Shown here: positions 1-64,000 of the stretch, piece by piece
How positions within the stretch are numbered: the first letter of the stretch is position 1
How the letters are laid out: each line of letters opens with the position of its first letter
Virus record (IMG/VR): IMGVR_UViG_3300008110_000030
Location: 1 to 64,000 of that record
Strand: one strand, 5' to 3'
Length of the DNA stretch: 64,000 nt
Program-made: the position numbers and the translations under genes
Notes under the pieces: generated by a model
What the model saw: only the letters and a program-made list of their open reading frames with translations
What the model was told of the DNA's origin: nothing
Databases searched by the model: none

Positions 1-40
1 GTTTAGCAAACTGCTGCCTTAACCACTCGGCCAACCTTCC
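1..40 (-). tRNA. tRNA-Ser(GCT), truncated at window edge
   Basis: Reverse complement GGAAGGTTGGCCGAGTGGTTAAGGCAGCAGT-TTGCTAA-AC: D-arm plus anticodon loop GCT. Confidence 0.85.
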
Positions 41-206
41 ATTAGTTGATAGTACTCACCGTCTATGACAACGTGTCTATTTAGGAGTCCTGCGCTAACA
101 GTTCCAAAGCATCTAACAACAGTTATATCAGACTTCGCGCCATGCCAGCGGATGTCGTGTAGTATATGCGTCCATATACGATACCTGTCAAGTGCTATCA
201 ACTAAT
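41..206 (-). ncRNA. Candidate structured RNA closed by a 16-bp stem, filling the spacer between tRNA-Leu and tRNA-Ser
   Basis: 41-56 attagttgatagtact and 191-206 agtgctatcaactaat are inverted repeats (15/16); internal hairpin GTATATG-GACG-CATATAC. Confidence 0.5.
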
Positions 207-289
207 GGTGCCCCAACCGAGACTTGAACTCGGACGCACTAGGCACTGGCTTCTAAGACCAGCGTGTCTACCAATTCCACCATCGGGGC
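206..289 (-). tRNA. tRNA-Leu(TAG)
   Basis: Cloverleaf, CTGGT-CTTAGAA-GCCAG, long variable arm, encoded CCA. Confidence 0.95.
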
Positions 290-305
290 AAAAATTTATT
301 AACAG

Positions 306-317
306 TTTTAAAGAACA
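306..317 (-). promoter_or_regulatory. boxA-like antitermination site
   Basis: TGTTCTTTAAAA on minus strand, ~25 nt downstream of a sigma70 -10 box; identical copy at 1901-1912. Confidence 0.6.
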
Positions 318-341
318 ATCGTTAATTGCTTAACGTGCTAT

Positions 342-370
342 ATTATAGCAAGAGTATTTAACTGTGTCAA
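342..370 (-). promoter_or_regulatory. sigma70 promoter
   Basis: TTGACA-17 nt-TATAAT on minus strand. Confidence 0.85.
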
Positions 371-389
371 CAAACTTGACACAGTAATT

Positions 390-464
390 TGGTACACCGT
401 AGGAGAATCGAACTCCTCTTACCTGCGTGAAAGGCGGGTGTCCTAACCGATAGACGAACGGTGC
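390..464 (-). tRNA. tRNA-Glu(TTC)
   Basis: Cloverleaf, CCCGC-CTTTCAC-GCAGG, CCA. Confidence 0.95.
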
Positions 465-465
465 A

Positions 466-618
466 TTAACTTGCTACAATCTTTGGAATATATGGAACTG
501 CTCTTGGTCCACCATACAGTGACTCAAAAAGTTTTTTAGCTTCTTGCGGAGTATCCGCATAGACTCTTTTCTTTTCTTCACCTTGTGGTGTACGCACAGT
601 TGTTTCATACATTGGCAT
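466..618 (-). CDS. Hypothetical protein, 50 aa (MPMYETTVRT...)
   Basis: AAGGAG RBS before ATG at 618; the longer ORF-track start overlaps tRNA-Asp. Confidence 0.75.
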   Translation of the reverse strand: MPMYETTVRTPQGEEKKRVYADTPQEAKKLFESLYGGPRAVPYIPKIVAS

Positions 619-629
619 ATTTTTCTCCT

Positions 630-704
630 TGGCGGTCTCAACGAGAATCGAACTCGTCCCTACGGCGTGACAGGCCATTATACTAACCGATATACTATGA
701 GACC
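630..704 (-). tRNA. tRNA-Asp(GTC)
   Basis: Cloverleaf, ATGGC-CTGTCAC-GCCGT, GCCA end. Confidence 0.95.
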
Positions 705-779
705 ATTCTGAAACACACTACGACAAATGCTATGCACCCTAACTCTATTTGTCTAGGCTGTGGCAATGTGTTTTAGAAT
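705..779 (-). repeat. ACAC/GTGT-stem element, copy 1
   Basis: Arms ATTCTAAAACACAT / GTGTGTTTCAGAAT; related arms at 3471, 4836 and 4884. Confidence 0.6.
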
Positions 780-780
780 A

Positions 781-1665
781 GTGCTAACGCTGAGATTACA
801 CGTTAGCCATAAGCACCTCTAGCATTATAGTTCGCCTTGCGAGCAAACCTTCTCTAGACATCCACTAGGGTCCTTGCGGATCTCCTAGTCTGCTTACAGC
901 ATCGCCGTTTTTAAAGCCAGGCAGTAGGCTTGTCGTCATGTGCTATTCTGCGGATTCCATTCCGTTGACCTTGCGAGCCATTCAAGTGCGCTAACACCTT
1001 ACGAACCCCCCTCCACAAATTAGTGTCACCTTGCGAGCTTCACTAAACTCAATTAGCTTTCGCCTTGAGTATTAGATACTTTTCACACATGACCGAGGCA
1101 GTCTTTGCTTTTTAATGATAGTTGGATTTGAACCAACTGCCGTCTGTTTAACATACAGATGCTCTACCAAATGAGCTATATCGAACCTACCGCGATGAGC
1201 TGCCTCTGTTGCTCCGTAAACTTTTGATCTACGGAATACAACTCACCACATACCTTTTGCCTCGCGAGCTACTCAGTGATGTTTTGCGATCAATGTAGCA
1301 ACGTTTCACAACGTGCCCCACCAACCACTTACATTGCATACGAGCTCTTAGGAGCGACCCTTCGAACCAATACACTACCCTTTCTCATACCAGCTGACTG
1401 ATTGGTTTCGCATGGAAGTCAGCACCACCTGTTACTTTTCATTGCCCCGTGTTCCTTGCGGCACGTCGAACAATGTTCTTTCCCATACATCAGCTTTGCT
1501 GTTACAACCACCGGTCTTATCAGTGATCGCTTCCTCACGGAAGTGAGCAGGCTTGTTTACATGAACCATTGCTGGCGCTAGTATGTAGGCATTCTAGCTT
1601 TGGGTGTATCGCTACACTTATTCTTTGTAAACGGCAAGCCGCCTACAGGACAATAAACTGCCCTT
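781..1665 (-). ncRNA. Giant structured ncRNA (~885 nt), GOLLD-like
   Basis: No ORF >=60 aa on either strand; many GCAA/GAAA tetraloop hairpins (CTCGCAAGG, CCGCAAGG, GGCGAAAGC); embedded tRNA-like domain; 3' hairpin GCTAACG...CGTTAGC; located in a phage tRNA array. Family name is an inference. Confidence 0.7.
1117..1183 (-). tRNA. tRNA-Asn(GTT)-like domain embedded in the giant ncRNA
   Basis: D-arm GCTC-ATTTGGTA-GAGC, anticodon arm TCTGT-ATGTTAA-ACAGA, T-arm GTTGG-TTCAAAT-CCAAC; no CCA. Confidence 0.7.
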
Positions 1666-1886
1666 AATTTATCATATAAAAGTACAACTGGGTATCAGCT
1701 TATGTTGCAAGACCGTCTCTTGCTATTTCCGCTTCTACATTACAGTCCAGTAAACTCCACCGTGCCATACTTGGGTCCCCCCTCAGCTTTCGTGTACGTT
1801 AACCCGAGCTAGTCCGTCGACTAGTTGTACTCTGTTAACGCTACCTAGTGGTACTGGTAACCTTTTGTACTTTTATATGACAAATT
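1666..1886 (-). ncRNA. Candidate ~180 nt RNA enclosed by a 22-bp stalk
   Basis: 1865-1886 pairs with 1666-1687 over 22 bp (one G-U on the minus strand); internal hairpins CTAGTC-GACG-GACTAG and GCAAGA-GACGG-TCTTGC. Confidence 0.6.
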
Positions 1887-1900
1887 GTCATATACCAACT

Positions 1901-1912
1901 TTTTAAAGAACA
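1901..1912 (-). promoter_or_regulatory. boxA-like antitermination site
   Basis: TGTTCTTTAAAA just downstream of the 1938-1966 promoter. Confidence 0.6.
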
Positions 1913-1937
1913 TTTACTATTTGCTTAGTAAGTATCT

Positions 1938-1966
1938 ATTGTAGCAACAATTTGCGACGTTGTCAA
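1938..1966 (-). promoter_or_regulatory. sigma70 promoter for the ncRNA block
   Basis: TTGACA-17 nt-TACAAT. Confidence 0.8.
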
Positions 1967-2049
1967 CAATAATTTTAAATTAATTCGTTGTATTTTTACA
2001 ACAATTATGAATTACTATCATTTTAACATGCCTGTATACTAGTGAAAAT

Positions 2050-2055
2050 TAAATA
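2050..2055 (+). promoter_or_regulatory. T4-like late promoter box
   Basis: TAAATA 10 nt before the ATG at 2065. Confidence 0.5.
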
Positions 2056-2064
2056 AGTTTTACA

Positions 2065-2658
2065 ATGATAACATCAATTTTCCCAATTAACATTTTGGTC
2101 AAAGACTTTGATATGCAAGACTCTTGGACACAAGATATTATTGGTATAGCTAAAGCAGTTTTCGCTAACGATCAAGCAGAAAAAGGATCAGAATCTGCTA
2201 CTGGCAATAACAGAGTCATTTTCTTTACTGAAGAGAATTTATCAACATTCTCAGCAATAGCAGAACTTAGACAAATGTTTGCAGACTCTTTTTATGAACT
2301 TGCATCATCATATCCTAACAATAAATTAACTAAAGATATACTTGAAGAACGCATTAAAAATAATTCAGGTTATCTAAATTTTATGAAAAAAGGTGAACAT
2401 CAATCAGTGCATACACACGATCCTGAAGTGTTTGCTTTTGGTATATTTTACCTAACTGACATTGACAATCACCAATTTGGTGGCGAACTTGTTTTACATA
2501 ATCCTAGCTTTTCAGGAGCTTGGCATTTCAATCATGGACATACGTATAGTGTTCCTACTAAAAAGAACCGTATGGTAATATGTCCCAACACCATATGGCA
2601 TGAAGTCACTCCGTATTCAGGAGAATCAGACCGTATGGCAATTGTAGTAAATCTTTAA
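2065..2658 (+). CDS. 2OG-Fe(II) oxygenase (phage/TIGR02466-like type)
   Basis: HTHD...FYL...WHEVTPY...R facial-triad pattern; paralogous to 5675, 10995 and 15946. Confidence 0.8.
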   Translation: MITSIFPINILVKDFDMQDSWTQDIIGIAKAVFANDQAEKGSESATGNNRVIFFTEENLSTFSAIAELRQMFADSFYELASSYPNNKLTKDILEERIKNNSGYLNFMKKGEHQSVHTHDPEVFAFGIFYLTDIDNHQFGGELVLHNPSFSGAWHFNHGHTYSVPTKKNRMVICPNTIWHEVTPYSGESDRMAIVVNL

Positions 2659-2659
2659 G

Positions 2660-2736
2660 TGGCGCGGCTGGAGAGATTCGAACTCCCGACCCACGAGGTA
2701 GAAGCTCGTTGCTCTAATCCACTGAGCTACAGCCGC
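2660..2736 (-). tRNA. tRNA-Arg(TCT)
   Basis: Cloverleaf, ACGAG-CTTCTAC-CTCGT, CCA. Confidence 0.95.
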
Positions 2737-2739
2737 ATT

Positions 2740-2824
2740 TGGTACCCCTCCTCGGATTCGAACCGAGAAACCTACGGCACTCCTTTTGAGAGAGCTGACT
2801 TTACCAAAATTTGTCTAGAGGGGC
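2740..2824 (-). tRNA. tRNA-Leu(CAA)
   Basis: GCTCT-CTCAAAA-GGAGT, long variable arm, CCA. Confidence 0.92.
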
Positions 2825-2832
2825 AAATTGAA

Positions 2833-3043
2833 TTTGTAAGTAGTTGCCCCATCGTTATAGCAACCATTCACCCGTGTAACAAGCTCGAGCGGGACTCGGT
2901 ACGTCACTTGGGATTCATCCAGTCTGCCTCCTTTACAGGCCTCCGCCGTTCCCGGCAGGTGGGAGTTGAACCCAAAACCTTCTACTGTACAGTACCTTCG
3001 AAGAATACTGAACAGCGTGACTTCACTTGCTGACACTTACAAA
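2833..3043 (-). ncRNA. Candidate ~210 nt structured RNA with a tRNA-type T-loop
   Basis: 9-bp closing stem TTTGTAAGT/ACTTACAAA; GGG-TTCAACT-CCC T-arm; CAGTA...TACTG hairpin; fills the Thr-Leu spacer. Confidence 0.6.
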
Positions 3044-3046
3044 ACT

Positions 3047-3121
3047 TGGTGCCCCAGGATGGAATCGAACCACCACACCCTGCTTACAAAACAGGACCTC
3101 TACCACTAAGGATACAAGGGC
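3047..3121 (-). tRNA. tRNA-Thr(TGT)
   Basis: CCTGT-TTTGTAA-GCAGG, CCA. Confidence 0.93.
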
Positions 3122-3129
3122 AATAACAT

Positions 3130-3224
3130 TGGCGGAAAGCAGAGGAGTCGAACCCCACCCGGCTCGTCACCAGGACCCAGTTTTCAAGGCTGGTCGGGGA
3201 ACCAACTCCCCTGCATTACTTTCC
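3130..3224 (-). tRNA. tRNA-Ser(TGA), atypical 8/4-type fold
   Basis: CCAGC-CTTGAAA-ACTGG; acceptor GGAAAGTA/TGCTTTCC; 4-bp T-stem; extended D-stem; long variable arm. Confidence 0.85.
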
Positions 3225-3230
3225 ATTATT

Positions 3231-3304
3231 TGGCGTACCTCCAGGGACTCGAACCCCGACGAACAGTTTTGGAGACTGTCATGCTGCCATTACATTAGAG
3301 ATAC
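3231..3304 (-). tRNA. tRNA-Trp(CCA)
   Basis: ACAGT-CTCCAAA-ACTGT, GCCA end. Confidence 0.93.
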
Positions 3305-3309
3305 ATATT

Positions 3310-3387
3310 TGGAGTAGCGGGTGAGATTTGAACTCACGGTTTTTCGGATTTGCAATCCGATGCAATGGGCCGCTCTGCCACCGCTAC
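3310..3387 (-). tRNA. tRNA-Cys(GCA)
   Basis: TCGGA-TTGCAAA-TCCGA, TCCA end. Confidence 0.93.
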
Positions 3388-3394
3388 ATTAATT

Positions 3395-3469
3395 TGGTGG
3401 TAATGAGTGGACTTGAACCACTAACAGTCTCCGTATGAAGGAGGTGGACTACCATTGTCCTACATTACC
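3395..3469 (-). tRNA. tRNA with CAT anticodon (elongator Met or Ile2)
   Basis: CTCC-TTCATAC-GGAG; lacks the initiator GGG/CCC pairs; ACCA end. Confidence 0.85.
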
Positions 3470-3470
3470 A

Positions 3471-3555
3471 TATGGAAGCACACTCATCACTTTTCGCAAC
3501 GGTGGTGTGAAGTCCTTACAACCTAAACTATGTTTAGGCAAAGTGTGCTTTCATA
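3471..3555 (-). repeat. ACAC/GTGT-stem element, copy 2
   Basis: Arms TATGAAAGCACACT / AGTGTGCTTCCATA; fills the Lys-Met spacer. Confidence 0.6.
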
Positions 3556-3630
3556 TGGTAGGGGCACAGAGAATCGAACTCTGATTAATAGGTTAAAAGC
3601 CTACTACTTTAGCCGTTAAGTTATACCCCC
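3556..3630 (-). tRNA. tRNA-Lys(TTT)
   Basis: GTAGG-CTTTTAA-CCTAT, CCA. Confidence 0.93.
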
Positions 3631-3680
3631 GACATCTTATCACTCTTGTCACTTGTCATGACAGATCTCCTTTTTAAAAA

Positions 3681-3758
3681 TGGTCTGTGTGGTAGGATTT
3701 GAACCTACGGCCTCCTCGTTCCAAACAAGGCCGTCTACCGGGCTGACATTACACACAG
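3681..3758 (-). tRNA. tRNA-Pro(TGG)
   Basis: CCTTG-TTTGGAA-CGAGG, C1 start, CCA. Confidence 0.93.
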
Positions 3759-3783
3759 ATAAACTTTATTTCATAAATACAAG

Positions 3784-4026
3784 ATGACACGCTTATATGC
3801 ATATTACTGTATAAAGAAATTTATAATCTTCTTCCCTACACCAGTATTTTTAATACTGTCTTTGTGTAGTATTTTTTACTTTAAGTCGCCAATGTGCGGC
3901 GGCTTTTCATATGAAATGTCACTAATGTGGTTTCTTATGGCACTGGCACATTCAAAGCCTTGGATTGAATATATTGAAATCAAACGCTGTCCTAATGGAT
4001 GCGGTTGTGATTGCAATACTAACTAA
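3784..4026 (+). CDS. Small membrane protein with Cys-rich C-terminus
   Basis: Two hydrophobic segments, tail CPNGCGCDC; TAAATA at 3774-3779. Confidence 0.65.
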   Translation: MTRLYAYYCIKKFIIFFPTPVFLILSLCSIFYFKSPMCGGFSYEMSLMWFLMALAHSKPWIEYIEIKRCPNGCGCDCNTN

Positions 4027-4028
4027 CT

Positions 4029-4102
4029 TGGCAGAGGGTACTGGGATCGAACCAGTGATGACAGAGTCAAAGTCTGTAGTGTTACCGCTACACTAACCCC
4101 CA
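4029..4102 (-). tRNA. tRNA-Gln(TTG)
   Basis: ACAGA-CTTTGAC-TCTGT, GCCA end. Confidence 0.93.
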
Positions 4103-4111
4103 ACAAAAACT

Positions 4112-4187
4112 TGGTGCTACCTAGAGGAATCGAACCTCTTTCAACGGTGCTTCAAACCGCCGCTATGACCACATCAGCTAAAGTAGC
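4112..4187 (-). tRNA. tRNA-Phe(GAA)
   Basis: GCGGT-TTGAAGC-ACCGT, CCA. Confidence 0.9.
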
Positions 4188-4189
4188 AT

Positions 4190-4263
4190 TGGGGTGAAGT
4201 GGGGAATCGAACCCTCTCTTACTGTTTCACAGACAGCAGTGCAACCACTACACTAACAACACC
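4190..4263 (-). tRNA. tRNA-His(GTG)
   Basis: GCTGT-CTGTGAA-ACAGT; G-1:C73; two T-T mismatches in acceptor stem. Confidence 0.88.
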
Positions 4264-4269
4264 ATTGTT

Positions 4270-4346
4270 TGGCCGGCCCGGAGAGACTCGAACTCCCAAC
4301 CTCTAGTTTCGAAGACTAGCACTCTAATCCATTGAGTTACGGACCG
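4270..4346 (-). tRNA. tRNA-Arg(TCG)
   Basis: CTAGT-CTTCGAA-ACTAG, GCCA end. Confidence 0.92.
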
Positions 4347-4353
4347 ATAAATT

Positions 4354-4427
4354 TGGTACCTCCACCGGGTAACGATCCCAGGACTGCCGGTTATCAGCCG
4401 ACTGTTATTCCATTTAACTACAGAGGT
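4354..4427 (-). tRNA. tRNA-Ile(GAT) with atypical T-loop
   Basis: GTCGG-CTGATAA-CCGGC; T-loop ATCGTTA; CCA. Confidence 0.85.
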
Positions 4428-4503
4428 AAATTGCTAAGGGACACATTCTAATGTTGTTTGAGACTGAGCTGGGGGTCTGTGTTCAGCAAGTCTCCCATTT
4501 AAT

Positions 4504-4581
4504 TGGCTGTCCGACTAGGGATCGAACCTAGCTCATTCTTCGTTAACAGCGAAGCGCCTACACCATGCTTGCTCTCGGACA
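4504..4581 (-). tRNA. tRNA-Asn(GTT)
   Basis: CTTCG-CTGTTAA-CGAAG, GCCA end. Confidence 0.92.
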
Positions 4582-4588
4582 ATAAAAC

Positions 4589-4663
4589 TGGCGCCGTGGA
4601 CGGGGATCGAACCCGCCTTAATTGGATAGACAATCCAGTGCCCTCCCAGAGGACTACCACGGC
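4589..4663 (-). tRNA. tRNA-Asp(GTC)-like, atypical second copy
   Basis: TGGA-TTGTCTA-TCCA with T37; unusual D-loop; GCCA end. Confidence 0.75.
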
Positions 4664-4667
4664 ATAT

Positions 4668-4743
4668 TGGTATCGCGGACGGGAATCGAACCCGCCTAGT
4701 CACCTTGAAAGGGTGATGACCTAACCCAGAAGTCCACCGCGAT
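4668..4743 (-). tRNA. tRNA-Glu(TTC), second divergent copy
   Basis: TCACC-CTTTCAA-GGTGA, CCA. Confidence 0.9.
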
Positions 4744-4749
4744 GTAATT

Positions 4750-4834
4750 TGGTGGAGTATCCTGGGATCGAACCAGGCGTACCCGAAGGTGGCGGATTTA
4801 CAGTCCACTGCATCACCATTGATGCTTCTACTCC
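4750..4834 (-). tRNA. tRNA-Tyr(GTA)
   Basis: GTGGA-CTGTAAA-TCCGC, long variable arm, ACCA end. Confidence 0.93.
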
Positions 4835-4835
4835 A

Positions 4836-4889
4836 TTAAACACACTGTCTGCGACATTTCAGTCCATACCAGCTCAATGTGTGTATTAA
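4836..4889 (-). repeat. ACAC/GTGT-stem element, copy 3
   Basis: Arms TTAATACACAC / GTGTGTTTAA. Confidence 0.5.
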
Positions 4890-4947
4890 AACATACTAAT
4901 TTACTCTGCACGGCAAATGACTGGCGTTCAAAAAGTATGCTTTAATA
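4884..4947 (-). repeat. ACAC/GTGT-stem element, copy 4 (variant)
   Basis: Arms TATTAAAGCATACT / AGTATGTTTTAATA, 14 bp with one G-U on the minus strand. Confidence 0.55.
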
Positions 4948-4956
4948 CGAACTAAT

Positions 4957-5055
4957 TTTTCCTCCCACACAAGGGATTCCATCCTAGCCGCCGCCCGTTT
5001 GCCCCATGTTTTAAGTGCGGAGCCAGGACCTCGTTTCCTGTATATTCACACTTTG
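4957..5055 (-). ncRNA. Candidate pseudoknotted RNA
   Basis: AAGTGTG/CGCACTT stem, nested CAGG/CCTG, possible GCTCC/GGGGC pairing, TCCC/GGGA hairpin; GC-rich island. Confidence 0.45.
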
Positions 5056-5060
5056 TACTA

Positions 5061-5234
5061 TTAGTCTACACTAAACGTTGGTGCTTTCGCTAACGCTTCG
5101 TGATACTTTCTAGCACGATCGAACTTATCTTGAATAAGTTTTTGAAGTTGTTCTTTAGACATTTCTCCAAGAACAGCTTCATAAGCCTGTTCAACAACAC
5201 GTTCATTTAATTTTGCGTAATCTATCTTTTCCAT
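5061..5234 (-). CDS. Hypothetical helical protein, 57 aa (MEKIDYAKLN...)
   Basis: Translated by hand; AAAGGA RBS; below the ORF-track size cutoff. Confidence 0.7.
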   Translation of the reverse strand: MEKIDYAKLNERVVEQAYEAVLGEMSKEQLQKLIQDKFDRARKYHEALAKAPTFSVD

Positions 5235-5250
5235 TTTTCCTTTCCAAAAA

Positions 5251-5283
5251 CAAAAAACCCTAGGGTTTTTAATCCTAGGGTCC
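5251..5283 (-). terminator. Intrinsic terminator, probable attenuator
   Basis: ACCCTAGG-loop-CCTAGGGT followed by TTTTT. Confidence 0.75.
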
Positions 5284-5314
5284 TTGAAGTTTTGAAATGT
5301 TTCTAAGTTGTTAC

Positions 5315-5461
5315 TTAGTCATCCCAGCCCTCCTGGACCCTGGTAATCTCTGATGTGCGATCATATCCTAGACTCATATTAATCGCAGACCAATAGGCTG
5401 GCAGAAAGCCGCCTACCTGGGGTTTGCAATTATGTTGTCTAAAATTCGATTGCGTTTGCAT
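5315..5461 (-). CDS. Candidate leader peptide (MQTQSNF...QEGWDD)
   Basis: Stop codon lies 32 nt before the terminator; could also start at GTG 5503. Confidence 0.45.
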   Translation of the reverse strand: MQTQSNFRQHNCKPQVGGFLPAYWSAINMSLGYDRTSEITRVQEGWDD

Positions 5462-5521
5462 TTTGATTACCGTCTTAACCTTTTGTTTAAAATTTACACA
5501 CACTTTTAAGTGTATGTTCTA

Positions 5522-5550
5522 ATTGTACATTTTATTTAGTCTTTTGTCAA
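5522..5550 (-). promoter_or_regulatory. sigma70 promoter with an embedded TAAATA late box
   Basis: TTGACA-17 nt-TACAAT; TAAATA at 5533-5538. Confidence 0.75.
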
Positions 5551-5618
5551 CCACTCATTTGTCTTTTGACAAAAACATTTATGACAATTAACAATGATTA
5601 CTTCTACAACTTGTCTCT

Positions 5619-5647
5619 ATTGTATAGCACTTACTTGCAGTTGTCAA
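5619..5647 (-). promoter_or_regulatory. sigma70 promoter (tandem upstream promoter)
   Basis: TTGACA-17 nt-TACAAT. Confidence 0.75.
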
Positions 5648-5674
5648 GAACTTTTTTGTTGTATTTTTACAACA

Positions 5675-6268
5675 CTAGTCGTCTAACAACAAATTGAAGT
5701 CAACTGGGATCGCTAGACGAAATCTGTCATAGTAAGGGGTTACCCAATGATACAGAAAGCAAGGAAAAACTAGTAGGTCACCTGAGTTTGGTTGGTACTC
5801 AATAGACCTAAACATTGGTTGAATTTCTTGTGGATAGCCTCTATTGGCATTCACTCTAGGGTCATCAAAAACTATTGCCCCACCGTCTGCTTGATTGTCT
5901 GCTAATAGATAAAATACTGCTGATATGTGTGATCCAGAATGATTGTGTGTATTCATGTAGTATCCCTTTGAATATCCGGCAATCCAGCCACGAATACTAC
6001 TACCAGGATAATCTTTAATATCTAGTTTAAAAACTTCTTTTAAATATCTTGAAAATGCTGGAATCACCACGTCGTCTTTAAATTTTTGGATAATTTTGGA
6101 ATCAGTATCAAAAATGTTTTCTTGTCGAATATCACTAGGTGGATTTTCTAAATCATACATTGAAAATAACTCATTAATAACATTGCCCAATAATTCTTGA
6201 TCTTTGATTGTATCTTTAATTACAGTCGTAGGCCAAAGAGAATTAATTCCTTCATTTATCAAGATCAA
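5675..6268 (-). CDS. 2OG-Fe(II) oxygenase (TIGR02466-like)
   Basis: HNHSGSHISAVFYL...DPR...HWVTPY...R. Confidence 0.8.
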   Translation of the reverse strand: MILINEGINSLWPTTVIKDTIKDQELLGNVINELFSMYDLENPPSDIRQENIFDTDSKIIQKFKDDVVIPAFSRYLKEVFKLDIKDYPGSSIRGWIAGYSKGYYMNTHNHSGSHISAVFYLLADNQADGGAIVFDDPRVNANRGYPQEIQPMFRSIEYQPNSGDLLVFPCFLYHWVTPYYDRFRLAIPVDFNLLLDD

Positions 6269-6653
6269 ACTCCTTTAAGAAATACATTTTTATATCTGGG
6301 ACAATGCCAATATCTTCATTAAAATTAAAACCCACTGCGTTCAGTATCTTGTTGTATGTATCCTTATCCTGCTCGTAGGGAACATAATATGGATCATTGC
6401 CATGTAGCAAATCAGGATCATTAAGTGATTCATAGAAATCTTCATTAAAATGCTGATTAAGCCAACGAGCATAGCATATGGCAACTACATAACTTTTAGC
6501 AGGGTAAACCCAGCCTAGTTCGTTGGTTGTAAAATACTTGATAGCATTTTCTAAGATATCATCTTTTATTTCAACCGTGTGTAAACTTAAATCATCATCG
6601 TGATCAGTATTAAGCCTGTGAAATATCTCTTGACGTATTTTCCATTCTTTCAT
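6252..6653 (-). CDS. Hypothetical protein in the radical SAM cluster
   Basis: Overlaps both neighbours; PAKSYVVAICYARWL motif. Confidence 0.75.
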   Translation of the reverse strand: MKEWKIRQEIFHRLNTDHDDDLSLHTVEIKDDILENAIKYFTTNELGWVYPAKSYVVAICYARWLNQHFNEDFYESLNDPDLLHGNDPYYVPYEQDKDTYNKILNAVGFNFNEDIGIVPDIKMYFLKEFDLDK

Positions 6654-7551
6654 AATATTCTAATAATCCTCTATAGCCGTTACAACTATTATTTAGATCC
6701 TTGACGTATCTATAATGCTCAGTTAGGCAGTGACCTTTAAACGGGCAACTTTGGCATATTGGGCTTAAACTTTTCTTTTCCTTTTCTGCCCATGTGATGT
6801 AATCGTCAAAGCTATCTAATTCTAAAAAATACTCGTTGTCATTAAGATCAAATTCTAAAACAGCAAATTTTCCGTTAGGAGTAATGTACACATGGTCATC
6901 ACTAAAACTGTTGTATATTTTATCTAAACTATCTTGTATATGATATTCATTAATAAACTCAAACTTTTTATCCACTGGACTCTCTAGCCATTTGATAACA
7001 AAGTTTTCAAAATCTCTGTGTGACACACTATGACAATTAGCTTGGTTGGTACTGTATGGTTTGATCTCAACACTGGTAATAGCAGTACACATGTTTAGTT
7101 CATTGATCATTTCATCAACATCAAGTCCAAGAACATCCTTACTGGCAAGTACCAATACTGATAGATTCTTTCTTGACTGCAACATATTATTGAATACCTG
7201 TCTACTCTTCTCCCTAGCAGTAAAATCATAACTAACACTTAGCGAGATGTCATCATCAAAAAACCAGTCGTGTATCATACTATAATTAGTGATAATGTTT
7301 ATGGCACCTGTATAATATTTTTTAATAACACGTTTGAGATCAAAAAACTCTTCACGTTTTAATACACCAATCTCTCCACCATACAAATCAACATGATCAA
7401 TTTTGGTATGTGTGACTATTTCTAACAGTTTTTCTTCTAGTTGTTTAGATGTAATGGTTTTTCTATCTTTAAGCTGATCTTTTGTCAAATAACAGAAGTT
7501 GCAACTAAAATTACAATAATAAGAAGGGTTAATGGATATGTTAATACTCAT
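6610..7551 (-). CDS. Radical SAM protein with C-terminal SPASM/twitch-type Cys cluster
   Basis: CNFSCNFC; LYGGEI; CQSCPFKGHC...C. Confidence 0.88.
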   Translation of the reverse strand: MSINISINPSYYCNFSCNFCYLTKDQLKDRKTITSKQLEEKLLEIVTHTKIDHVDLYGGEIGVLKREEFFDLKRVIKKYYTGAINIITNYSMIHDWFFDDDISLSVSYDFTAREKSRQVFNNMLQSRKNLSVLVLASKDVLGLDVDEMINELNMCTAITSVEIKPYSTNQANCHSVSHRDFENFVIKWLESPVDKKFEFINEYHIQDSLDKIYNSFSDDHVYITPNGKFAVLEFDLNDNEYFLELDSFDDYITWAEKEKKSLSPICQSCPFKGHCLTEHYRYVKDLNNSCNGYRGLLEYYERMENTSRDISQA

Positions 7552-8024
7552 GACAAATACTTTTTTAATTTTTTTAAACGGGACGTAGTTCGTTTAATGA
7601 AGTAACTTCTAACAAGCCAAGAATTATTGAAAGGAAAGGTGAATTGATTAGGATTATATACCCAAATCATAACACATTTATAATCTGTATATTGGCGAAG
7701 AAATAATTTATTAATCTCTTCAATGCCAAAATGATCAAAAGAGTGATCTATAGTTGATATAATTCTTAACTGACTTAGATCAAACATTAACTTTTTAGCT
7801 GAAGTTGATGAGTCCACTACCACAACAACATTGGCAACTGGATATTCACCGTGTGTCCCTTGACAACTGGAAATAGTCAAATATCCCAATTCTAATAATA
7901 CCTGCACTGTCTCTTTGATGCCGTCTTCTATTTCATCATAAAAATTAGCAAAATAAGGACTAACAACGATGTTGACACCATCGTCTATTTTGATTGATCC
8001 ATCACTATGTCGTTTATTGTACAT
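7548..8024 (-). CDS. Hypothetical protein, weak TYW3-like TISSCQG motif
   Basis: IEDGIKETVQVLLELGYLTISSCQG; translationally coupled to neighbours. Confidence 0.65.
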   Translation of the reverse strand: MYNKRHSDGSIKIDDGVNIVVSPYFANFYDEIEDGIKETVQVLLELGYLTISSCQGTHGEYPVANVVVVVDSSTSAKKLMFDLSQLRIISTIDHSFDHFGIEEINKLFLRQYTDYKCVMIWVYNPNQFTFPFNNSWLVRSYFIKRTTSRLKKLKKYLS

Positions 8025-9087
8025 CTTCGTTAATATACTCGGTGGCGAACATTTTATCAGTCATGCCATTGGCTTCTATAATAGAAGGCGCGAGTGCCTT
8101 CATGCGCACACAATGTGACTCTACTAGGTTAAAATCTTTTAGGTCTTTAATAGTTTTGCGACATCCATTACAAATTTCAAACATTGGACAAGTGTAGCAT
8201 GCCTGTTTTAAACTTTGTAATTCAGGCTGTACTTGTAAAGGGAAAACTTTTTTGCCTTTCATCTCTTCATCAAAATTGATTGAGTACAGTCTGTCATCAC
8301 CAAATGATCCGCAACTGTAATAATCCCCACTTGGCTGTAGTGTTCTAATACCAGCATCACATTTACGATTTTGTGGACATGACGTTGCACTGCCTCGTAA
8401 TCGTTGAACCATTTGTTTGGTATTGTATTCCCAATCAGTCAATCCAAGTTCCCAAATCTTAACATAAATTTCGTAAATCTTTGCCAACATATAAGGTTTG
8501 CCTTCTTGGCCCATTACTATGTTTTTAAATTTAACAGGAGGCCCGCTACTGAATGCGTAATTTAATTTACACTCAACATTCATTTTTTTAGCAAGTTCAA
8601 CGTTCTTAATTGCTAGGTGTTCATTTTCTTCTGAAATAACACTAATAAAATCTGGACGATAGCCAACGTGCTCTAACATAGCATCACTTACGGCCCAAAA
8701 GTCTTCCTCACTAAACTCTGTTAGGTCACCTTTTAGTCTTCCTCCACCATATTGAAAACTTGTAGTAATGCCCATGCGTTCGTGATTGAACAACTCTTTC
8801 CACTTGTTAGGGTTCTTATAAAATGGCCAAAGGTTAGATGTAAAACTTATAGTAGCACTAGACTCAATAGATTCTAAATGTTCAATAATTTTCCAATAAT
8901 AACTAGGATCCATCATTAATGGATCGCCACCATTAACAATGATAGTTTTTGTTTCTGGATATCGTTTTAAAAAGGTATAGACATATTCCAAATCTAATTC
9001 TAAAGATTTGTCTTCAGTAATATGAGTACTGCTACAGAACGTGCATTTAAAATTACATCGCTCTGTTGGTTTAATTATTAAATCCAT
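8014..9087 (-). CDS. Radical SAM/SPASM maturase (anaerobic sulfatase-maturase-like)
   Basis: IIKPTERCNFKCTFC; GGDPL; YYSCG; CYTCPMFEICNGC. Confidence 0.9.
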   Translation of the reverse strand: MDLIIKPTERCNFKCTFCSSTHITEDKSLELDLEYVYTFLKRYPETKTIIVNGGDPLMMDPSYYWKIIEHLESIESSATISFTSNLWPFYKNPNKWKELFNHERMGITTSFQYGGGRLKGDLTEFSEEDFWAVSDAMLEHVGYRPDFISVISEENEHLAIKNVELAKKMNVECKLNYAFSSGPPVKFKNIVMGQEGKPYMLAKIYEIYVKIWELGLTDWEYNTKQMVQRLRGSATSCPQNRKCDAGIRTLQPSGDYYSCGSFGDDRLYSINFDEEMKGKKVFPLQVQPELQSLKQACYTCPMFEICNGCRKTIKDLKDFNLVESHCVRMKALAPSIIEANGMTDKMFATEYINEDVQ

Positions 9088-9088
9088 G

Positions 9089-9382
9089 TTATTTTGACAA
9101 AGGACTGCCTACTTCTAAATTCCCATCGCCTCGTTCTAAACCATTTATTTGACGTATTACATCCATAATTAGATGTTTATACTTTTGTGTAGGACCTTCA
9201 AGTTCTTTAATTTTGGAATCCCAGTAGTCTCTTTTTTCTGGGATCTCCATATCTCGAACACAATTGTTAGCATACACCAAATATTCTTGACAATATATTT
9301 CACGTTGTGCTTCGTACTTTTCTTTTAAAGAAACAAGCTCTTCTGGACTAAGGGTGTCTAAATCTACTCCATGATCAATCAT
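9089..9382 (-). CDS. Hypothetical coiled-coil protein
   Basis: ORF packed within the operon. Confidence 0.65.
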   Translation of the reverse strand: MIDHGVDLDTLSPEELVSLKEKYEAQREIYCQEYLVYANNCVRDMEIPEKRDYWDSKIKELEGPTQKYKHLIMDVIRQINGLERGDGNLEVGSPLSK

Positions 9383-10995
9383 GTTATTCTCCTAAATAAT
9401 TCTGTGTATATTTCTAAATGATTTCTTTCAATAAACTCTGAAATAACTTCATTTCTTTCTCTACCGTTAATTCTCTTAATATTTCTAGCAGTTGTCTTAC
9501 TATTTAAAATATCATAGATGTCATCATATATTATTTTAAATCCGTTAAGTCCTGTAGAAATATCCCAACACATTTTGGTAAATTTCACTACATCAATATG
9601 TGCTTCAACTGCGTCATAATATTTGCCAATAAAGATATTACCTGCTATATTCATAAAAAACATCTCGCAAGCATCATCTATTGAATAAGAATAACAGTGT
9701 GAAATAGTTTTAAAGTGACTCTGACGATTAGAGTATAGCTCTCCCACTTTTACTTCCAACTCGTCAACATTATCAGTATACACGTTTACTAACTCAATGT
9801 CATATAATTTACAATAATCTGGATCATTGGCTGCACTATCTGGTAACACCATATAATCATAGCGCCAAGTTCCATTGTGTGCTTCTAATGTATAGATAAT
9901 TTCCCATTCGGCATAAAAATCTTCTAAGGTACTGCCAGGCATTCCTCGGATCAGTTCTAAAAAAGTTTTGTAACTGTATTTGTCACATTGTGTTTTGATG
10001 TGCTTACCTAACGCAATCTTGTCAGCAACTGACAAGTCTGTTCTCTTGGCCACTTTCATGGCTTCATCACTAATGCTTTGTATTCCAACATTTGGAATCA
10101 ACACTGAGCGTTGAGATTCATAGGGTTTGACTACATCAAACAATCTGTCAATTAGACGTATACGTTTTTTTAAATCTTTAGTTTTTGCTAGACTAGAATC
10201 AACAATGGCTACTCCATTTTCTTTTGCAAATTTTAATATATTAATGTCTCTGTCTTCAAACACACCAAAATTAGCATCAGCACAAACTACTTCTTTGTAT
10301 CCTGCTTGAGACAATGCTAGTAAATCATCATGTACCACTTCAACATCTTTTTTAATAATTTTTGTACCAATGCCGCCACCCCACTCACAAAATACACATG
10401 CAAATGGACAACCACGTGTGGTCTCGATTATAACATAAGGACGCATGTCATTGTCTTCTGCATATTTTTTAAGTTTTGATAGATAATCAAAATTTTGTCT
10501 GTATGCAGATGTCTTGGGAAATACCCAAGGCTTCTTTTTATAACTTCTTACTTCAAAACTAATATCTTCAATAACAGGCTTTTGATTATTTTTAAACCAG
10601 CTGTCAATGAAATCTTCCATAAACAGTTCGCCTGGACATGTAACCTTGCAAAAATAATCATACATTGGTCGTTTGTGTATTTCTTTCTCGCCAAGATGAG
10701 GACCACCAACTACAGTTATTGTTTTTGGGCTAATTTTTTTAACATACGTTGCAAGTTCATCTACTATATGATAATTCCAAATGTAAGAACTAAACATAAT
10801 GACATCAGCAGTTTTCACTTCTTCATAGATATCTTGAATAGTCTTGTATTTGTTGAATTTATATGGTGGTTCCATCCATTCAACTTGATCTTTATGTTGG
10901 CCCACTTCATCATAGTATGTTTTCATAAACATCCATGTAGCAGGATTTGACATTGAAGAATCAATTTGCGGAGGATTCACATAAGCAATACGCAT
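9379..10995 (-). CDS. Cobalamin-binding-domain radical SAM protein (class B type)
   Basis: FSSYIWN and VVGGPH (B12-binding domain); ETTRGCPFACVFCEWG; GIQS; GMPG. Confidence 0.88.
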   Translation of the reverse strand: MRIAYVNPPQIDSSMSNPATWMFMKTYYDEVGQHKDQVEWMEPPYKFNKYKTIQDIYEEVKTADVIMFSSYIWNYHIVDELATYVKKISPKTITVVGGPHLGEKEIHKRPMYDYFCKVTCPGELFMEDFIDSWFKNNQKPVIEDISFEVRSYKKKPWVFPKTSAYRQNFDYLSKLKKYAEDNDMRPYVIIETTRGCPFACVFCEWGGGIGTKIIKKDVEVVHDDLLALSQAGYKEVVCADANFGVFEDRDINILKFAKENGVAIVDSSLAKTKDLKKRIRLIDRLFDVVKPYESQRSVLIPNVGIQSISDEAMKVAKRTDLSVADKIALGKHIKTQCDKYSYKTFLELIRGMPGSTLEDFYAEWEIIYTLEAHNGTWRYDYMVLPDSAANDPDYCKLYDIELVNVYTDNVDELEVKVGELYSNRQSHFKTISHCYSYSIDDACEMFFMNIAGNIFIGKYYDAVEAHIDVVKFTKMCWDISTGLNGFKIIYDDIYDILNSKTTARNIKRINGRERNEVISEFIERNHLEIYTELFRRIT

Positions 10996-11606
10996 TACGA
11001 GTCTCTTACAGTTTTATCTAATACTATATTGTCGCCTAAATATAAATCAATTGGCATAGCAATACGCAGTCTAGATGTGTACCCTTGGACATGATGAAAA
11101 GTGTAGCTGGGAAATATTAGATAATCTCCTGTGCTTGGCATGTGAATCTCAGTATTAAAAAACTTTTGAAAATGATCATCATAGCCTCTATGACTGTTTC
11201 CTCTAGGATCAGTAAACACTATCTCTCCGCCTTGGGCATTATTCTCTGCCATTAGATAATATACTGATCCAATTTGGGATCCGCTATGGCTGTGAGATAC
11301 CATGCCTAGTCCATCTTTGTAACTGGCAATCCAGCTTCTTAGTCTATAGTTAGGATAGTTTTCAAGTGATGTTTCATACACCTTATTCAAATATTCTTCA
11401 AAGTTAGGTATAACAACTTCTTCCCTAAATTTAGTGATAGTTTTATCACTATCATAAATCATATCAACCCAGCCAAGATCGTTTGGGCCTACGTTCAAAT
11501 CATACGTTGAAATAATTTTATCTGCCAAGTCGTTTATTAACGTAGCATTGTCAACATTGCCTACTTGTATAAATGTAGGCCAACAAATGTTTAGGCCCTT
11601 GTTCAT
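10995..11606 (-). CDS. 2OG-Fe(II) oxygenase (TIGR02466-like)
   Basis: HSHSGSQIGSVYYL...DPR...HHV...R. Confidence 0.8.
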   Translation of the reverse strand: MNKGLNICWPTFIQVGNVDNATLINDLADKIISTYDLNVGPNDLGWVDMIYDSDKTITKFREEVVIPNFEEYLNKVYETSLENYPNYRLRSWIASYKDGLGMVSHSHSGSQIGSVYYLMAENNAQGGEIVFTDPRGNSHRGYDDHFQKFFNTEIHMPSTGDYLIFPSYTFHHVQGYTSRLRIAMPIDLYLGDNIVLDKTVRDS

Positions 11607-13234
11607 TTTATTCTTCCAAATAGTTCATTCATTATGAGCAGTTTGTTACTTGCAACCCATCGTGGAATAGCTTCAGTTCTAACTACCCCATTTATAGTGT
11701 TAATATTTCTAGCTGGGGTGTCTGGATTCAGTATATCTTTTACTTCAGCATATATCTCATCAAAGCCATCTACTGTTTTAAGAATTTCCCAACAGTGTTT
11801 GGCAAACTGTGAAACTGTTACTGAATCTTTAAAAAGATCATACATCTCACGTATCAAATTATTACCTGCAAAATTCATAAAAAACATTTCAGCGACGTCT
11901 TCTCTTGAAAAAGAATAGCTACTAGCAACTGTCTTATAGAATGTTCTACGATTTTTAAATAATCCGCCAGTGTTGGCAATGTCTTGTTCATCTACATTAT
12001 CAGTGTAGACATCGACTAATTCAATAGCATAAATTTCTTGATAAACTGGATCGCTGATCTCACTATCAGGTAATGCCATTAAGTCATACCGCCAACTAGA
12101 CCATGCGCCTAAATCATAAAATAGTTCCCACTCGGCATAAAAATCTTCTAAGGTACTCCCAGGCATGGCCATAATCAGTTCCATGCCTGGATGGTAATCA
12201 TATTTGGCGCACAAGTCACGCATGTACTTGCCTAGTTTAATTTTGTCTGATACTTTCATATCAGTCCGCTTGGCCACTTTCATAGCTTCATCACTAATAC
12301 TTTGTATACTAATGTTAGGAACTATGGCAGCTCTATCTTTTCGTCCAAAAGGCTGTATGATTTCAAAGAAGCTATCAACTAGTCTTTTTCTTCTTTCGTA
12401 ATCTTTTGTTTTAACTTGGCTTATATCAATAAAGGTTAGTCCTGCGTCCTTGGCAAACTTTAGAAGTCCTAAATCACGTTCTTCAAAAACCCCAAAATTA
12501 GCGTCAGCACAGATTGCTTCAGTAAACCCTGCTTCTACAATAGCAACACAATCTCGTTGTGCCCACTCTACTTCTTTTTTAATAATCTTGCCACCAATAC
12601 CACCACCCCACTCACAGTAGGTACAACTAAACGGACAGCCTCTGGTAGTTTCAATAACCATCATCAGTTCCATTTCATTTTCTATACCATAGGCACTGAT
12701 CTTTTTTAGATAGTCTAAATTTTCTTCATACGCACTTGCTAGAGGAAACTCCCAACGCTGTTGTTTAGTAGAGCGCACTTCGTAAGTTATATCACTTGCA
12801 TCAAGTTTATTTTCAATAAACAGATCTAGAACGTCCTTAACAAAGAACTCTCCTGGAAACATAGGACGTAATATATAATCGTACATACTACGTTTGATCC
12901 ACAGTGCAGGATCCTTTGCCCCAATCATTGGACCGCCCAACAAATTTATTACAGACGGGTTCTGTTGTTTAGCGTATTGTGCTATTTGATCAACTAGGTC
13001 ATAATTCCAAACATAACTGCTGAACATTATGATATCAGCATCTTTTATCAGTTCATATATTTCTTCAATGCTTTGGTATTCGTTGTACTTGTAAGGAGGC
13101 TCTAACCACTCTACTTGATCAGAGTATTTTCCATTATGTTGGTAGAAACTCTTGCATAGCATCCATGTGACTGGGTTGATTAAACTCCAGTCGGCATGTG
13201 GCGGATTGATAAACGCTATTTTGATTCTTTTCAT
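11603..13234 (-). CDS. Cobalamin-binding-domain radical SAM protein, paralog of 9379
   Basis: FSSYVWN, LLGGPM, ETTRGCPFSCTYCEWG. Confidence 0.88.
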   Translation of the reverse strand: MKRIKIAFINPPHADWSLINPVTWMLCKSFYQHNGKYSDQVEWLEPPYKYNEYQSIEEIYELIKDADIIMFSSYVWNYDLVDQIAQYAKQQNPSVINLLGGPMIGAKDPALWIKRSMYDYILRPMFPGEFFVKDVLDLFIENKLDASDITYEVRSTKQQRWEFPLASAYEENLDYLKKISAYGIENEMELMMVIETTRGCPFSCTYCEWGGGIGGKIIKKEVEWAQRDCVAIVEAGFTEAICADANFGVFEERDLGLLKFAKDAGLTFIDISQVKTKDYERRKRLVDSFFEIIQPFGRKDRAAIVPNISIQSISDEAMKVAKRTDMKVSDKIKLGKYMRDLCAKYDYHPGMELIMAMPGSTLEDFYAEWELFYDLGAWSSWRYDLMALPDSEISDPVYQEIYAIELVDVYTDNVDEQDIANTGGLFKNRRTFYKTVASSYSFSREDVAEMFFMNFAGNNLIREMYDLFKDSVTVSQFAKHCWEILKTVDGFDEIYAEVKDILNPDTPARNINTINGVVRTEAIPRWVASNKLLIMNELFGRIK

Positions 13235-13244
13235 AGATTACACT

Positions 13245-13273
13245 ATTATACAACATAAAGTTAACAATTACAA
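13245..13273 (-). promoter_or_regulatory. Internal sigma70-like promoter before the B12 radical SAM pair
   Basis: TTGTAA-17 nt-TATAAT with TG in the spacer. Confidence 0.5.
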
Positions 13274-13783
13274 GCCTTCTACATTATAAGTGAAACTGGC
13301 AAGTCTTCTTGTGATTTTGCTTTTACTGGCTCTGTGAAAAAAGCCAGGAGTTTGATTTAACAACATCAAGTCACCCTTTTTAGGATAGTACGTGTCAATA
13401 TTGCCTTCCCCAGGCCACTTAAATTGCACTTCACCTCCAGTTGCAGGATGCTGATCATCAAAGTAAAATAAGAAGAAGATATTACCACCTTCAAATCCAT
13501 CGTTGTGCCAAATACTGCTGTCAGCATCTACGCCTTCAGCAATAACGTAATTCATAAAAGTATTCTTTGGAAATGCCTGATTAATATATTTTTCAGTTAT
13601 ATATACCTTGGCTGCTTCCATTTGCAACATCACTTCTTTAGGTAAGTCGTCTTTAAAATTATCACGTAATCGTTCTTCATGATAGTGGAATTCTACACTA
13701 TCAATATCAATCATGTTGGCTAATTCTTCTTCTCTAAAATAAGCATACCCTTTGGTAAGTAAATCATTTTTCCAATCTAACAT
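13268..13783 (-). CDS. 2OG-Fe(II) oxygenase (prolyl-hydroxylase-like)
   Basis: WHND...GGE...FHRA...R. Confidence 0.75.
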   Translation of the reverse strand: MLDWKNDLLTKGYAYFREEELANMIDIDSVEFHYHEERLRDNFKDDLPKEVMLQMEAAKVYITEKYINQAFPKNTFMNYVIAEGVDADSSIWHNDGFEGGNIFFLFYFDDQHPATGGEVQFKWPGEGNIDTYYPKKGDLMLLNQTPGFFHRASKSKITRRLASFTYNVEGL

Positions 13784-13784
13784 C

Positions 13785-14807
13785 TTATTTCTCCAGTTTC
13801 ATTTGTACGTATTTAAACGACTTCTTAAAAACACATTCATCTAAATCTCTAGTTAATTCTTTATAATCACTGCTAATGAAACAACTGAACCCACATTTTT
13901 GATAAAATTCGCAAGTAAAGCAGTTGCGTTCTTTCATAAAGTTTTGAATAATAACTGTACCCTCTAAATTAGATGTGACGTTATTTTTCATCAACACACT
14001 TCCTGAGCACCCTTTAGGTGAAGTGTTATCGTACATAATAGTAAAACTACTACCACGTGTACAAGCCATCTTGTTATTAGGAGCAGTACCTAAGAATGAT
14101 TCTACGTTCATAGTCTCAGGATACTTATCAATCAATATTTTATAAAATTCGTATAACTCTGATTCTTTTGGCATCATTACTTTAAGAGCATTGTGTCCAG
14201 GTAATAAATGATCCCATGTCATAGTAAAATTATTATACAAATAATCGTGGTAGTCGTCACCCTTTAAAAGATTGGCAATATTTTGTTTAGTGATTACTAA
14301 ACTGATAAGTTTAACATAGGGTTTAAACAGTTCAATATTTTGTTTAAATATTTCAAATTGTACAGGATTAAATCTACCAGCTAGATCATAACTAACGCTC
14401 ATGGTCAAGTCGTATTTTTGACAAAACTGTATGACTTGGTCCATTCTGTCATTAACTAAATTTGTAACAAAGTTAAAAATTAAAACTTTATCCTTAGGAA
14501 CCTTATTGCGAACTTGCTCTATAAATTCGCTGTAATACTCAATGAACCCTTGATCAATTAGCTCGTCTTGAAATAGTTCTCCACCCATAATGTGAAGATG
14601 AAATTCTTTATTTTTGCTATTTGCAATCCAATTACATATTGGATCAACTTTCTTTAGAATTTCCTCTCGACTCAACCCAACACGACTATTGTGATCCTGT
14701 GGACAGAATACACAACTCATGTTACAGTGTTCAAAGAAATTAACCACAATTTCAGACCAGTCAATTACTTTGTCCTTTATTACGCCGTAAAAAAATTCAT
14801 CACTCAT
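13785..14807 (-). CDS. Radical SAM protein with C-terminal Cys cluster
   Basis: CNMSCVFC; MGGELF; CFTCEFYQKCGFSC. Confidence 0.87.
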   Translation of the reverse strand: MSDEFFYGVIKDKVIDWSEIVVNFFEHCNMSCVFCPQDHNSRVGLSREEILKKVDPICNWIANSKNKEFHLHIMGGELFQDELIDQGFIEYYSEFIEQVRNKVPKDKVLIFNFVTNLVNDRMDQVIQFCQKYDLTMSVSYDLAGRFNPVQFEIFKQNIELFKPYVKLISLVITKQNIANLLKGDDYHDYLYNNFTMTWDHLLPGHNALKVMMPKESELYEFYKILIDKYPETMNVESFLGTAPNNKMACTRGSSFTIMYDNTSPKGCSGSVLMKNNVTSNLEGTVIIQNFMKERNCFTCEFYQKCGFSCFISSDYKELTRDLDECVFKKSFKYVQMKLEK

Positions 14808-15946
14808 GCGAACACCATTTGTTTTAATCTAGGATCGTTATTATTTTTTAACTCATAAACAAGTTGAAGAATATAATTGTTCCACTTTTGTACGTGTGTT
14901 AGTATATCAAATACAATACTAACATTGTCTTTTTCAAAATCTTTCTTTAGTATGCTGTTTATTTGTTCAGAAGTCATGTTGTCACGATTTTGGATCAGTG
15001 ATCTTAAGGTATCAAAAACAAAATGAGCATGGTTACTTTCAAAATAGTCTTCATCTAGCAGTCTTATTTTGTCATCGATCTGAATATCCTTGAACCAAAA
15101 TTCTTGTAGAAATTTTCCAAGTTCTAATATTTCGTCAATGTGTGCTAAAAAATAAGCACTATCCCTAGTTATAAATTTTAATTCATTATCAAACATCCAA
15201 TATAACTTTGGATGAGCTCTAAGTTTTTCCCTCCAACAATCGTCGTCCCAAGCGATATCTAATTTAAATGCTTCTTTGACATTTGCTTGCATGAAGTACT
15301 TGATAAAATAAAAGTACCATTCACTGACTTCCATTGCTAGTGCTTTTGACAGGACATAGATATATTTGTCTTTAAACACTTCAATATGACTTTCGTCATT
15401 GAAGAAGTTTGCAAGATGCCATTCAATACTAAAGCCTTCAATATGTTGTTTGACCCATTGTTGACGTACTATGTTATCACTCCACGGAGTTAACTGATTA
15501 AATAGCTCAATGAAATCTTTTTTGTTTAGAAACTCTATATCAAGTATGCTAGTCTTATTAAAATCCATGAAGCTACTGTTTAATACTATAGCAGGGAAAT
15601 GTAATTTTGACCTTTGCACTGATGCATTATAACAACAAAATGCCAAGTTAGCATCCATGTTAGGGAATATTGTCTTGATCCAATTTATAAAGACAATGTT
15701 GAATGCATCCATATCAACATAAAAGTTGAGTTTACTTTCATGTTCTAAACTGCATAGCAGTGAATGCCAATCTTTGTAAGCTCCGTTTACTCCCACTAAA
15801 TCTGTATAAGTCGTTGCTTGGTGCTTAATTGGATTTAGTGTAGACTTTTGCGCAACATTGGGGTTTTTACTAATAATGATTCTTTTTTTAGAATTATTAA
15901 CTAGATAGTCTGGGGAAACATATACCTTATTGAACAGATGTAACAT
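14804..15946 (-). CDS. Orphan protein, MLHLF-family paralog 1
   Basis: N-terminus MLHLFNKVYV shared with 16488 and 17478. Confidence 0.75.
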   Translation of the reverse strand: MLHLFNKVYVSPDYLVNNSKKRIIISKNPNVAQKSTLNPIKHQATTYTDLVGVNGAYKDWHSLLCSLEHESKLNFYVDMDAFNIVFINWIKTIFPNMDANLAFCCYNASVQRSKLHFPAIVLNSSFMDFNKTSILDIEFLNKKDFIELFNQLTPWSDNIVRQQWVKQHIEGFSIEWHLANFFNDESHIEVFKDKYIYVLSKALAMEVSEWYFYFIKYFMQANVKEAFKLDIAWDDDCWREKLRAHPKLYWMFDNELKFITRDSAYFLAHIDEILELGKFLQEFWFKDIQIDDKIRLLDEDYFESNHAHFVFDTLRSLIQNRDNMTSEQINSILKKDFEKDNVSIVFDILTHVQKWNNYILQLVYELKNNNDPRLKQMVFA

Positions 15947-16491
15947 TATGTGATCCTATTATATTGGTCTACATAAGATTCGTAACCATCAGTGTTAATA
16001 TACAGATCAAAAGGAAGACATAGTCTTGTTCCTGGACCTTGGTGTGTCAAAACTTCGTGTCCAAGATAACTTGGAAAAATTAAAAGATCGCCTGGCTCTG
16101 GGTGTATTTCAACTGGACTAAACCAGCTTTGATTAATATTGATCTGTTGTGTGGGCGGATGTAAAACAATCTCGCCTCCAGATGCCGTTTGGAGATAAAA
16201 TATCCCTGACAACCAGCCCCAAGGATGCCAATGCCATCGAGCACTATTGCCTGGTTCAATATACAACATGTTGCCGTTTAATTTTACTTCTGCATTTTTT
16301 GGCAACTCTTCCTTCCAGGTTTCAGAAACAGCACTCATGATTTTCTCATAAAGTTTTTCAGTAAACTCATCAGTGTCTTTGAACCATTTATTTTCATGCT
16401 GGCACACAACATTACTTTGAAACATAAGATTTACTAAATCTTCATTCCCGTGTTCATAGTGTATTTTGGTTGGCCAAATTTCTTTTTTCAT
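15946..16491 (-). CDS. 2OG-Fe(II) oxygenase (TIGR02466-like)
   Basis: WHWHP..LSGIFYL...FPSYLGHEV...R. Confidence 0.8.
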   Translation of the reverse strand: MKKEIWPTKIHYEHGNEDLVNLMFQSNVVCQHENKWFKDTDEFTEKLYEKIMSAVSETWKEELPKNAEVKLNGNMLYIEPGNSARWHWHPWGWLSGIFYLQTASGGEIVLHPPTQQININQSWFSPVEIHPEPGDLLIFPSYLGHEVLTHQGPGTRLCLPFDLYINTDGYESYVDQYNRIT

Positions 16492-17471
16492 TTTCTCAAT
16501 ACGTAATGCTGTAGGCTTACGTTTCCTAAGATAGTATTTACTGATATATCTTGATAGGTTTCTAAAATATGGTCCAAGAAGTAGACATTAAAATATTTTC
16601 TACCAAAATCTGAAAATGATGTTTGTCCAAGATTATGCAAATTGTATTGGATAATCGCATTTAAGTCTTCATCACTAATACTATCTTTTCTAATAATTGG
16701 TATCAAATTTAATTTAGTAACACACGGGTTCTCAGAATTAGAATGCACCCAACTGCCTAAAAAGTTAGAGCAATTTTCTACAAAATTAGATGAAAATTTC
16801 TCGTCATCAAAACATTGCCAGCTGAAAGACCCAGTTTTGAATACTTCAAAAAACCATGCTAGATTTGGATCACATATTAAATTCTCTAAATTTTTATATG
16901 TGTATTTTTTTGTTTTCAACAATTGTTGCAATTTTGTCTTAGCAGAATTAAGTAAAATTGTGTCACGTGTTTCTTCTATAAAGTTTTGCATATCCTTTTT
17001 TACAAGTTTATGCAATACGTTTTTTAATTCTTCTTTAAATGATTGGTTATAAAGATAGGAAGTTAATAAAAATTCAAAACTGATATCTTCTAAAAAATCA
17101 CAAGTATCCAATTTTTCTACACTGTCATATATGATGTTGTAGTCATCTTCTTTTATTACAGTGTCTTTTAATACATCAACACTCTTATCTAAACCAATTA
17201 ATTGATTTTCTTTTAATAGATGACATTTTAGAATCGTATAACATGATTCTGAAGTGGGAAATGCAAAAACTGACTTGTGCCATTGTGCTACAAGTTTAAT
17301 GAACAAAGTTTTGTCAGCAACAATGACAAGTTTTTTGTTATTCTTGATACAATTTAATTTAGCAATTAGTAAAAGTTCAAGCAGATCGATATCTTCAGTT
17401 GCAGTAATACTATTGAAATCTGAAGATGGATATTTAAAATCTATATAAACTTTCTTAAAAAGATGTAGCAT
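16488..17471 (-). CDS. Orphan protein, MLHLF-family paralog 2
   Basis: N-terminus MLHLFKKVYI. Confidence 0.75.
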   Translation of the reverse strand: MLHLFKKVYIDFKYPSSDFNSITATEDIDLLELLLIAKLNCIKNNKKLVIVADKTLFIKLVAQWHKSVFAFPTSESCYTILKCHLLKENQLIGLDKSVDVLKDTVIKEDDYNIIYDSVEKLDTCDFLEDISFEFLLTSYLYNQSFKEELKNVLHKLVKKDMQNFIEETRDTILLNSAKTKLQQLLKTKKYTYKNLENLICDPNLAWFFEVFKTGSFSWQCFDDEKFSSNFVENCSNFLGSWVHSNSENPCVTKLNLIPIIRKDSISDEDLNAIIQYNLHNLGQTSFSDFGRKYFNVYFLDHILETYQDISVNTILGNVSLQHYVLRK

Positions 17472-17477
17472 TGCATG

Positions 17478-18662
17478 TTAAATCGGGAGTACGAATCCAT
17501 TTAACTTATTTTTTTCATCTTTCACTACACATCGGGTAATATAGTTTATTAGTGGCATATTAAATTTAGTGAGATCAATTCCCCCGAATTGACAGGCTGG
17601 ATCAGCGATTGGTCCAGATAGTTGTGTTTGTATTACAAAATCAAGATCACTATCTGTAAATTGATTTGAAATAACAATATCAAACATTCTGAATATATCA
17701 TTTTTCCAAATGGTAGCTCTAGGTCCTAGGTTTTCAATGTCGTCAAATAACCATAAACGTTTCCAATGGAATTCTAAATGAGATTTTAATTTTTGGAACT
17801 GGCTCGCAGTCAATTTTTCAAATTGAAATTCTGAATAAGAAGTGTGTGCAACTGGCACACCTTGAACTCCCCAAAGCGTACTATCAAACCAGATGTCAAA
17901 TGCCGGGTCCAAAGCTATTGTGTCTAGATTACCTAGATCATATGAGCCAGTGGGGGTACACTCTTCGGCCATACTGTTGTTGCTCAATAATTGACGCAAC
18001 ATAAATGCCTTTGCCTCATACACATATTGTTGAGCACCAAACTTCAATGTAGTTTTTAAAATATTTTTAATGATATCTTTATGTGTACCATTGACAAAGT
18101 AGGAAGCTAATAGATATTCAAAACTTATTGTAGGTGTAATTAAAGAAACAAACCCATCATAAACACCAGTTTCAACAACAGTGGAGTTATACTGTGCGTG
18201 AAACTCTTGTGGGCTCACATAGTGTTCAATTTGTGTTTGTCTATACGGGCGTGTGAAACTGTTATTGACACTTTGGGTAATACCAAACATTCTAGTCATG
18301 AACATGGAACTTGACACAAGACCATATGCATCATCTGGTGTGGCATTAGGCAAAATTATTTTGATCCACTTGGATGTCAGTTTTAAGTAAGTGTCTCTGT
18401 CACAATAGATAACAATTCTAGAATTGTAGCTGTCAGCTTTTCGATTGACATCATTTAAAAATAATAAAAAATTAGCATATTTTTTATCTGGACCAATCAA
18501 TTCGTCTAAGTTTCTAGCAAATGCGATAAGATCAGAATGTACCACTCCAGCCAGATCATGTAATAGATCAACACCATTTTCTTGTGAAATCACATACCTA
18601 TTGACGTTTAGATCGATTGAATCGTCTAAATCTAAATAAACTCTTTTAAACAAGTGGAACAC
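17478..18662 (-). CDS. Orphan protein, MLHLF-family paralog 3
   Basis: GTG start at 18662 with AAGGAG RBS gives MFHLFKRVYL. Confidence 0.75.
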   Translation of the reverse strand: MFHLFKRVYLDLDDSIDLNVNRYVISQENGVDLLHDLAGVVHSDLIAFARNLDELIGPDKKYANFLLFLNDVNRKADSYNSRIVIYCDRDTYLKLTSKWIKIILPNATPDDAYGLVSSSMFMTRMFGITQSVNNSFTRPYRQTQIEHYVSPQEFHAQYNSTVVETGVYDGFVSLITPTISFEYLLASYFVNGTHKDIIKNILKTTLKFGAQQYVYEAKAFMLRQLLSNNSMAEECTPTGSYDLGNLDTIALDPAFDIWFDSTLWGVQGVPVAHTSYSEFQFEKLTASQFQKLKSHLEFHWKRLWLFDDIENLGPRATIWKNDIFRMFDIVISNQFTDSDLDFVIQTQLSGPIADPACQFGGIDLTKFNMPLINYITRCVVKDEKNKLNGFVLPI

Positions 18663-19359
18663 TTTGAATCTCCTTGATATCTTTTTCCATTGCTTCAACG
18701 AAGGCGTCAGGATTAAACTGATCTGTAACAATTGCCCAAGTTAGAATGAAAATAGGATTGTTTGGGTTGGCCCAGTAATGGTATAAGTTCTTTCCCTTAA
18801 AAATATAATCGTTAAAATATACTTCGTGATACTTAAAACTATTTTGATCTACAGTGGTGTAGAAATCATAAAAATCATCATATTTCAACAAGGATACAAA
18901 ATTAATTCCAATAACCAAGTTGTTATCAAATTTTGGAGCCTGCTTAATTTGTTCTTTATAATTGTCGTCGTTGATTGAATATGTATTAAAATATAACAGA
19001 CTATCTAATATGCTAGCCCATACATTTAATTGTTCTTTGTTAGCACTAATAAACTCAGTATAACCAAAGTCATTTACTCCCTTATATTGGAGTAACATGC
19101 GAATAGCTTCTTTTTCTAAAAAAGGAATATTAACTAAAAATGGTGAATTTAAATAATCAAGTAATAATCCATCAGCTAATTCAGTATGCGCTTCTAATTT
19201 AATGTCAGATGGAATATCTAAATTACTCAAATAGGTCAGTAACTTCGTTCCTTTTAGATCGCTGTTTGCATAATCAATAAGATAAAACGTGTCCTTATCA
19301 GTAAAGTATTTTTTTAATTCTTCAATTTTAATTGGCGCCGTTGTTTCAATAATTTTCAT
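18646..19359 (-). CDS. Hypothetical protein next to the candidate substrate
   Basis: ATGA overlap with the upstream gene. Confidence 0.75.
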   Translation of the reverse strand: MKIIETTAPIKIEELKKYFTDKDTFYLIDYANSDLKGTKLLTYLSNLDIPSDIKLEAHTELADGLLLDYLNSPFLVNIPFLEKEAIRMLLQYKGVNDFGYTEFISANKEQLNVWASILDSLLYFNTYSINDDNYKEQIKQAPKFDNNLVIGINFVSLLKYDDFYDFYTTVDQNSFKYHEVYFNDYIFKGKNLYHYWANPNNPIFILTWAIVTDQFNPDAFVEAMEKDIKEIQSVPLV

Positions 19360-19961
19360 CTTCTACCTCTTGAGTTATGGCAGTTGCTATGACAACTGAC
19401 ATGACAAACTTCTTTATAATATGTGGTTCCATCATCACCTAAAATGTTGGGTCTAAGGGTTTGATATACTTGGCTCATGCTAAGAATAAAATTGTTTAGA
19501 TTTCCTCTAGAAATAATGCTATTTGCTTGTATGTCAAAATAGTTGTTGATCGTTGTAGGTTGTTCACCGTCAGCAGTAATGGCAATTCTAGTTAGGTCAA
19601 CGTTACTAGCAGTTGACGTATATGGACTTCCTGGGGCAGGTCTATTACCACCGCCACCTGTAACTTTCCTAACACATCGTATATTTCTAATTCTAGTATA
19701 ATACTGAATAATTTGACGAACACCTTCAGTTAGTGAATCAGCTTCAATTCGTTCAAGAGAACCATAACCAGCGTCAACTGATACTGGATCTAAACCTGCC
19801 CAGTCAGTACGATGAGCAAACCAGCCAGTATCTGCTTCAGGAAATGGTTTGATGTTTGTGCCCCAAACAATACCGGTTTTGGCAACACCGTTAATTTGTT
19901 CAATTGTACGTTGTACAAGGGTTAATCGTCTAATTGGTCCTGGATTCTCTAATGCTGGCAT
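19356..19961 (-). CDS. Candidate radical SAM substrate with C-terminal (Cys-His-x-x)3 motif
   Basis: Ends CHVSCHSNCHNSRGRR; directly downstream of a SPASM radical SAM gene. Confidence 0.75.
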   Translation of the reverse strand: MPALENPGPIRRLTLVQRTIEQINGVAKTGIVWGTNIKPFPEADTGWFAHRTDWAGLDPVSVDAGYGSLERIEADSLTEGVRQIIQYYTRIRNIRCVRKVTGGGGNRPAPGSPYTSTASNVDLTRIAITADGEQPTTINNYFDIQANSIISRGNLNNFILSMSQVYQTLRPNILGDDGTTYYKEVCHVSCHSNCHNSRGRR

Positions 19962-19962
19962 G

Positions 19963-21018
19963 TTAAATTTCCTTGATTATGAACACTTTGTTGTTCTTTT
20001 TAGTATTTATGTTTTCTAACTCTAGCATCAAACTCTTTGGAGCCCCGCACACTTCCCCTTGCCACTCTAGTTGATGGCAATCTCCACCGCATTTATGAAA
20101 TACTGCACAGTCATAACATCTTGGATCCATGTTGCGTTCACAAGCCATGTTTTCCAATCTGCGCTCGCTAGTTAACAATACAGATAATTCGTCGTTGATA
20201 TGGCCAAACTGTTGCTCAGGAGCACTATTTGGGCATCCAGATATGGTCCCATCAGCGTTTAATGTGAATAATTTTTCTTCGCAATCTCTACAAAAAGTTC
20301 CACCACGAGTAAGATTGTGTTCAAACTTAGAATATACTGTTTCTAAAAACTCATTATTAAACCAAGTTCTGGCATTGTGCTGTTCACTCAAATGGTGCAT
20401 GTTTAAAAACCAAGCATCTTGTTCTTTATTAGTTGGGAATATATCAGGATATAGTCTAGCGTTTCCGTTGTTGGTCAATCGCTCTAAACTCATCTCTTTA
20501 ACACCTAAATCCCTAATCCACTCTAACAAGTCGAACGGATTCATTTTTACTGTTCCACTAGTAACACTTATGAACAGTTTAATTTCAACTCCTAAATCTT
20601 GTAAAGTTTGTAAATTCTTTCGCCATAAGTCATATTGTTTAGGATTGGCAAATCTAATATCTGGATCCCAACTAGTTCCAATTCTATTGCCTAGTGGACC
20701 TTGAATAAATGCAATAATTTCTGGAGTAAGTTTAAAAACTAAATTAGTAGTAACTCCCCAAGTCATATAGGGCCAAATATCTTTACATTGATCGTAAACA
20801 TATTGCATGGTACTTAGGTCAGCTAGAAAAGGTTCTCCACCATGGAATTCACAATGAACGTGTGGACTATCTGGAATTGCTTGTCCAAGCCTACCTAACC
20901 AATCTGCAACCTTGACGTGATCCCAGTAAATCTTTGCTCCGTTGGTTCCGCTAAAACAATGCTTGCAATTTAGGTTGCAAGTTTCTGTTGTTTTAAGGTA
21001 AATGCTTAATTCTTTCAT
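19963..21018 (-). CDS. Radical SAM/SPASM maturase
   Basis: LKTTETCNLNCKHC; FHGGEP; CRDC, GCPN, CYDCAVFHKCGGDC; start moved to ATG 21018 (ATGA overlap). Confidence 0.9.
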   Translation of the reverse strand: MKELSIYLKTTETCNLNCKHCFSGTNGAKIYWDHVKVADWLGRLGQAIPDSPHVHCEFHGGEPFLADLSTMQYVYDQCKDIWPYMTWGVTTNLVFKLTPEIIAFIQGPLGNRIGTSWDPDIRFANPKQYDLWRKNLQTLQDLGVEIKLFISVTSGTVKMNPFDLLEWIRDLGVKEMSLERLTNNGNARLYPDIFPTNKEQDAWFLNMHHLSEQHNARTWFNNEFLETVYSKFEHNLTRGGTFCRDCEEKLFTLNADGTISGCPNSAPEQQFGHINDELSVLLTSERRLENMACERNMDPRCYDCAVFHKCGGDCHQLEWQGEVCGAPKSLMLELENINTKKNNKVFIIKEI

Positions 21019-21473
21019 TGTAACCCAATGCTTATTGCCCACGTGTCCTTTTGATTGAACACACGGTGCTTGTGACCTTTTGGAATAGCCACACTGTCGC
21101 CCGACTTTAAGACGTACGTCTTGTTTTTAATTTGCACTCTTTTATGTCCCCTAATAACATACAGCATTACATTTGTGGTATCATGATGCCAACCAAAACT
21201 ATAATCAGTTTTGGGACTATAAAATAGATGAATATCTTTAATCTTATGTTTACTAAAATACTTTTTAATATGCGGGTTCTTTTCTAACCCTTCAACTTTA
21301 ATAGCAGAGTATTTACTAATACTATCTACATATTGAGAGTATGATAATTTTTGATTGGCATACCAAGACCACATGGTATGACCTGTCCTATCAATAACAA
21401 CGATTTCGTTATTGTCAAAATGCTCAAATGAAATTATTTCTTCTTTGAGCATTTTGTAAAGACTTTTTACCAC
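21015..21473 (-). CDS. JmjC/cupin-like 2OG oxygenase
   Basis: GWHHDTTNV...G.K...L..GD...IPKG..H. Confidence 0.75.
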   Translation of the reverse strand: MVKSLYKMLKEEIISFEHFDNNEIVVIDRTGHTMWSWYANQKLSYSQYVDSISKYSAIKVEGLEKNPHIKKYFSKHKIKDIHLFYSPKTDYSFGWHHDTTNVMLYVIRGHKRVQIKNKTYVLKSGDSVAIPKGHKHRVFNQKDTWAISIGLQ

Positions 21474-22381
21474 TTGATAAAACCTCGACTATACCCTTCA
21501 GGACGATTAACACCATCTTCAAATGCCTGGCGCCATTCTGTATTTCTATCATATCCCTTAGTCCAAAATTGACTAACATCTAAGTCCCCACGCTCAATCC
21601 AACTCACAGCCAGTTTCATACAATTGTGGAATGTTTTAGCACGTGGGCTTGGCATAATGATAGTCACGGCCTTCCAAAGTAAGCTACCAAAGTTTGTTAC
21701 AAGTGCAGGCTTCTTTTCACAAGCCATAATCCAAAGAGCACCTGGAGCAAGTAAATCTTGTTCAATTACTAGATTGTTTTCTCTGATGTCTATAATAACA
21801 TCATACTGTTCATATTGAGGTTTATCAACTAGAACCCCATTGTACTTTTGCCACATGTCTTGATTACTGCTACCAACAACTTCAATACTCGCAAACTCTA
21901 CATGTGTCAAAGATAGTGTATGATAAGCAATCCAAGCAAGAAATCCACTGCCAATAATCAAACAACGACTTTCTGGACCACTACGGTCACACACAGCACG
22001 TAGATCTTGTTCAACTAAATTGATACCGCAAGCAACTGGTTCAATAATGTATTTTGGATCTGCTTCTGGAACACTAACCCATTCATTTATTTTTACATTA
22101 TAAAAGTCTGCATACGCAGGCTCACCACGTGTGGCTATGAAATCGCCTTCTTTGATTCCACCAACGTCTGCACCGACCCTAGTCACTTGACCAAGTCCTT
22201 CATGTCCTTGCATGTGTAATGGCAGTGGTCCAAACTCACCGCGCATCATGGCAATGTCACTACGACAAACGCCGGTCATTACTGCTTTGACTTCAATCTC
22301 GTTTGGTAAAGGTTCGGGCTTCTCCCAAATTTGTTCTTTGAAAGCCCCATTGCTGTCTGTGTAAAGTAGTCTAGTTTTCAA
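21467..22381 (-). CDS. Zn-dependent alcohol dehydrogenase superfamily protein
   Basis: GVCRSD and GHEGLG motifs. Confidence 0.85.
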   Translation of the reverse strand: MKTRLLYTDSNGAFKEQIWEKPEPLPNEIEVKAVMTGVCRSDIAMMRGEFGPLPLHMQGHEGLGQVTRVGADVGGIKEGDFIATRGEPAYADFYNVKINEWVSVPEADPKYIIEPVACGINLVEQDLRAVCDRSGPESRCLIIGSGFLAWIAYHTLSLTHVEFASIEVVGSSNQDMWQKYNGVLVDKPQYEQYDVIIDIRENNLVIEQDLLAPGALWIMACEKKPALVTNFGSLLWKAVTIIMPSPRAKTFHNCMKLAVSWIERGDLDVSQFWTKGYDRNTEWRQAFEDGVNRPEGYSRGFIKW

Positions 22382-23265
22382 AACTTTTCAATCCTTTCAT
22401 GTATCCACATGTCCAATTCATATTGTTTCCCCCAAAAGTCATTATTACCTACATTACTGATAGCAACATCAATCATGTTCTTATATGCTTCTTCTGGGCA
22501 TAAGCCTAATTCAAAACGACGAACAGTTCCGTCTGACATTTCAAATTCTACTGCTCGGTTATCTGCCACACCATCCGCCCAGTTTGCTTCCATTTTCCAA
22601 ATACGACCATTTTGCATGTATTTGATTTTGCAAACGTCATCTACATCATATATACCATCACGTTTAACTACACCATACTCAGTGTCTTCAATTTTATCCA
22701 ATGTGTGTTTTTGTCTTGCTTCATGACCCGTAATAGTAGCAGTTCTCCAATTGTCATTTAGTGCAACATACAGACTAAGCAAGTGTGGCATAAGGTCTCT
22801 GCTGACGCCTCCATAGGATAGTTCTTTAGTTGTGAACCAAGTACCAGGACCTGGGATTCTATTTTTATTAACCCATTTGATTTTCACAGTACGTGCATCT
22901 GCAACACATTTACGCATTTCTTCAATGTTGTCACGGAACATATTGTTCTTGACCATTATGAATCGAGTGTTTGGAAAATCCTCAGTTAAGCACTGCCAGC
23001 ATTTGGCATCTTGCAAACCAGGCTTTTCAATAAAAACAATTTTAGCAACCTTTGCCACTCGCCTTGCTATTTCTTCATGTGTAAAGTTTGGTGTACAGAT
23101 ATGTGCTGTGGCAAATGGGCCATGTGCTAAAAATGCTGATTCAACTGTGGGCAAGTCAGCACGTTTGCCAATATCACTATCTACTGTAACCACATCAATT
23201 TTTAATTCTTCTAGCACTTTCTTATAGAGAGACCCAATTCCCATACCCACCACTAGGCTTTTCAT
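22378..23265 (-). CDS. Gfo/Idh/MocA family oxidoreductase
   Basis: GMGIG Rossmann start, ICTPNFTH, FIEKP. Confidence 0.8.
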   Translation of the reverse strand: MKSLVVGMGIGSLYKKVLEELKIDVVTVDSDIGKRADLPTVESAFLAHGPFATAHICTPNFTHEEIARRVAKVAKIVFIEKPGLQDAKCWQCLTEDFPNTRFIMVKNNMFRDNIEEMRKCVADARTVKIKWVNKNRIPGPGTWFTTKELSYGGVSRDLMPHLLSLYVALNDNWRTATITGHEARQKHTLDKIEDTEYGVVKRDGIYDVDDVCKIKYMQNGRIWKMEANWADGVADNRAVEFEMSDGTVRRFELGLCPEEAYKNMIDVAISNVGNNDFWGKQYELDMWIHERIEKF

Positions 23266-23735
23266 TGTTTATTTTCCTTAGTTAATTCACATACTAGCAT
23301 AAAGTGTTCATATGCTTTACGTACTGCTGGATTACTTAGTAGTATATCTGCTTCTTTCATCATGGCTTTGACTGCTTCTTCTGCGCACTCTCGAGCACTA
23401 GGCCATTCTAGTTGTTTGGCATCAGGACCAAACTCTTCTACAAGTTTATCCCATGCGGCTTTCTGTCCGGGAGTCAAGGGAGTTTCTTTGTTGCGGGTAT
23501 TGCGACGAATCTCAGTAGCATCCATGATGCGCTTAGAAATTATATCTTCTGCAACACGACCTGCGGCAATCATCGGAGCATAAGCCGGATCGATATTAAA
23601 CCTACGGCTACTACCACCAGGATAGCTTTGCACTAAATGAGTACCTTTAGGGAAGCTGTCACAAAACTCACTTGAGTACGTGCTGTGGGGAACGTAACGG
23701 CGACCTTTTTTAATATAAAAAATAATTTCTTTCAT
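23262..23735 (-). CDS. Hypothetical protein
   Basis: ORF coupled to neighbours. Confidence 0.7.
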   Translation of the reverse strand: MKEIIFYIKKGRRYVPHSTYSSEFCDSFPKGTHLVQSYPGGSSRRFNIDPAYAPMIAAGRVAEDIISKRIMDATEIRRNTRNKETPLTPGQKAAWDKLVEEFGPDAKQLEWPSARECAEEAVKAMMKEADILLSNPAVRKAYEHFMLVCELTKENKQ

Positions 23736-24040
23736 AGCAGTCCTGCGGAATCTTCTTTCAGTATCTTTGCATTTTGATTTGGAAATCGTTGTGTGAAAAT
23801 TTTGCTTATCTCTTCTATACTTTCTGCCTGTCCAACGAATTGGTTATCATCTTTTCTATAACAGTATAACACATTACCGTGTTTTTCCAAAGTCAAAAGA
23901 ACTTCTTCTGCTTGTTGCTGTTCTTTAATTTGTTTGACTACTAGATGTGTAATCATTTTGATCATAAGTTTTTGGATGGCCCAAGAAAATAATACCCAAC
24001 ATAGAACTCCTATCCAAAATCCATTCCAAAATTCGTCCAT
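23732..24040 (-). CDS. Hypothetical protein with N-terminal TM helix
   Basis: GGAG RBS before ATG 24040. Confidence 0.7.
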   Translation of the reverse strand: MDEFWNGFWIGVLCWVLFSWAIQKLMIKMITHLVVKQIKEQQQAEEVLLTLEKHGNVLYCYRKDDNQFVGQAESIEEISKIFTQRFPNQNAKILKEDSAGLL

Positions 24041-24067
24041 AAACACTCCAAATTGTTCAGTATCGCT

Positions 24068-24096
24068 ATTATAATATAGTAGACAACTTGTGTCAA
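24068..24096 (-). promoter_or_regulatory. sigma70 promoter (leftward)
   Basis: TTGACA-17 nt-TATAAT. Confidence 0.85.
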
Positions 24097-24138
24097 TCAT
24101 ATAAAAATATTTAACCAAACTGATTTTACCAAAAGGCA

Positions 24139-24167
24139 TTGACAAATGGTTGATATTACCTTATACT
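24139..24167 (+). promoter_or_regulatory. sigma70 promoter (rightward, divergent)
   Basis: TTGACA-17 nt-TATACT. Confidence 0.8.
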
Positions 24168-24216
24168 AGTAAAACGCTTGCAAGGTGCAGGCTTTTACAA
24201 ACTTAGGAGAATAGGC

Positions 24217-24561
24217 ATGAATAAGGCAGAACACGTAATTGAACTTTTTAAAGACCACTGTGTAAAGAGCACTGGCGTTGCTAATCAGTGGATTGGTAAG
24301 AGCAATACGTATCAGTTTGAAATTGGTCGCCCAACAGCAAACGGTACAATTAACGGAGTGATCCGTAAGTTAGCTGGCACTGACGTCAGCGGTAAACAAA
24401 TTTGGGCAGTAGCAGGTTCAATCAAAGTTGACCTAGAAGGCGAGTTCCACCGCGGTACTGGTATCCCACGCAGTTTGATGAAGGATCTTACTTCACAAGC
24501 TGAGTTCTTGTACACACAAGAAAAGGCAGCATCAACCGCTAAAGCAACTGTTACTGTTTAA
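24217..24561 (+). CDS. Hypothetical protein
   Basis: AGGAG RBS, start MNKAEH. Confidence 0.7.
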   Translation: MNKAEHVIELFKDHCVKSTGVANQWIGKSNTYQFEIGRPTANGTINGVIRKLAGTDVSGKQIWAVAGSIKVDLEGEFHRGTGIPRSLMKDLTSQAEFLYTQEKAASTAKATVTV

Positions 24562-24563
24562 CA

Positions 24564-24794
24564 GTGACCTACAGCGTACACAAGAGCCGTGTAAAAACTA
24601 TGCGGCAGGGCGACCCATCATTTATGCTTCAAGATGGGTTGACCCTTGTACCACGTGCCATGTTAGAGATTACTTCAGATTGTCCTACTCAAATTAGAAA
24701 TCATATTGTGTGGGCGTTTGATAAGGGTTATCTAAAATGCATGGCTAACGTATATACTGTAGAACATCTTAGAGACGTTTTGGCAGGAGATTAA
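24564..24794 (+). CDS. Hypothetical protein
   Basis: GTG-start ORF packed between neighbours. Confidence 0.6.
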   Translation: MTYSVHKSRVKTMRQGDPSFMLQDGLTLVPRAMLEITSDCPTQIRNHIVWAFDKGYLKCMANVYTVEHLRDVLAGD

Positions 24795-24795
24795 A

Positions 24796-25188
24796 ATGAG
24801 TATGCATCTTGAAGGTCCTTGGCTTTCTACAAGTGGAAAGAAAAAGGGTAAACAAAAATTCCGTACTGCTGAACAAGCAAGGAAAGCTCGCGAGCAAAAA
24901 GAAAGCTGGCAAGATTTACTGAAACGTTATGATGTCAAACCTGTTACCAAAAAACAGAAGATTGACAGCACGTTGAGTTCGTGTTATAGTTTACAGATAC
25001 CAGAAGGACGTAACACTACTTCTCATATTAAAAGTTTGAACAGTGGCTTGGGTAGTGCTACACTGAAGGCTCCAAAAGTATATACTGGGACTAAGGTAAA
25101 AGGTATTGCTACTATGCACAAGTCAAATGCTGTTCCAGTGTTTAGTGATGAAGAAGCAGTGGAAATAAGTAAAATGCGAAGAGGTTAA
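24796..25188 (+). CDS. Basic hypothetical protein
   Basis: AGGAG RBS; ATMHKSNAVPVF motif. Confidence 0.75.
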   Translation: MSMHLEGPWLSTSGKKKGKQKFRTAEQARKAREQKESWQDLLKRYDVKPVTKKQKIDSTLSSCYSLQIPEGRNTTSHIKSLNSGLGSATLKAPKVYTGTKVKGIATMHKSNAVPVFSDEEAVEISKMRRG

Positions 25189-25189
25189 T

Positions 25190-26146
25190 TTGGAAAATAT
25201 ATCATGCCCGTTATGTGGGTCGAATCATGTGGTAGTGTTAGATACAATTGATAAAAATCTTTTGCGTAATGTTTACCTAAAAGAATACAATACTGATATT
25301 GGTCACATGGTTACCAGTGACATGACTGTGCGTGAATGCCAATCATGCGACTTAAAATGGTTTGACCCAATGTTTACAGGGGATCAAAACTTTTATTCAG
25401 ATTTGCAAAAATTTGATTGGTACTACAAAGATGATAAATTTGAGTACGAACATGTGGCTAACTTTATCAAATCAAAAGATAAAGTATTGGAAGTTGGCTG
25501 TGGTAAGGGAGCCTTCAGCTCACGCATTCCTACTAAAAAATATGTAGGATTGGAATTTAGTGAAACAGCAAGGGACTTGGGCATTGCTTTGGGGAGAGAC
25601 GTTCGAACACAAAGCATTGAAGATCATGCTGTGGAAAATGCAGAAAAGTATGATGTTGTTTGCAGTTTTCAAGTGCTTGAACATGTAACTGATCCCAAAA
25701 GTTTTATTGAAAGTTGTATTAAAACATTGAAGCCAGGTGGTACGTTGATACTAACTACTCCGTCAGAAGATAGTTTTTTACAGCATATTCAAGACTTTGC
25801 ATTGAACATGCCACCGCATCATGTGACCAAATGGAGTGATATGTGCTTGAATAATTTAGAGAAAGAATTTAACATTAAGTGCGTACATTTGTACCATGAG
25901 CCCCTAAATTCTTTCCATATTCGTTGGTTTTTCACCAGTATGGTGGTATACCAGTTAAATAAAACGTTGGGAATTGTTCACAGTCTAATAAAACAACCCA
26001 AACACTGGTTGAGCCATATGGTGGCTGAGTTACTGTATAAATTAATTGGTAACCAAATTCCAGACGCATATCAAGGACACGGCCATACCGTAATTGCCGT
26101 GTATAAAAAATCCGCGAACGGTACACTACCCAGAACAGAGCTATGA
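25190..26146 (+). CDS. Class I SAM-dependent methyltransferase with N-terminal Zn ribbon
   Basis: CPLCG...CQSC; VLEVGCGKG; FQVLEHV..P; LKPGG. Confidence 0.85.
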   Translation: MENISCPLCGSNHVVVLDTIDKNLLRNVYLKEYNTDIGHMVTSDMTVRECQSCDLKWFDPMFTGDQNFYSDLQKFDWYYKDDKFEYEHVANFIKSKDKVLEVGCGKGAFSSRIPTKKYVGLEFSETARDLGIALGRDVRTQSIEDHAVENAEKYDVVCSFQVLEHVTDPKSFIESCIKTLKPGGTLILTTPSEDSFLQHIQDFALNMPPHHVTKWSDMCLNNLEKEFNIKCVHLYHEPLNSFHIRWFFTSMVVYQLNKTLGIVHSLIKQPKHWLSHMVAELLYKLIGNQIPDAYQGHGHTVIAVYKKSANGTLPRTEL

Positions 26147-26185
26147 CAATTTATGTTGTCTAGCCTACTTTAAGGAGAACAAAGT

Positions 26186-26728
26186 ATGGATAAGATTCTT
26201 AGACCAGCAGTGTTATTTTTTGGCTTTTTAATAGCAATATTTTTAGTTCAAAATGTAACAGCTAATAAGATATACAAATTGCAAGATGGGGTGTTAATAT
26301 CTTCCAAAGATATTATTACTATCAAAGATAGAGAGCGCCAATTAGACTGTTTGGCAAAAAATATCTATCATGAAGCCGCAAGTGAGCCTTTTGAAGGCAA
26401 AGTTGCTGTTGCACAAGTAACAATGAACAGAGTTGAAAGTGGCAAGTATCCAGCCGACGTCTGTGGAGTTGTTTACCAAAAGAATGTCTTTATGGAAAAA
26501 GTAGTTTGCCAATTTAGTTGGTACTGCGAAAATGGAGGTAAAGCTCCAATTCGTTCAAACGAAATGTATCAAGAAAGCATGGCAGTAGCTAAAAAGGTTC
26601 TTTTAGAAAATTTTAGATTAGACATACTAAAGGATGCAATGTTTTATCATGCAGACTATGTCAATCCAAATTGGAAGAAAGAAAAAATTGGTAAGATAGG
26701 TCGTCATATTTTTTATAGGGGAAAATAA
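26186..26728 (+). CDS. SleB/Hydrolase_2 family cell wall hydrolase
   Basis: CLAKNIYHEA, VAQVTMNRV, CQFSW, FYHADYVNP, IGRHIFY. Confidence 0.9.
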   Translation: MDKILRPAVLFFGFLIAIFLVQNVTANKIYKLQDGVLISSKDIITIKDRERQLDCLAKNIYHEAASEPFEGKVAVAQVTMNRVESGKYPADVCGVVYQKNVFMEKVVCQFSWYCENGGKAPIRSNEMYQESMAVAKKVLLENFRLDILKDAMFYHADYVNPNWKKEKIGKIGRHIFYRGK

Positions 26729-27055
26729 ATGGAACAAGTTTCATCAAAGATAGCAGTCTTTTTTCAACCAATTATGAAATTCATAAACGAAAAACTAGGT
26801 CATGTTTCAACAGAAGCATTGGGTTGGATGGCAGTTATCATAATTCATGCGGCTACATTGCCAACATTCCTCGCAGTAATGATGGGACTGTCTGACAGAT
26901 TGCCCCCTGTAGATGTAATTCTACTAGTTTGGGCTGGTTTGGCTTTATTGTTCTTTAAAGCAGTATTGCTCAAAGACATGCTGAACGTAGCCACAATTGG
27001 TTTTGGTTTTATGCTTCAGGCCACAATGATGGCTTTGATTTTCTTCAAATCATAA
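26729..27055 (+). CDS. Small multi-pass membrane protein
   Basis: Three hydrophobic helices. Confidence 0.7.
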   Translation: MEQVSSKIAVFFQPIMKFINEKLGHVSTEALGWMAVIIIHAATLPTFLAVMMGLSDRLPPVDVILLVWAGLALLFFKAVLLKDMLNVATIGFGFMLQATMMALIFFKS

Positions 27056-27090
27056 CTAAAAACTAATTTCACCAAAATAAAGGAATAGTG

Positions 27091-27119
27091 TTGACAAAAC
27101 CTATTCCTTCTGTTATTAT
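27091..27119 (+). promoter_or_regulatory. sigma70 promoter
   Basis: TTGACA-17 nt-TATTAT with TG extension. Confidence 0.7.
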
Positions 27120-27150
27120 TACTATACACATTAACACAGAAAGGTATTTT

Positions 27151-27273
27151 ATGAAATTTGCAATAATCACAATTATGGTAGTCATGCTTTCAGCATGTGG
27201 TACTGTTGGTGGTGCAGTAAGTGGCGCTGGACAGGATCTGTCCAAAGCAGGTGATTGGATTAAAAATCGTTAA
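27151..27273 (+). CDS. Entericidin EcnA/B-like small lipoprotein
   Basis: Lipobox LSAC then GTVGGAVSGAGQDLSKAG. Confidence 0.7.
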   Translation: MKFAIITIMVVMLSACGTVGGAVSGAGQDLSKAGDWIKNR

Positions 27274-27291
27274 TAGGCATAGGAGAGGCAA

Positions 27292-27867
27292 ATGAAAAAG
27301 GCACTAGTATTACTTCCAGTTATTGCGGCATTGACCGCTTGTGGTACGTTTAGTTCAAAAGACCCTTATGAACGTAGGGCTGACGAACTTCGTGAACAAC
27401 GAGAAAAACTTGTTGAGCGTAGTTTGGACAAAGCTCCAAAATGGATGACTGAACTCCCAAAAAGTACAGGCGCAGTATATGCCGCAGGTACAGCAGTTAG
27501 TGGCGACTTCAGTATGGCAGATGACAAAGCCAAAACTATTGCACTAGGCAAAATTTGTATTGCCGCAGGTGGTACAGTAGACAAGCAAAGTAAAGTTTTT
27601 ATAATGGATACACAAAACGGTTCTACTGAAGCCAGTGAAATGGCCATCCGTAGCATGTGTAAAAATGTAGACGTTACTGGTGCAGTAGTACACGATATCA
27701 AACGCATGAGTGAAGGCGGTCGTTATCGTAGTTATATTTTGGTTGCATTGCCAATTGGTGAAGCCAATCAACTACGTCAACAACAAGTTAACGAGCAGTT
27801 GTCACGTACATCTGAAGCACGTTCACGTGAAGCTTTCCGTGAGCTTGATGTTAAATCGAAACAATAA
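27292..27867 (+). CDS. Lipoprotein (LPP20-like)
   Basis: Lipobox LTAC; P.WM...P, YAAG.A.S motifs. Confidence 0.7.
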   Translation: MKKALVLLPVIAALTACGTFSSKDPYERRADELREQREKLVERSLDKAPKWMTELPKSTGAVYAAGTAVSGDFSMADDKAKTIALGKICIAAGGTVDKQSKVFIMDTQNGSTEASEMAIRSMCKNVDVTGAVVHDIKRMSEGGRYRSYILVALPIGEANQLRQQQVNEQLSRTSEARSREAFRELDVKSKQ

Positions 27868-27875
27868 GGGAGAAC

Positions 27876-28028
27876 ATGATGTTTGAATCAATTGAAATTA
27901 GAAAAGCTGAAAACGGCATTATTGTGACCATCAAAACAGAAGATGAGGACAAGGATTTTGTTTTTGGTAATATTCCAAAAACTTTGAAGTTTGTTAAAGA
28001 ATATTTAGAAACAAAACCTCAATCATGA
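27876..28028 (+). CDS. Hypothetical protein, 50 aa
   Basis: Translated by hand; GGGAG RBS; ATGA overlap with next gene. Confidence 0.65.
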   Translation: MMFESIEIRKAENGIIVTIKTEDEDKDFVFGNIPKTLKFVKEYLETKPQS

Positions 28029-28501
28029 AATGGCTCCTGGCATTAGTATTGCTCATGCCAGCAGTAGCGTGGGCCAACTGTACTTCTGAAACTACCGAAA
28101 AAACTGTTACAAAAACTATACAGCCAAACGGTAGGGAACTGGTTAATACCGAAAGTACGTATGTTTGCAAAAATGGTAAACGAGAAGTATTTTCCAATTG
28201 CAAAACTTACCAATGGAATACTTTTTTAGGAGAAACTAATTCTTCTAAATCTTGTTCAGAATGGAATGAACGTGAAGCAACTGATACAGCATTGACTTAT
28301 GCCCAAGATGGTGTTATGGTTGAATGGATAGATACTAGGGGTAAATTTAAAGGATCTATCATTGCTTGGACATTGCCAAAGTCGCAAGAAGGATGGTGTA
28401 GACAAATTGTTGTATCCAAAGATTACGGTAGTAGTCTTGATAATACCGTTAGAATAATGTGCTATCAAGAAGGAAGAGGATGGCAGTATTGGCGACGCTA
28501 A
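28025..28501 (+). CDS. Secreted protein with surface-antigen-like C-terminus
   Basis: Signal peptide; WCRQI...C segment. Confidence 0.65.
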   Translation: MKWLLALVLLMPAVAWANCTSETTEKTVTKTIQPNGRELVNTESTYVCKNGKREVFSNCKTYQWNTFLGETNSSKSCSEWNEREATDTALTYAQDGVMVEWIDTRGKFKGSIIAWTLPKSQEGWCRQIVVSKDYGSSLDNTVRIMCYQEGRGWQYWRR

Positions 28502-28531
28502 TAGGCAATAAATATAGATGAGGAAAATTTA

Positions 28532-30103
28532 ATGACGTTAGCTTGGCTATTACTTATTACTGGTTTAACAATTTCAGCAGTGGCGATCTACTATTCTGTA
28601 GTAGGTCTTGCCGCTATTTTTAGTGCGGCAGTTATCCCCATCATAGTTATGGGCAGTGCCTTAGAAGTAGCTAAATTAGTTTGCGCTTCTTGGTTAAAGG
28701 ACAATTGGAGTAGAACTCCAATGTTAATGAAAACATATATGACCGTTGCAGTAATTGTGCTAATGGCCATAACATCAATGGGTATATTTGGATTCCTTTC
28801 AAAAGCCCACAGTGATCAAAGTCTAGTAAGTGGCGATGTAATGGGAAGAATTGCCATTTATGATGAGAAAATTAAAACATCAAAAGAAAATATCGATGCA
28901 AATAGAAAAGCACTTAGACAGATGGACGAAGCCGTTGACCAAAGTATGGCACGTTCTAACGATGAAAAAGGTGCAGACAAAGCCGTTGCCATACGAAGAG
29001 GACAGGCAAAAGAACGTGCTAGACTGCAAAAAGAAATTGCAGATGAACAAGCAACAGTTGCCAAACTCAACGAAGAATCTGCACCCATACGAGCCGAAGT
29101 TAGAAAAGTGGAAGCAGAAGTTGGACCATTAAAGTATATTGCCAAACTTATATACGGCGATGCTGGCGCTGATGAGAACATGCTAGAGCGAGCAGTGACG
29201 TGGGTTATTATTTTAATCGTAGTTGTATTTGATCCACTAGCAGTTATCATGTTGTTAGCCGCACAGATGACATTTGGTTGGAAAAAAGAGGATCCTGTAG
29301 TAGTCAAAGAAGAAGTAGAGAGTGAATCAGCAAAAGAACCATTTGTTGGTGTTATTGCTCAGGAAGTTGCTTCAGTAATTCCTGAAGCTGTAATACAAGA
29401 CTCTGAAAACTCTGTGACTATTTTGAAAGATGCAAAAGAAAAATTAGCACAGTTTGTTGACAAGGTTAGTTTAGACACTGGCAAAACACCACGTATATTT
29501 GAAACAGTAAAGAGCTTTAGTGTTCCTGAAGTAAAAGAAGTTGTTCAACCAGAAAAGTTAGAAACATACATACCAAAAGTCGATACAGATGTTGTCAATC
29601 AAGTGACCGAGACCGCTGATGATATTTCAGGTATTGGACTAGAAGCTTGGAACAAAATGATTGACGAGGCTGAAAAGGCCGCAGAGCTTGAAAAGAAACT
29701 AGCCAATGTGGTTTGGACTGATGCTCTACAATTATGGAGAGAAAAACATCTAGACGCTGACATTTATGAAATACAGAGATCCTATGATGCTGGTGAAATT
29801 AAAATTCTTCCATGGAATGAAGAAGATAAAAAATACAAGATACTTCCAGAGTTAATTAACACTAACTATGTTCAAAATGAAGAGCAAGTGGAAAGTGGTC
29901 TTTGGCAAGAAACTACTCAATCACTAAGTCAAAACGATTATCAACAAAAAGTACTTGAAGCCAATATTCGCACCCTTGTAAACTTAATCAATAACGGTTC
30001 AATTTTAGTCGAACAATTAAGCGAAGAAGAAGCGTTAGCAGTTGAAGAATATTTGAAAAAGGAAAGCAATGACGGGAAAGATAACGATAGTAAGTCCGCC
30101 TGA
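28532..30103 (+). CDS. Membrane-anchored coiled-coil protein
   Basis: N-terminal TM helices, coiled coil, further TM at VVVFDPLA; TAAATA at 28509-28514. Confidence 0.75.
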   Translation: MTLAWLLLITGLTISAVAIYYSVVGLAAIFSAAVIPIIVMGSALEVAKLVCASWLKDNWSRTPMLMKTYMTVAVIVLMAITSMGIFGFLSKAHSDQSLVSGDVMGRIAIYDEKIKTSKENIDANRKALRQMDEAVDQSMARSNDEKGADKAVAIRRGQAKERARLQKEIADEQATVAKLNEESAPIRAEVRKVEAEVGPLKYIAKLIYGDAGADENMLERAVTWVIILIVVVFDPLAVIMLLAAQMTFGWKKEDPVVVKEEVESESAKEPFVGVIAQEVASVIPEAVIQDSENSVTILKDAKEKLAQFVDKVSLDTGKTPRIFETVKSFSVPEVKEVVQPEKLETYIPKVDTDVVNQVTETADDISGIGLEAWNKMIDEAEKAAELEKKLANVVWTDALQLWREKHLDADIYEIQRSYDAGEIKILPWNEEDKKYKILPELINTNYVQNEEQVESGLWQETTQSLSQNDYQQKVLEANIRTLVNLINNGSILVEQLSEEEALAVEEYLKKESNDGKDNDSKSA

Positions 30104-30482
30104 TATCTATATTAATCGAACATCCAGTATCATTCTTGTTAACACCACTGAAGCAGAACAAGAGCAGGTTAGTGAATGGTTTAATCAAAATCAACTAGCA
30201 CAAGAGCTTTCAATTTATTTTTACAACAACGAACGAAATCTTCAGTGGTTGGTGATGTCATTTGCTGTGGCACAATATCGATACATTAACTTAGACAACA
30301 CTCAAGATCAAAGTGGCTTGTTAGCAGGACATTTTTTAAGTTCTGATAACTGTTATTACACTCTATCAGATGCTAACTTATATGAGGTATACAGATTAGT
30401 AAATACTTCACGGTTAGAATCAATAACTGAATTTTTAGATAAGGTAATATCAATTGAGCACCCTGAAACATCAGAACTGTGA
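30069..30482 (+). CDS. Hypothetical protein
   Basis: ORF overlapping both neighbours. Confidence 0.7.
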
Positions 30483-31674
30483 TTTTTGCGGCAAGGGCAA
30501 AGAAGACGTTGAAAAACTAGTCGTTGGATCTAACGGGTCTATATGCAATGAGTGTGTAACTCTGTGTGATAGGATCTTAAAAGATCAAAAGGGCAAGGTC
30601 AAAAATGACCACCTTAATCAATTCAATCCTGTCAGAATAAAAGAATATTTGGATGAGTTTATTGTAGGACAAGATGAAGCCAAAATATCTGTTTGTGTTG
30701 GAGTAAGTCAACACTATAAAAGAATTAGCAGTTATACCAGTTACGTTGATTTGGACAAAAGCAATGTGATGCTAATGGGTCCAACAGGGTGTGGGAAAAC
30801 TCTCATGGTAAAGAAGATTGCAGAGTTCATTGATGTTCCTTTCGCACACTGTGATGCAAACACACTGACTGAAGCAGGTTATGTTGGTGATGATGTAGAA
30901 ACAATAATTCAACAATTACTGCTCAGAGCTGACGGCGATATAGAAGCAGCCAGTCGTGGCATCATATATATTGATGAGATAGACAAAATAAGTAGGAAAG
31001 GCGAAGCCAATACTGCAACTAAAGATGTTGGCGGAGAAGGAGTACAGCAAAGTCTATTAAAAATGATTGAAGGTACTGTACTTAAAATACAGGTTGGCAA
31101 AAAACGTGAAGAAGTAGAAATAGATACTAAAAATATCTTGTTCATTGTTGGGGGTAGTTTTGTTGGACTTGAAAAAATTATTAATGATAGATTGAATCAT
31201 ACTGGGATTGGATTTAATAGTGCGTTAAAAAAGTCTTCGCAAACTAATTTGTTTTCCAAAGTGGATCAAAAGGATTTAATCACATATGGACTGATCCCAG
31301 AGTTTGTAGGTAGATTTAGTATCTTGACCACAGTTGATGATTTGACCAAAGAGGACTTAATCAAGATTTTGACAGTGCCTCGTAATAATCTAATTAATCA
31401 GTATAAGTATTTGTTTGATATGGATGGTTTAGAATTAGATTTTGAACCAGAAGCTCTAGAAGCAATTGCAGATAAAAGTATAGAATCTAAAACAAACGCT
31501 CGTGGCTTGAGAAGTACTTTAGAAAAATTATTAATACCTTATCAATTTGAAGCTCAAGAATTGGTCAAAAAAGGTCTAAAGAAAATATTGATAAGTAAAA
31601 ACACTGTGATTAAAGGAGAACTACCAATTTTTATGTTTAACCAGAGAAAGAAAGAAAATGCCAAAACAATATAA
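30454..31674 (+). CDS. clpX: ClpX ATP-dependent unfoldase
   Basis: CDFC/CNEC Zn domain, [26 protein letters not shown] loop. Confidence 0.95.
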
Positions 31675-31906
31675 TTCATCTTCTCGAAATGGTATCAGAG
31701 GCAACTCTGTTACAGTTGACGGGGATTTTAATAAAGCACTTAGAAAATTCAAAAAACGTGTAGAAGAAAGTGGTATCTTAGAAGCAGTAAAGGCAAAGAT
31801 GTTTTACGAAAAACCAACCACTAGTCGCAAACGTGCTAAAGGAGCCGCAAGGGCTCGCTGGCTTAAAAAAGTCAGAAACGAACAACTTCCTAAAAAACTC
31901 TATTGA
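31658..31906 (+). CDS. rpsU: Ribosomal protein bS21
   Basis: [15 protein letters not shown]...[11 protein letters not shown]. Confidence 0.92.
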
Positions 31907-31931
31907 CATAAGTCTACAGTTTTGTTATAAT
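31903..31931 (+). promoter_or_regulatory. sigma70 promoter
   Basis: TTGACA-17 nt-TATAAT. Confidence 0.85.
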
Positions 31932-31938
31932 ATGTATT

Positions 31939-32478
31939 ATGGCAAAACACTTAATGGTAGATTTAGAAACAATGGCGACAGGTCCCAACTCTGTCATTCT
32001 TACAATCGGCGCGGTTAAGTTTGATCCTTGGGGTCCAAATGTAGACCGTAGCACACACAATATCTTTTATCGAAGAGTTGACACAGAGACTTGTGAAAAC
32101 TTAGGCATGGTCATTGATCCCGCCACATTAGACTGGTGGGGTAAACAAGCACCAGAAATTATTGAAGAAGCATTTCATCCAGACGACCGTATTTCTATTG
32201 AACAAACGATTGAGGAGTTCCATAAGTTTGCATGGAACTGTGAAGCATTTTGGAGTCATGGTGCTATTTTTGATATTGTAATTTTAGAAGAGTACTATCG
32301 AAGACTTAAAAAGGCTCTGCCATGGAACTTTTGGCAGATCCGTGATACACGCACAATTTTTGATTTAGGCTATGATCCTGAAATGCCTAAGGACGCTAAA
32401 CACAATGCATTGGAAGACGCATATCGTCAAGCAGTAGGCGTACAAAATATGTATAAAAAGGTTGCTAGACAAAAATGA
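31939..32478 (+). CDS. DEDDh 3'-5' exonuclease (Rv2179c-like)
   Basis: MVDLET, FDIVIL, RDTRT, HNALEDA. Confidence 0.85.
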   Translation: MAKHLMVDLETMATGPNSVILTIGAVKFDPWGPNVDRSTHNIFYRRVDTETCENLGMVIDPATLDWWGKQAPEIIEEAFHPDDRISIEQTIEEFHKFAWNCEAFWSHGAIFDIVILEEYYRRLKKALPWNFWQIRDTRTIFDLGYDPEMPKDAKHNALEDAYRQAVGVQNMYKKVARQK

Positions 32479-32651
32479 ACGATCAATTAAGAGAACTAAT
32501 GTTAGAGGCGGGATATGCCGCACCTGAGATTGCCAAACGTGCCCATGTGTTGGCCGAATTAATTATTAGAAAATGTGCTGACGTTGCCGCTGAGCATGGT
32601 GCATTAGACATTTATGAAGAGATTCGAGAACATTTCGGAGTTGAAGAATGA
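32475..32651 (+). CDS. Small hypothetical protein (...EHFGVEE)
   Basis: Translated by hand; overlaps both neighbours. Confidence 0.65.
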   Translation: MNDQLRELMLEAGYAAPEIAKRAHVLAELIIRKCADVAAEHGALDIYEEIREHFGVEE

Positions 32652-32884
32652 GCGGCACACCAGCAAGCTCTAGTCCGGGCATAACGGGATTTATTGAAAT
32701 ATTCGAGGGTCGCTTGAACAAAATGAAGCTACACCTTAAAGAAGAACTGGGTAAAGCCAAAAGCGATAGGGACCGTAAAGCCATACGTAGGCTTACTGCT
32801 GATGCTCGTAAACTAAACAAGACACTGAAAGAGATGCGTAATGCGTCAGCTAGGCTGTGTCCGCACTGTGGAGAAAAGCTATGA
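32648..32884 (+). CDS. Hypothetical protein with CPHC tail
   Basis: ORF with overlapping start and stop. Confidence 0.65.
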   Translation: MSGTPASSSPGITGFIEIFEGRLNKMKLHLKEELGKAKSDRDRKAIRRLTADARKLNKTLKEMRNASARLCPHCGEKL

Positions 32885-32931
32885 CTGAAGGAGAACGAGC
32901 AGGATGCCACAATGTTTGCCCTTAAATGGGT

Positions 32932-32960
32932 TTGACTTTTTTTAAATTTGGTGCTATACT
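32932..32960 (+). promoter_or_regulatory. sigma70 promoter
   Basis: TTGACT-17 nt-TATACT. Confidence 0.7.
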
Positions 32961-32993
32961 ATATAGACACTAACACACTAAGGAGTGGTTTTT

Positions 32994-33254
32994 ATGAACG
33001 AACCTTTCTACATCACATACAAACTAGTTGAAGAGATACTACAAAAGCACGATGTCCACTGTGTGTTTGAACTAGATGCGCCCATGCAAATCTTTACCAG
33101 GGCCCACGATGCTTCTTGCGGTTTACCTACACCCAGAAAAACGGCAAGGCCATGTTCTCACATGTTGTTAGGTGTAAAGAATGACCGAAGGAGAACGAGC
33201 AGGACGCTGGGCTATGCTGTATCTCTATACAGTGTTGTTTGCGTTATGGTTTAA
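32994..33254 (+). CDS. Hypothetical protein, possibly frameshifted
   Basis: AAGGAG RBS; 3' part runs over the start of the 33181 gene. Confidence 0.4.
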   Translation: MNEPFYITYKLVEEILQKHDVHCVFELDAPMQIFTRAHDASCGLPTPRKTARPCSHMLLGVKNDRRRTSRTLGYAVSLYSVVCVMV

Positions 33255-33300
33255 TATTGTTGCCATTGCGGCCTGGCACATTAAGGAGTGGTTTTTATGA
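33181..33300 (+). CDS. 39 aa membrane peptide (MTEGERAGRW...)
   Basis: Translated by hand; one TM helix; ATGA overlap with next gene. Confidence 0.55.
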   Translation: MTEGERAGRWAMLYLYTVLFALWFNIVAIAAWHIKEWFL

Positions 33301-33509
33301 ACGACCGAATTATAGAAATGGCGATTGAGGCTGGATTTAATCCTGTAAATTGTACGGGAAGTAATGTGCCGTTATTTGAAAAGTTCGCCGAGTTGATTGT
33401 GAGAGAATGTATGGCATGTTCTACTTGGGTTGGTAAGGTGAATAACTATGCGATAGAACCAGTGCATACTGCTCACACTATTAATCAGCGTGAGAAAGCG
33501 GTCGTGTAG
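33297..33509 (+). CDS. Small hypothetical protein (FAELIVREC motif)
   Basis: AAGGAG RBS; resembles the 32475 protein. Confidence 0.6.
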   Translation: MNDRIIEMAIEAGFNPVNCTGSNVPLFEKFAELIVRECMACSTWVGKVNNYAIEPVHTAHTINQREKAVV

Positions 33510-33597
33510 AAGGTGCTGATCGTTCAAACATGTGGGGTGCTAAAAAAGCTGGTAGACCGCCTGCCGCAACTGTTGTTGAAATTGATGAGGACGATGA

Positions 33598-34617
33598 ATG
33601 AGAATTGAAGACGAAGTCAAACTTGATTTTAAAGATGTATTAATTCGTCCTAAACGAAGTACCTTAAGTAGTCGTAAAGAAGTAGATTTAACTCGCAACT
33701 ATAAATTCAAACATAGTGGTACAGAATGGCACGGCGTTCCTATTATGGCATCAAACATGGACGGTGTTGGTACGCTGACCATGGCAGAAGCATTGTACGA
33801 ACACAGGATGTTTACCTGTTTGATCAAAAACTATGACGAAGATGATTTGGGCAGTACAGTAGGAAATATTGGTGGTAACTATTTTGCTATAAGCACTGGT
33901 ACTAGTGACAGTGACTTTTTAAAGTTACGACGAATTATCAATGCCTATCCAGAAATACATGTTATCTGTATTGATGTTGCTAATGGTTATCAAGAACGCT
34001 TTGGGGATTATGTGCAAAAAGTTAGAGAAACATTACTCCATTGTACAATTATTGCTGGTAACGTAGTTACAGCAGACATGACACAGGAGTTAATTTTACG
34101 TGGCGCAGATATTATTAAAGTTGGGATTGGGCCTGGCAGCGTTTGTACTACTCGTATCCAAACTGGTGTTGGGTACCCTCAGCTTAGTGCAATTATTGAG
34201 TGTGCCGATGCCGCTCATGGTCTTGGCGGTCATATTATTGCTGACGGCGGATGTACTTGCCCTGGTGATGTTGCTAAGGCTTTTGGGGCTGGTGCGGACT
34301 TTGTAATGCTAGGCGGTATGTTAGCAGGACATGATGAGGGTGGTGGTGAAATTAAAGATGGTAACGTTACATTCTACGGAATGAGTTCAGATACTGCTAT
34401 GGAAAAGCATCATGGAGGTGTTGCTAGTTATCGTAGTTCAGAAGGACGTACAGTAACCGTGCCACATCGAGGTGCTGTTGAAAATACAGTGTTAGATTTG
34501 CTTGGCGGAATAAGAAGCACTTGTACTTACGTAGGTGCCAATTCACTCAAACAACTGTCAAAGTGTACTACTTTTATCAAAGTAGGTAGACAAATAAATG
34601 ATATCTTTGTAAAATAA
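33598..34617 (+). CDS. guaC: GMP reductase
   Basis: [18 protein letters not shown]; [11 protein letters not shown]; IIADGG; FYGMSS. Confidence 0.95.
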
Positions 34618-34636
34618 AACATAAACAGGAAATACT

Positions 34637-35155
34637 ATGATTACTCTAAAAGAATTTTTTGAAGTTACTAATTACCGTATTAGTGAAGGTAGCGATTACC
34701 TTTGGGAATGTTACGGATCGAATGCATACAGGCTAGATGCATGGAATGGTGATCAAAATGGTCATAGCCACAGTATTGTGTTTGACACAAAGACACAAGA
34801 AGTTTATGAAGTTACATCTTACGATTATCGAAACAGTCGTGCATATCGTTTGTTGAATCCCAATTTTGTTAAAAAACATAAGAAAGAATCCAAACGTCGA
34901 GATGTTAATTTTGATGAAGCATGGGACGAAGTTAACTATATTGATCTAGAAGTTGATGACGATTGGATTCAAAAAGCATTGTCAATTGAAGCTGGTGAAG
35001 TGGACTATGATACTCGTGTGTCAGTTCCTTTGACTCTAGATCGTGACCAAATGTATGAACTAATGAGTATGGCACATGAACGTGACATGACTTTAAATCA
35101 GTTGGTTGAATTTGTTATTAGACAAGAAATTAAAAGGATTGAAAATGGACTATAA
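34637..35155 (+). CDS. Hypothetical protein
   Basis: AGGA RBS; possible ribbon-helix-helix-like tail. Confidence 0.75.
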   Translation: MITLKEFFEVTNYRISEGSDYLWECYGSNAYRLDAWNGDQNGHSHSIVFDTKTQEVYEVTSYDYRNSRAYRLLNPNFVKKHKKESKRRDVNFDEAWDEVNYIDLEVDDDWIQKALSIEAGEVDYDTRVSVPLTLDRDQMYELMSMAHERDMTLNQLVEFVIRQEIKRIENGL

Positions 35156-35435
35156 ACCAGGCGTTGGAAAAGTTGTAGTAAAATTAACGAATCCAGAAAA
35201 AACAACCGCTGGTGGACTTATACTTGCGGAGACTGCGGTTGACCAAACAAATCGAGGAACCGTAATGGCAGTGGGGAAAGGCAAGACGTCAGATGCAGGT
35301 GTGGTTATTGATATTCCTGTTAGTGTAAATGATGTAGTAATGTTCAGTACAGGTGCTGGAGTTGTGGTTGCCATTGACAGTGAAGAAATGCTAGTTCTTA
35401 GAGAAGAAGATATCTTCGCTATTGTTGAGGAATAA
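35145..35435 (+). CDS. groS: Co-chaperonin GroES
   Basis: TAGGLIL mobile loop, GTVMAVGKG, LREEDIFAIVE. Confidence 0.9.
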   Translation: MDYKPGVGKVVVKLTNPEKTTAGGLILAETAVDQTNRGTVMAVGKGKTSDAGVVIDIPVSVNDVVMFSTGAGVVVAIDSEEMLVLREEDIFAIVEE

Positions 35436-35437
35436 TC

Positions 35438-35692
35438 GTGACCTATAATTTTAACTTTGATGTCAGCGCACAAATTTCTGCCAAGACCGTAGAAGAAATG
35501 ATTAAGAAGGTTGTGGAAGAACAAACTGGAAAAAAGGTTACACGCATTGAAATGAAAATGCAAAATGTAACCAAAGGTCTTCAAACAAATGAATATACAG
35601 AAACAACATTTAACGGTTGTAGTGTATATTTTGAAAGTAGTAACACTGACATTGTTTATAATAACTCTTTTAAAAAGGAGACGTACAAATAA
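35438..35692 (+). CDS. Hypothetical protein
   Basis: Packed ORF. Confidence 0.65.
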   Translation: MTYNFNFDVSAQISAKTVEEMIKKVVEEQTGKKVTRIEMKMQNVTKGLQTNEYTETTFNGCSVYFESSNTDIVYNNSFKKETYK

Positions 35693-36597
35693 TGGCCACT
35701 TTAGAACAACAACAAGAGTTAATTGAAACTCTAAAATTTACACCACGCACTTACAAAATCTATATTGGCGGATATGGTGGAGAATCATATGCCGGCACTG
35801 TGAGCAAAGAAATATACGAGTTTTTCAAAGAAAAGAAAATTAATATTGAACAGTACGCTACGGACTGGGATAACTTGTTTGGTGATGTTCCTAGAGAATT
35901 GCAACCATATAGTCCTGGTAGCCCTTACGACTGTGGCAACTTGTTTCATGCAAGTGGCGCAGAGATGTCCAACTCAAACGAAATTCAAATTATAGATGAA
36001 AATGGTAACGATCATTGGTCTTGTGCCGCAGGTTTAAACGAACTTGAAGATGCTGGTGTTACTGTGAACGAATGGGGTGGATGTAATTTAGATGATTTGC
36101 CTGAAGACACTATTGTACACTGGGGTGGTCAAGGTGAGAAGGGCACATTCTTTGATGGGGAATTTGAACTAACACAACCTTTTAATCCAAAGCTCTTAAC
36201 AGTTAGCTATGAAAATTGTGATGGGTGGTGGATCATTAATGGTGTCGAATATGATGGTGTTGAAATTGATGGCTCAAACGGATATTCAACTACTGGCAAA
36301 TGGAATGAAACTAAATGGATCCTTTGCAACGGTGATGAACCATACGAAGGTGAAGAGCGAGATGAAGACTATGTTGCTGAACCTAATGAACAAACATTTC
36401 ATGCTGAAACAACAGAATGGTTTGATAAAGCAGTAAAGCCTACACACAAGGGCAACTATGAAGTTATGATAGATGCCGCTTGGCCTAATGGTGGTGTAGG
36501 AATGGTAGAATGGACTGGCCGAGGTTGGAAACAAGATGGAAAGAAAGTTGCTATAGTTCAATGGCGTGGACTAAAATTTAAACCAAGTAGTGAATAA
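35692..36597 (+). CDS. Acidic hypothetical protein
   Basis: AAGGAG RBS, 301 aa. Confidence 0.75.
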   Translation: MATLEQQQELIETLKFTPRTYKIYIGGYGGESYAGTVSKEIYEFFKEKKINIEQYATDWDNLFGDVPRELQPYSPGSPYDCGNLFHASGAEMSNSNEIQIIDENGNDHWSCAAGLNELEDAGVTVNEWGGCNLDDLPEDTIVHWGGQGEKGTFFDGEFELTQPFNPKLLTVSYENCDGWWIINGVEYDGVEIDGSNGYSTTGKWNETKWILCNGDEPYEGEERDEDYVAEPNEQTFHAETTEWFDKAVKPTHKGNYEVMIDAAWPNGGVGMVEWTGRGWKQDGKKVAIVQWRGLKFKPSSE

Positions 36598-36729
36598 CAA
36601 TGTTAAATCTTCGTGAAATGATGATTGAATATATTTGTTTTGCTTTTGAAGAACAAGAGCTTATGACAAAGTTTCATGTGAGTAAAAATGAATTGTCTGA
36701 TTTATGTGATCTCGATTTGTTAGAGATTT

Positions 36730-36993
36730 ATGACCAAACCATACTTTCCCCAATTCAAGAATAAAGAAGCAGCCATTGCTTTCATACGCAAAGTAATGGG
36801 TCCACCTAAGGCTACATTGGACGGCAAACAAAAAAGTGATATTCTTTTGCTCATAGCCATGATGGAGCCTTTTCGTGCAACAAACAATCAGCACAGTTTT
36901 ACAGAATATTATCGTATAGGCGATACTGAATATCATGTGACTACATTTCCAGACGGAGACATAGTTGTAGACAAGATGTTAAAGGATGACTAA
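36730..36993 (+). CDS. Hypothetical protein
   Basis: Packed ORF. Confidence 0.6.
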   Translation: MTKPYFPQFKNKEAAIAFIRKVMGPPKATLDGKQKSDILLLIAMMEPFRATNNQHSFTEYYRIGDTEYHVTTFPDGDIVVDKMLKDD

Positions 36994-37232
36994 TGGCAAG
37001 TCTGGCTGAATGGTTTGAAAAGCAAGAACGATACAAACCCAAATGGGAATACGGTACCCGTGTATTTGGCTACTGGAATAAAATTCCGTTCGTTGGTATG
37101 ATAATTGCTGATAGAGAAAAGGATCATATCCTAGTTCACGCAGACTTGCCAATTAAGTTTGATAACAAATTACACAATGTCATAGTGGTTAAACATAGAG
37201 ACATCAAATCAAAGTTACAGCCTCTTTTGTAA
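36993..37232 (+). CDS. Hypothetical protein
   Basis: TAATG overlap. Confidence 0.65.
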   Translation: MASLAEWFEKQERYKPKWEYGTRVFGYWNKIPFVGMIIADREKDHILVHADLPIKFDNKLHNVIVVKHRDIKSKLQPLL

Positions 37233-37280
37233 CCATAAATAGATTGTTGGATTTTCTTCCAACATTTTTAAGGAGAAAAG

Positions 37281-38321
37281 ATGGACTTTGTATTAAACGT
37301 TCTGTTAAAGAACATGTCATACCTATGGATGATATTCTTCATTATGATCACTGCTGGACTAGCTAAAGAGTACGCTCTTTTTGCCCCAGCATTTGCCTAT
37401 GTAAGAAACACATTCCGTAGCAATAAGTTCGTAGTAGTTCTCCTAAGCGCAATTGGCGGAGTATTGCCAATTGAAGGTCGAGTCACTGTGTCAGCAGGTC
37501 TGCTTGATACAGTAGCGCCAAAAGATGGACCAGGCCGTGAAAAGTTAGGTATTGTTGATTACTTGAGTACGCACCACTATTATTTGTGGAGCCCTCTTGA
37601 GAAAACAGTAATCCTACCAATTGCGGCATTTGGTTTAACTTATGGTGCATGGCTTGGTCTGGTTGCACCGTTGTTGATTGTTAGTTTTGCTTTTATTACT
37701 TGGTATATATGGAGTCAAGTACATAACGAGCAAATAGTGATCACACCAGGAAACTTTAAACTATCATCAGTCTTACGCAATGTTATTCCAATGTTTGTGG
37801 CCATTGGTCTTTACATTTACAATGACAAGTGGATGGTTGGTTGTTTTGGTTTCCTAACCCTGTACTACATTATCATTAGCCAACAGTGGAACATTAAGAA
37901 ATTATTAGGCTACGTTCGATGGGATGTATTGGCATGGGTTGGTGCAGTTATTATGCTAGGAAACTACATGAAAACTTATGATGCCGCATGGCAAACAATG
38001 CTAAAGACAAGTGTGCTTGATCCGCATACTTTTGTTGGCATGGTTGCTATATCAGCAATTGGTTTCATAGCCAGCTTCTTAATGGGTAGTAGTGGAAAGT
38101 TTATAGCAATCGCTGTATTGATGTCTCAAGTCTTTGGAGTTGAGTATTTCTTATGGTTCTTTGCTATCGACTTTGCAGGCTATCTCATTAGCCCTACGCA
38201 TAAGTGCGTTATGATTGGAAACAAATATTTTGGAACTCCAGTCGGCACTTATTATAAGGCATTAGGAGCATGGGGTGGATTAATGCTGATAACGGCAGGT
38301 TTGATTACTTTTGTAATCTAA
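37281..38321 (+). CDS. Polytopic membrane transporter (ion-transporter-superfamily-like)
   Basis: About 10 TM segments with re-entrant GGVLP and GSSG motifs; AAGGAG RBS; TAAATA at 37236-37241. Confidence 0.7.
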   Translation: MDFVLNVLLKNMSYLWMIFFIMITAGLAKEYALFAPAFAYVRNTFRSNKFVVVLLSAIGGVLPIEGRVTVSAGLLDTVAPKDGPGREKLGIVDYLSTHHYYLWSPLEKTVILPIAAFGLTYGAWLGLVAPLLIVSFAFITWYIWSQVHNEQIVITPGNFKLSSVLRNVIPMFVAIGLYIYNDKWMVGCFGFLTLYYIIISQQWNIKKLLGYVRWDVLAWVGAVIMLGNYMKTYDAAWQTMLKTSVLDPHTFVGMVAISAIGFIASFLMGSSGKFIAIAVLMSQVFGVEYFLWFFAIDFAGYLISPTHKCVMIGNKYFGTPVGTYYKALGAWGGLMLITAGLITFVI

Positions 38322-38326
38322 GCATT

Positions 38327-38350
38327 AGAGGGGCTCAATGCCCCTCTTCT
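38327..38350 (+). terminator. Hairpin after the transporter
   Basis: AGAGGGGC-TCAAT-GCCCCTCT, weak U tail. Confidence 0.55.
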
Positions 38351-38432
38351 TAACTAAAAATTATCGACTTGGTATAACCAGTCGCTTGAGAATCGGAAGA
38401 CGGCTCTCAACTTAAATCTTAAAGGTGATTAT

Positions 38433-39326
38433 ATGAAACAAATAGCAATACTAGCTATACTGTTGGCTACCACGTCAATAGCTATGGCACAAAGTAGAGT
38501 TGGCACCATAGCCGACGAAGCAGTTAAAGAAATGTCAGCAAAACAAAATCTTCCAGACCTGTCTGGAGAGTCGCAGACATTACCTCCCGTAACAGTTACA
38601 GCAGAAAAAATTGATCAATTTGATCGAGTTGGACCATACAATCAACCAGTGTGGACTACTGGTAGAATGTTTCCTAGTACTAGAACTTATGTTATGACCC
38701 CACCAGGGACAATGATGTACGAAAAATGGTTTGACTTTAGAAATAGACGTAATGGCCCAACCCAAATTCGTATGCGAGATGAGTTTGCGTTTGGTCTTGG
38801 AAATAGGTTAGAGTTAGACCTATATGCACACACAGTTTATGACGGCCCGTCAGAACAAAAAGAGTTCAATTGGCGAGGCTTTAGTTGGGAGATACGATAT
38901 GCTCTAGCTGATTGGGGTAAAATTCCTGGTAACCCCACTTTGTACTTTGAGCACAAATTAATTAACGGTCGTCAAGGAATTGAACCTAAATTATTACTAG
39001 GAGATAGAATTGGGGAGACAGATTATATCTGGAGTGCAAACTTCATATATGAAGCCAATCTCGCCAAAGCTAATGCTGACAAAGAACGAGAGTACGCCGC
39101 TACATTTAGTTTAGGCAAGATTATTGATAATGATCTCATGCTTGGTTTCTCGTCTATGTATCGTTATCATAACTATGATCAAAACATTCAAGAGCTTTAT
39201 GCTGGTCCCGTAGTAAATTGGCGGATCAATAAAAAGGCTAGACTTAGTTTTGAACACATGCCTAGATTAAGCGACGACGGATATAACGACAGCAGAAGTT
39301 TGTTTATTTTTGGTTGGACTTTATAA
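38433..39326 (+). CDS. Exported, probably outer-membrane beta-barrel protein
   Basis: Signal peptide; alternating beta-strand pattern; C-terminal FIFGWTL. Confidence 0.65.
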   Translation: MKQIAILAILLATTSIAMAQSRVGTIADEAVKEMSAKQNLPDLSGESQTLPPVTVTAEKIDQFDRVGPYNQPVWTTGRMFPSTRTYVMTPPGTMMYEKWFDFRNRRNGPTQIRMRDEFAFGLGNRLELDLYAHTVYDGPSEQKEFNWRGFSWEIRYALADWGKIPGNPTLYFEHKLINGRQGIEPKLLLGDRIGETDYIWSANFIYEANLAKANADKEREYAATFSLGKIIDNDLMLGFSSMYRYHNYDQNIQELYAGPVVNWRINKKARLSFEHMPRLSDDGYNDSRSLFIFGWTL

Positions 39327-39339
39327 AATTGTTTTGCTA

Positions 39340-39368
39340 TTGACTTATGAAATAAATATCATTATAAT
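39340..39368 (+). promoter_or_regulatory. sigma70 promoter
   Basis: TTGACT-17 nt-TATAAT. Confidence 0.75.
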
Positions 39369-39417
39369 AGCATATTATACACTATTCAGAGCATAGCTCT
39401 TATATTATAAAGAAAGC

Positions 39418-39449
39418 AGTGGGGGCATTATTATTCAGCCCCCACTTTT
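39418..39449 (+). terminator. Intrinsic terminator
   Basis: AGTGGGGGC/GCCCCCACT 9-bp stem plus TTT. Confidence 0.75.
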
Positions 39450-39473
39450 ATTAGCACTGTGGCATTCTTGATG

Positions 39474-39481
39474 TATAAATA
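39474..39481 (+). promoter_or_regulatory. T4-type late promoter for dnaK
   Basis: TATAAATA exact T4 late consensus. Confidence 0.7.
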
Positions 39482-39538
39482 ATTATACACTGATGCACCT
39501 AATGGGCACAGTAAACGGGCAAAGCCCAAATATAAAGA

Positions 39539-39557
39539 TCTTACTTTAAAAGGAGAT
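39539..39557 (+). promoter_or_regulatory. 19-nt RBS-containing motif shared by dnaK and hsp20
   Basis: TCTTACTTTAAAAGGAGAT, identical at 41477-41495. Confidence 0.7.
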
Positions 39558-39561
39558 AAAA

Positions 39562-41451
39562 ATGTCAAAGATCATCGGTATCGACCTCGGTACAACAAAC
39601 TCATGCGTAGCCGTTATAGAAAACGGAATCCCCAAAGTTATTGAAAATAGTGAAGGTGCTAGAACTACACCCTCAATTGTTGCCTACGCCAACAATGAAA
39701 TCTTAGTAGGTGCTACTGCAAAACGTCAAGCAGTAACAAATCCTAAAAATACAATCTATGCTAGTAAGCGTTTGATTGGACGTAAGTTTGAAGAACAAGC
39801 TGTACAAAAAGATATTGACCTAATGCCTTACAAAATTGTTCGAGCAGACAATGGTGATGCATGGATTGAAGCTAACAACGACAAACTTGCCCCACCACAG
39901 ATTTCGGCAGAAGTACTCCGCAAGATGAAAAAAACTGCGGAAGACTATCTTGGAGAAACTGTAACACAGGCAGTTATTACAGTCCCAGCTTACTTTAACG
40001 ACAGTCAACGTCAAGCAACAAAAGATGCAGGCAAAATTGCTGGCTTAGAAGTTCTACGTATTATTAATGAACCAACAGCGGCTGCACTTAGTTATGGTGT
40101 TGACAAAGCTGATAAAGCTGACAGGAAAATTGCTGTTTACGACCTTGGTGGTGGTACATTTGACGTAAGCATTATTGACATTGCTGATGTTGATGGTGAC
40201 AAGCAAATTGAAGTGTTATCAACCAACGGTGACACATTCTTAGGCGGTGAAGATTTTGACCAACGTATTATGGATTACTTGGTTGACGAATTTAAGAAAG
40301 AGCAAGGTGTTGATCTAAAGAAAGACATGTTGGCTCTACAACGTCTTAAAGAAGCAAGTGAAAAAGCTAAAATTGAATTATCAAGTTCAGCACAAACAGA
40401 TGTTAACTTGCCATACATTACAGCAGATGCAAGTGGTCCTAAACACATGGCAATTAAGTTGACTCGTGCTAAATTTGAATCAATGGTTGATGACCTAATT
40501 CAACGCAGTTTAGATCCATGCCGTCAAGCTATGAAAGATGCTAGTGTTACTGCCGCAGACATTGACGAAGTTATCTTGGTTGGTGGTCAAACACGTATGC
40601 CTAAGGTACAAGAAGAAGTTGAAAAACTTTTTGGTAAAGCTCCACGTCGTGATGTAAATCCGGACGAAGCTGTAGCAGTTGGTGCGGCAATTCAAGGTGC
40701 TGTTTTAGGTGGTGATCGTAAAGATGTTCTACTACTTGACGTTACTCCATTAAGTCTTGGTATTGAAACACTGGGCGGCGTAATGACCAAGATCATCCAG
40801 AAGAATACAACTATTCCTTCTAAAGGACAGCAAACATTCTCAACAGCTGAAGATAACCAGCCTGCGGTTACTATTAAAGTATTCCAAGGTGAGCGTGAAC
40901 TTTGCCAGCATAATAAAATGTTGGGAGAGTTTAATCTTGAAGGCATTGCTCCAGCTCGTCGTGGTCAGCCACAGATTGAAGTTACCTTTGACATTGACGC
41001 TAACGGCATCATGAACATTAGTGCTAAGGACAAGTCAACTGGAAAAGAAAACAAGATTACTATCAAATCAGATAGCGGTCTTAGCAAAGAAGAAATTGAA
41101 AAAATGATTCAAGAAGCTGAAGCAAATGCCGAAGCAGATAAAAAAGCACGTGAACTAATTGATTCTCGCAACAACGCAGAATCACAAGTACACTCTGTTA
41201 AGAAAGACTTAACAGAGTATGGTAGTAAAATCACTGAAGATGACAAGTCTAAAATAGAAACTGCTATTAAAACTGTAGAAGATTCTATTAAGGGCGACGA
41301 CACTGAAGTGATTACTAAATCAGTGACAGCATTGTTTGAAGCAATGACACCACTGATTCAAGCAAAGACTAGTACTGCTTCAGAAAGCAACAACAATAAT
41401 CAAGACGATGTTGTTGATGCTCAATACACTGAAACACCTAAGTCTGAATAA
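39562..41451 (+). CDS. dnaK: DnaK (Hsp70)
   Basis: [28 protein letters not shown]; full length. Confidence 0.98.
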
Positions 41452-41499
41452 GGCACCGTTAAGGGCCTAATTTGATTCTTACTTTAAAAGGAGATTATC

Positions 41500-41934
41500 A
41501 TGAATCAACTAAGAACTATAGATGCAGATACACTAACAAAAGCTCTAATTGGATTTGACACAATGTTTGACCAATTTGAACGTAGGTTTTCTAATTCAAT
41601 GAGTAATACATATCCTCCTCATAATGTTATCAAAATTGATGACAACAATTATGAGATTCAAGTGGCTGTAACTGGTTTTGGAAAAGATGATGTTACTGTT
41701 GAACTTGATCAGAACGTGTTAATTGTGACTGCTGGTAGAGATGTTGTTGAAGATGAAAAAACATATCTACACCGTGGACTTGCACAACGCAATTTTGTTC
41801 GCAACTTCCCACTTGCTGAGCATATTGAGGTTAAAGGTGCAGAACAAAAGAACGGCATCTTGTCTATTAGACTAGAGCGCATTGTTCCAGAAGCACTCAA
41901 GCCACGTCGAATTAACGTCACGTATTCAGAGTAA
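41500..41934 (+). CDS. Small heat shock protein (Hsp20/IbpA-like)
   Basis: YPPHNV, YLHRGLAQRNF.R.F.L, NGILSI.L. Confidence 0.92.
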   Translation: MNQLRTIDADTLTKALIGFDTMFDQFERRFSNSMSNTYPPHNVIKIDDNNYEIQVAVTGFGKDDVTVELDQNVLIVTAGRDVVEDEKTYLHRGLAQRNFVRNFPLAEHIEVKGAEQKNGILSIRLERIVPEALKPRRINVTYSE

Positions 41935-41939
41935 TTGGC

Positions 41940-41965
41940 AAAGGGGCCACTTGTGCCCCTTTGTT
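41940..41965 (+). terminator. Intrinsic terminator
   Basis: AAAGGGGC/GCCCCTTT stem followed by T-rich tract. Confidence 0.75.
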
Positions 41966-42006
41966 ATTTGTAGTATAATAAGTAAAAATAATATTTAGGA
42001 ACTTAA

Positions 42007-42309
42007 ATGGGTGAAATTGCTACCAAACAAAAAAGTCTAGTAACTACAGATCTAATTGAACCTAGAAAGTTCAAAGTGATTTTCTTTAATGATGATAAAA
42101 CTCCAATGGATTTTGTTATAGATTTGTTGATTAATTTATTCAATCATGACCAAACTAGTAGCAGTAAACTAACAATGGAAATTCACAATGAAGGGTCAGC
42201 AGTAGTTGGGATTTACCCTTATGAAATCGCCGAGCAAAAAGGAATTGAATCCACACACATTGCTCGTCAAGCAGGCTACCCATTATTGATTAAAGTTGAA
42301 TCGGAGTAA
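42007..42309 (+). CDS. clpS: ClpS N-degron adaptor
   Basis: KVIFFNDDKTPMDFV...IH.EG..VVG..P.EIAE.K...YPL. Confidence 0.92.
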   Translation: MGEIATKQKSLVTTDLIEPRKFKVIFFNDDKTPMDFVIDLLINLFNHDQTSSSKLTMEIHNEGSAVVGIYPYEIAEQKGIESTHIARQAGYPLLIKVESE

Positions 42310-42311
42310 CG

Positions 42312-42857
42312 ATGAGTTTACGAGAAATTACTAAAGATTTACATCACGAAGCAGAAATAACAAAATTTGCCAAGTTATTGCTAAGTGGAAAAATTGAAAA
42401 ATCTGATTATAAGAATTATCTATATAATCTAATGGCAGTATACGATCCAATCGAGTGGTACTGCAAACGTCAAGGTTTCCTTGACACAATGCCTACACTG
42501 CCAAGACTACATGCTATCCATGCAGACTTTGTAGAATTAGATGATGGCACATATTGTTATCTAACGCCAGCGGCTTTAGAATATCAAGCATACTTACATA
42601 AACTAGGCAATGATCCAGAACGTAAACATTTGGTTAAGGCGCATTTATATTGCCGCCATATGGGCGACCTATTCGGTGGTCAAATCATTAAGAAACAAGT
42701 AGCACACATTTCAAGTGGTAAATTTTACGACTTTGAAAATGCTGATGCTATGAAGATGTCTATTCGAGAAACACTCACAGATGATCTAGGAGATGAAGCT
42801 CGTGTGGCATTTGAATTTGCTATTAAGATGATGCGTGACTTATATGCAGGAGAGTAA
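42312..42857 (+). CDS. hemO: Heme oxygenase
   Basis: LRE.T...H..AE (axial His); AHLYCRHMGDLFGGQII. Confidence 0.9.
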   Translation: MSLREITKDLHHEAEITKFAKLLLSGKIEKSDYKNYLYNLMAVYDPIEWYCKRQGFLDTMPTLPRLHAIHADFVELDDGTYCYLTPAALEYQAYLHKLGNDPERKHLVKAHLYCRHMGDLFGGQIIKKQVAHISSGKFYDFENADAMKMSIRETLTDDLGDEARVAFEFAIKMMRDLYAGE

Positions 42858-43533
42858 AGTATGGGACACACTAATTGAGATCCAAGCTCTACTTGAGGAG
42901 TCGTTTGAAAAAACAGGAGTCGAAGTATTCGAACCTGGAATGGATCGTTTTAATCAACCTGGTTGGGTTAATCGTGTATGGTCTAGTGATAAGTATCGCC
43001 GGGCCCACGTTGATGTCGTTGATGCTAGGCTGACCAAAGGTCTTTGGATGATGCACTGTTGCATCTTCCCTCATACACACAATCCAGCACCAATTTACGG
43101 CTTTGATGTTATTGCTGGTAAGAACAAAATTACTGGTTGTTTCCACGACTATAGTCCTGCTGGCGACAAAAATCATCCTATGATAGAATGGTTTGGTCAA
43201 GAAGTTAGCAAGTTAGAGTGGCGCAGAGAACGAGCACTTCCTGATTGGGCTCAGCGTATTTTTACCAAGCACATGGTGGCGGCAGGCAATGTTCAAGATG
43301 AAACTGAGTTACAACAAATTACAGATCTTGCTAAAACTACAGTAGAACACTATCTCAGTACTGTTGCAGAAACTAATAATACAGTGCCTGATACTACATT
43401 TGAGCAAGACTACTACGCACAAAATCAAAAACAAAACCCACATACTCCTAGAGTTATGGTTAGTTTAGGGCTTTCAGAGGACGATGTCAAGCATTTCATA
43501 CAAGAATGTCTATTTCCCGAAATTGGTAAATAA
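42844..43533 (+). CDS. pcyX: Ferredoxin-dependent bilin reductase, PcyA/PcyX type
   Basis: RAHVDVVDAR..KGLWMMHCCIFP...PIYGFDVIAG..KITGCFHDYSP; LPDWAQRIF; QKQNPHT. Confidence 0.8.
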   Translation: MQESKVWDTLIEIQALLEESFEKTGVEVFEPGMDRFNQPGWVNRVWSSDKYRRAHVDVVDARLTKGLWMMHCCIFPHTHNPAPIYGFDVIAGKNKITGCFHDYSPAGDKNHPMIEWFGQEVSKLEWRRERALPDWAQRIFTKHMVAAGNVQDETELQQITDLAKTTVEHYLSTVAETNNTVPDTTFEQDYYAQNQKQNPHTPRVMVSLGLSEDDVKHFIQECLFPEIGK

Positions 43534-43539
43534 TACATT

Positions 43540-45315
43540 ATGCGTTTAGATGAATTTCAATTAGCAGGGCAAATGCCCTCCAATATACAAAGAGCTGTTC
43601 CTGTAACAGCTCAACCTTCTCAACCAGCAGTTGGTTCAGCTGGCGGTAACTCTTTAGAAGATAGCTTGGTAAAATTCGTTGATAAGGCTGACGATTTTCC
43701 AGATGACTCACCTGTTCATGCTTATGTAAACAGCGTACTTAAAACAATTTTATCTTACATTCCAGATATTACGATACGTGAGAATTCAGCAACAAATCAA
43801 TCATCTTTAGATGACACTAATCGTTCGTTATTGGAAGACCTCTTTCCTTATCTATCACAACTTAGTGAAGATTCTAGAAATACCCTTAAGGACTCGATTG
43901 ACGGTGCAATACTTACATTAGAGCAAAAACAAAAACTTAGCGGTGAACTTTATAAGATTAAGGGTGCTAAAAAAGCCTTTACTAAACAGAATGTAACAAT
44001 TCAATTAGACACCAAAGGCAACATTGCAAAGATGGATGCTGATATTGAAGCAACTGCTAGACAATTTGCCAAAGACTTTAAACTACCATTAAAATGGGCA
44101 CGTAACTTAATTGGCATGTTTGAGGTCAATATCACTAGAGAACAAAGAAAAGAATTCTTAATAGCCTGTAGAGCTGGTACTGCGCTTGATGTTGGTAAAA
44201 TGATCAATGACGGCGAAGGTCGTGTTGAAGACTATGTTTTGTTAGAACAGCCAGAACTTAAGGAAGTTTATAACAGTGTTAAAGACACGCTCCTAGACAT
44301 CAGTTTAAGTACAGGTCAACGCGGAGCAACTGGTCCATTTGAAGCCATGATGGCCATCATGGGCGGATGTAAAAAACCTGGTATAAACGAGGGTGGTGAT
44401 TTAAAGTATAAAGATTTAAAACTTGAAGTTAAAGCAACCTCAATTAGTGCTGTAACTGAATCTGCTACAGCAGGTAAAGCTAATTCTGCTTGGTTAGATT
44501 CTACAGCAGGTAAAGAAATATCAGGATCAACACTGAGAAGTGTGGCAAATGATTGGTTAGATAATTATGCTACAGAAGCAAGAACAAACAAAGCATTCCA
44601 AGATTCTTGGAAGAAAGCTGATTTCAGACCAGCAGGTCTTGAAAGTTTAAAACAGTGTTTAGTTGATCTTAGAAGTGTAGAAGGAGTTCCTGTTGCTCCA
44701 GCTAAGAAATTAATCAAATATATGATGGGAACTATGTTTCCAAGTATAGTGAAATTACAAAATGAAGGTTATGATTTTGACGCATCTTGTATGAGAATAC
44801 TAACTGCAATTGGTAAGTTAGATACAAGCTCTATTGCTAAAGAACAAGGAGTTATGGCTTTATTAGAATATATAACTGGAAAAGGAAATGACGGTTTTGT
44901 ATTCTTTAATCCATCAACTCAGAAATTCAAAATTGTTATGGGAGTAAAAGGTGTACTAGAAGAACTCAAATCAAAAAACGGTTCCAACCTACATTTTGAT
45001 AGTACCATGACCATGGGTAAGTCTGCAAAAGCCAGTCCAGGAATATATTATGGTGCAAAACCAAACTCGCCCGAAGGTATAGAATATCTAAAGAAATTTA
45101 ATTCAAGTCCAGAACGTGTAGCTCAATTAAAACAAATAGAAGCAGATAAAGCAGCCGCAAGAGAAAATAAATCATTAGCCATGATTCAAGCCGCCAAAGA
45201 AGGCGAGTCAGAATTTGAATTTGATGGTAAAATGTATGCTGTTTCTAAAGCCGCTTTAAAGAAGTATTTTGAGCCTGACATGCCAATCTCCAGAACCAAA
45301 AAGAAAACCCGTTAA
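43540..45315 (+). CDS. Large hypothetical protein with a PD-(D/E)xK-like motif
   Basis: GPFE...GGDL.....LEVK; starts MRLDEF; TAAATA at 43527-43532. Confidence 0.65.
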   Translation: MRLDEFQLAGQMPSNIQRAVPVTAQPSQPAVGSAGGNSLEDSLVKFVDKADDFPDDSPVHAYVNSVLKTILSYIPDITIRENSATNQSSLDDTNRSLLEDLFPYLSQLSEDSRNTLKDSIDGAILTLEQKQKLSGELYKIKGAKKAFTKQNVTIQLDTKGNIAKMDADIEATARQFAKDFKLPLKWARNLIGMFEVNITREQRKEFLIACRAGTALDVGKMINDGEGRVEDYVLLEQPELKEVYNSVKDTLLDISLSTGQRGATGPFEAMMAIMGGCKKPGINEGGDLKYKDLKLEVKATSISAVTESATAGKANSAWLDSTAGKEISGSTLRSVANDWLDNYATEARTNKAFQDSWKKADFRPAGLESLKQCLVDLRSVEGVPVAPAKKLIKYMMGTMFPSIVKLQNEGYDFDASCMRILTAIGKLDTSSIAKEQGVMALLEYITGKGNDGFVFFNPSTQKFKIVMGVKGVLEELKSKNGSNLHFDSTMTMGKSAKASPGIYYGAKPNSPEGIEYLKKFNSSPERVAQLKQIEADKAAARENKSLAMIQAAKEGESEFEFDGKMYAVSKAALKKYFEPDMPISRTKKKTR

Positions 45316-45390
45316 GTATTAATTTACTAAGCATTTAATTTATCGCTCTACTACCGTTAAATAATAATGACGGTAATCGGAGAGCGAGCA

Positions 45391-45936
45391 ATGAAAAAAC
45401 AAATGTATGCCTTTATGCTATTGGCATGGGTAAGTGCTATTCATTCGGCACCATTGAATGACTTTCAATTTAAAAGTCCTGCATTCAATGGAGTTGGTTA
45501 TAGTTCACATGTACTAACCATAGAAAATCAAGAACGTACACGTCAAAACGAACGTGCAGATAAACTACAGGCTGAAATTGACAAAGCAATTTCAGATAAG
45601 AAAAACACGAATCTTGCTAAGTTTGTTAGTAACTTAGAATCGCGTATCTACGCACAGATTAGCCAAAACGTAGCAACTGCTATGTTTGCCAATAATAATT
45701 GTACAGCAAGTAGCAACACAAACTGTTCAGGGAATATTGATTTCCAAGGAAACTATATTAGTTGGAGCAAGGTATTAAGCTCTGATGATTCAAACTGTTC
45801 TACAGCATATGGTTCTTGCATCATGTTGAGAATAGCAGATCCTACAGCAACGAACCCAACAACAGCACCTTGTAATTCTGATGGTGTATCTTGTATCTAT
45901 GTGCCACTAAGTTCATTCCAAATGCCAGGGAATTAA
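45391..45936 (+). CDS. csgF: Curli assembly protein CsgF-like
   Basis: Signal peptide then FQFKSPAFNG; F...LESRIYAQISQ; adjacent to csgG. Confidence 0.75.
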   Translation: MKKQMYAFMLLAWVSAIHSAPLNDFQFKSPAFNGVGYSSHVLTIENQERTRQNERADKLQAEIDKAISDKKNTNLAKFVSNLESRIYAQISQNVATAMFANNNCTASSNTNCSGNIDFQGNYISWSKVLSSDDSNCSTAYGSCIMLRIADPTATNPTTAPCNSDGVSCIYVPLSSFQMPGN

Positions 45937-45939
45937 CCC

Positions 45940-47190
45940 ATGAAAAAGACTATTATATCTTTGGCAATCGTAAGTATGCTTTCTGGCTGTGCAATTTTGC
46001 AGTCAACAGGAGAGTTTGATAAAACTCCAGAACTGACTACTCAGATGAAAGGTGTTAAGAAAGAGTTTGACACCATTCCAAGTCCATCAGCTGGTAGACC
46101 ATTAAGTGTTGCTGTATACAGTTTTACTGATAAAACGGGTCAACGTAGACCACAGGCTAATATTGCCAGTTTAAGTTCAGCAGTTACACAAGGCGCAGAA
46201 TCTTTTCTAATTCAAGCACTACAAAATGTAGGTCAAGGACAATGGTTTGATGTTGTAGAAAGAGTAGGCATTGATAACCTGACTAAAGAACGATTAATTA
46301 TTCGCCAGATGCGTGAAGCATACGAAGGTAAAGATGCTAAACCATTACTACCAATGCAGTTTGCAGGCATTATTATTGAAGGCGGCATTGTAGGCTATGA
46401 CTCTAGCACAACTAGTGGTGGTGTTGGACAACGTATTTTTGGTATTGGAAAACAAACACAATGGTCCACTGATAGGGTTACCGTAAGTTTACGAGCAGTT
46501 AGCGTAAACACTGGCAAAGTATTAGCCACAGTGACTACTCAAAAGACTATAATGAGTTCAGCAGACAGTGTGTCTGCATTAAAATTCTTTGATGCTGGAA
46601 CACAGGCGTTTGAAGCTGAGGCAGGTTTAACCATAAACGAGCCAGGTACATACGCTGTAAAGGCAACAATTGAAATGGCAGTAGTTGAATTAATTAAAGA
46701 AGGACAACGCAAGGGAGTATGGGATTACAAGACAGTGGTTAAAGAATCACCACCTGTATCAATCGCACCACCCCCACAGGCAGCTCCAGTGATTAGCAGT
46801 GAAGTAAGACAGAAAGAAGAAATTAAAGTAGAGGAGAAGAAAGATGTCGTGGTTCAATCACAAACCCAATCCGAAACGAAAACAGAAGCCGCACCCAGTG
46901 CCTCCACAGAAGTAAAAAAAGAGACACTTAAGGACGGTGCAGAACTAAAAGTAACAGCAATGCAAACTGGGGTAAAACCAACAATAGATCTTTTTGGTGC
47001 TAGGTATTTAAAAGAAGATTCATTTGTATATAAAGAAGCAAACGAAAAAAGTCAGCGAACTTGGCTATTAAAGAAAGGCACTGAATTATACATTATTACT
47101 CCAGGACCAGAAGGTTGGCACCAAGTAAGAGACGCAGAGAAGCGTAAAGGTTTTGTCAAGAATTCAGTACTCGGAACTGACAAACCATAA
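45940..47190 (+). CDS. csgG: Curli secretion channel CsgG with C-terminal extension
   Basis: Lipobox LSGC; AVYSF.DKTGQ; SAVTQGA; WFDVVER.G..NL..ER.IIR. Confidence 0.92.
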   Translation: MKKTIISLAIVSMLSGCAILQSTGEFDKTPELTTQMKGVKKEFDTIPSPSAGRPLSVAVYSFTDKTGQRRPQANIASLSSAVTQGAESFLIQALQNVGQGQWFDVVERVGIDNLTKERLIIRQMREAYEGKDAKPLLPMQFAGIIIEGGIVGYDSSTTSGGVGQRIFGIGKQTQWSTDRVTVSLRAVSVNTGKVLATVTTQKTIMSSADSVSALKFFDAGTQAFEAEAGLTINEPGTYAVKATIEMAVVELIKEGQRKGVWDYKTVVKESPPVSIAPPPQAAPVISSEVRQKEEIKVEEKKDVVVQSQTQSETKTEAAPSASTEVKKETLKDGAELKVTAMQTGVKPTIDLFGARYLKEDSFVYKEANEKSQRTWLLKKGTELYIITPGPEGWHQVRDAEKRKGFVKNSVLGTDKP

Positions 47191-47288
47191 AGATAGCGAG
47201 TACGGAGGAACGTAGAGGTAAACTTAATTTAATGGCCGTAGGCCAAGGAGCGTGGTTGGAGAATATATAATCCAATCGTGTATAAAAG

Positions 47289-48263
47289 ATGGACAAAAGA
47301 AACAAAGGCGTTGGTAAGTTGTCGAGAAAATTACTTACAATTCTGGTGTTGTCTGGAATGGCAACATTGGGTCATGCGGCTGATAACAGCATCTACATTG
47401 ATCAAGCAGGTGACAACAGCACAATTACTATGACACAAGATGGTGCTGGTAATAAAGTAAAAGGCATTTTGTCAAGCGGTGTTGCTGGAGGTACTACAGA
47501 TCCTGCTAAACTTACTGGCAATGCTCAAACAGTTAACATTGAGCAAACTGGTGCAACCAACGTCTTGGCATTGGGAGTTAATTCAACGCAAGGTGGTTTA
47601 GTACAAGGATATGCTAACATAGGTGTGAATTTAAACTATCAAGTAAGTGGTGGTGGAAACACTGGTTATATTAACATTAATAACAATGGTCAAGGAACTG
47701 CAATTGGTAATGTGGTCAGTATTATACAAAGTGGTGGCGGTGGAACAGCAACACTTAACATGACTGGAACTAGTAATCAATTGACTGTTGGTCAGAGTGG
47801 TGGTGCTAACAATACATTTATAGGCACAATCAATGCTGACGAAACTGTAGCAACTGTAAGTAACACACTAGGTGGTGGTAATACTACAACATTAGACATG
47901 ACTGGAAATAAAGGTCAAGTTAGTGTTACAACAACAGGCACTACAAATACAACAAGCGTGACACAAAGCGCATTTGGATCAACTGGTGCGCAAGTACTAG
48001 TTAACATTGATGGTTCAGGCAATAATACAACTGTTACACAAAGTGGTATGTATGATCACTATGCTAGTCTAAGTGTAGTTGGCAGTGGTAATAACTTTAC
48101 AATAGCACAGTCTGGTGGTTCTGCAACTGGACATTCTGCTACATTGTCTGTAACTGGAAGTACAAACACTGTTGGTATCACACAGCAAGGATCAGTTGCC
48201 AATCTAACCAACATGGCAGTAAATGGTAGTAATAATACATACACTATACTACAGAAAAATTAA
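47289..48263 (+). CDS. Curlin-repeat protein (CsgA/CsgB-like)
   Basis: Signal peptide; many Q-x-G-x-x-N repeats. Confidence 0.8.
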   Translation: MDKRNKGVGKLSRKLLTILVLSGMATLGHAADNSIYIDQAGDNSTITMTQDGAGNKVKGILSSGVAGGTTDPAKLTGNAQTVNIEQTGATNVLALGVNSTQGGLVQGYANIGVNLNYQVSGGGNTGYININNNGQGTAIGNVVSIIQSGGGGTATLNMTGTSNQLTVGQSGGANNTFIGTINADETVATVSNTLGGGNTTTLDMTGNKGQVSVTTTGTTNTTSVTQSAFGSTGAQVLVNIDGSGNNTTVTQSGMYDHYASLSVVGSGNNFTIAQSGGSATGHSATLSVTGSTNTVGITQQGSVANLTNMAVNGSNNTYTILQKN

Positions 48264-48272
48264 GAGGTTGGA

Positions 48273-49379
48273 ATGAACGTATGGCTAGCAATATTACTTG
48301 TTTCGTTACTGCACACATCAAATGCTCAAGCGGCAATTGGTAAAGTAACGGAACAGGTAAACATACCTCCTACAATTCAACGAGATAAATCAACCCTAAC
48401 TGGCAGCAAAGGTACAGGTGTTGAGATGAATGACTCAATTAAAACTTCTCAAGGCAAAGTGGGCATTACCTTTGAAGATGATACCCGTGTACAAGTAAAC
48501 GAAAACAGTAAACTGGTTATTGATGACTTTGTTTATGATCCAAAAACCAAAGCAGGTAAACTAGGTGCTAAGATTGCACTAGGTACTGTACGCTATGCTA
48601 GTGGACAGATTGCTAAGAATAGTCCACAGAGTGTAAACCTTAATACACCTAGTGCTACTGTAGCAGTTCGTGGTACGGACTTTACAGCCACAGTAGACGA
48701 ACTTGGTGAGAGTACAATTATTCTACTACCTAGTTGTCCTAACGATAGACCTACACGTACAGTAAAAGACATTGAAGCAAGTTGTAAAACTGGTGTAATT
48801 GAAGTCAGCAATGACGTGGGCACTGTAATATTAAATCAACCGTTCCAAGTAACTAAAGTACAGAGCAGAACACAACCTCCTACTCCACCTAAAACACTGG
48901 AGTTATCTGAAATGGCTATCAGTAACTTGATAATTTTGAGTCCTCCAAAAGAAGTTAAGCAAGCTCAAGAAGAACAGCGTAAAGTGTTTAATCCTTTAGA
49001 CATAGATTTTCTAAAAGAAAAAGGATTAGAGAACTGGCTTGATATGCAAGCTGGAGTTATCTACGAAGACAAACTAAAGAAAAACTTTTTGGATAACGAT
49101 TTCCTAGCCAGCTTATTTGACATTATTGGTAATCAATTGGATCAAAAATTCTTAGACCCAGTAGATCCTGTACTACCTGACTACAAGAGAGCTACTGGTA
49201 TCGTTGCCTACAAAGATGATACGAGTATTGAATTGTGTAGAGATAGTGGTGCTGACATACAGTGTGTTAAAACTCCTTTAACACAGAACAGTACAATCTT
49301 CCAAACACAAGGTAGTTTAGAGTTTAAGAATCGTGTTAATCAAGGCGGTAATACTATCATTACCTTAATACAAAGATGA
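48273..49379 (+). CDS. FecR-domain periplasmic protein
   Basis: ITFEDDTRVQVNENSKLVI; TPSATVAVRGTDF. Confidence 0.85.
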   Translation: MNVWLAILLVSLLHTSNAQAAIGKVTEQVNIPPTIQRDKSTLTGSKGTGVEMNDSIKTSQGKVGITFEDDTRVQVNENSKLVIDDFVYDPKTKAGKLGAKIALGTVRYASGQIAKNSPQSVNLNTPSATVAVRGTDFTATVDELGESTIILLPSCPNDRPTRTVKDIEASCKTGVIEVSNDVGTVILNQPFQVTKVQSRTQPPTPPKTLELSEMAISNLIILSPPKEVKQAQEEQRKVFNPLDIDFLKEKGLENWLDMQAGVIYEDKLKKNFLDNDFLASLFDIIGNQLDQKFLDPVDPVLPDYKRATGIVAYKDDTSIELCRDSGADIQCVKTPLTQNSTIFQTQGSLEFKNRVNQGGNTIITLIQR

Positions 49380-50644
49380 AACGTTTTATTTTAGGATTTG
49401 TAATCTTGTGGTGTGTATGTTTGAGTGCAATTGCTCAAGCCACGTCTTTTACTGATTTAAAATTTGGTCAATATCAGATTGCAGATTCTCAATGGGACGT
49501 TGGGGCATGTTTGTATACAAATACTTGTAATATTTACAGTACTCAACCAGGAACAATGTATCAAATACCTTGGTGGAACGGACAGTGGAACTGGCAATCT
49601 GGTCAGTATGTTAAATTTTTATTAAGTGGAATCTCTGGATATCCTTACACCGCAAATGTTTACAATAGTGACGGCAGTCTAGCAGGTAGTATAGGTAGTG
49701 GTAAAATTATTAACATGGGTGTTGATGCAAATGGTTATGCATTATTTTTCTTTGTAGGGACAGATGATAATACTGGACAACTTTTTAGTACAAATTACGG
49801 ATTTACAGGTACGGGCGGATATTCTTGGACTGGTACATTAAATCCAACAATTTCACAAGTTGACTCATTTTCTGTAAGTTACGGATCAACGACACCATTA
49901 AGTCCTGGTCAAACATTTACTGCTACCAGTTCAACTCCATCTGGACCAACAGTCTCAGGCGGAACTATAACACAGTCTAACGCTCCAAATAATCAAATTA
50001 TAGGCAGTGGAAGTGGTATTGGAATCAGCAACAATCAACAAAGTCGTGTAAACACTTGGAATAACGGTAGCAATCAAAATGCCAATAACTATTTGTATAT
50101 TGATCAAGTAAGTGGTTCCTACAATGACGTAACTATTACACAAACAACTAGTACAGGTAAGAACAAAATAGAAGCGACAATAGGCGGAACTGGAAATAAT
50201 GTTATTAACGCAACACAATCTGGTACTAACTATCTTAAGTTAGATGTCACTGGTAATAACAACAATGTAACAAGTCAACAGTCTAATAATAGTTTGACTA
50301 GCAATTATAAAGAAACTACAGTTAATGGTAATAGTAATATTATTAGTACTAACCAAAAAGACAATTCTAATCACATAATGTTTACCACAGTAACTGGTAA
50401 CAGTAATAGTGTGACAGCAGTACAAGAAGGCACAGGTGGTCACTATTTAGAAAATAAACTTACTGGCAACAATAATAGTGTACTTGCTAATCAGAGCGGA
50501 AATACAAAAAATAACGCCACTATAGATTTAACTAATAATGGCGGAGCCGCCAGTGTTGATTTACAACAATCTGGCGGGAAATCTTTTAGTATTATTCAAA
50601 GTTGTACCAATCCTGCAGGATGTAGTACTGTGGTAAGACAATAA
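49376..50644 (+). CDS. Secreted protein with C-terminal curlin repeats
   Basis: Signal peptide; G-N-x-N / Q repeats from about residue 240. Confidence 0.78.
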   Translation: MKRFILGFVILWCVCLSAIAQATSFTDLKFGQYQIADSQWDVGACLYTNTCNIYSTQPGTMYQIPWWNGQWNWQSGQYVKFLLSGISGYPYTANVYNSDGSLAGSIGSGKIINMGVDANGYALFFFVGTDDNTGQLFSTNYGFTGTGGYSWTGTLNPTISQVDSFSVSYGSTTPLSPGQTFTATSSTPSGPTVSGGTITQSNAPNNQIIGSGSGIGISNNQQSRVNTWNNGSNQNANNYLYIDQVSGSYNDVTITQTTSTGKNKIEATIGGTGNNVINATQSGTNYLKLDVTGNNNNVTSQQSNNSLTSNYKETTVNGNSNIISTNQKDNSNHIMFTTVTGNSNSVTAVQEGTGGHYLENKLTGNNNSVLANQSGNTKNNATIDLTNNGGAASVDLQQSGGKSFSIIQSCTNPAGCSTVVRQ

Positions 50645-51334
50645 TTATACCTTAAATAACCATTTCTTTGTTATGTGTAATCTTGCCTTGTTGTACTGAA
50701 CAGCAGTAATAACTAGAGCAACTGCCCAAGGTACAATAGTAGCGGCCCAAGGAACTAATCCTGCCCACCACGTAGCCATTAATGGTTCTTTCATCAACAT
50801 TAACATAGCCACGGCAAACAAGACAAACGATCCTACAAATACTGTGTCAGGATATTTTTCTAGTATCTTACTAACTAGGCCAGCACCAAACAAAATAATT
50901 GGCACACTGATTAACAAGCCAGCAATTACTAAAACAAAACTTCCATTAGCGGCTGCGGCAATACCTAGTGCGTTGTCTATGCCCATAACAGCATCGGCAA
51001 CTACGATAGTACCAATAGCACCCCAAAAGGTGTCCTTGGCTTCTATGTTATGCTCGTCATGTGTAAATGCTAACTTCCAACCAATCCATAACAATGCAAG
51101 AGCACCTATTGCTCTAAGTCCAGGAATTAGTAATAGGTAAGTTAATGCGGCTACAGATATGAAGCGTATTGCGATGGCACCAAAGGTACCCCAAAAGATT
51201 GCTTTCTTGCGCAAGTGATCTGGTAGTTTATTAGCTGCCATTCCAATAACAAGAGCGTTATCGCCAGCTAATACAATGTCTATCAAAATGATAGCTAAAA
51301 ATGCCCAAAGGGCCTGAAGCGTAAAGAGTTCCAT
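50645..51334 (-). CDS. TerC/Alx family membrane protein (YjbE type)
   Basis: DIVLAGDNALVIGMA; ADAVMGIDNAL; GLLISVPII. Confidence 0.92.
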   Translation of the reverse strand: MELFTLQALWAFLAIILIDIVLAGDNALVIGMAANKLPDHLRKKAIFWGTFGAIAIRFISVAALTYLLLIPGLRAIGALALLWIGWKLAFTHDEHNIEAKDTFWGAIGTIVVADAVMGIDNALGIAAAANGSFVLVIAGLLISVPIILFGAGLVSKILEKYPDTVFVGSFVLFAVAMLMLMKEPLMATWWAGLVPWAATIVPWAVALVITAVQYNKARLHITKKWLFKV

Positions 51335-51348
51335 AATTTACCTTAAAG

Positions 51349-51441
51349 TTATGGTCTCACCTCTTTGTCCATGCACCGGATACTGTTGTATCGTGTTGAC
51401 GGCACATAAAACCAACACCAGTTGGTTAGTTACTCCCCAAA
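51349..51441 (-). promoter_or_regulatory. yybP-ykoY (Mn2+) riboswitch
   Basis: TTTGGGGAGTA...CGTCAACACG...GGTGAGACCAT in the TerC 5' UTR. Confidence 0.82.
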
Positions 51442-51443
51442 GA

Positions 51444-51456
51444 TATTTAGTAAATA
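51444..51456. promoter_or_regulatory. Back-to-back late promoter boxes
   Basis: tatttagtaaata gives TAAATA on both strands. Confidence 0.55.
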
Positions 51457-51460
51457 CAAT

Positions 51461-52006
51461 ATGCGAGCAAAAGAATTCATTATAGAAGCAGAAGCTAGCG
51501 ATGCTGAGTTAACGCAACGTTACGGCAAGTTTGAACCCGAAGATAAACCAATGTTACCAACCACAAGAGTTGGTGGTGCGCCTTCCCCAACTTTATGGAC
51601 AGCCTACGAAGTAATTCGAAATATTTTAGGCAAAGATAAAGTTACAGACGACGATGATGAATTAGCTCCTGGAATGTACTATGTGTATCAAAGCTTAGGC
51701 TCTCCTATGTTTAAAGACACAGGTGATGGAGTAGGTAGTATCAATCTTCCCAACTTAGATAGTACTAGTGCTCGAGATGTTGCCATGGCTGCTCACGAAG
51801 CATACCATGCTTATGTACACAATAAAAGTCTTGGCGGAGTTGCTTATGCCAATGAAAAGATTATTAACAAACTAGCAGAAAAGTGGTTGAGAAATCACTT
51901 GTCAGGACCAGCATTACACACTGCACTAGAAAAAATAGTGGGCAGTAGAATCAGTTATGGTCCAAACCATATGCCTAACAGTTCAACAATAGATAAAAGA
52001 AAATGA
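51461..52006 (+). CDS. Hypothetical protein with HExxH motif
   Basis: Starts MRAKEF; AAHEAYHA. Confidence 0.7.
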   Translation: MRAKEFIIEAEASDAELTQRYGKFEPEDKPMLPTTRVGGAPSPTLWTAYEVIRNILGKDKVTDDDDELAPGMYYVYQSLGSPMFKDTGDGVGSINLPNLDSTSARDVAMAAHEAYHAYVHNKSLGGVAYANEKIINKLAEKWLRNHLSGPALHTALEKIVGSRISYGPNHMPNSSTIDKRK

Positions 52007-52299
52007 TTAAGAAAATCTTATTAATTCTATTGGTCTGCTTACCCAGTCTAGTTAACGCCCAATTCCAATACGATTATCCATTGTTGTGCGACCGCACTGC
52101 AAAGATCATACAAAGTCTCGGGGACGACTGGAAAGAAACGCTGACTTGGAGTGGAAAACACATCAGTGACAACAGTGTCTACAGTCTGTGGACCAATGAA
52201 AAAAATGGATCATGGACCCTATTAAAGATGACTTCAGAAGTTTCGTGTATACTTGGAACGGGTAGCGAATCAAAAGTAAACTTAGGAATGCCTATATAA
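52003..52299 (+). CDS. Small secreted protein
   Basis: Signal peptide, two Cys. Confidence 0.7.
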   Translation: MIKKILLILLVCLPSLVNAQFQYDYPLLCDRTAKIIQSLGDDWKETLTWSGKHISDNSVYSLWTNEKNGSWTLLKMTSEVSCILGTGSESKVNLGMPI

Positions 52300-54341
52300 T
52301 GATTAAGAAAATTTTATTAAGCCCTTGGACTGCTCTATTAACACTGGCGTTAGTAGTGGGCATACGTGCGGCAGACCCCACATTCGTTGAAAGCGTAAGA
52401 CTACGCTACTTTGATACCTTAATTACTGCTAAGGAACCAACATTCAACAATATTGTAACAGTAAATATTGATGAAGCTAGCTTGGACAAGTATGGACAAT
52501 GGCCATTGCCAAGGACTGAATATGCCAAAATTATACGAGATCTATATCAGAGGGGAGCAGGACTTGTTGTACTTAATGTGCTCATGCCAGAGTCAGACCG
52601 TACAGGTGGCGACAGTGCGTTGGGTCAAACTCTAAAAGAATTTCCAGTAGTGCTAGGGTCAGTTCCTAGCAACAAAACAAAAAATACTCCACGTGCCCCA
52701 GGGTCAGCAGTATTAGGCCCAGAGCATTTGGATCAAATTATTCGGTATCCAGGTCTAATTGCCAATGTGCCATTGCTAGAAAATTCGGCGGCAGGAGTTG
52801 GCATAGTTTCAACACTACCTGAAGTAGACGGTGTTAATCGTAGATTACCTCTTATCGTCACTGTTGATGGTAAATTATATCCAAGCATAGCTATGGAAAC
52901 GCTCCGCATTGCGGCTGGCGATAGCACCTTTCAAGTAAAACTATTTGAGGGCGGTGTTGAAAAAATGCGTATACCTAAATTTGGTCCTGTTACTACAGAC
53001 AATTTGGGTCGTATATGGATTGACTGGAGTCAGCAAAATAGAAACTTTAGTTTAACTACATTACCAAAAGATTTAGAAGGTGCAATTGTCATCGTAGGCC
53101 CAACAGCCGCAGGTATTAGTAATCCAGTACCAACAAGTAAAGGGGCAGTATTTCCACACGAAGTACAAGCCGCAGTTATTGGTACAATGGTAAACGGAGT
53201 TGTAATTGAACGTCCTGATTATGCAGATGGCGCAGAGATTATAGCATTATTAGCATTTGGTTTATTATTAATTTTCTTATCGAGGTGGACTTATGTTGGC
53301 ATTTGTGCTACTGTGGTTATTGTTGGTGCCGTCGTTCCTGGTACTATGTACGCTTTCACTAATTGGCTCATCCTATCAGACGCGACTGCAATCACGTTTG
53401 GGCTTATTATCGTTGCTCTTCATACTTATGGCGTTAAGTTTGTAAGCGAGTTCTTACAGAAGCAGGCAATTAAGAAACAATTTGAGGGATATGCAAGTCC
53501 TACAGTAGTTAAACTACTACAAGAAAATCCAGACATCATCAAGAACGGAACTAAACGTGAAGTATCTATAGTGTTTTCAGACCTACGTGGATTTACTCCA
53601 TTAGGTGAAAGTTTTGGTGATGACGTTAAAGGTCTAACTGAAGTTATGAACGGCTACATGGATGCTATTACACAACCTGTACTAGATGCAGATGGTATGA
53701 TTATCAAGTACATTGGTGATGCAAGTATGCATATTCATAATGCACCTATTGATGATCCTGACCATGCTAAGACAGCAGTAGCTACTGGACTTAAAATGTT
53801 GAAAGCTGTTAAAAAGTTCAGCATTGAATTAGAGGCTAAAGGACGTCCAGGAGTCAAGATGGGTGCTGGTATCAATACTGGTTTAGGTTATATTGGCGAG
53901 ATGGGATCAACTCGTCGTCATTCATATGATGTACTAGGTGATGCAGTGTCAACAGCCGCACGTATTGAAAGCAAGTGTAAAGAATATGGATGCGTATTAT
54001 TAGTTGGCGGTGCAACTGTGGAACAATGTGGTGATGATTTCTTCTTCTTAAAAGTAGATGACCTGGCTGTTAAGGGTAAGAGTGTGGGAGTTGCTATCTA
54101 TACAGTATTAGATGATGTTACTGCTGAGTATCATGTGAGTAAAAAGATACATGATGCTATGCATAATGCATATAGATCACAAAAATTTAACATGGCTATC
54201 AGTATGTGCAAACAACTTAGAGATCAGTTTGACAGTAGATTGACTGGTTACTATGACATGTGGATAGAACGTTGCGAGTTCCAATTAACACAAACATTGC
54301 CTGAGGATTGGAACGGCGTGTTTATAGCAACTTCTAAATAA
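52299..54341 (+). CDS. CHASE2-domain class III adenylate/guanylate cyclase
   Basis: V.IDEASL..YGQWP.PR (CHASE2); TM helices; FSDLRGFT, KYIGDA, GINTG, DVLGDAVSTAAR. Confidence 0.92.
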   Translation: MIKKILLSPWTALLTLALVVGIRAADPTFVESVRLRYFDTLITAKEPTFNNIVTVNIDEASLDKYGQWPLPRTEYAKIIRDLYQRGAGLVVLNVLMPESDRTGGDSALGQTLKEFPVVLGSVPSNKTKNTPRAPGSAVLGPEHLDQIIRYPGLIANVPLLENSAAGVGIVSTLPEVDGVNRRLPLIVTVDGKLYPSIAMETLRIAAGDSTFQVKLFEGGVEKMRIPKFGPVTTDNLGRIWIDWSQQNRNFSLTTLPKDLEGAIVIVGPTAAGISNPVPTSKGAVFPHEVQAAVIGTMVNGVVIERPDYADGAEIIALLAFGLLLIFLSRWTYVGICATVVIVGAVVPGTMYAFTNWLILSDATAITFGLIIVALHTYGVKFVSEFLQKQAIKKQFEGYASPTVVKLLQENPDIIKNGTKREVSIVFSDLRGFTPLGESFGDDVKGLTEVMNGYMDAITQPVLDADGMIIKYIGDASMHIHNAPIDDPDHAKTAVATGLKMLKAVKKFSIELEAKGRPGVKMGAGINTGLGYIGEMGSTRRHSYDVLGDAVSTAARIESKCKEYGCVLLVGGATVEQCGDDFFFLKVDDLAVKGKSVGVAIYTVLDDVTAEYHVSKKIHDAMHNAYRSQKFNMAISMCKQLRDQFDSRLTGYYDMWIERCEFQLTQTLPEDWNGVFIATSK

Positions 54342-54743
54342 TTAACCTTCGCCTGCAGCCGCAGTTTTTACATCATCAGGATCAATGTCATCTCTGCGTT
54401 TGATAGTTTTAGGTTGTTCTTTTTTACCGTCATGTGCAACTGCTTCTTGAAATTTTTCAGAAGCTTCACGCTCAACTTTAACACCTTCCATAACACGATC
54501 ACTTTCAATCATCTTACCACGTAGGTGTAACACAGTATTAACTTTTTGGTTTAAACGAATCAAATCGTTGTCCAACATACGGATACGATCTATTAGAGCG
54601 ATAAGAACTGTATTGGCTTCTGAGATGACTGGTTTAACTTCTTTGGTTGACCATTCCCATACATATTTGATAATATAACCCATTCCCACTGCCATGACAA
54701 TGGGAAATCCATATTTGTTTACTAACTCTACTATTTCAGTCAT
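54342..54743 (-). CDS. Membrane-anchored hypothetical protein
   Basis: GFPIVMA...DNDLIRL; resembles the 55216 protein. Confidence 0.7.
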   Translation of the reverse strand: MTEIVELVNKYGFPIVMAVGMGYIIKYVWEWSTKEVKPVISEANTVLIALIDRIRMLDNDLIRLNQKVNTVLHLRGKMIESDRVMEGVKVEREASEKFQEAVAHDGKKEQPKTIKRRDDIDPDDVKTAAAGEG

Positions 54744-54873
54744 TTATTACTCCTTATTCCAAAATCCCCAAGGGTTATATATTTTCTTTACTTGTTTTTT
54801 TGGTTCATAATGATACCAAAAAGCTACTGCTACTAACATTAGTATCTCTAAAAGATAAAATACTAGAAATGAT

Positions 54874-55032
54874 TCAAAGAGCAAGCCCAATTAATGTTCC
54901 TAAAAATACACCAAACAATCCCGCTCGCCACATGTCACTATCATACCATATAGCCTGAGGTTGATCCATCCAGTCTTTGATATGTTGCGGTTGTGCATCA
55001 TACCACGCTTCCCATTTATTTTTCTTGAACAT
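54874..55032 (-). CDS. 52 aa membrane peptide
   Basis: Translated by hand (MFKKNKWEAW...). Confidence 0.5.
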   Translation of the reverse strand: MFKKNKWEAWYDAQPQHIKDWMDQPQAIWYDSDMWRAGLFGVFLGTLIGLAL

Positions 55033-55219
55033 TTGGTTTATATCCCCTAACAAAAGCTTCTATTGGTTCTATTTTCTGTAATATTTGTTTACCGTTAACA
55101 TTGGTAAACTTAAATAGATCCCCTGCTCGCCAACCCAATTTATCAGAATTAAATTCTTCATCTAATATAATACCGTTAGGTGAACAATCCCAATTATAAT
55201 CAAAGTGTAGCATTATCAA
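55016..55219 (-). CDS. Hypothetical protein
   Basis: Packed ORF. Confidence 0.6.
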   Translation of the reverse strand: MIMLHFDYNWDCSPNGIILDEEFNSDKLGWRAGDLFKFTNVNGKQILQKIEPIEAFVRGYKPNVQEK

Positions 55220-55497
55220 TCCCTTCTTGCATCATTCTTTCCGTCTGCTCGAGCAATACGATCAGCATCCGGACGTAGACCTAGCGCATTAGATACGATA
55301 GTATCAATACGAATAACGTCGTGATTCATTGTTTTAACACGATTATCTAATGCTACGATAATACCTGCCATACCTTTGATACTGCCCAAAACTCCCTGTA
55401 ACAGAAGTTTGATAGTCAAATATACAAAGTACCCGCCCGCAAACGCAACAGCTATAGGGAACCCTAAATCACCAATTAATTTAAAAATTTCGTTCAT
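55216..55497 (-). CDS. Membrane-anchored hypothetical protein
   Basis: GFPIAVA...LDNRV..MNHDVIRID. Confidence 0.7.
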   Translation of the reverse strand: MNEIFKLIGDLGFPIAVAFAGGYFVYLTIKLLLQGVLGSIKGMAGIIVALDNRVKTMNHDVIRIDTIVSNALGLRPDADRIARADGKNDARRD

Positions 55498-55534
55498 AAT
55501 CGCTCCATTTTTTACTATATCCATATTTATGGTG

Positions 55535-55563
55535 TTGACAAATATATCGTTAGAGCATATAAT
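55535..55563 (+). promoter_or_regulatory. sigma70 promoter
   Basis: TTGACA-17 nt-TATAAT. Confidence 0.85.
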
Positions 55564-55569
55564 ACATGT

Positions 55570-55809
55570 ATGAACACTATTGATAAAGCACTAATTGAGC
55601 TGAAATGCCAAATCTTGGACATTTTGTTTGTTAAACGACTTCAAGGAAAAACCGAAATTCCTGTACAAGAACTGCTTGAAGAATTGGGTATGGATGAAGA
55701 TACCAATCTAACAGGGCTTAATCCCAATGACACTATTGAATTGAACAGTAAGACACTTGATGATATAGAGCAGGCGAAACGTCGAATTCGCTCGTCTATG
55801 TTTCATTAA
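55570..55809 (+). CDS. Hypothetical protein
   Basis: Directly after the promoter. Confidence 0.65.
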   Translation: MNTIDKALIELKCQILDILFVKRLQGKTEIPVQELLEELGMDEDTNLTGLNPNDTIELNSKTLDDIEQAKRRIRSSMFH

Positions 55810-55818
55810 ATATCATAA

Positions 55819-55893
55819 CTGGCGATAGTTCAACGGATAGAACAGTAGCCTTCTAAGCTATTAATCCAGGTTCGATTCCTGGTCGCCGGACCA
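55819..55893 (+). tRNA. tRNA-Arg(TCT)
   Basis: GTAGC-CTTCTAA-GCTAT, CCA; TAAATA at 55807-55812. Confidence 0.93.
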
Positions 55894-55910
55894 CTTTTAG
55901 AAAGTTTGAA

Positions 55911-56744
55911 ATGAAAATCAATCTAGTCAGCGACATGCACATCAACTTCCAGGACATTAATTTGCCAGGCGGTGATGTACTCATTATGGCTGGGGATATC
56001 ATGGAAGCTGGTCACCTACGTTTGGCTGACAATGCTAAACAAAATACATTTATTGCTGATAGATATCGTAGATTCATCAATGAAGAATTGTGCAAGTATC
56101 GTCATGTGATTTATATTGCAGGCAATCATGAGCACTATAGCAACAGCTATGACGACACACATATTCGAATAGGTCGTGAACTGCCAGACAACGTACACTT
56201 CTTAGAAGCAGAATCAATCAAGATTGATGACGTGTGGTTCTTTGGTGGCACATTTTGGACTGATATGAACAAAGGCGATCCTATCACTGCCAGTGTGCTT
56301 AAACAACGCATGGCTGATTTTAGTGGTTCAATTAAATTTGGTAACAGTATCAAAGTTGATACCGCTTGGGGAGACAGTTATTACACTAGTAAGTTCACTC
56401 CTGCTTATGCTAAAGGCGTGTTTCACGAAACAATGGAAAAATTAAAAACTTTTTTAGAAGCTCATCCTGATGAAAAAGTTGTTGTAGTAAGTCATCACGC
56501 ACCAACTGAGTTGAGTGTTAATGAATATTACAAAAATGAATTTCATATGAATGGTGGATATCACAGCAGACTAGGTGATTTTATTTTAGACCATCCCAAC
56601 ATTAAGGTATGGTGTCATGGTCACATGCACGATCCAGTTGACTACACTATTGGAACTACTCGTGTACTGAGTAACCCACGTGGTTACAAAGGATATGAAC
56701 ACCAAGCTGAAGTGTTTGATCCTAATTTTAGTTTTGACGTATAA
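55911..56744 (+). CDS. Calcineurin-like metallophosphoesterase
   Basis: SDMH, AGD, GNHE, SHHAP, HGHMH. Confidence 0.92.
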   Translation: MKINLVSDMHINFQDINLPGGDVLIMAGDIMEAGHLRLADNAKQNTFIADRYRRFINEELCKYRHVIYIAGNHEHYSNSYDDTHIRIGRELPDNVHFLEAESIKIDDVWFFGGTFWTDMNKGDPITASVLKQRMADFSGSIKFGNSIKVDTAWGDSYYTSKFTPAYAKGVFHETMEKLKTFLEAHPDEKVVVVSHHAPTELSVNEYYKNEFHMNGGYHSRLGDFILDHPNIKVWCHGHMHDPVDYTIGTTRVLSNPRGYKGYEHQAEVFDPNFSFDV

Positions 56745-56755
56745 AGGCAACAGAC

Positions 56756-57385
56756 ATGGGATTTGTTACTGACGGAGATTTATCTAAAATATTTGGACGT
56801 ATTGACAAAAAACTGTCTGTTGTTCATGACAAGGACAAGTCTTTAGTTGAAATACTTGATCTTGATATCGCTAGCGGGCCTTGGCTTGCTGGCGGTGCTG
56901 TACTTACTTGGCTTAGTGGTAACCCAGTTGGCGACAGTGACTTTGATATATTTTTCAAAGATTTGCGACAGTTTGATGAAGTGTTTGGCAGACTCATGCG
57001 CAACCATGCTAGTATCATCTACACCAGTGAAAACGCATTGACCTTGCATCTTGTTATTGATGACGATCTCAAACGAATCCAATTGATTCGAAAAAATTAT
57101 TTTGATTCTGCAAAAGATGTAATTGATCATTTTGACTTTACTATTTGTCAACTGGTAACTGATGGCTACCAAATAGTTGGTGCTGACCACACATTTGAAC
57201 ATATAAAAGAAAAACGAATTGTATCTGTTGGACCTGCCAAACGATCTATTGTAAAAAGAATTGTCAAATATGTTAGTTATGGATACACTGTTGATTGTGA
57301 TTTAATGCAATCAATTCTCGACAATCCTGAAGAGTATGATTGGTCATTTAATAACATAGATGAAAATTATGAAAACGCATTCTAA
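56756..57385 (+). CDS. Nucleotidyltransferase (poly(A) polymerase/CCA head-domain-like)
   Basis: WLAGGAV...DSDFDIFF; FDFTIC. Confidence 0.78.
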   Translation: MGFVTDGDLSKIFGRIDKKLSVVHDKDKSLVEILDLDIASGPWLAGGAVLTWLSGNPVGDSDFDIFFKDLRQFDEVFGRLMRNHASIIYTSENALTLHLVIDDDLKRIQLIRKNYFDSAKDVIDHFDFTICQLVTDGYQIVGADHTFEHIKEKRIVSVGPAKRSIVKRIVKYVSYGYTVDCDLMQSILDNPEEYDWSFNNIDENYENAF

Positions 57386-57752
57386 TTACCACAGTTGGAG
57401 TTTGCTAGATCCACGTCCAGTATTTTATCTAGACGAAAAGACACATACTGAATTGTGCGTATGGAATGGCATTTACATGACCAAAAAACAAGCTCTGCTG
57501 ATTGCTTGTGAAAAGTATTTGTCAATTTGGCCCACCCCAACGATGAAAAATCGTAGTTATCAAGAGTTTATTACTGCATATTTTAGTAATGCATTTGGTC
57601 ACAGAGAGTGGGACGGCATTATTTCTAAACTAAACAACGGACAAGATCATTACAATCTTTTGGTAAAAATGCTAAAACCTCATACACAAAAGATGGCAAC
57701 ATACTCTGGTCCAGAGGTTTTATCTTGGTTCAATCTTCATAAACAAAAATAG
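57360..57752 (+). CDS. Hypothetical protein
   Basis: Packed ORF. Confidence 0.6.
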   Translation: MKIMKTHSNYHSWSLLDPRPVFYLDEKTHTELCVWNGIYMTKKQALLIACEKYLSIWPTPTMKNRSYQEFITAYFSNAFGHREWDGIISKLNNGQDHYNLLVKMLKPHTQKMATYSGPEVLSWFNLHKQK

Positions 57753-57760
57753 ACTATATT

Positions 57761-57979
57761 ATGACTCGTTATACAGCAGAAGTTAAATACGACAAAGAGA
57801 CAGACGAACACTACTTGCAATTTGATCCAGAAGTTCTATCTCAAATGGGTTGGGACTTTGGCGATACCATAATTTGGAAGGATAATAATGATGGGTCATT
57901 CACGCTTACGAAAAAAGTGGATAACCACCCCAGTGACCAGACTTCAAATGTTCCAACTGATGGAGCCTCTGAAGAGTAA
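57761..57979 (+). CDS. AbrB/MazE-like DNA-binding protein
   Basis: LQFDPEVLSQMGWDFGDTIIW. Confidence 0.65.
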   Translation: MTRYTAEVKYDKETDEHYLQFDPEVLSQMGWDFGDTIIWKDNNDGSFTLTKKVDNHPSDQTSNVPTDGASEE

Positions 57980-58574
57980 ACTAATTGGTTTTCCTTTGTA
58001 TAAAGGAGAAATTAGTTCTATAATTGGTGAATTGATTAGTAGTAAATTTAGAGCAGATATTATACAAGCTGAAGCAAGTCAAGTAGACATTGGCGATTTA
58101 AATGTAAGTGCTTGTTATGATCCAGAATTGGATAGTATGGATCGTCCTTGTATTGAAATTGTACTAGTTTATAATCCTTACGATAATTTTTTAATTTTTG
58201 ATCAAGAATTATTTTCCACAATAACCAAAAGACTTTGTGATGCTCTATCACATGAGCAAATTCATCAACAACAGCACAGAGCAAGATTTTGGGAAGATGT
58301 AGACTATGATGATCCAGATGATGATGAAGCATATTTGGCTAACAAAGATGAGATTGATGCTTATAGTCACAACATTGCTAACGAACTTTTGGACTTTGCA
58401 GACCTAAATCAGGTATTGACATTAATACAATATCCAAGTAAAATAAAGATTGAACACAGCGTAAACCTTTGGGTTTACATGCAGACATTTAACAACGATA
58501 CAAATCATCCAGTAATCAAAAGATTACTAAAAAAAGTTACAAAAATACTACCTAAGGTAGTTTTACAAAGATAA
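57948..58574 (+). CDS. Hypothetical protein with HExxH motif
   Basis: SHEQIHQQQ...Y....DEIDAY; start uncertain. Confidence 0.65.
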   Translation: MFQLMEPLKSKLIGFPLYKGEISSIIGELISSKFRADIIQAEASQVDIGDLNVSACYDPELDSMDRPCIEIVLVYNPYDNFLIFDQELFSTITKRLCDALSHEQIHQQQHRARFWEDVDYDDPDDDEAYLANKDEIDAYSHNIANELLDFADLNQVLTLIQYPSKIKIEHSVNLWVYMQTFNNDTNHPVIKRLLKKVTKILPKVVLQR

Positions 58575-58691
58575 ATAGAGTACTATGAAGACAACAGCAT
58601 ATCAATTTGCATCCAGTAAGAAGATTCCTTCTTCAGTTGTCTACTTGTCTTTAATCCCACGAATACGATTACAACACTCTTAAAAAGTTAA

Positions 58692-58792
58692 GGGAGTGTT
58701 GCTAATATTGGCCTAAGGGCAGAGCTTATACCTCTGTAAGCACCGTCTAGATAAGGCGGCGAATGTGGGTTCGATTCCCGCCACTCCTACCA
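58692..58792 (+). tRNA. tRNA-Ile(TAT) with very long variable arm
   Basis: CAGAG-CTTATAC-CTCTG; extra arm CCGTCT/AGGCGG; acceptor GGGAGTG/CACTCCT; CCA. Confidence 0.82.
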
Positions 58793-58798
58793 AAAATT

Positions 58799-58883
58799 GC
58801 CTGCATGGTGAAATCGGTAAACACAGCAGACTTAAAATCTGCCGGAGAAATCCTTCCCAGTTCGATTCTGGGTGCAGGCACCA
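58799..58883 (+). tRNA. tRNA-Leu(TAA)
   Basis: GCAGA-CTTAAAA-TCTGC, CCA. Confidence 0.93.
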
Positions 58884-58893
58884 AAATACATAG

Positions 58894-58922
58894 TTGACAA
58901 AAATAACAAACACATATATAAT
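58894..58922 (+). promoter_or_regulatory. sigma70 promoter
   Basis: TTGACA-17 nt-TATAAT. Confidence 0.85.
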
Positions 58923-58945
58923 ATAGAACACTTTACAAGGACATT

Positions 58946-59030
58946 GCGACTGTGGTGAAATAGGTAGACACAAGAGACTTAAAATCTCTCGCCCACAGGC
59001 ATCCCGGTTCGATTCCGGGCAGTCGCACCA
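58946..59030 (+). tRNA. tRNA-Leu(TAA), second copy
   Basis: AGAGA-CTTAAAA-TCTCT, CCA. Confidence 0.93.
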
Positions 59031-59036
59031 AACATT

Positions 59037-59870
59037 ATGAGAAATCACTATTGGACATGTAGCAAATTTGCAGACTGGGTTCGCGGTACTAAGAAACTAG
59101 AAGCCGGTACAGCCGAACAATGGGATGAATGGACTACCACAGCACAAATGAAACACAATTTTCGTTACTGGTTGGCTGAAGAAGGTCTGGACATTTTGCA
59201 ACGTATTGTCTACTGGCCCACTGATAAACTTTATGAAATCAAATACTACATCAACAATCGGTTTGTCACTCGCACTCACAGTCTTACTGCTCATCCCAGA
59301 GACATTAAGCCTGGTCAGTGGTGCGATGTTGGTAACCGCTTTCTTCCTTGTTTGTTTAATGAGCTTGTGGATTTTGTGGAAGTAGAACTAGCATGGTGGC
59401 ATATTGTATGGGACGAAGAAGCACGTAAACAATTTAAGAGTCCATGGTATGCTACAGGATGGTTCCGTTGGCGTACATGGCGTAATGCAGAGTGTGGACT
59501 TGCTAACTTAGAGTGGCAACGTCAACTTCGTTGGAAAGAAGAAGAAGTTGGTGCAGACTTTAAAGGTCTAGGCGAACTTACTCCGCAAGCCGTTAAGGCA
59601 CAAGAGATTTTGGACTTGTATACTTGGTGGACGCAAACATATCGCAATCGTCCGGACCCTTACGAAGCAAGTGGTTGGACAGCGGCATGTGAAGCACAGC
59701 GTATTGCTAACGGTGGTAAACTAAGTTGGAAAACTCCTAAAGATCCTGTGCTCAAAAAACAAAGTGATAAAGCGCATAAGCTACTTCAAAAGATTGAAGC
59801 AGACTATGAGAAGGAAGATGAACAAATGATGATTCGTCTCATTAAAGTTAGAGATGGACTTTGGACGTAA
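59037..59870 (+). CDS. Trp-rich hypothetical protein
   Basis: 277 aa ORF. Confidence 0.75.
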   Translation: MRNHYWTCSKFADWVRGTKKLEAGTAEQWDEWTTTAQMKHNFRYWLAEEGLDILQRIVYWPTDKLYEIKYYINNRFVTRTHSLTAHPRDIKPGQWCDVGNRFLPCLFNELVDFVEVELAWWHIVWDEEARKQFKSPWYATGWFRWRTWRNAECGLANLEWQRQLRWKEEEVGADFKGLGELTPQAVKAQEILDLYTWWTQTYRNRPDPYEASGWTAACEAQRIANGGKLSWKTPKDPVLKKQSDKAHKLLQKIEADYEKEDEQMMIRLIKVRDGLWT

Positions 59871-59888
59871 TAAACTAGGAGAACTAAA

Positions 59889-60068
59889 ATGGCAGGTGTA
59901 GCGAAAAGTAATTATCTCACAGTGACAGAAGTAATTGACGGTAAACATGTCACAGTGTTTAACAAAATGTTCTTCAATGCTGGTGATATGAACAAGTACA
60001 TTAAAGAAGAAAAGTTTTTAGAAAAATATCCAAAACCTCAATATACCATTTATAAGGAATGTTACTAA
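59889..60068 (+). CDS. Hypothetical protein, 59 aa
   Basis: Translated by hand; AGGAG RBS; TAATG overlap with next gene. Confidence 0.65.
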   Translation: MAGVAKSNYLTVTEVIDGKHVTVFNKMFFNAGDMNKYIKEEKFLEKYPKPQYTIYKECY

Positions 60069-60271
60069 TGAGTGATCCGTTAGACGAAGCAGAAAGATTC
60101 ACCAATTTGTTCTTGCAAGAAGGGCTAGCCAAAAGAGCAGCCGTTCCTGAGAAAACTGGTTTTTGTTTAGTCGCAGATTGTGGTGAACCTACTGAAGGAT
60201 CTTTTTGTTCAAAAGAATGTCGTGAAGATTATGAGAAGATTGAGCGGCTTCGTAAAATTCGTGGCTATTAA
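60068..60271 (+). CDS. TraR/DksA-like C4 zinc-finger protein
   Basis: MSDPLDEA N-terminal acidic pair; CLVADC...CSKEC. Confidence 0.55.
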   Translation: MSDPLDEAERFTNLFLQEGLAKRAAVPEKTGFCLVADCGEPTEGSFCSKECREDYEKIERLRKIRGY

Positions 60272-60275
60272 TCAG

Positions 60276-60304
60276 TTGACACTGCCCAGCGTAGTTGTTA
60301 CAAT
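60276..60304 (+). promoter_or_regulatory. sigma70 promoter
   Basis: TTGACA-17 nt-TACAAT. Confidence 0.8.
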
Positions 60305-60341
60305 CAAGTATAGTTAAACAAAGACACACTAAAGGATTTAC

Positions 60342-61430
60342 ATGTCTTACTTTTTAAAATCTGGTAACACGTTCCGAGTTTCTACCAAAGAAGCAATGGA
60401 TCTACATGAAATGTTGCCAGCAGGCAACTACGTGGTCAAAGAGATGCCTATGGACGGGCCTTTGTACCTTGAACACATTGAGTCGTTTGAAATTAAAGGT
60501 AAGCGTTATGGAGACCTTGATAAAAATACAGACCGTATCTTGAATACGTTTATGGATCGTAGTTCGTCAACTGGCGTAATGTTGGCTGGCGAAAAAGGTT
60601 CTGGTAAATCATTGCTGGCTAAAAACTTGGCAATTGAAGCTGCCAAACGTATGGAGATTCCATGTATTGTTATCAATGCCCCATGGGTTGGTGACAAGTT
60701 CAATGCGTTCATGCAAATGATTGAACAACCATGTATGGTTCTGTTTGATGAGTTTGAAAAGGTCTACGATAGCGATGATCAAGAGAAAGCATTGACTCTG
60801 TTGGATGGTGTGTTCCCTAGCAAGAAGTTGTTTGTCTTGACTTGCAACGACAAGTGGCGTATTGACCAACACATGCGGAATCGTCCAGGACGTTTGTACT
60901 ACATGTTGGACTACAAAGGTTTGGATGCCAATTTTATTGTTGAATACTGTAACGATAACTTAAAGCCGGCCTTGTTGGAGCACACTGAAAAGTTGTGCCA
61001 AATTGCATCATTGTTTGCTCAGTTTAACTTTGACATGTTGAAAGCAACTGTTGAAGAAATGAATCGTTATAATGAAGGTCCTGAAGATGCTCTGCGTATG
61101 CTGAACGTCAAGCCAGAATTTGACAGTGGTAATAACTTTGAGATTAAACTTCAAATTAATGGCGAAGATTTGCAGGATACTGATTTGGAAAGCCAACAAT
61201 GGAAGGGTAATCCACTGCAAAGTCAAGTTCAAATACACTACAAAAACTTTGCTGAACAGCAAGGTGATGAAGGAGATTTGGATTGGGACTGGGAACGTTT
61301 GCGGTTTGAAGCAGTTGACTTGAAGAAGATTGATAGTCAAACTGGAAAATTTGTTTTCGTCAAAGGTGGCGCTGTTTTAACCTTGAATAAAATCAAGGAA
61401 AAGAGTTACAACTATTACGATGCATTTTAA
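60342..61430 (+). CDS. AAA+ ATPase
   Basis: GEKGSGKS, VLFDEFEK, TCN, RPGR. Confidence 0.9.
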   Translation: MSYFLKSGNTFRVSTKEAMDLHEMLPAGNYVVKEMPMDGPLYLEHIESFEIKGKRYGDLDKNTDRILNTFMDRSSSTGVMLAGEKGSGKSLLAKNLAIEAAKRMEIPCIVINAPWVGDKFNAFMQMIEQPCMVLFDEFEKVYDSDDQEKALTLLDGVFPSKKLFVLTCNDKWRIDQHMRNRPGRLYYMLDYKGLDANFIVEYCNDNLKPALLEHTEKLCQIASLFAQFNFDMLKATVEEMNRYNEGPEDALRMLNVKPEFDSGNNFEIKLQINGEDLQDTDLESQQWKGNPLQSQVQIHYKNFAEQQGDEGDLDWDWERLRFEAVDLKKIDSQTGKFVFVKGGAVLTLNKIKEKSYNYYDAF

Positions 61431-61473
61431 ATAACTGTTGTAGAAATACAACACTTTACAGTAACAGGACTAG

Positions 61474-61502
61474 TTGACAAAACCATCTAGTCCTGTTATA
61501 AT
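61474..61502 (+). promoter_or_regulatory. sigma70 promoter inside a 12-bp inverted repeat
   Basis: TTGACA-17 nt-TATAAT; TAACAGGACTAG/CTAGTCCTGTTA arms. Confidence 0.85.
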
Positions 61503-61508
61503 TTGAAC

Positions 61509-62075
61509 ATGACAAAAACATATATAACATCAGATTTGCATTTTGGACATAGAAACATTATGAATTTCTGTCCAGTTAGCCGAGCACGATATAACGGCGA
61601 TGTAGATTACATGAACGAAGCTATGGTAAAAGAATGGAACGAAATAGTCGAACCTGAAGATACAGTTTATATTTTGGGTGATGTTGCATTCTTGCCCACT
61701 GACAAAGCAGTTAAAATTATGCGCCGTTTGAATGGCACAAAGATTTTGATTGAAGGCAATCATGACCGTAAGGCATTGCACGATCCAGTATTTCGTAGTT
61801 GTTTTGCAGAAGTACACAAGTACCTTTGGATTGACTATAAGGGCACACAGGTAATAATGTTTCACTATCCTATTGCAGAGTGGGATCAGATGCATAGAGG
61901 CAGTGTACACTTTCACGGACATTTGCACGGAAACACAAGCGGTATGGAAAAATATCGTTGTATTGATGTAGGCATGGACGCTACTGGTTGGATAGTAATT
62001 GAAATGGAAGACGCTATTCAAAGAGCCTTGAAGGGCGAAGTTAAAGGTCATCATAAGAAGGAAGAAAATGCCTAA
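61509..62075 (+). CDS. Metallophosphoesterase
   Basis: SDLHFGH, GDV, GNHD, HYP, HGHLH, DVGMD. Confidence 0.9.
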   Translation: MTKTYITSDLHFGHRNIMNFCPVSRARYNGDVDYMNEAMVKEWNEIVEPEDTVYILGDVAFLPTDKAVKIMRRLNGTKILIEGNHDRKALHDPVFRSCFAEVHKYLWIDYKGTQVIMFHYPIAEWDQMHRGSVHFHGHLHGNTSGMEKYRCIDVGMDATGWIVIEMEDAIQRALKGEVKGHHKKEENA

Positions 62076-62532
62076 GTGTTATCAATTAATTGGTGTTCCA
62101 GCTTCAGGAAAAAGTACCTGGGTTAAAAATCAAGATTGGGCAGTTGACTGTGTAGTAGTTTCTACAGATGAATTTGTTGAAGATTATGCCAAAGAGTGTG
62201 GCTTAACTTATAGTGAAGTATTTGACGACTACATGCCAACTGCTGTTGATTTGATGGCTGAGAAAGTTATTCGTGCTCGAGAAGCAGGCAAAGATATTAT
62301 TTGGGACCAAACTAGTACATCGTGGACCAGTCGTCGACGTAAATTTAATATGTTGCCTGACTATGAACATATTGCTGTAGTGTTTCAAACTCCTGATGAA
62401 GAAGAACATCTACGTCGGTTAAAAACACGTCCAGGAAAAGTTATTCCAGAAGCAGTATTGTTTGACATGGTTTGGAATTTTGAAATGCCTACTGAGGAAG
62501 AAGGCTTTAAAGAAATTTGGAGAGTATCATGA
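62068..62532 (+). CDS. P-loop kinase (polynucleotide kinase/AAA_33-like)
   Basis: GVPASGKST, STD, WDQT...R, R.G..IPE. Confidence 0.85.
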   Translation: MPKCYQLIGVPASGKSTWVKNQDWAVDCVVVSTDEFVEDYAKECGLTYSEVFDDYMPTAVDLMAEKVIRAREAGKDIIWDQTSTSWTSRRRKFNMLPDYEHIAVVFQTPDEEEHLRRLKTRPGKVIPEAVLFDMVWNFEMPTEEEGFKEIWRVS

Positions 62533-62969
62533 AAGAAGAATTTGATAAAAATCTAGTAGAAAAATATCCTAAGATATTTGCTAATCGTAATGGTGATCCT
62601 AAAGAAACATTAATGTGTTGGGGTTTTGAATGTGGTGATGGTTGGTATCCTATCATTAATACTCTTTGTAGTGAAATACAATCTCGAATTGATTGGAATA
62701 ATAAAAACGTAGATAACGGATATGGAAACTACAAAGAGATCAAACAGGTAGTAGCTGTACAGATTAAAGAAAAGTTTGGTGGACTTCGTTTTTATTACGA
62801 AGGCGGTGATGATCATATTCACGGCATGGTCCGTATGGCAGAAAATTGGGCAAGCACTACCTGTGAAATATGTGGGAATCCTGGACAAACAAGACATGGG
62901 TTTTGGATTAAAACATTGTGTGACGAACATGAAGCAGAACGACAAGAGAGATATAAGGACAGGTCATAA
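62529..62969 (+). CDS. Hypothetical protein
   Basis: ECGDGW, QIKEKFGGLRFY, CEICG...C..H. Confidence 0.75.
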   Translation: MKEEFDKNLVEKYPKIFANRNGDPKETLMCWGFECGDGWYPIINTLCSEIQSRIDWNNKNVDNGYGNYKEIKQVVAVQIKEKFGGLRFYYEGGDDHIHGMVRMAENWASTTCEICGNPGQTRHGFWIKTLCDEHEAERQERYKDRS

Positions 62970-63160
62970 TGAAAGACGAAAGTCAACTACCAGTGTCTGC
63001 GCAAAGTCTAGTATATCGTTTACGTAAGCGGGCAGAGATTCGGCGACAAATCAAAGACCGAAAGAGTGTTCAAGAAGGTGCGCCAGATCGTATTGCAGAT
63101 CTCTTAGAAGAGGCGGCTGACGAGATTGAACGCCTTCAAATTGGTAAAATCAGTGGTTGA
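62969..63160 (+). CDS. Hypothetical protein
   Basis: TAATG overlap. Confidence 0.65.
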   Translation: MKDESQLPVSAQSLVYRLRKRAEIRRQIKDRKSVQEGAPDRIADLLEEAADEIERLQIGKISG

Positions 63161-63185
63161 CTGCCACTGGTTTTTCCTATATAAT
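63157..63185 (+). promoter_or_regulatory. sigma70 promoter
   Basis: TTGACT-17 nt-TATAAT; CAGTGG/CCACTG arms flank the -35. Confidence 0.8.
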
Positions 63186-63220
63186 TTACACATACACTAA
63201 CAAACACAGAAAGGTTTTCT

Positions 63221-64000
63221 ATGCTTCTTAATCTTGCTCCTAACAACGAAGCTATTTTGAGCAATGTTGGCCAAATTGGCGAATTCCGTATTCGCAACAG
63301 TGCTAAAGCATTTAACATTTTGAGCTCAGGCTTGTATGCTAACAAGATCCGTGCTATTGTACGTGAGCTGTCATGTAACGCAGTGGATAGTCATGTAGCG
63401 GCAGGTCGTAGTGAAACTCCTTTTGATATCCATCTTCCAAATCAATTAGAGCCTTGGTTTGCTATTCGCGACTACGGTACTGGCTTGTCACATGATCAAG
63501 TGACTAACATCTACACCACTTACTTTGAGTCTACTAAAACTAATAGTAACGACTTTATTGGTGCGTTGGGTTTGGGTTCTAAGAGCCCATTCAGCTACAC
63601 TGATAACTTTACCGTAACTGCTATCAAAGATGGCATTAAAGGTATCTACAGTGCTTTCATTAATGCTGAAGGTGTTCCTTCTATTGCTAAGATGGGCGAG
63701 GAAGAAACTACAGAACCTTCAGGTGTTGAAGTTAAATTTAGTGTTAATGACCGTTGGGACTTTTCAAAGTTCCACGACGAAGCACGTCAAGTTTTTACTT
63801 ACTTTAAACTTCGTCCTGTTATTGGCGGTGTGAGTGATTTTAAGTTTCGTGATGTTGAATACGAAACTGAAAACATCATTCCTGGTGTACATTCAACAAC
63901 AAATCGCCATAGTGTTGCTATCATGGGTAATATTGCCTACCCTGTGCAAGTTCCAGAAGCTAACCAAAAGGACTTGGGCGATGTTGCAGTATTGTTGAAC
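63221..64000 (+). CDS. rIIA: rIIA-like GHKL ATPase, truncated at window end
   Basis: LYANKIRAIVRELSCNAVDSH, IRDYGTGL, YFESTK, GLGSK; missing from the ORF track because there is no stop in the window. Confidence 0.88.
   Translation, partial: MLLNLAPNNEAILSNVGQIGEFRIRNSAKAFNILSSGLYANKIRAIVRELSCNAVDSHVAAGRSETPFDIHLPNQLEPWFAIRDYGTGLSHDQVTNIYTTYFESTKTNSNDFIGALGLGSKSPFSYTDNFTVTAIKDGIKGIYSAFINAEGVPSIAKMGEEETTEPSGVEVKFSVNDRWDFSKFHDEARQVFTYFKLRPVIGGVSDFKFRDVEYETENIIPGVHSTTNRHSVAIMGNIAYPVQVPEANQKDLGDVAVLLN

Follow-up and report, generated by a model that had tools for sequence, protein, structure and literature searches.

The bacterial HXS antiphage system (HxsA-D; Nat Commun 2026, PMC13128918) uses several radical SAM (rSAM) enzymes and a small partner to mature a protein rather than a short peptide. 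The functional element of this protein is a run of His-x-Ser repeats rich in basic residues, the modification maps to an HxS motif (+8 Da on SHRSS), and the matured protein acts at the phage/cell-envelope interface. SPASM-type peptide and protein maturases such as PapB (ranthipeptides), CteB (SCIFF), DarE/DynA, QhpD and anSME carry a CxxxCxxC motif plus C-terminal auxiliary-cluster motifs of 7-8 Cys; freyrasin contains repeated Cys-x3-Asp units, and QhpD cross-links a protein subunit, QhpC. Three-residue cyclophane ("triceptide") synthases, including the His-forming HtkB/HaaB (PMC11499958), are rSAM/SPASM enzymes that link an aromatic residue, including His C2, to the β-carbon of the residue two positions on, often in repeated motifs. 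In proteusin-type pathways (polytheonamides), an rSAM epimerase, B12-rSAM C-methyltransferases and an Fe/2OG hydroxylase act on a precursor with a large leader. Here, we compared these systems with a gene cluster on a 64,000-nucleotide stretch of an IMG/VR virus record (IMGVR_UViG_3300008110_000030, positions 1 to 64,000; referred to as the window).

A first-pass annotation had described 21 co-oriented, mostly overlapping genes at 5675-23265, comprising four rSAM enzymes with C-terminal Cys clusters, two B12-domain rSAMs, four 2OG-Fe(II) oxygenases plus a JmjC-like one, two NAD-linked oxidoreductases, three paralogous orphans and a Cys/His-tailed protein, with another related oxygenase at 2065. 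This observation was confirmed: the ORF listing showed 21 minus-strand ORFs from 5675 to 23265, followed by two further co-oriented ORFs (23262-23735 and 23732-24145), giving 23 tightly packed genes of the enzyme classes named, with most junctions overlapping by 1-17 nt or leaving gaps of 1-33 nt. The likely operon start is a perfect TTGACA-17-TATAAT (12/12) at 24096-24068 on the minus strand, followed by GGAG and an ATG at 24040, so that the unit probably extends slightly beyond the originally reported coordinates. This candidate promoter of the whole minus-strand unit is a consensus match only, and the total number of promoter-like sites in the region was not above that in shuffled sequences. 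All features described below are on the minus strand unless stated otherwise.

The cluster is not one indivisible 21-gene pathway. Comparison with four cultured jumbo phages, 80 IMG/VR loci and eight MAG contigs revealed a syntenic core in the order cupin oxygenase (CUP), rSAM R1, protein X, P237, an orphan (Or), rSAM R2, R3, R4 and t133. This order recurs in Atu_ph07, Phosso, RSL2 and pPa_SNUABM_DT01, and in 56 complete loci among the 84 analyzed, 80 of them from IMG/VR, which is far beyond chance; a rearranged architecture keeps the same core, with X genes nearby. Independent assortment of the genes across genomes, which had been named beforehand as an outcome that would speak against a common system, was therefore not observed, as a core of about nine genes keeps its order across three unrelated cultured jumbo-phage lineages and dozens of metagenomic phages. 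Only part of the 17.6 kb is the conserved system. B12-rSAMs occur in 24 of 56 complete loci (26 tails, because three loci carry two X genes), and the numbers of 2OG oxygenases, of orphan paralogues and of a fifth rSAM family vary. The two NAD-type oxidoreductases are lineage-specific neighbours: the Zn-ADH-like gene (21467-22381), of which only the GroES-like N-domain was detected (ADH_N), recurs only in the closest relative (locus L006), and the weakly assigned GFO/IDH/MocA-like gene (22378-23265, 22 bits, below the Pfam cut-off) matched none of the fetched loci. The orphans y1 (23262-23735) and y2 (23732-24145) are likewise lineage-specific; y2 probably starts at 24040, has a hydrophobic N-terminal helix, had no homologue in the other loci and is not part of the conserved core.

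Of the core enzymes, CUP (21015-21473) is a cupin/JmjC-like putative Fe(II) oxygenase (Pfam Cupin_2, 4e-11; JmjC_2, 1e-9) that is always located directly upstream of R1; its H96-x-D98...H136 and K111 are at least 90% conserved in 56 homologues. Radical_SAM/Fer4_12 domains were identified in R1 (19963-21042), R2 (13785-14807), R3 (8014-9087) and R4 (6610-7551). The four enzymes are mutually distant; their catalytic and auxiliary-cluster Cys are at least 90% conserved, with 8 conserved C-terminal Cys in R1 (in addition to CxxxCxxC) and R3, 6 in R2 and 4 in R4, the latter representing a single auxiliary-cluster motif. R1, whose true start is probably the ATG at about 21018, scored 30.7 bits against the TIGR04085 SPASM domain (cut-off 27), and proteins 47-49% identical to it occur in jumbo phage isolates. 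R3 is the most conserved core gene, with 57-62% identity to the cultured jumbo-phage homologues. R1 and R3 align over their full length to PapB, DarE and DynA (E 1e-13 to 1e-10), which are the best full-length NCBIfam hits of R1, and to anSME; the R1 profile retrieved anSME and CteB from the PDB, and the nearest solved relatives of the two enzymes are anSME, CteB and SuiB. However, no NCBIfam equivalog cut-off was reached (about 50 bits against 340-650 for the SPASM maturases), and, in contrast to these maturases, there is no N-terminal RRE domain, four different enzymes are always present together, and the candidate substrate, which has regularly spaced Cys next to the enzyme gene, is a folded 100-300-aa virion protein with an invariant tail. 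With regard to the triceptide synthases, R1 and R4 gave only weak hits to YhhB, XyeB, AmcB and GrrM models (E 1e-5 to 1e-3). Against the HxsB/HxsC models, the rSAMs of the window scored only 22-28 bits with cut-offs of 268-370.

The remaining genes are orphans or further enzymes. P237 (18646-19359; phrog_20767) is a conserved orphan that follows X in the main architecture; its AF2 model (pLDDT 79) gave no fold match in the PDB, and no Pfam or PDB sequence hit was found. The orphan t133 (6252-6653; phrog_20737) is a core gene in both architectures. The three orphans Or1 (14804-15946), Or2 (16488-17471) and Or3 (17478-18731) are weak paralogues (22-23% identity, E 1e-8 to 1e-12) that share the N-terminal motif MLHLFxKVY; in Or3 the motif begins at residue 24, so the true start is probably later than the listed one. 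Most related loci have a single member of this family between P237 and R2. The orphan u158 (7548-8024) is present in a minority of loci, and the small orphan s97 (9089-9382) was found only in the window and L006. 2OG-Fe(II) oxygenases (2OG-FeII_Oxy_5, PF13759, above cut-off) are encoded at 5675-6268, which is the usual last gene of the cluster, and, as accessory genes, at 10995-11606 and at 15946-16491, the copy number varying between loci; a further one lies outside the cluster at 2065-2658 on the plus strand. The accessory gene Ox4 (13268-13783) encodes a divergent 2OG-oxygenase-like protein that hit 2OG-FeII_Oxy_3 only weakly (20.3 bits, cut-off 27). Two accessory B12-binding rSAM paralogues are present, paralogue a (11603-13234, below the Pfam cut-off but 52% identical to its paralogue) and paralogue b (9379-10995, above the cut-off and distantly KedN5-like, with 107 bits against a cut-off of 700). 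With its SPASM-type rSAMs, two B12-rSAMs, several 2OG oxygenases and a precursor with a large N-terminal domain and a C-terminal part proposed to be modified, the window's phage combines the enzyme classes of proteusin pathways, but a nitrile-hydratase-like or Nif11 leader, a dehydratase, an N-methyltransferase and a protease are missing, the presumed core is invariant, and the B12-rSAMs and extra oxygenases are dispensable in many lineages.

The key to the cluster is protein X (19356-19961, 201 aa), the proposed substrate and virion component. Its C-terminal tail (19359-19406) reads CHVSCHSNCHNSRGRR-stop, i.e. the units CHVS, CHSN and CHNS followed by RGRR. While the body of X diverges (29% column identity on average), the family almost always ends in CHxS-CHxS-CHxS-RxRR-stop: the tail was CHx[S/N]x3 plus RxRR-stop in 60 of 60 distinct locus sequences and in 143 of 150 representatives that were at most 50% identical. 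Synonymous sites vary freely and Ser uses both codon families, so selection acts on the peptide. Some loci carry tandem X copies, and one X has four repeats, which are substrate-like features; R1 is translationally coupled to X in nearly all loci. The tail contains three HxS units and ends in RxRR, reminiscent of the HXS system, and H-x-S/N fits the three-residue pattern of triceptides, although the invariant Cys before each His has no counterpart there. HxsA, in contrast, has a signal/processing region and a peptidoglycan-binding domain, lacks Cys in its repeat and is matured with two rSAMs, not four or more; HXS is a defence system encoded by bacteria, 99.7% of them Pseudomonadota, whereas the system here is phage-encoded and its product is in the virion. 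X gave no Pfam, NCBIfam or PADLOC hit. Of 185,579 species genomes, only eight MAG/uncultured contigs carried the tail, and all eight carried cluster genes beside X (a near-complete core where the length of the contig allows; one of them, L090, holds only the two X genes). The X family comprises 847 clusters at 50% identity, and R1 1136 clusters at 90% identity, on contigs of up to 354 kb.

Tail-fibre-like genes flank the cluster in 54 of 84 loci (55 when the other two structural families are counted), and a tail-fibre-assembly-like gene follows it in 35; in the window itself, however, the cluster is not next to fibre genes and sits behind the sigma-70-like consensus promoter. In published virion proteomics of Atu_ph07, the X orthologue gp170 (31.9 kDa) was present with eight unique peptides and 35% coverage and was most abundant in gel slice 1, the top of the gel, whereas the enzymes were absent from that list, with none of gp164-169, gp171 or gp172 included. 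This evidence rests on one data set from one phage, and as the loading buffer contained no reductant, the high apparent mass could reflect plain disulfide bonding.

The first-pass annotation had inferred a large RiPP-like or protein-tailoring pathway, with the adjacent tRNA/ncRNA array as an alternative target; this interpretation is partly supported. The Cys/His-tailed protein is the best substrate candidate, and no characterized pathway matches the cluster: our literature search retrieved no published description, the literature listing merely "radical SAM genes". A classical RiPP pathway, in which the X body would be a long leader and the 16-residue tail would be released as a modified antimicrobial, signal or metallophore acting on the host or on competitors, would fit the enzyme classes and the precursor-like, sometimes duplicated gene next to the first rSAM, but is considered unlikely. 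No protease, exporter or RRE-like domain was detectable in any conserved gene, an invariant core across 847 family clusters is unlike RiPP diversification, the X orthologue persists as a protein in virions, and the tail lies at the extreme C-terminus after a predicted folded domain. The product is therefore more likely a matured virion protein than a released RiPP.

Modification of nucleic acid, either phage DNA (hypermodified bases) or the neighbouring tRNAs, with X as an unrelated passenger, appears very unlikely. It could be invoked because a 20-gene tRNA array lies directly downstream in the window, the best hits of R4 are viperin, MoaA and QueE models, of which viperin and MoaA act on nucleotides, RSL2-type clusters contain a DHFR gene, and rSAM enzymes take part in phage thymidine hypermodification (PMC8989533). 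However, only 6 of 55 related loci had any tRNA within about 10 kb, the typical context is tail fibres, no hydroxymethylase, kinase, transferase, glycosylase or nucleic-acid-binding domain was detectable in the cluster, and the R4 hits are weak, cover the rSAM core only and lie far below cut-offs (33 bits against 180). The tRNA-target idea is thus not supported.

A more serious, though still doubtful, alternative is that X is not a substrate but a metal- or iron-sulfur-binding partner, either as a fibre or needle tip or as a dedicated electron donor or scaffold for the rSAM enzymes, which would then act on tail fibres, another virion protein or a small molecule. Phage lambda gpL binds a 4Fe-4S cluster, and the T4 gp37 and P2 gpV tips bind iron through His. 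The fixed spacing of three Cys and three His, the presence of X but not of the enzymes in the virion, the adjacent fibre genes and the number of rSAMs (4-9 per locus), which is high for one short tail, are in line with this view. On the other hand, the Ser/Asn position and the terminal RxRR are as invariant as Cys and His, which metal binding alone does not explain, R1 is coupled to X, an electron-donor role does not fit a virion protein with 35% coverage, and the HXS precedent shows rSAM modification of an HxS motif.

We consider it somewhat more likely than not that the region is a phage-specific protein-maturation module, composed of CUP, R1-R4, t133, usually P237 and Or, and X, in which rSAM/SPASM enzymes plus oxygenases mature the C-terminal tail of a virion protein. 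The gene content and its conservation, the near-invariance of the tail and its selection at the peptide level, the phage-only distribution, the tail-fibre neighbourhood and the virion presence of one orthologue were established by the analysis, whereas the substrate role of X, the type of chemistry and the role in the virion are inferred, with no direct evidence that any enzyme touches X. The tail was modelled with low confidence only, the number of rSAMs leaves room for other substrates (the X body, fibres or a small molecule), and an invariant core with a variable body is the reverse of typical RiPP logic and would also fit a metal- or Fe-S-binding tail that needs no modification. In the proposed mechanism, X folds into a domain of about 170 residues and exposes a flexible (C-H-x-S)x3-R-x-R-R tail, in which the SPASM-type enzymes would abstract hydrogen atoms in the infected cell and install several carbon-sulfur and/or carbon-carbon or carbon-nitrogen cross-links, for example Cys-to-Ser/Asn thioethers or His-x-Ser three-residue rings. 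The cupin and, in some lineages, the extra 2OG oxygenases would add hydroxyl groups, and in lineages such as the window's phage the two B12-dependent rSAMs would add methyl groups. Many large phages share a conserved set of four rSAM enzymes and an oxygenase that most likely chemically matures a structural protein, which, in the literature searched, has not been described for any virus; the matured X would remain a protein and be built into the virion, probably in the tail-fibre/baseplate region, where its rigid, cationic, possibly metal-binding or covalently linked tail would serve adsorption, assembly or genome delivery.

The open reading frame (ORF) listing showed 21 minus-strand ORFs between 5675 and 23265, and two further co-oriented ORFs extended the block to 24145. 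Most neighbors overlap by a few bases or are separated by 1-33 nt. The GC skew changes sign at approximately 24 kb, where the gene orientation flips. GC content of the core cluster (6001-20000) is 32-36%, versus 37-44% in the rest of the window, which is compatible with a horizontally acquired cassette; the part with the alcohol dehydrogenase-like and GFO-like genes (20-24 kb) has the GC content of the flanks. A perfect sigma-70 consensus on the minus strand at 24096-24068 is followed by GGAG and an ATG at 24040, marking a plausible operon start, and two near-consensus promoters lie just after the end of the cluster, ahead of a tRNA array; these are pattern matches only.

Pfam searches identified four radical SAM (rSAM) proteins, referred to as R4 (6610-7551), R3 (8014-9087), R2 (13785-14807), and R1 (19963-21042), and two B12-binding rSAM paralogs that are 52% identical to each other. 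Of the latter, the product of 9379-10995 scored 34.6 bits for PF02310 (cut-off 32.1) and also hit Radical_SAM, whereas that of 11603-13234 scored 26.8 bits, below the cut-off, but is 52% identical to the first. Both have the domain order of class B (cobalamin-dependent) enzymes, an N-terminal B12-binding domain followed by an rSAM core, with methyl transfer only inferred; similarity to the KedN5 subfamily is distant (107 bits against a cut-off of 700). Three clear 2OG-Fe(II) oxygenases (PF13759, 47-59 bits, cut-off 27) were accompanied by a weak one below the cut-off (13268-13783), by a related one at 2065-2658 on the plus strand, and by a cupin (CUP; Cupin_2 42.8 bits against 27.2, JmjC_2 38.2 against 22), in addition to an ADH_N protein and a weak GFO/IDH/MocA protein. 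Three orphans are distant paralogs sharing an MLHLFxKVY start, and a 201-aa protein (X, 19356-19961) ends in CHVSCHSNCHNSRGRR. Thus, the co-oriented block of rSAM and oxygenase genes described in the first-pass annotation was confirmed, including the enzyme classes named there.

The window is the first 64 kb of a 214.6-kb IMG/VR viral contig, and window proteins outside the cluster hit phage protein families. The phage encodes a full-length DnaK/Hsp70 (39562-41451, plus strand) with 65-68% identity to the top-scoring DnaK-encoding records, and an AAA/Lon-like protease-related protein (30454-31674, plus strand). A class I SAM-dependent methyltransferase (25190-26146, plus strand) lies just across the divergent promoter region from the cluster but has no conserved link to it in other loci. 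Megablast of the 17.6 kb against 50,697 phage records gave no match, and relatives were visible only at the protein level. There, R1 and R3 each found the same 15 records, about a dozen isolates, comprising the Ralstonia/Burkholderia RSL2/RSF1/FLC/SURPRISE13 group, Agrobacterium Atu_ph07 with Sinorhizobium Phosso, and Pseudomonas pPa_SNUABM_DT01. In these genomes the same genes lie in the same order, with X represented by gp170 in Atu_ph07, gp068 in RSL2, and gp065 in DT01. A scan of IMG/VR with R3 confirmed 265 relatives, of which the best 80 loci were analyzed.

Annotation of all loci against the window's proteins gave one dominant order, CUP-R1-X-P237-Or-R2-(B12/Ox)-R3-(Ox/u158)-R4-t133-Ox, in which P237, Or, u158, and t133 are orphans and Ox denotes 2OG oxygenases. 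In a second architecture, Ox(-) CUP-R1-R3-R4-t133-R2, short tandem X genes lie a few kb away, next to an array of further genes that turned out to be a fifth rSAM family of about 350 aa with CxxxCxxC near the N terminus. This family accompanies the module in 16 loci (among them the loci numbered L003, 18937-20968; L062, 11808-19132; L053, L063, L073, and L069), with one to five copies in the complete loci, so that one locus has nine rSAM genes; it is absent from the window. In 56 complete loci R1-R4 and X are always present, and CUP was detected in 51 of them. B12-rSAMs occur in 24 of these loci, and oxygenase genes number one to seven, whereas Atu_ph07 and Phosso have no extra oxygenase at all. 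In the RSL2-type version a dihydrofolate reductase gene is inserted between R2 and R3 (16072-16608 in locus L002, RSL2 gp073, and in FLC/SURPRISE13 relatives). The ADH gene recurs only in the closest relative (L006), and the GFO-like gene and the two orphans y1 and y2 matched none of the fetched loci. Independent assortment, which had been named beforehand as a refuting outcome, was therefore not observed for the core but holds for the accessory genes.

X is a protein family and not only a tail, as conserved blocks run through its sequence; even so, the only invariant columns apart from the start Met are in the last 16 residues. All 60 distinct X sequences from the loci end in C-H-x-S-C-H-x-S/N-C-H-x-S/N/A-R-x-R-R-stop. 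A profile search of 1.84 billion representatives found 847 family clusters with E of 1e-3 or better. Of the 150 best, which are at most 50% identical to each other, 143 have exactly three CHxx units, nearly all of them followed by RxRR at the very end, and Cys, His, and the three Arg are invariant across all 138 canonical tails. In 57 distinct tail-coding 48-mers, second codon positions of the invariant residues never vary, third positions carry about 1 bit of entropy, and Ser uses both AGY and TCN codons. Selection therefore acts on the peptide and not on a nucleic acid signal. Some phages have two X genes in tandem, one X has four repeats, and some have long Gly-rich N-terminal extensions. 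In the tails of loci L006-L082, position 11 is mostly Gly where no B12-rSAM is present (23 of 35 tails) and mostly Ser or Asn where one is (18 of 26 tails), which may be phylogenetic signal only and is not interpreted here. Heme-c-like CX3CH, glycyl-radical, and sulfatase CxPxR readings of the tail were considered and dropped as unsupported. The AF2 model of X (pLDDT 75, pTM 0.67) is an alpha/beta domain with a low-confidence tail; it had no fold match in the PDB (best E 0.85) and found only uncharacterized viral orthologs in BFVD.

A scan with the tail pattern of one genome for each of 185,579 bacterial and archaeal species found only eight X-encoding loci, all on MAG or uncultured contigs with cluster genes beside X. 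R1 has 1136 clusters at 90% identity, all metagenomic and generically named, on contigs up to 354 kb. The module is in effect phage specific and common.

R1-R4 fulfill the sequence criteria of the rSAM superfamily, a CxxxCxxC motif for the SAM-binding 4Fe-4S cluster and a GGE-type SAM motif, with C22/C26/C29 and GGE68-70 in R1, C28/32/35 and GGE in R2, C11/15/18 and GGD in R3, and C13/17/20 and GGE in R4; the B12-rSAM carries C196/200/203. All are at least 90% conserved in 26-76 homologs (66-76 for R1-R4), as are C-terminal Cys residues numbering 8 in R1, 8 in R3, 6 in R2, and 4 in R4. The same conservation holds for H96-x-D98...H136 of CUP, a putative iron triad from which use of 2OG can only be inferred. 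With the SPASM model TIGR04085 (cut-off 27), which describes a C-terminal Cys-rich domain for one or two auxiliary 4Fe-4S clusters, R1 scored 30.7 bits and R3 25.0 bits, just below; R3 and R2 qualify by motif, and R4 is twitch-like. No rSAM reached an NCBIfam equivalog cut-off, the best scores being 24-51 bits against cut-offs of 131-650 for PapB, DarE, DynA, anSME, CteB-type SCIFF, HxsB/C, triceptide synthase, viperin, and MoaA models. R1 and R3 aligned over their full length to PapB, DarE, DynA, and anSME models at about 40-51 bits, R2 hit HxsB and HxsC best but only over the core, and R4 hit viperin and MoaA best. Single-sequence PDB searches with R1-R4 found nothing, and only profiles of R1 and R4 reached distant SPASM enzymes, namely anSME, CteB, and SuiB, which are all peptide- or protein-modifying. 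Defense or anti-defense typing by PADLOC gave only generic viperin-core hits.

X, P237, Or, and t133 had no Pfam, NCBIfam, or PADLOC hit, u158 had no Pfam or PHROG hit, and PHROG gave only unnamed families. Profile searches of P237, Or, and t133 against PDB sequences found nothing credible, and the AF2 model of P237 (pLDDT 79) had no PDB fold match. Of the features of RiPP clusters, no RRE/PqqD-like recognition domain, leader protease, or exporter was found with Pfam, NCBIfam, or PHROG in any cluster protein, and R1-R4 lack an N-terminal recognition domain and start directly at the CxxxCxxC motif, although t133, P237, and Or could hide such a function. A RiPP cluster would have a short precursor with a recognition (leader/follower) part and a variable core; X proteins are 99-309 aa with a predicted folded domain, a conserved helix precedes the tail, and the candidate modified part is invariant, not variable. 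A released RiPP is considered an unlikely alternative.

An array of 20 tRNA genes lies directly downstream of the cluster (206-4743, minus strand; also 55819-59030). Asn, Asp, and Glu tRNAs occur at both ends of the array (390-1185 and 4504-4743), which suggests a segmental duplication, two tandem tRNA-Leu(taa) genes lie at 58799-59030, and the 2OG oxygenase ORF at 2065-2658 sits inside the array. However, tRNA genes lie within about 10 kb in only 6 of 55 loci, and a tRNA target, the alternative raised in the first-pass annotation, was rejected on context. None of the domains of phage thymidine hypermodification clusters (dUMP hydroxymethylase, 5-hmdU DNA kinase, and amino acid:DNA transferase) occurs among the 23 cluster proteins. 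Nucleic acid modification is therefore given very little weight among the explanations.

In 54 of 84 loci the cluster is flanked by members of a BLAST cluster of long proteins, of which the members tested hit PHROG tail-fiber and virion structural families (55 of 84 when two further structural families are counted). In 35 loci a small gene matching 'L-shaped tail fiber protein assembly' follows the cluster, and in RSL2 and DT01 the genes directly upstream are virion/tail proteins. At the equivalent place, after two tail-like YomR genes, the RSL2 relatives RP12 and RP31 of Ralstonia carry a different cluster with a 537-aa rSAM, an anSME-like Fe-S oxidoreductase, a MoaA-like rSAM, and an MgoB-like protein (PMC5468394, supplementary table 2), and the locus next to tail genes may be a general hot spot for rSAM cassettes.

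In the published ESI-MS/MS analysis of gel slices from Atu_ph07 virions (Table S5), the X ortholog gp170 (296 aa, listed mass 31.89 kDa) was found with eight unique peptides and 35% coverage in slices 1-9 and was most abundant in slice 1, where proteins of 87-127 kDa peak; this evidence comes from one phage and a PEG-purified stock. The neighboring fiber-like gp176 and gp177 were also found, whereas none of the enzymes or orphans (gp164-169, 171, 172) is listed. As the loading buffer contained no reducing agent, the high apparent mass may reflect disulfides, other covalent links, or a stable oligomer.

The simplest account of the co-inheritance, the R1-X coupling, the peptide-level invariance of an exposed C-terminal tail, the SPASM character of the enzymes, and the virion presence of X but not of the enzymes is a protein-maturation module for a structural protein. 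While the gene content and its conservation, the invariance of the tail and its selection at the peptide level, and the virion presence of one ortholog are observed, the role of X as substrate, the chemistry, including hydroxylation and methyl transfer, and the role in the virion are inferred. We consider this overall model somewhat more likely than not, place much more confidence in a conserved functional module centered on X, and much less in any specific cross-link. The alternative that X carries a metal-binding or Fe-S tail, with the enzymes acting elsewhere, remains possible but is regarded as less likely. The interpretation in the first-pass annotation, a large RiPP-like or protein-tailoring pathway, was partly supported.

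The chemistry is inferred by analogy. Regularly spaced Cys recall thioether-forming SPASM systems, and H-x-S/N matches the three-residue pattern of cyclophane synthases, some of which use His. The bacterial HXS system shows that rSAM enzymes do modify an HxS motif in a protein effector (+8 Da on SHRSS). The cupin and the PF13759 enzymes would hydroxylate, and the B12 enzymes would methylate. Membership in HXS, defined by an HxsB and HxsC pair, HxsD, and HxsA with HxS repeats and a peptidoglycan-binding domain in the order D-B-C-A, was rejected on scores and architecture, as HxsB/HxsC models scored 22-28 bits (cut-offs 268-370), X matches no family, and four rSAMs are present in a different gene order; only the HxS-repeat idea is shared. 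On this reading the module would work like SPASM-dependent peptide or protein maturation, and conceptually like HXS, but it fits none of the named maturase families or systems with which it was compared.

Papers on the isolates only note 'radical SAM', 'cupin', and '2OG oxygenase' genes of unknown role, and full-text literature searches found no description of the tail motif or the system. While rSAM maturation of peptides and of a few cellular proteins is known, a conserved multienzyme rSAM module dedicated to a virion protein has not been described; what would be new here is the setting, the candidate substrate family, and the partners. In a more far-reaching view, which we consider possible but doubtful, X may be the first virus structural protein whose working part is built by rSAM chemistry, carrying a multiply cross-linked, hydroxylated and methylated, cationic Cys/His/Ser 'warhead' on the tail apparatus that is covalently or metal-linked into a high-mass complex and needed for adsorption or genome delivery. 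It would then be the phage-side counterpart of the bacterial HXS effector, an rSAM-matured HxS-repeat protein that blocks DNA entry, and the lineage-specific oxygenases, B12-rSAMs, and extra rSAM paralogs (up to nine rSAMs per locus) would diversify the warhead chemically in an arms race.

The module is common in environmental large phages, with hundreds of X family clusters, and is present in about a dozen cultured jumbo phages of Ralstonia, Burkholderia, Agrobacterium, Sinorhizobium, and Pseudomonas, which makes the question directly accessible with existing isolates and proteomics data. Its elucidation would define new enzyme chemistry on a simple, invariant 16-residue motif, assign functions to three orphan phage protein families, and explain why oxygen-labile rSAM enzymes and oxygen-dependent oxygenases are kept together in phages of aerobes. 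It would possibly also reveal a new principle of tail or adsorption-apparatus assembly that mirrors a bacterial defense system.

Follow-up and report, generated by a model that had tools for sequence, protein, structure and literature searches.

Two diverged cobalamin-type radical SAM paralogs in a conserved, apparently undescribed phage gene cassette for the putative remodelling of a Cys/His-rich protein tail

Why should a large freshwater phage carry, next to each other, two genes for radical SAM (rSAM) enzymes of the vitamin-B12 type, and on what might these enzymes act? We addressed this question for a stretch of 64,000 nucleotides (positions 1 to 64,000 of the 214.6 kb IMG/VR record IMGVR_UViG_3300008110_000030; hereafter the window). 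A first-pass annotation, made from the sequence alone, had described a tandem pair of cobalamin-dependent-type rSAM paralogs of 538 and 543 amino acids (here named A538 and B543; Table 1) that share near-identical blocks, also at the DNA level, are each preceded by a 2OG oxygenase, and possess their own sigma70-like promoter. It had interpreted this arrangement as a duplication and specialisation for two methylation sites or substrates by a phage that draws on host cobalamin. Our analysis confirmed the observation, while the interpretation built upon it was supported only in part.

Two full-length paralogs of the TokK/CysS kind

Both open reading frames were found exactly as described. A BLASTP comparison showed that A538 and B543 are paralogs over their full length (280/542 identical residues; 52%), and the two blocks of near-identity are present in both proteins. 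At the DNA level, the genes are 63% identical overall, with islands of 41/45 and a longest exact run of 26 nt that lies in the MPGSTLEDFYAEWE block. Codon identity at identical residues is 53%, so the DNA islands are no more than constraint would give.

Several lines of evidence place both proteins among the class-B (cobalamin-type) rSAM enzymes. The Pfam B12-binding model (PF02310) scores 34.6 bits for A538 (cut-off 32.1) and 26.8 bits, below the cut-off, for B543, while the Radical_SAM model is below its cut-off in both. The CX3CX2C cluster motif and every TokK/CysS-type cobalamin motif are retained in both proteins. Among solved structures, TokK is the best relative by sequence (4.5e-22), followed by CysS (5e-15), and the AF2 model of A538 (pLDDT 90.4) has TokK (7kdy) as its top fold match (E 8.6e-27; TMq 0.75), followed by CysS, TsrM and OxsB. 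The best NCBIfam match is the KedN5 family of methylcobalamin-dependent C-methyltransferases (6.8e-31 for A538; 1.2e-23 for B543). The TokK-defining residues are invariant in 39 family members: the S-x-Y-x-W loop, in which W73 corresponds to TokK Trp76 below the cobalt, the cluster cysteines, E-W205 (TokK Trp215), and D240-A-N242 (TokK Asp250-Ala-Asn252), which stands in place of GGE; the roles of these residues are taken from the literature (PMC9204698, PMC12846815). The phage proteins share with TokK, ThnK (carbapenem C6 alkylation) and CysS (cystobactamid), all iterative C-methylases, a three-domain build comprising an N-terminal Rossmann-like cobalamin domain, a radical SAM barrel and a C-terminal domain. 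However, identity over the structural alignment is only 16-18%, the phage proteins are about 100-140 residues shorter, and no NCBIfam model is met at its cut-off (107 bits against 700 for KedN5).

Both copies look active as judged from their sequences. All motifs are intact, both genes are under strong purifying selection (dN/dS is 0.060 for A538 and 0.026 for B543 when each is compared with the related locus L093), and neither copy has decayed more than the other. The clade-specific departures from the family consensus are few and symmetric (6 and 8 of 189 conserved columns). Specialisation is plausible, since each clade has its own fixed departures. Near-identical contigs of both genes occur in a freshwater metatranscriptome library; this RNA evidence rests on contigs of one library in which DNA carry-over cannot be excluded.

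Table 1. Features of the minus-strand operon in the window (all on the minus strand unless stated)
Feature	Coordinates	Assignment	Evidence
g133 and g197	5675-6653	g133 (6252-6653), conserved unknown; g197 (5675-6268), PF13759 2OG oxygenase; end of the operon	g133: phrog_20737, 44-90% identical across loci including cultured phages
g313	6610-7551	rSAM enzyme (phrog_1802 paralog)	Fer4_12 27.4 bits, above cut-off; phrog_1802 1.3e-33
g357	8014-9087	rSAM/SPASM-like enzyme, the most conserved gene of the cassette	PF04055 35 bits, above cut-off; DynA 1.7e-13; SPASM 25 bits, just under the cut-off of 27
g97	9089-9382	Small acidic protein following the B12 gene(s) in this sub-clade	No family match; 97% identical in L011, 72% in L010, 66% in L091, always just after the last B12 gene
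A538	9379-10995	Cobalamin-type (class B) rSAM enzyme, accessory copy	Cluster cysteines C196/C200/C203
g203	10995-11606	PF13759 2OG-Fe(II) oxygenase travelling with A538	47.3 bits (cut-off 27), E 2.9e-12; phrog_81; 40% identical to g197; dN/dS 0.043
B543	11603-13234	Cobalamin-type (class B) rSAM enzyme, resident copy	Cluster cysteines C200/C204/C207
Promoter-like site	13245-13273	In the only real intergenic gap of the operon	TTGTAA-17-TATAAT, 10 of 12
g171	13268-13783	Probable 2OG oxygenase-like protein upstream of B543	PF13640 20.3 bits (cut-off 27), E 1.1e-3; phrog_19592
g340	13785-14807	rSAM enzyme (phrog_1802 paralog)	phrog_1802 6.6e-34; weak HxsB/HxsC matches
g380 and g181	14804-16491	g380 (14804-15946), unknown; g181 (15946-16491), PF13759 2OG oxygenase	
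g237	18646-19359	Conserved unknown protein that always follows g201	phrog_20767 2e-57; in nearly all loci, including RSL2 and Atu_ph07; no lead from the Protein Atlas
g201	19356-19961	Candidate substrate protein; invariant C-terminal core encoded at 19359-19406	No Pfam, NCBIfam or PHROG match
g359	19963-21042	rSAM/SPASM enzyme, always directly upstream of the g201-type gene	SPASM (TIGR04085) 30.7 bits (cut-off 27); phrog_1802 7e-64
g152	21015-21473	Cupin/JmjC-like protein at the head of the conserved cassette	Cupin_2 4.2e-11; JmjC_2 1.2e-9; in most loci and in RSL2 and Atu_ph07
Promoter-like site	24068-24096	Best such site of the region, at the head of the operon	TTGACA-17-TATAAT, 12 of 12; divergent 11 of 12 site at 24139-24167 (plus strand)

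An old two-copy state rather than a recent duplication

We then asked whether the pair arose through a recent tandem duplication of a 2OG-plus-rSAM module, with one copy redundant or on its way to loss. In favor of this reading, the genes are adjacent, lie on the same strand, share blocks at the DNA level, and each has an oxygenase-like gene upstream. However, these two oxygenases belong to different families and are not detectably related to each other (E 0.012): g203 is a clear PF13759 member, while g171 is only a weak PF13640 match, although an H-x-D ... H ... R pattern is visible. The g171 gene sits directly upstream of the B12 gene in only 4 of 51 related loci. The two copies are only 52% identical, whereas the nearest relative, the viral locus L011, is 85-97% identical in the other cassette genes and 87.5% in B543, yet it lacks A538 and g203 and has B543 followed directly by g97. 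Likewise, the related locus L010 has only B543 (79% identical). Of the 80 related viral loci fetched, 75 show one copy and none shows two. The gene order B-2OG-A-g97 recurs in L091, where A is 62% and B 82% identical, and is also found in L093-L095; g203 lies next to an A-type copy in each of these and is missing from L011 and L010. The two-copy state is hence old and has been gained or lost as a module, and we regard A538 and g203 as an accessory module kept in some lineages. Both copies are, furthermore, under strong purifying selection. The recent duplication of a 2OG-plus-rSAM module is contradicted by these data and is very unlikely.

The claim that the pair has its own promoter was likewise not supported as originally put forward. 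The consensus match in front of B543 exists, but such sites are at chance level in this AT-rich stretch (95 found against 81.8 +/- 9.6 expected). Its -10 part, the 9-mer TGTATAATA, is nevertheless invariant in the same gap of the four related loci L093, L011, L010 and L091, two of which are saturated at synonymous sites; the 8-mer is not enriched in the window. In contrast, the proposal that the phage draws on host cobalamin is a reasonable inference. Within the 214.6 kb record, which is only 61% complete, no B12-binding domain was found outside of the pair and no CobT or CobA/BtuR family match was detected.

A cassette with a candidate substrate protein

The pair is embedded in an operon of ~18 kb that encodes four rSAM/SPASM-like enzymes, four 2OG oxygenases and a cupin. 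The likely substrate is g201, a protein of ~200 amino acids whose relatives are about 30% identical overall but all end in C-H-x-S-C-H-x-x-C-H-x-x-R-x-R-R. In an alignment of 39 sequences, mean column identity is 35% and all 10 invariant columns lie in the last 16 residues. The motif ends an ORF in 77 of 92 sources and is present upstream in 50 of 51 loci that have the B12 gene and enough upstream sequence. The order g359-type rSAM, motif protein, g237 is kept both in phages and in Bdellovibrionota contigs. The best matches of g359 are the peptide maturases PapB, DarE, DynA and anSME, all far below their own cut-offs.

The same cassette is present in the cultured jumbo phages RSL2, RSF1, FLC6, S13 and Atu_ph07, where g357 is 57-62% identical, g359, g340, g313, g237, g133 and the cupin are all found, and the motif protein ends in the same core. 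The literature only lists these genes as accessory proteins of unknown role (PMC8066314, PMC11898562), and the system does not appear to have been described. The cultured phages have no B12-type rSAM enzyme, while the window has two, plus extra oxygenases; in Bdellovibrionota MAG contigs, the cassette occurs with the B12 enzyme.

Since the nearest characterised relatives of the pair (TokK, CysS, KedN5) act on pantetheine- or carrier-tethered small molecules and not on peptides, and the peptide-methylase model TIGR03975 matches only weakly (2.4e-6), we considered that the cassette might make a small molecule. The B12 enzymes would then methylate a tethered or free intermediate, and g201 would be a scaffold that donates residues (as in PQQ, mycofactocin or pearlins) or an unrelated metal-binding protein. 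Consistent with this view, the operon in the window and in the related loci L011 and L013 also carries an ADH-like and a GFO/IDH/MocA-like oxidoreductase, and RSL2 has a gene annotated as dihydrofolate reductase in the same slot. However, the ADH and GFO genes are absent from most loci, no carrier protein, phosphopantetheinyl transferase, ligase or glycosyltransferase belongs to the conserved core, the four core rSAM enzymes match peptide maturases best, and the one universally co-located non-enzyme is a protein whose only invariant part is a 16-residue tail. We therefore consider this alternative unlikely.

Two known protein maturation systems invite comparison. Proteusin-type RiPP pathways such as that for polytheonamide combine B12 rSAM C-methylases (PoyB/PoyC), an rSAM epimerase (PoyD) and a 2OG hydroxylase (PoyI) around one ribosomal substrate with a long, protein-like leader. 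The phage cassette has a corresponding mix of enzyme classes around its putative substrate, with several rSAM enzymes, B12-type enzymes in more than one copy and a 'leader' that is likewise long and protein-like, but there is no detectable homology beyond the superfamily level, no nitrile-hydratase-like leader, and the core is a 16-residue Cys/His/Ser/Arg tail instead of a long hydrophobic peptide; the system is also phage-borne. In the HXS anti-phage system (PMC13128918), HxsA, with His-Xaa-Ser repeats, is matured by the rSAM enzymes HxsB/HxsC with HxsD; as proposed for the phage cassette, a protein and not a short peptide, with tandem H-x-S units and basic residues, is thus matured by more than one rSAM/SPASM enzyme. 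The cassette rSAM enzymes give weak HxsB/HxsC matches, but with scores far below the equivalog cut-offs (about 25 bits against 268-370). Furthermore, the repeat is C-H-x-S x3 at the extreme C terminus with invariant Cys, there is no peptidoglycan-binding domain or signal peptide, additional B12 rSAM and 2OG enzymes are present, and the cassette is carried by phages rather than used against them.

Proposed role of the enzyme pair

Our best reading, which we hold with no more than even confidence, is that A538 and B543 are functional cobalamin-dependent enzymes of the TokK/ThnK/CysS structural subclass, most likely C-methyltransferases, that serve as accessory tailoring enzymes of a phage-borne, RiPP-like protein maturation system. 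The analysis directly supports the paralogy, the motifs, the predicted fold, the purifying selection, the synteny and the conservation of the core, whereas cobalamin binding, methyl transfer, g201 as the substrate and the division of labour between the two copies are inferred. No RiPP recognition element and no protease were identified, and a complex prediction of A538 with the g201 tail gave no verdict. The g201 core does not differ between genomes with 0, 1 or 2 B12 enzymes, so nothing in the sequence points to the methylated site, and a Cys/His-rich tail could instead be a metal-binding tail. It is also possible, though we think it improbable, that the enzymes bind cobalamin but carry out another class-B reaction on the same peptide or protein, such as cyclisation, ring contraction, or thioether or C-C bond formation. 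Class B includes non-methylating members (OxsB is found in the fold list, BchE and HpnJ among the profile matches), and the Cys-, His- and Ser-rich core would suit cross-linking; however, the closest relatives by sequence and by fold are all methylases, the TokK-subclass residues that tune methylcobalamin chemistry are invariant, and four SPASM-type enzymes already cover cross-linking.

In the mechanism that we envision, one SAM methylates cob(I)alamin, while a second is cleaved at the [4Fe-4S] cluster to the 5'-deoxyadenosyl radical, which abstracts a hydrogen atom from an unactivated carbon; the substrate radical then takes the methyl group from methylcobalamin. The SPASM enzymes would cross-link or otherwise alter Cys/His/Ser positions in the C-terminal tail (C-H-x-S)x3-R-G-R-R of g201, the oxygenases would hydroxylate it, and the B12 enzymes would methylate it. 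In this view, B543 is the resident copy of this phage lineage, while A538 and its own PF13759 oxygenase form an extra two-gene module in a variable tailoring slot between g340 and g357 that presumably adds a second methylation (another site or another round) together with a hydroxylation, with the cobalamin having to come from the host.

Sequence and predicted enzyme class of the paired radical SAM proteins

The cassette under study is carried by a large tailed phage whose 214,617-bp IMG/VR record, of which the window is the first 64 kb, is rated 61% complete by CheckV. The phage carries 23 tRNA genes and a DnaK homologue; outside of the 64-kb window, its record encodes a family-B DNA polymerase, a portal, baseplate and tail-fibre proteins, and ORFs of 2,853 to 4,747 amino acids. 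Near-identical DNA occurs in lake and freshwater metagenomes from 14 studies. The genes of interest lie in a low-GC (32-36%), minus-strand operon of tightly packed and often overlapping genes that runs from about 23.7 kb down to 5.7 kb. In the following, genes of this operon are designated by the length of their products (e.g., g201).

The first-pass annotation had described a tandem pair of cobalamin-type radical SAM paralogs (here A538 and B543) sharing near-identical blocks also at the DNA level, each preceded by a 2OG oxygenase gene, and this observation is confirmed by our analysis, although only one of the two upstream genes encodes a clear 2OG oxygenase. Both ORFs are real, their products align end to end with 52% identity, and the shared blocks are present in both of them. 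At the DNA level the two genes are 63% identical, with local islands and a longest exact run of 26 nt. We considered gene conversion as the source of these islands but rejected it, since codon identity at identical residues is only 53%; the DNA-level blocks therefore reflect constraint rather than recent conversion. The gene upstream of A538 (g203) encodes a clear PF13759 2OG oxygenase (47.3 bits; cut-off 27), while the gene upstream of B543 (g171) gives only a weak match to PF13640 (20.3 bits; cut-off 27), although an H-x-D motif, a distal His and an Arg are visible in its sequence. The two upstream proteins are not related to each other.

Table: Coordinates of the features discussed (window positions unless another locus is named)
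Feature	Position	Strand	Description
A538	9379-10995	minus	538-aa predicted cobalamin-type radical SAM protein
B543	11603-13234	minus	543-aa predicted cobalamin-type radical SAM protein
Promoter-like site before B543	13273-13245	minus	10 of 12 consensus positions
Promoter-like site at the operon head	24096-24068	minus	12 of 12 consensus positions; strongest site
Divergent promoter-like pair	24068-24167	both	12 of 12 on the minus and 11 of 12 on the plus strand, at the boundary where GC skew changes sign
g201	19356-19961	minus	Candidate substrate protein; C-terminal core encoded at 19359-19406
RSL2 ORF068	L009:3852-4412		Member of the g201 family (L009, RSL2 locus)
Atu_ph07 gp170	L008:7983-8873		Member of the g201 family (L008, Atu_ph07 locus)
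Tandem motif-protein genes	L059:5577-7090		Two ORFs
Tandem motif-protein genes	L051:15151-16865
Tandem motif-protein genes	L110:14483-15671		Bdellovibrionota-labelled MAG contig
RSL2 ORF073	L009:8822-9358		Annotated as dihydrofolate reductase; in the slot that holds the B12 enzymes in the window
g158	7548-8024		Absent from L011; not shared with L093
g327	16488-17471		Absent from L011; shared with L093 (95%)
ADH-like and GFO/IDH/MocA-like genes	21467-23265		Same operon, upstream of the cupin gene; ADH-like gene zinc-type, N-terminal domain only
A-type carrier	G000:C1:79722-80027		Fe-S assembly gene elsewhere in the record of this phage
NifU plus two IscA-type genes	L010:16012-17019		Directly after the cassette, followed by DNA ligase
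NifU plus two IscA-type genes	L092:4818-5825		Directly after the cassette, followed by DNA ligase
tRNA array	206-4743	minus	20 tRNA genes just downstream of the cassette
Sigma70-like sites	5647-5619 and 5550-5522		11 of 12 each; between the cassette end and the tRNA array
Further tRNA genes	55819-59030		Three tRNA genes
DnaK/Hsp70 homologue	39562-41451		Full length, phrog_22485; 65-68% identical to DnaK sequences in several phage-labelled records, 51-59% to those of huge metagenomic phages

Pfam searches detected a B12-binding domain and a radical SAM core in both proteins, but only the B12-binding domain of A538 (PF02310; 34.6 bits) exceeds its cut-off (32.1 bits); B543 scores 26.8 bits. The best NCBIfam match of both proteins is the KedN5 family of methylcobalamin-dependent C-methyltransferases (NF033712), with 107.2 and 83.2 bits against a cut-off of 700 bits. 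Hence, A538 and B543 are not members of this family, and the relationship is at the subclass level only. The best solved relatives by sequence are TokK and CysS, and an AF2 model of A538 (pLDDT 90.4) superposes as a whole chain on TokK with hydroxycobalamin (E 8.6e-27, TMq 0.75), followed by CysS, TsrM and OxsB. The CX3CX2C motif for the [4Fe-4S] cluster (C196/C200/C203 in A538, C200/C204/C207 in B543) is invariant in 39 relatives. Structural studies single out further residues for the TokK/ThnK/CysS subclass (PMC9204698; PMC12846815). Of the S-x-Y-x-W loop, whose Trp lies under the cobalt (TokK Trp76, CysS Trp75), S69/Y71/W73 of A538 align with TokK S72/Y74/W76, and Y71, W73 and N74 are invariant; likewise invariant are W205, the Trp one residue after the Cys loop (TokK Trp215), and D240-A241-N242, the triplet that replaces the GGE motif (TokK 250-252). 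We therefore file both proteins as class B radical SAM enzymes of that subclass. Methyl transfer is the most likely chemistry, but both this reaction, with its release of SAH plus 5'-deoxyadenosine, and cobalamin binding are inferred.

As far as sequence can tell, both copies are alive. We compared them with a 96% identical relative seen in three other samples (L093-L095), and found dN/dS values of 0.026 for B543, 0.060 for A538 and 0.043 for the oxygenase gene located between them. Of 189 columns that are at least 85% conserved in 100 other family members, the A clade alone departs at six, the B clade alone at eight, and both depart at 14, nine of these with the same residue; divergence is thus symmetric and there is no decay. 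A freshwater metatranscriptome library holds one near-identical contig inside each gene, although these are contigs only, so that DNA carry-over cannot be excluded. Independent DNA runs bridge the A538-g203 and g203-B543 junctions, so the arrangement is not an assembly artefact.

The first-pass annotation also assigned the pair its own sigma70-like promoter. The site in question exists and matches the consensus at 10 of 12 positions, but there are 95 such sites in the region against 82 +/- 10 expected. The 9-mer TGTATAATA in the 33-nt gap before B543 is nevertheless invariant in L093, in L011 (a 245-kb contig that is the closest relative), and in the more distant loci L010 and L091, the latter two being saturated at synonymous sites, while the −35-like hexamer is not conserved. 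A role of the 8-mer TGTATAAT as a recurring phage promoter motif was rejected, since it is not enriched in the window (8 matches against 5.4 +/- 2.4 expected). A functional element, possibly a −10-only internal promoter, is likely but unproven.

Distribution and history of the two copies

B12-type radical SAM enzymes are essentially absent from cultured phage genomes. Searches of 50,697 phage records with the pair found nothing by blastn and only two weak matches, at 22% identity, by tblastn, and PHROGs has no family for either protein. Nevertheless, the family is common in environmental viral contigs: 179 IMG/VR stretches encode a relative, and 434 protein clusters score at E up to 1e-5. A second, distant group of B12-type radical SAM genes (about 30% identical) occurs in other large viral contigs (L075, L076, L081, L082, L084, L085) without the cassette.

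In a midpoint-rooted FastTree topology of 122 family members, the A538 clade (7 rows) and the B543 clade (13 rows) are sisters. Of the 80 related IMG/VR loci fetched, 75 show a single copy of this family, five short or cut loci fall below the counting filter, and none shows two; one ENA contig (L006) also carries a second, 648-aa B12/rSAM gene on the other strand at its edge. The cassette genes of L011 other than the B12 gene are 85-97% identical to those of the window; this contig has B543 (87.5%) followed directly by the small gene g97, and it lacks A538, g203, g158 and g327. L010 (about 56-79% identical) also has only a B-type copy. The order B - PF13759 oxygenase - A - g97 recurs in L091, where the A copies are 62%, the B copies 82% and the oxygenases 47% identical. 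A-type proteins also occur as the single copy in other phages (L012, L092). The pair is therefore old, and A538 and its oxygenase behave as one accessory module that has been gained or lost and that evolves about twice as fast as the resident copy. An ancient duplication with losses and acquisition from a related phage both fit these data, while a recent tandem duplication of a two-gene module does not. A directly upstream oxygenase gene as a general feature of the family was likewise rejected, since it was seen in only four of 51 loci. The further differences in gene content between the window and its close relatives (g158, g327) show that the cassette is evidently a hotspot of small insertions and deletions.

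The surrounding cassette and its candidate substrate

The operon holds four paralogous radical SAM enzymes of phrog_1802 (g359, g340, g357, g313), four 2OG oxygenase-type genes, a cupin gene, and genes for conserved unknown proteins. Pfam and NCBIfam searches at loose thresholds gave nothing usable for g380, g417, g327, g237, g201, g133, g158 and g97, and the Protein Atlas gave no usable lead for g201 and g237. g359 has a SPASM domain (TIGR04085; 30.7 bits, cut-off 27), and the best matches of g359 and g357 are peptide maturases (PapB, DarE, DynA, the anaerobic sulfatase maturase, HxsB/C), all far below their family cut-offs. The cassette is not an HXS defence system (HxsA-D) by these criteria: HxsB matches reach 24.8 and 24.5 bits against a cut-off of 370, HxsC matches 21.8-28 bits against 268, and g201 has no family match and carries three C-H-x-S units at its C terminus.

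The g201 gene lies directly after g359, and genes of its family are always encoded right after such a SPASM-type radical SAM gene. Its relatives in 39 loci are 21-35% identical to it (85% in L011). In their alignment (mean identity 35%), all ten invariant columns fall in the last 16 residues, C-H-x-S-C-H-x-x-C-H-x-x-R-x-R-R, followed by the stop codon. An ORF ending in this motif is present in 77 of 92 sources examined; those without it are truncated loci or loci with only a distant (about 30% identical) B12 enzyme. Among loci with a family member at 35% identity or more and at least 9 kb of upstream sequence, 50 of 51 have the motif ORF upstream on the same strand, and the 51st has two copies elsewhere in the locus. 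Some loci (L045, L046, L059, L051, L110) carry two tandem genes for the motif protein, each with the same invariant tail, next to a single B12 enzyme. The family, whose members are about 190 aa long, numbers at least 302, none with a name or a Pfam domain. AF2 predicts for g201 a folded alpha/beta domain with a floppy tail (pLDDT 76). Foldseek searches of the PDB with this model found nothing at E up to 1e-3, a VIA-align comparison with 48,161 chains gave a best Z of 5.2, to designed proteins, and BFVD returned only uncharacterised phage proteins, including one from Atu_ph07. A variable body with an invariant terminal core, placed next to SPASM maturases, is the signature of a ribosomal substrate of post-translational modification, and g201 looks like the substrate of the whole cassette. 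A complex prediction of A538 (alignment A1) with residues 140-201 of g201 (the 39-locus alignment) gave a score of 0.02, which is evidence neither for nor against binding, and no RRE family match was found in the cassette.

The cassette, including the motif protein, is present in the cultured jumbo phages RSL2/RSF1 and their Burkholderia relatives and in Atu_ph07, while g357 alone also matches Phosso and pPa_SNUABM_DT01. g357 is 57-62% identical across these records, and none of them has the B12 enzyme. Papers on these phages list the genes as accessory proteins of unknown role, and we found no paper on B12 radical SAM enzymes in jumbo phages, on SPASM enzymes in jumbo phages, or on the function of this cassette. 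Marine studies have noted radical SAM cassettes in the host-recognition cluster of pelagimyophages, and T4-like viral genomes with up to 12 radical SAM genes plus Fe-S assembly genes. Fe-S assembly genes also travel with the cassette studied here, lying right after it in relatives (L010, L092) and elsewhere in the genome in this phage.

Unexpectedly, the cassette with the B12 enzyme (40-43% identical) also lies in eight GTDB contigs of MAGs labelled Bdellovibrionota (L102, L104, L105, L107, L108, L110, L111, L115). In five of the eight, the locus examined also shows the motif protein, with two copies in L110. In L102 and L108 the flanks are plainly bacterial, with genes for PilM, a phosphonate-binding protein, a KatG-type peroxidase, DctP, and a pilin-like protein with a Peptidase_S74 domain, and the portal protein of the window finds no homologue in those MAGs. 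The cassette is thus shared by large phages and predatory bacteria, and is found near pilus or fibre genes in the bacteria.

Inferred role of the B12 enzymes and of the cassette

The slot between g340 and g357 holds different tailoring genes in different genomes: one B12 enzyme in most, an oxygenase-like gene plus one B12 enzyme in L010 and L011, two B12 enzymes and two oxygenase-type genes in the window, and the gene annotated as dihydrofolate reductase in RSL2. We read A538 and B543 as tailoring C-methylases acting on the g201 tail, or on an intermediate of it; the SPASM enzymes would do the core modification, the oxygenases would hydroxylate, and two B12 copies would give two sites or two rounds of methylation. 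While the paired genes themselves are confirmed, this step, including the modification of g201, is inference: the closest characterised relatives act on tethered small molecules, and the core sequence does not vary with B12 copy number. The ADH-like and GFO/IDH/MocA-like oxidoreductase genes, which are shared with L011, L013 and (the ADH-like gene, at its edge) L093 but absent from most other loci, could mean an extra, small-molecule-type branch.

The interpretation offered in the first-pass annotation, duplication and specialisation of the pair for two methylation sites or substrates with a draw on host cobalamin, is partly right. With regard to the cobalamin supply, we found no B12-binding domain outside of the pair and no CobT or CobA/BtuR family match in the incomplete (61%) record; if the enzymes bind cobalamin, the host must supply it. 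The pair is best seen as a lineage-specific tailoring layer of a conserved and, as far as we could find, undescribed phage (and predator) protein-maturation cassette.

A more far-reaching reading, which we regard as doubtful on present evidence, is that the cassette represents an undescribed, widespread protein-maturation system shared by large phages (T4-like and phiKZ-related jumbo phages) and predatory Bdellovibrionota. It would turn the invariant C-terminal (C-H-x-S)x3-R-G-R-R tail of a dedicated protein of about 200 aa into a heavily cross-linked, hydroxylated and, in some lineages, C-methylated structure, which might be a metal-binding or redox-active 'warhead' used during entry into, or takeover of, Gram-negative cells. 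In this view, the B12 radical SAM pair would tie phage fitness to host cobalamin.

The pair points to a conserved multi-rSAM cassette that sits unannotated in well-known jumbo phages (RSL2, RSF1, FLC6, S13, Atu_ph07), and a concrete candidate substrate can now be named for it. If the tail of g201 is the substrate, this would be a phage-borne RiPP-like system with new enzymology, in which four SPASM-type enzymes, up to four oxygenases and one or two B12 methylases act on 16 residues. A phage function that needs cobalamin would link infection success to a scarce, traded vitamin in lakes and oceans, and the occurrence of the cassette in predatory bacteria hints at a role in invading Gram-negative cells.

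What the first reader, a model, noticed from the sequence alone, without database searches (positions are those of the whole stretch)
19356..19961. Candidate substrate: 201 aa protein ending CHVSCHSNCHNSRGRR
Seen: three 4-residue C-H-x-x repeats and a basic tail on an otherwise almost Cys-free body, encoded 1 nt after a SPASM radical SAM gene. Known: His-Xaa-Ser repeat (Hxs) and Cys-rich ranthipeptide precursors lie beside SPASM maturases that form crosslinks. Inference: a full-size, perhaps virion-associated, carrier whose tail is crosslinked, methylated or hydroxylated by the cluster and possibly released by cleavage.
Basis: partly seen in the sequence, partly recalled or inferred. Interest (0 to 1): 0.8.

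Follow-up and report, generated by a model that had tools for sequence, protein, structure and literature searches.

The report
Phage virion protein with enzyme-matured tail
A jumbo phage encodes a probable virion protein whose last 16 residues, (Cys-His-x-Ser)x3-Arg-Gly-Arg-Arg, are essentially invariant across hundreds of phage lineages and always sit among radical SAM enzyme genes, which points to an undescribed enzymatic maturation of a phage structural protein.

Summary
ORF 19356-19961 (-) encodes 201 aa ending CHVSCHSNCHNSRGRR and starts 1 nt after a genuine SPASM radical SAM (rSAM) gene.

The tail is a family signature, not chance:
- 669 clusters at 50% identity belong to the family, and 171 of 182 fetched members end in CH..CH..CH..R.RR, always with three repeats.
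- Codons vary synonymously, so selection acts on the peptide.
- The body has drifted to about 30% identity.
- The family is essentially phage-only.
- Every locus with enough flank carries rSAM genes beside the tail gene.

The core cassette is cupin, SPASM rSAM, tail protein, phrog_20767, three more rSAMs and 2OG oxygenases. It usually follows tail-fibre genes.

The homologue Atu_ph07 gp170 was detected in purified virions, peaking in the top gel band despite a mass of 31.9 kDa. The cassette enzymes were not detected.

Best reading: a virion structural protein whose flexible tail is the shared substrate of a multi-rSAM cassette and stays attached. The chemistry is unknown. No protease or exporter was recognised and no known family cut-off is met. 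The closest characterised analogue is bacterial HxsA (HxS repeats, rSAM-matured). I found no prior description.

The parts
19356..19961 (-). Tail-bearing protein, 201 aa. It has a fast-evolving folded body of about 185 aa plus an invariant 16-residue C-terminal tail.
   Evidence: It matches no Pfam, NCBIfam or PHROG family.
19356..19406 (-). Codons for the tail CHVSCHSNCHNSRGRR plus the stop codon.
   Evidence: C, H and R are invariant. The fourth position of each repeat is Ser, occasionally Asn. Codons vary synonymously.
19963..21018 (-). SPASM radical SAM enzyme, 351 aa, with no N-terminal peptide-recognition domain. Its layout resembles the anaerobic sulfatase maturase.
   Evidence: It is 42-49% identical to cultured jumbo-phage homologues and is present in 56 of 56 full loci.
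21015..21473 (-). Cupin / JmjC_2-type putative protein hydroxylase. Its stop overlaps the start of the SPASM gene.
   Evidence: Cupin_2 42.8 bits, JmjC_2 38.2 bits, both above cut-off. Present in 54 of 56 loci.
18646..19359 (-). phrog_20767 protein of unknown function. Its start overlaps the tail gene's stop as ATGA.
   Evidence: AF2 pLDDT is 88 with no PDB fold match. Present in 56 of 56 loci.
14804..18662 (-). Three paralogous proteins of unknown function: par3 at 17478-18662, par2 at 16488-17471 and par1 at 14804-15946. A 2OG-Fe(II) oxygenase (15946-16491) lies between par2 and par1.
   Evidence: At least one 'par' protein occurs in 47 of 56 loci.
13785..14807 (-). Second radical SAM enzyme (rSAM2).
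   Evidence: The best, still weak, NCBIfam hits are HxsB and HxsC. Present in 56 of 56 loci.
9379..13783 (-). Accessory block: a weak 2OG-like protein (13268-13783; PF13640 at 20.3 bits, below the 27-bit cut-off), a B12-binding rSAM methyltransferase (11603-13234), a 2OG oxygenase (10995-11606) and a second B12-binding rSAM (9379-10995).
   Evidence: B12-binding enzymes occur in only 23 of 56 loci.
8014..9087 (-). Third radical SAM enzyme (u357), SPASM/twitch-like.
   Evidence: Median 67% identity across loci; present in 54 of 56.
5675..8024 (-). An unknown 158-aa protein (7548-8024), a short radical SAM enzyme u313 (6610-7551), an unknown 133-aa protein (6252-6653) and a 2OG-Fe(II) oxygenase (5675-6268).
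   Evidence: u313 in 55 of 56 loci, u133 in 49 of 56.
21467..24145 (-). Head of the operon, specific to this clade: an ADH_N dehydrogenase (21467-22381), a GFO/IDH/MocA oxidoreductase (22378-23265) and two unknown proteins. A 12-of-12 sigma-70-like promoter lies at 24096-24068.
   Evidence: ADH and GFO occur in only 3 of 56 loci.

Best explanation
The 201-aa protein is the substrate of a phage-specific maturation cassette built around several radical SAM enzymes.

Its folded, rapidly evolving body is a virion structural protein, probably associated with the tail-fibre or baseplate module. Its flexible 16-residue C-terminus, (C-H-x-S/N)x3-R-G/S-R-R, is the part the enzymes recognise and modify.

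Shown:
- The tail is conserved at the peptide level.
- It co-occurs strictly with the enzyme set.
- The genes are translationally coupled.
- A homologue is present in virions while the enzymes were not detected there.

Inferred:
- The SPASM enzyme encoded 1 nt upstream abstracts hydrogen atoms in the three repeat units and installs Cys-based cross-links. One small thioether ring per CHx(S/N) unit is my preferred guess.
- The other radical SAM enzymes, the JmjC-type cupin and the 2OG oxygenases add further marks, such as Arg or His hydroxylation. Clades with B12-binding enzymes may add C-methylation.
- The product is not cut off. It stays on the protein and is built into the particle, where it contributes to an SDS-resistant high-mass assembly, possibly one that binds metal or DNA.
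For: Conservation of the tail:
- 171 of 182 family members end in the exact tail, always with three repeats. Bodies average 0.53 Cys.
- The family comprises 669 clusters at 50% identity.
- Among 71 distinct tail DNA sequences, Ser switches between AGY and TCN codons and Arg between AGA and CGN.
- Median identity to the window's proteins: body 32%, SPASM 61%, u357 67%, u313 60%.

Linkage to radical SAM genes:
- All 82 tail ORFs in loci L001-L081 (found via a peptide pattern from the tail, then confirmed by tblastn to the whole protein) lie in a locus with cassette radical SAM genes.
- A search using the tail DNA pattern alone gave 118 tail ORFs. All that have enough flank sit next to CxxxCxxC proteins.
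- SPASM, phrog_20767 and rSAM2 occur in 56 of 56 full loci.

Phage specificity:
- Only 2 hits were found among 185,579 species genomes. Both are MAG contigs; one was checked and has the cassette-like gene layout.

Virion evidence:
- Atu_ph07 gp170 carries the tail and shares the C-terminal 72 residues by hhalign (98.4% probability).
- Its calculated mass of 31.89 kDa matches the published table.
- Table S5 of PMC6102473 lists it in virions with 8 peptides and 35% coverage, in bands 1-9, peaking in band 1. gp165-169 and gp171-172 are not listed.

Context:
- Tail-fibre genes lie directly upstream in many loci.
- One family member is fused to a Gly_rich_2 domain.
- The SPASM enzyme aligns collinearly with the anaerobic sulfatase maturase, which acts on whole proteins, and it has no N-terminal recognition domain.
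Against: - No modification has been observed anywhere. Everything rests on comparative genomics and one proteomics table.
- The gel loading buffer as described lists no reductant, so plain disulfides or ordinary fibre-type SDS-resistant oligomers could explain the band-1 migration.
- An invariant Cys/His array could simply be a metal site.
- The virion evidence comes from a homologue that is alignable only over the C-terminal 72 residues, plus a weak whole-fold match (Foldseek E 2.3e-4).
- In the window itself the cassette does not follow fibre genes, and it sits behind a perfect sigma-70-like promoter, which is not typical of late structural genes.
- The tail has no Asp or Glu acceptor like those used by the best-scoring maturase model, PapB.
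Confidence: 0.55

Rival explanations
1. The tail is an unmodified metal-binding or oligomerisation motif. Three Cys and three His per chain would hold Zn or Fe, much as the His-lined metal sites in phage fibre and spike tips do. The neighbouring radical SAM enzymes and oxygenases would then act on a different substrate, such as the fibre protein encoded upstream or a small molecule.
For: - The position is in the virion and next to fibre genes.
- Tail-fibre proteins in the same table also run above their mass (gp288, gp327 and gp472 in band 2).
- Cys and His are the invariant residues.
- From my own knowledge, T4 gp37 and P2-type spikes bind Fe through His repeats. This was not tested here.
Against: - The Ser/Asn position and the R-G-R-R end are as constrained as Cys and His, which a metal site alone does not explain.
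- The tail gene is embedded inside the enzyme operon with overlapping or 1-nt junctions.
- The enzymes never occur without it in the 15 cultured-phage records.
- No other conserved candidate substrate exists in the cassette.
Confidence: 0.2
2. This is a true RiPP or cofactor pathway. The body would act as an oversized leader, and the modified tail would be cut off and released as a peptide or small molecule, as for PQQ or mycofactocin.
For: - The cassette holds many redox enzymes: radical SAM, 2OG, cupin, and in this clade ADH and GFO oxidoreductases.
- The core-like sequence is C-terminal.
Against: - No peptidase or transporter family was found in any cassette ORF.
- The homologue's body is a well-covered virion protein.
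- The body is a folded domain conserved in the family.
- ADH and GFO occur in only 3 of 56 loci.
Confidence: 0.07
3. The protein is not a substrate. It would be an accessory factor for the enzymes, for example an Fe-S or metal donor or a scaffold that uses its Cys/His tail.
For: - The tail is rich in Cys and His.
- The cassette contains four to seven Fe-S enzymes.
Against: - It is found in virions while the enzymes were not detected there.
- It lies in the fibre module, and one member is fused to a glycine-rich domain (PF21722 Gly_rich_2), which I recall, without testing, occurs in phage fibre proteins.
- Its body evolves far faster than the enzymes it would have to dock with.
Confidence: 0.08

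Closest known systems
Bacterial HXS antiphage system: HxsA with His-Xaa-Ser repeats, matured by radical SAM enzymes HxsB and HxsC with HxsD (PMC13128918, Nat Commun 2026)
   Same: - A full-size protein, not a short peptide, carries tandem H-x-S units in a basic context.
- It is matured by more than one radical SAM enzyme encoded beside it.
- In HxsA the reported +8 Da change maps to SHRSS in the last repeat, and every repeat is essential.
- The phage tail contains three H-x-S/N units followed by RGRR.
- The best NCBIfam hits of the window's rSAM2 are HxsB and HxsC, though they are weak.
   Different: - The repeats here have period 4 with an invariant Cys. They number three rather than five, and they sit at the extreme C-terminus.
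- No Pfam family, and so no peptidoglycan-binding domain, was detected. A signal peptide was not tested.
- No HxsA or HxsD model is hit.
- Enzyme scores of 24-28 bits are far below the cut-offs of 268-370.
- The protein is phage-encoded and, in a homologue, virion-borne, rather than a bacterial periplasmic defence effector.
- The cassette has four to seven radical SAM enzymes plus cupin and 2OG oxygenases.
Ranthipeptide / SCIFF-type RiPPs (PapB, CteB): SPASM radical SAM enzymes that form Cys thioether rings in repeated Cys motifs
   Same: - A C-terminal, repeated Cys motif lies directly beside a SPASM radical SAM gene.
- PapB is the best-scoring NCBIfam model for the window enzyme (E 1.3e-13).
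- CteB is among the closest solved structures.
   Different: - The score of 50.9 bits is far below the 340-bit cut-off.
- The window enzyme has no N-terminal recognition domain: its CxxxCxxC motif starts at residue 14 and aligns to CteB residue 101 onward.
- There is no Asp or Glu acceptor in the tail.
- The 'leader' is a folded 185-aa virion protein.
- No protease or exporter was recognised.
Protein-modifying SPASM enzymes: anaerobic sulfatase maturase (Cys/Ser to formylglycine in C/S-x-P/A-x-R) and QhpD (thioethers in the QhpC subunit)
   Same: - The enzyme is about 350 aa with no recognition domain, and it aligns collinearly with anSME over residues 12-334.
- The substrate is a whole protein that keeps its modification.
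- The last repeat, C-H-x-S-R, has Arg four residues after Cys, as in the sulfatase motif.
   Different: - The scores are 39.7 against a 349-bit cut-off (anSME) and 18.3 against 453 (QhpD).
- There is no Pro or Ala at position +2.
- The substrate has no sulfatase or QhpC domain.
- The residue after the aligned auxiliary-cluster Cys is Pro where, as I recall, anSME has its proposed catalytic Asp277 (the residue's role is from memory).

Membership tests
SPASM-domain radical SAM enzyme (the neighbour at 19963-21018) | CxxxCxxC radical SAM motif | tested here: met
   CNLNCKHC at residues 14-21. It is invariant in alignment A3.
SPASM-domain radical SAM enzyme (the neighbour at 19963-21018) | SPASM domain model above its cut-off, with the seven-Cys motif | tested here: met
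   TIGR04085 scores 30.7 bits against a cut-off of 27. Cx10Gx4C, Cx2Cx5Cx3C and a final C are all invariant.
HXS system (HxsA/B/C/D) | Effector matches the HxsA family model | tested here: not met
   The 201-aa protein has no NCBIfam hit at E <= 0.01.
HXS system (HxsA/B/C/D) | Two radical SAM enzymes that reach the HxsB and HxsC equivalog cut-offs | tested here: not met
   HxsB 24.5-24.8 bits against 370; HxsC 21.8-28 bits against 267.9. Only the N-terminal radical SAM core matches.
HXS system (HxsA/B/C/D) | Small partner protein HxsD | tested here: not met
   The small cassette proteins at 6252-6653 and 7548-8024 have no NCBIfam hit.
HXS system (HxsA/B/C/D) | Tandem His-Xaa-Ser repeats in a basic context | tested here: inconclusive
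   There are three H-x-S/N units followed by RGRR, but the period is 4 with an invariant Cys, and there are three repeats, not five.
HXS system (HxsA/B/C/D) | Signal peptide and peptidoglycan-binding domain on the effector | tested here: inconclusive
   No Pfam family, and so no peptidoglycan-binding domain, was found. No signal-peptide predictor was run. A homologue is in virions rather than the periplasm.
Ranthipeptide / SCIFF RiPP | Maturase reaches the family cut-off (PapB or the SCIFF maturase) | tested here: not met
   PapB 50.9 bits against 340; TIGR03974 18.5 bits against 425.
Ranthipeptide / SCIFF RiPP | Short precursor made of a leader and a Cys-rich core, with a recognition (RRE) domain on the maturase | tested here: not met
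   The precursor is 201 aa with a predicted folded body (pLDDT 71). The maturase's radical SAM core starts at about residue 9 and aligns to CteB residues 101-215.
Ranthipeptide / SCIFF RiPP | Cys-rich C-terminal motif directly beside the SPASM gene | tested here: met
   1-nt spacing in the window. The SPASM gene is directly upstream in at least 69 of 82 tail ORFs.
Ranthipeptide / SCIFF RiPP | Thioether cross-links actually present | not testable with these tools
   This needs mass spectrometry of the mature protein.
Anaerobic sulfatase maturase / sulfatase pair | Enzyme reaches the TIGR03942 cut-off | tested here: not met
   39.7 bits against 349.45. The alignment to 4K36/4K37 is collinear but scores only 34 bits.
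Anaerobic sulfatase maturase / sulfatase pair | Substrate motif C/S-x-P/A-x-R within a sulfatase domain | tested here: not met
   The last repeat is C-H-(G/S/N)-S-R. Position +2 is almost never Pro or Ala, and there is no sulfatase domain.
Phage virion structural protein | Detected in purified particles | tested here: inconclusive
   Shown only for the homologue Atu_ph07 gp170. Not shown for the window's own phage.

The most novel reading that the evidence does not exclude
The matured (CHxS)3-RGRR tail would be a functional element of the infection apparatus: a cross-linked, basic, metal- or DNA-contacting tip carried on the virion and acting at adsorption or DNA entry. It would be the phage-side counterpart of the bacterial HXS defence effector, either as a relative by convergence or exchange, or as a countermeasure to it. 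If so, radical-SAM-matured His-x-Ser arrays would be used on both sides of the fight over DNA entry. The known hosts of the cultured carriers are all Pseudomonadota, the phylum that holds 99.7% of HXS systems.
Probability: 0.12. Interest if true: 0.92.

Novelty: new variant of a known kind. Interest (0 to 1): 0.8.

Why it matters
If the tail is modified as proposed, several things follow:
- It would be, as far as I could find, the first virion structural protein matured by radical SAM chemistry.
- It would define a large enzyme and substrate family confined to phages, with 669 sequence clusters.
- The family's members include several orphan proteins: phrog_20767 and the tail protein body have no PDB fold match, and the 'par' paralogues have no family or Atlas match.
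- It would explain the puzzling blocks of radical SAM, cupin and 2OG genes noted without explanation in jumbo phages of Ralstonia, Burkholderia, Agrobacterium, Sinorhizobium and Pseudomonas.

Enzymologists would gain a fixed 16-residue substrate with four to seven candidate enzymes to assign.

Cultured phages with published virion preparations make the question directly testable.

The parallel with the newly described HXS defence raises the possibility that similar chemistry is used by both phage and host.

Tried and rejected
Searches that gave nothing informative:
- Fold search of the tail protein model against PDB: no match below E 3.
- BFVD returned only uncharacterised family members.
- The ESM Atlas gave no informative neighbours for the tail protein, phrog_20767 or par3.
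- phrog_20767 folds confidently (pLDDT 88) but has no PDB fold match.
- Single-sequence PDB search with the SPASM enzyme found nothing. A six-sequence profile was needed.
- PADLOC gave only generic viperin-core matches, so the cassette is not a catalogued defence system.
- Seven literature searches found only annotation-level mentions of these genes.

Hypotheses tested and dropped:
- Tail variable positions against presence of B12 enzymes, 'par' or u133: no clear association, and the sequences are related to one another, so the idea was dropped.
- The body as a copy of the upstream fibre's C-terminal domain: no similarity.
- The window's 'par' proteins as degenerate radical SAM enzymes: no similarity to RSF1 ORF074.
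- tblastn with a type B small tail protein and its 367-aa neighbour: no cultured phage hit.
- The ΦRP12/ΦRP31 radical SAM cluster: these phages did not appear in the tblastn searches with the window's SPASM or phrog_20767, and the cluster was not examined directly. The many radical SAM genes of Campylobacter phage CP220 likewise gave no hit and were not examined.

I rebuilt it without that row.
Full report
**1.

The minus-strand ORF at 19356-19961 encodes 201 aa ending CHVSCHSNCHNSRGRR. The body has one Cys and one His.

The ORF starts one base after the TAA of the upstream gene. Its TGA overlaps the ATG of the next gene as ATGA, and the cupin gene's stop overlaps the SPASM gene's start in the same way (read directly). 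This part of the operon is therefore tightly packed and probably translationally coupled.

The upstream gene (19963-21018; the ATG start agrees with its homologues) is a genuine SPASM radical SAM enzyme:
- It has the CNLNCKHC motif.
- It has the full Cx10Gx4C / Cx2Cx5Cx3C / C set.
- TIGR04085 scores above its cut-off.

A DNA pattern for the tail plus stop occurs once in the window and never in 100 shuffles.

**2. The tail is the signature of a large, unnamed, phage-only family**

The window is 100% identical to part of a 214.6-kb IMG/VR contig, that is, a jumbo phage.

A word-indexed search found 33 relatives. A profile search of 1.84 billion cluster representatives found 669 at E <= 1e-3 and 81 at E <= 1e-30.

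Among the 182 fetched proteins:
- 171 end in exactly CH..CH..CH..R.RR.
- There are always three repeats.
- The 11 exceptions are truncations or small insertions.
- Bodies average 0.53 Cys in 187 residues.

In the tail, C, H and the three Arg never vary. The fourth position of each repeat is Ser, less often Asn. The residue before the first Cys is Val or Ile.

The profile includes the tail, so there is some circularity. However, 16 of 190 profile positions cannot produce scores of 100-280 bits.

Among 71 distinct tail DNA sequences, Cys and His codons split about evenly. Ser moves between the AGY and TCN codon families, and Arg between AGA and CGN. Selection therefore acts on the peptide, not on DNA or RNA.

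The body matches no Pfam, NCBIfam or PHROG family and no PDB fold.

Across one genome for each of 185,579 bacterial and archaeal species there were only two relatives. Both are on MAG contigs, and the one I examined has the cassette-like gene layout.

**3. The refuting test was run and not met**

In 80 IMG/VR loci plus a cultured phage, every tail ORF lies in a locus with cassette radical SAM genes.

The conserved order, which I call type A, is:
- cupin
- SPASM rSAM
- tail protein
- phrog_20767
- 'par' protein
- rSAM2
- (B12 rSAM, in some loci)
- rSAM u357
- (2OG, in some loci)
- rSAM u313
- u133
- 2OG

Presence among the 56 loci with full flanks:

| Component | Loci (of 56) |
|---|---|
| SPASM | 56 |
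| phrog_20767 | 56 |
| rSAM2 | 56 |
| u313 | 55 |
| cupin | 54 |
| u357 | 54 |
| at least one 2OG | 52 |
| u133 | 49 |
| 'par' | 47 |
| B12 rSAM | 23 |
| ADH / GFO | 3 |

A second scan used only the tail's DNA pattern with no body requirement.

That scan revealed a second layout, type B. Two tandem small tail proteins of about 126 and 127 aa are followed by a 400-aa CxxxCxxC protein, two unknown proteins, and three to five more CxxxCxxC proteins.

No locus with adequate flank lacks such a neighbour. Some contigs join type B to the type A enzymes (L129, L153, L172).

**4. The pattern of divergence fits an enzyme and substrate pair in which the tail is what matters**

Median identity to the window's proteins:

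| Protein | Median identity |
|---|---|
| u357 | 67% |
| SPASM | 61% |
| u313 | 60% |
| phrog_20767 | 47% |
| rSAM2 | 34% |
| cupin | 34% |
| tail protein body | 32% |

Only 56 of 79 bodies could be aligned over most of their length.

Among 50,697 cultured phage records, exactly the same 15 records (12 phages) carry both SPASM and phrog_20767:
- Atu_ph07
- Phosso
- RSL2
- RSF1
- RsoM3USA
- FLC6 and FLC8
- FLC4-4C, FLC4-5C and FLC4-11C
- S13
- pPa_SNUABM_DT01

In the three I read, the gene after SPASM ends in the tail, although tblastn with the window's body finds only one of them at 26% identity. The published genome papers list these genes only as annotations.

**5. The protein is probably structural**

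Atu_ph07 gp170 (296 aa) ends FCHSSCHASCHNSRSRR.
- It aligns to the family profile over its last 72 residues, well beyond the tail (hhalign 98.4% probability, E 4e-15).
- It is a weak whole-fold match.
- Its calculated mass of 31.89 kDa, and those of gp176 and gp177, match Table S5 of Attai et al. 2018 exactly, so the gene numbering is the same.

That table lists gp170 among virion proteins with 8 unique peptides and 35% coverage, found in gel bands 1-9 and most abundant in band 1. None of gp165-169 or gp171-172 is listed.

Other proteins of about 30 kDa in the table peak in bands 7-8. Of the proteins under 40 kDa, only gp170 is well supported in band 1.

One caveat applies. The loading buffer as described contains no reductant, and fibre proteins in the same table also run high. 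Disulfides or ordinary SDS-resistant oligomers therefore remain possible explanations.

Gene context agrees with a structural role:
- In type A loci the ORF just upstream is repeatedly a fibre-like protein with a phrog_22593 / phrog_19602 C-terminal domain, preceded by a giant phrog_358 protein.
- Type B pairs directly follow collagen-like fibre genes that carry the same C-terminal domain.
- pPa_SNUABM_DT01 has the central spike gene a few genes upstream.
- One family member is fused to a Gly_rich_2 domain.

The window is an exception. Here the cassette starts behind a 12-of-12 sigma-70-like promoter and four clade-specific genes.

**6. How it most likely works**

The AF2 model (pLDDT 71) shows an alpha/beta body whose last strand leads into a low-confidence tail, which I take to be flexible.

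The SPASM enzyme has no N-terminal recognition domain. It aligns end to end only with the anaerobic sulfatase maturase, an enzyme that acts on whole proteins at Cys or Ser. Its best family models are peptide cross-linkers (PapB, DarE, DynA), all far below their cut-offs.

Three identical C-H-x-(S/N) units suggest one enzyme acting repeatedly. Tolerance of Asn in place of Ser argues that the hydroxyl group itself is not required at that position. I read this as the position being a carbon-centred acceptor or a purely structural residue.

The cupin passes the cut-off for JmjC_2. To my knowledge that family includes ribosomal-protein Arg and His hydroxylases, so the Arg-rich end or the His residues are plausible targets.

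These chemical assignments are inference. The comparative evidence points only to a tail that is selected as a peptide and co-inherited with the enzymes.

No protease or transporter family was found in any cassette ORF, so I expect the mark to stay on the protein.

**7. Comparison with known systems**

The closest characterised system is the bacterial HXS defence (PMC13128918):
- HxsA carries five basic His-x-Ser repeats.
- It needs radical SAM enzymes HxsB and HxsC together with HxsD.
- It acquires a +8 Da change on SHRSS in the last repeat.
- It binds DNA and blocks phage DNA entry.

The phage system works like this in outline, with a full-size protein, H-x-S units, several radical SAM enzymes and a basic context. 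It fails every membership test I could run. It is likewise not a ranthipeptide system, a sulfatase maturase pair or a QhpCD pair by score or by motif.

I therefore file it as a new variant of the kind 'repeat-bearing protein matured by adjacent radical SAM enzymes'. What is new:
- the phage origin
- the link to the virion
- the size of the enzyme set
- the tail itself

I found no paper describing it.

**8. Limits**

- There is no biochemical evidence of any modification.
- The virion evidence comes from one distant homologue.
- The functions of phrog_20767, 'par', u133 and u158 remain unknown.

Noticed in passing
window 206-4743 (-), and 55819-55893, 58799-59030 (+): An array of 20 tRNA genes lies directly downstream of the cassette, behind two 11-of-12 sigma-70-like promoters at 5647-5619 and 5550-5522. 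Three more tRNA genes lie elsewhere.
   Followed up: no
L086 2523-8514; also L111, L139, L151, L171, L173 and others: A second cassette type (type B): two tandem small tail proteins (about 126 and 127 aa) sit right after collagen-like tail-fibre genes. They are followed by up to six or seven CxxxCxxC proteins and two unknown proteins (367 and 278 aa). No cultured phage has it.
   Followed up: partly
L082 9770-10873 (Ralstonia phage RSF1 ORF074): This ORF is annotated as hypothetical but carries CxxxCxxC and is homologous to a type B radical SAM protein (E 2e-14). RSF1-type phages therefore have one more radical SAM gene than is annotated.
   Followed up: partly
window 14804-15946, 16488-17471, 17478-18662 (-): Three paralogous ORFs all begin M-(L/F)-H-L-F-(N/K)-(K/R)-V-Y. 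They match no family and have no informative Atlas neighbour. The third probably starts at a GTG 23 codons inside the listed ORF.
   Followed up: partly
window 18646-19359 (-): The phrog_20767 protein folds with high confidence (pLDDT 88, pTM 0.82) into a fold with no PDB match below E 0.7. It may be a new fold, and it is strictly linked to the tail protein.
   Followed up: yes
window 24068-24096 (-) and 24139-24167 (+): A perfect TTGACA-17-TATAAT promoter lies at the head of the cassette, inside the listed start of the first ORF. A divergent 11-of-12 promoter serves the plus-strand genes.
   Followed up: no
L077 9350-10054; L136, L155, L159; protein P0062: Variants of the tail protein. One has a partly duplicated tail (...HSSCHSSCHSN-VPV-CHSSCHSNCHSNRGRR). 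Some loci have two tandem large copies (about 250 aa each). One copy is fused behind a Gly_rich_2 domain.
   Followed up: partly
L084 (Bacteriovoracia MAG) and L085 (Rickettsiales MAG MED606): The only 'cellular' hits. L085 (32.5-kb contig) carries a phrog_358 giant protein and an ORF layout like the cassette, so it is probably phage DNA binned into a MAG. L084 (3.6-kb contig) was not examined.
   Followed up: partly
window 25190-26146, 26186-26728, 33598-34617 (+): The flanking genes include a class I SAM methyltransferase, a SleB-type cell wall hydrolase and an IMPDH/GMP reductase-family protein.
   Followed up: no
literature: Campylobacter phages CP220 and CPt10: These phages carry 11-12 radical SAM genes of unknown role (PMC2853527). 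They did not appear in tblastn searches with the window's SPASM or phrog_20767 proteins. I did not check whether they encode a tail-like substrate.
   Followed up: no
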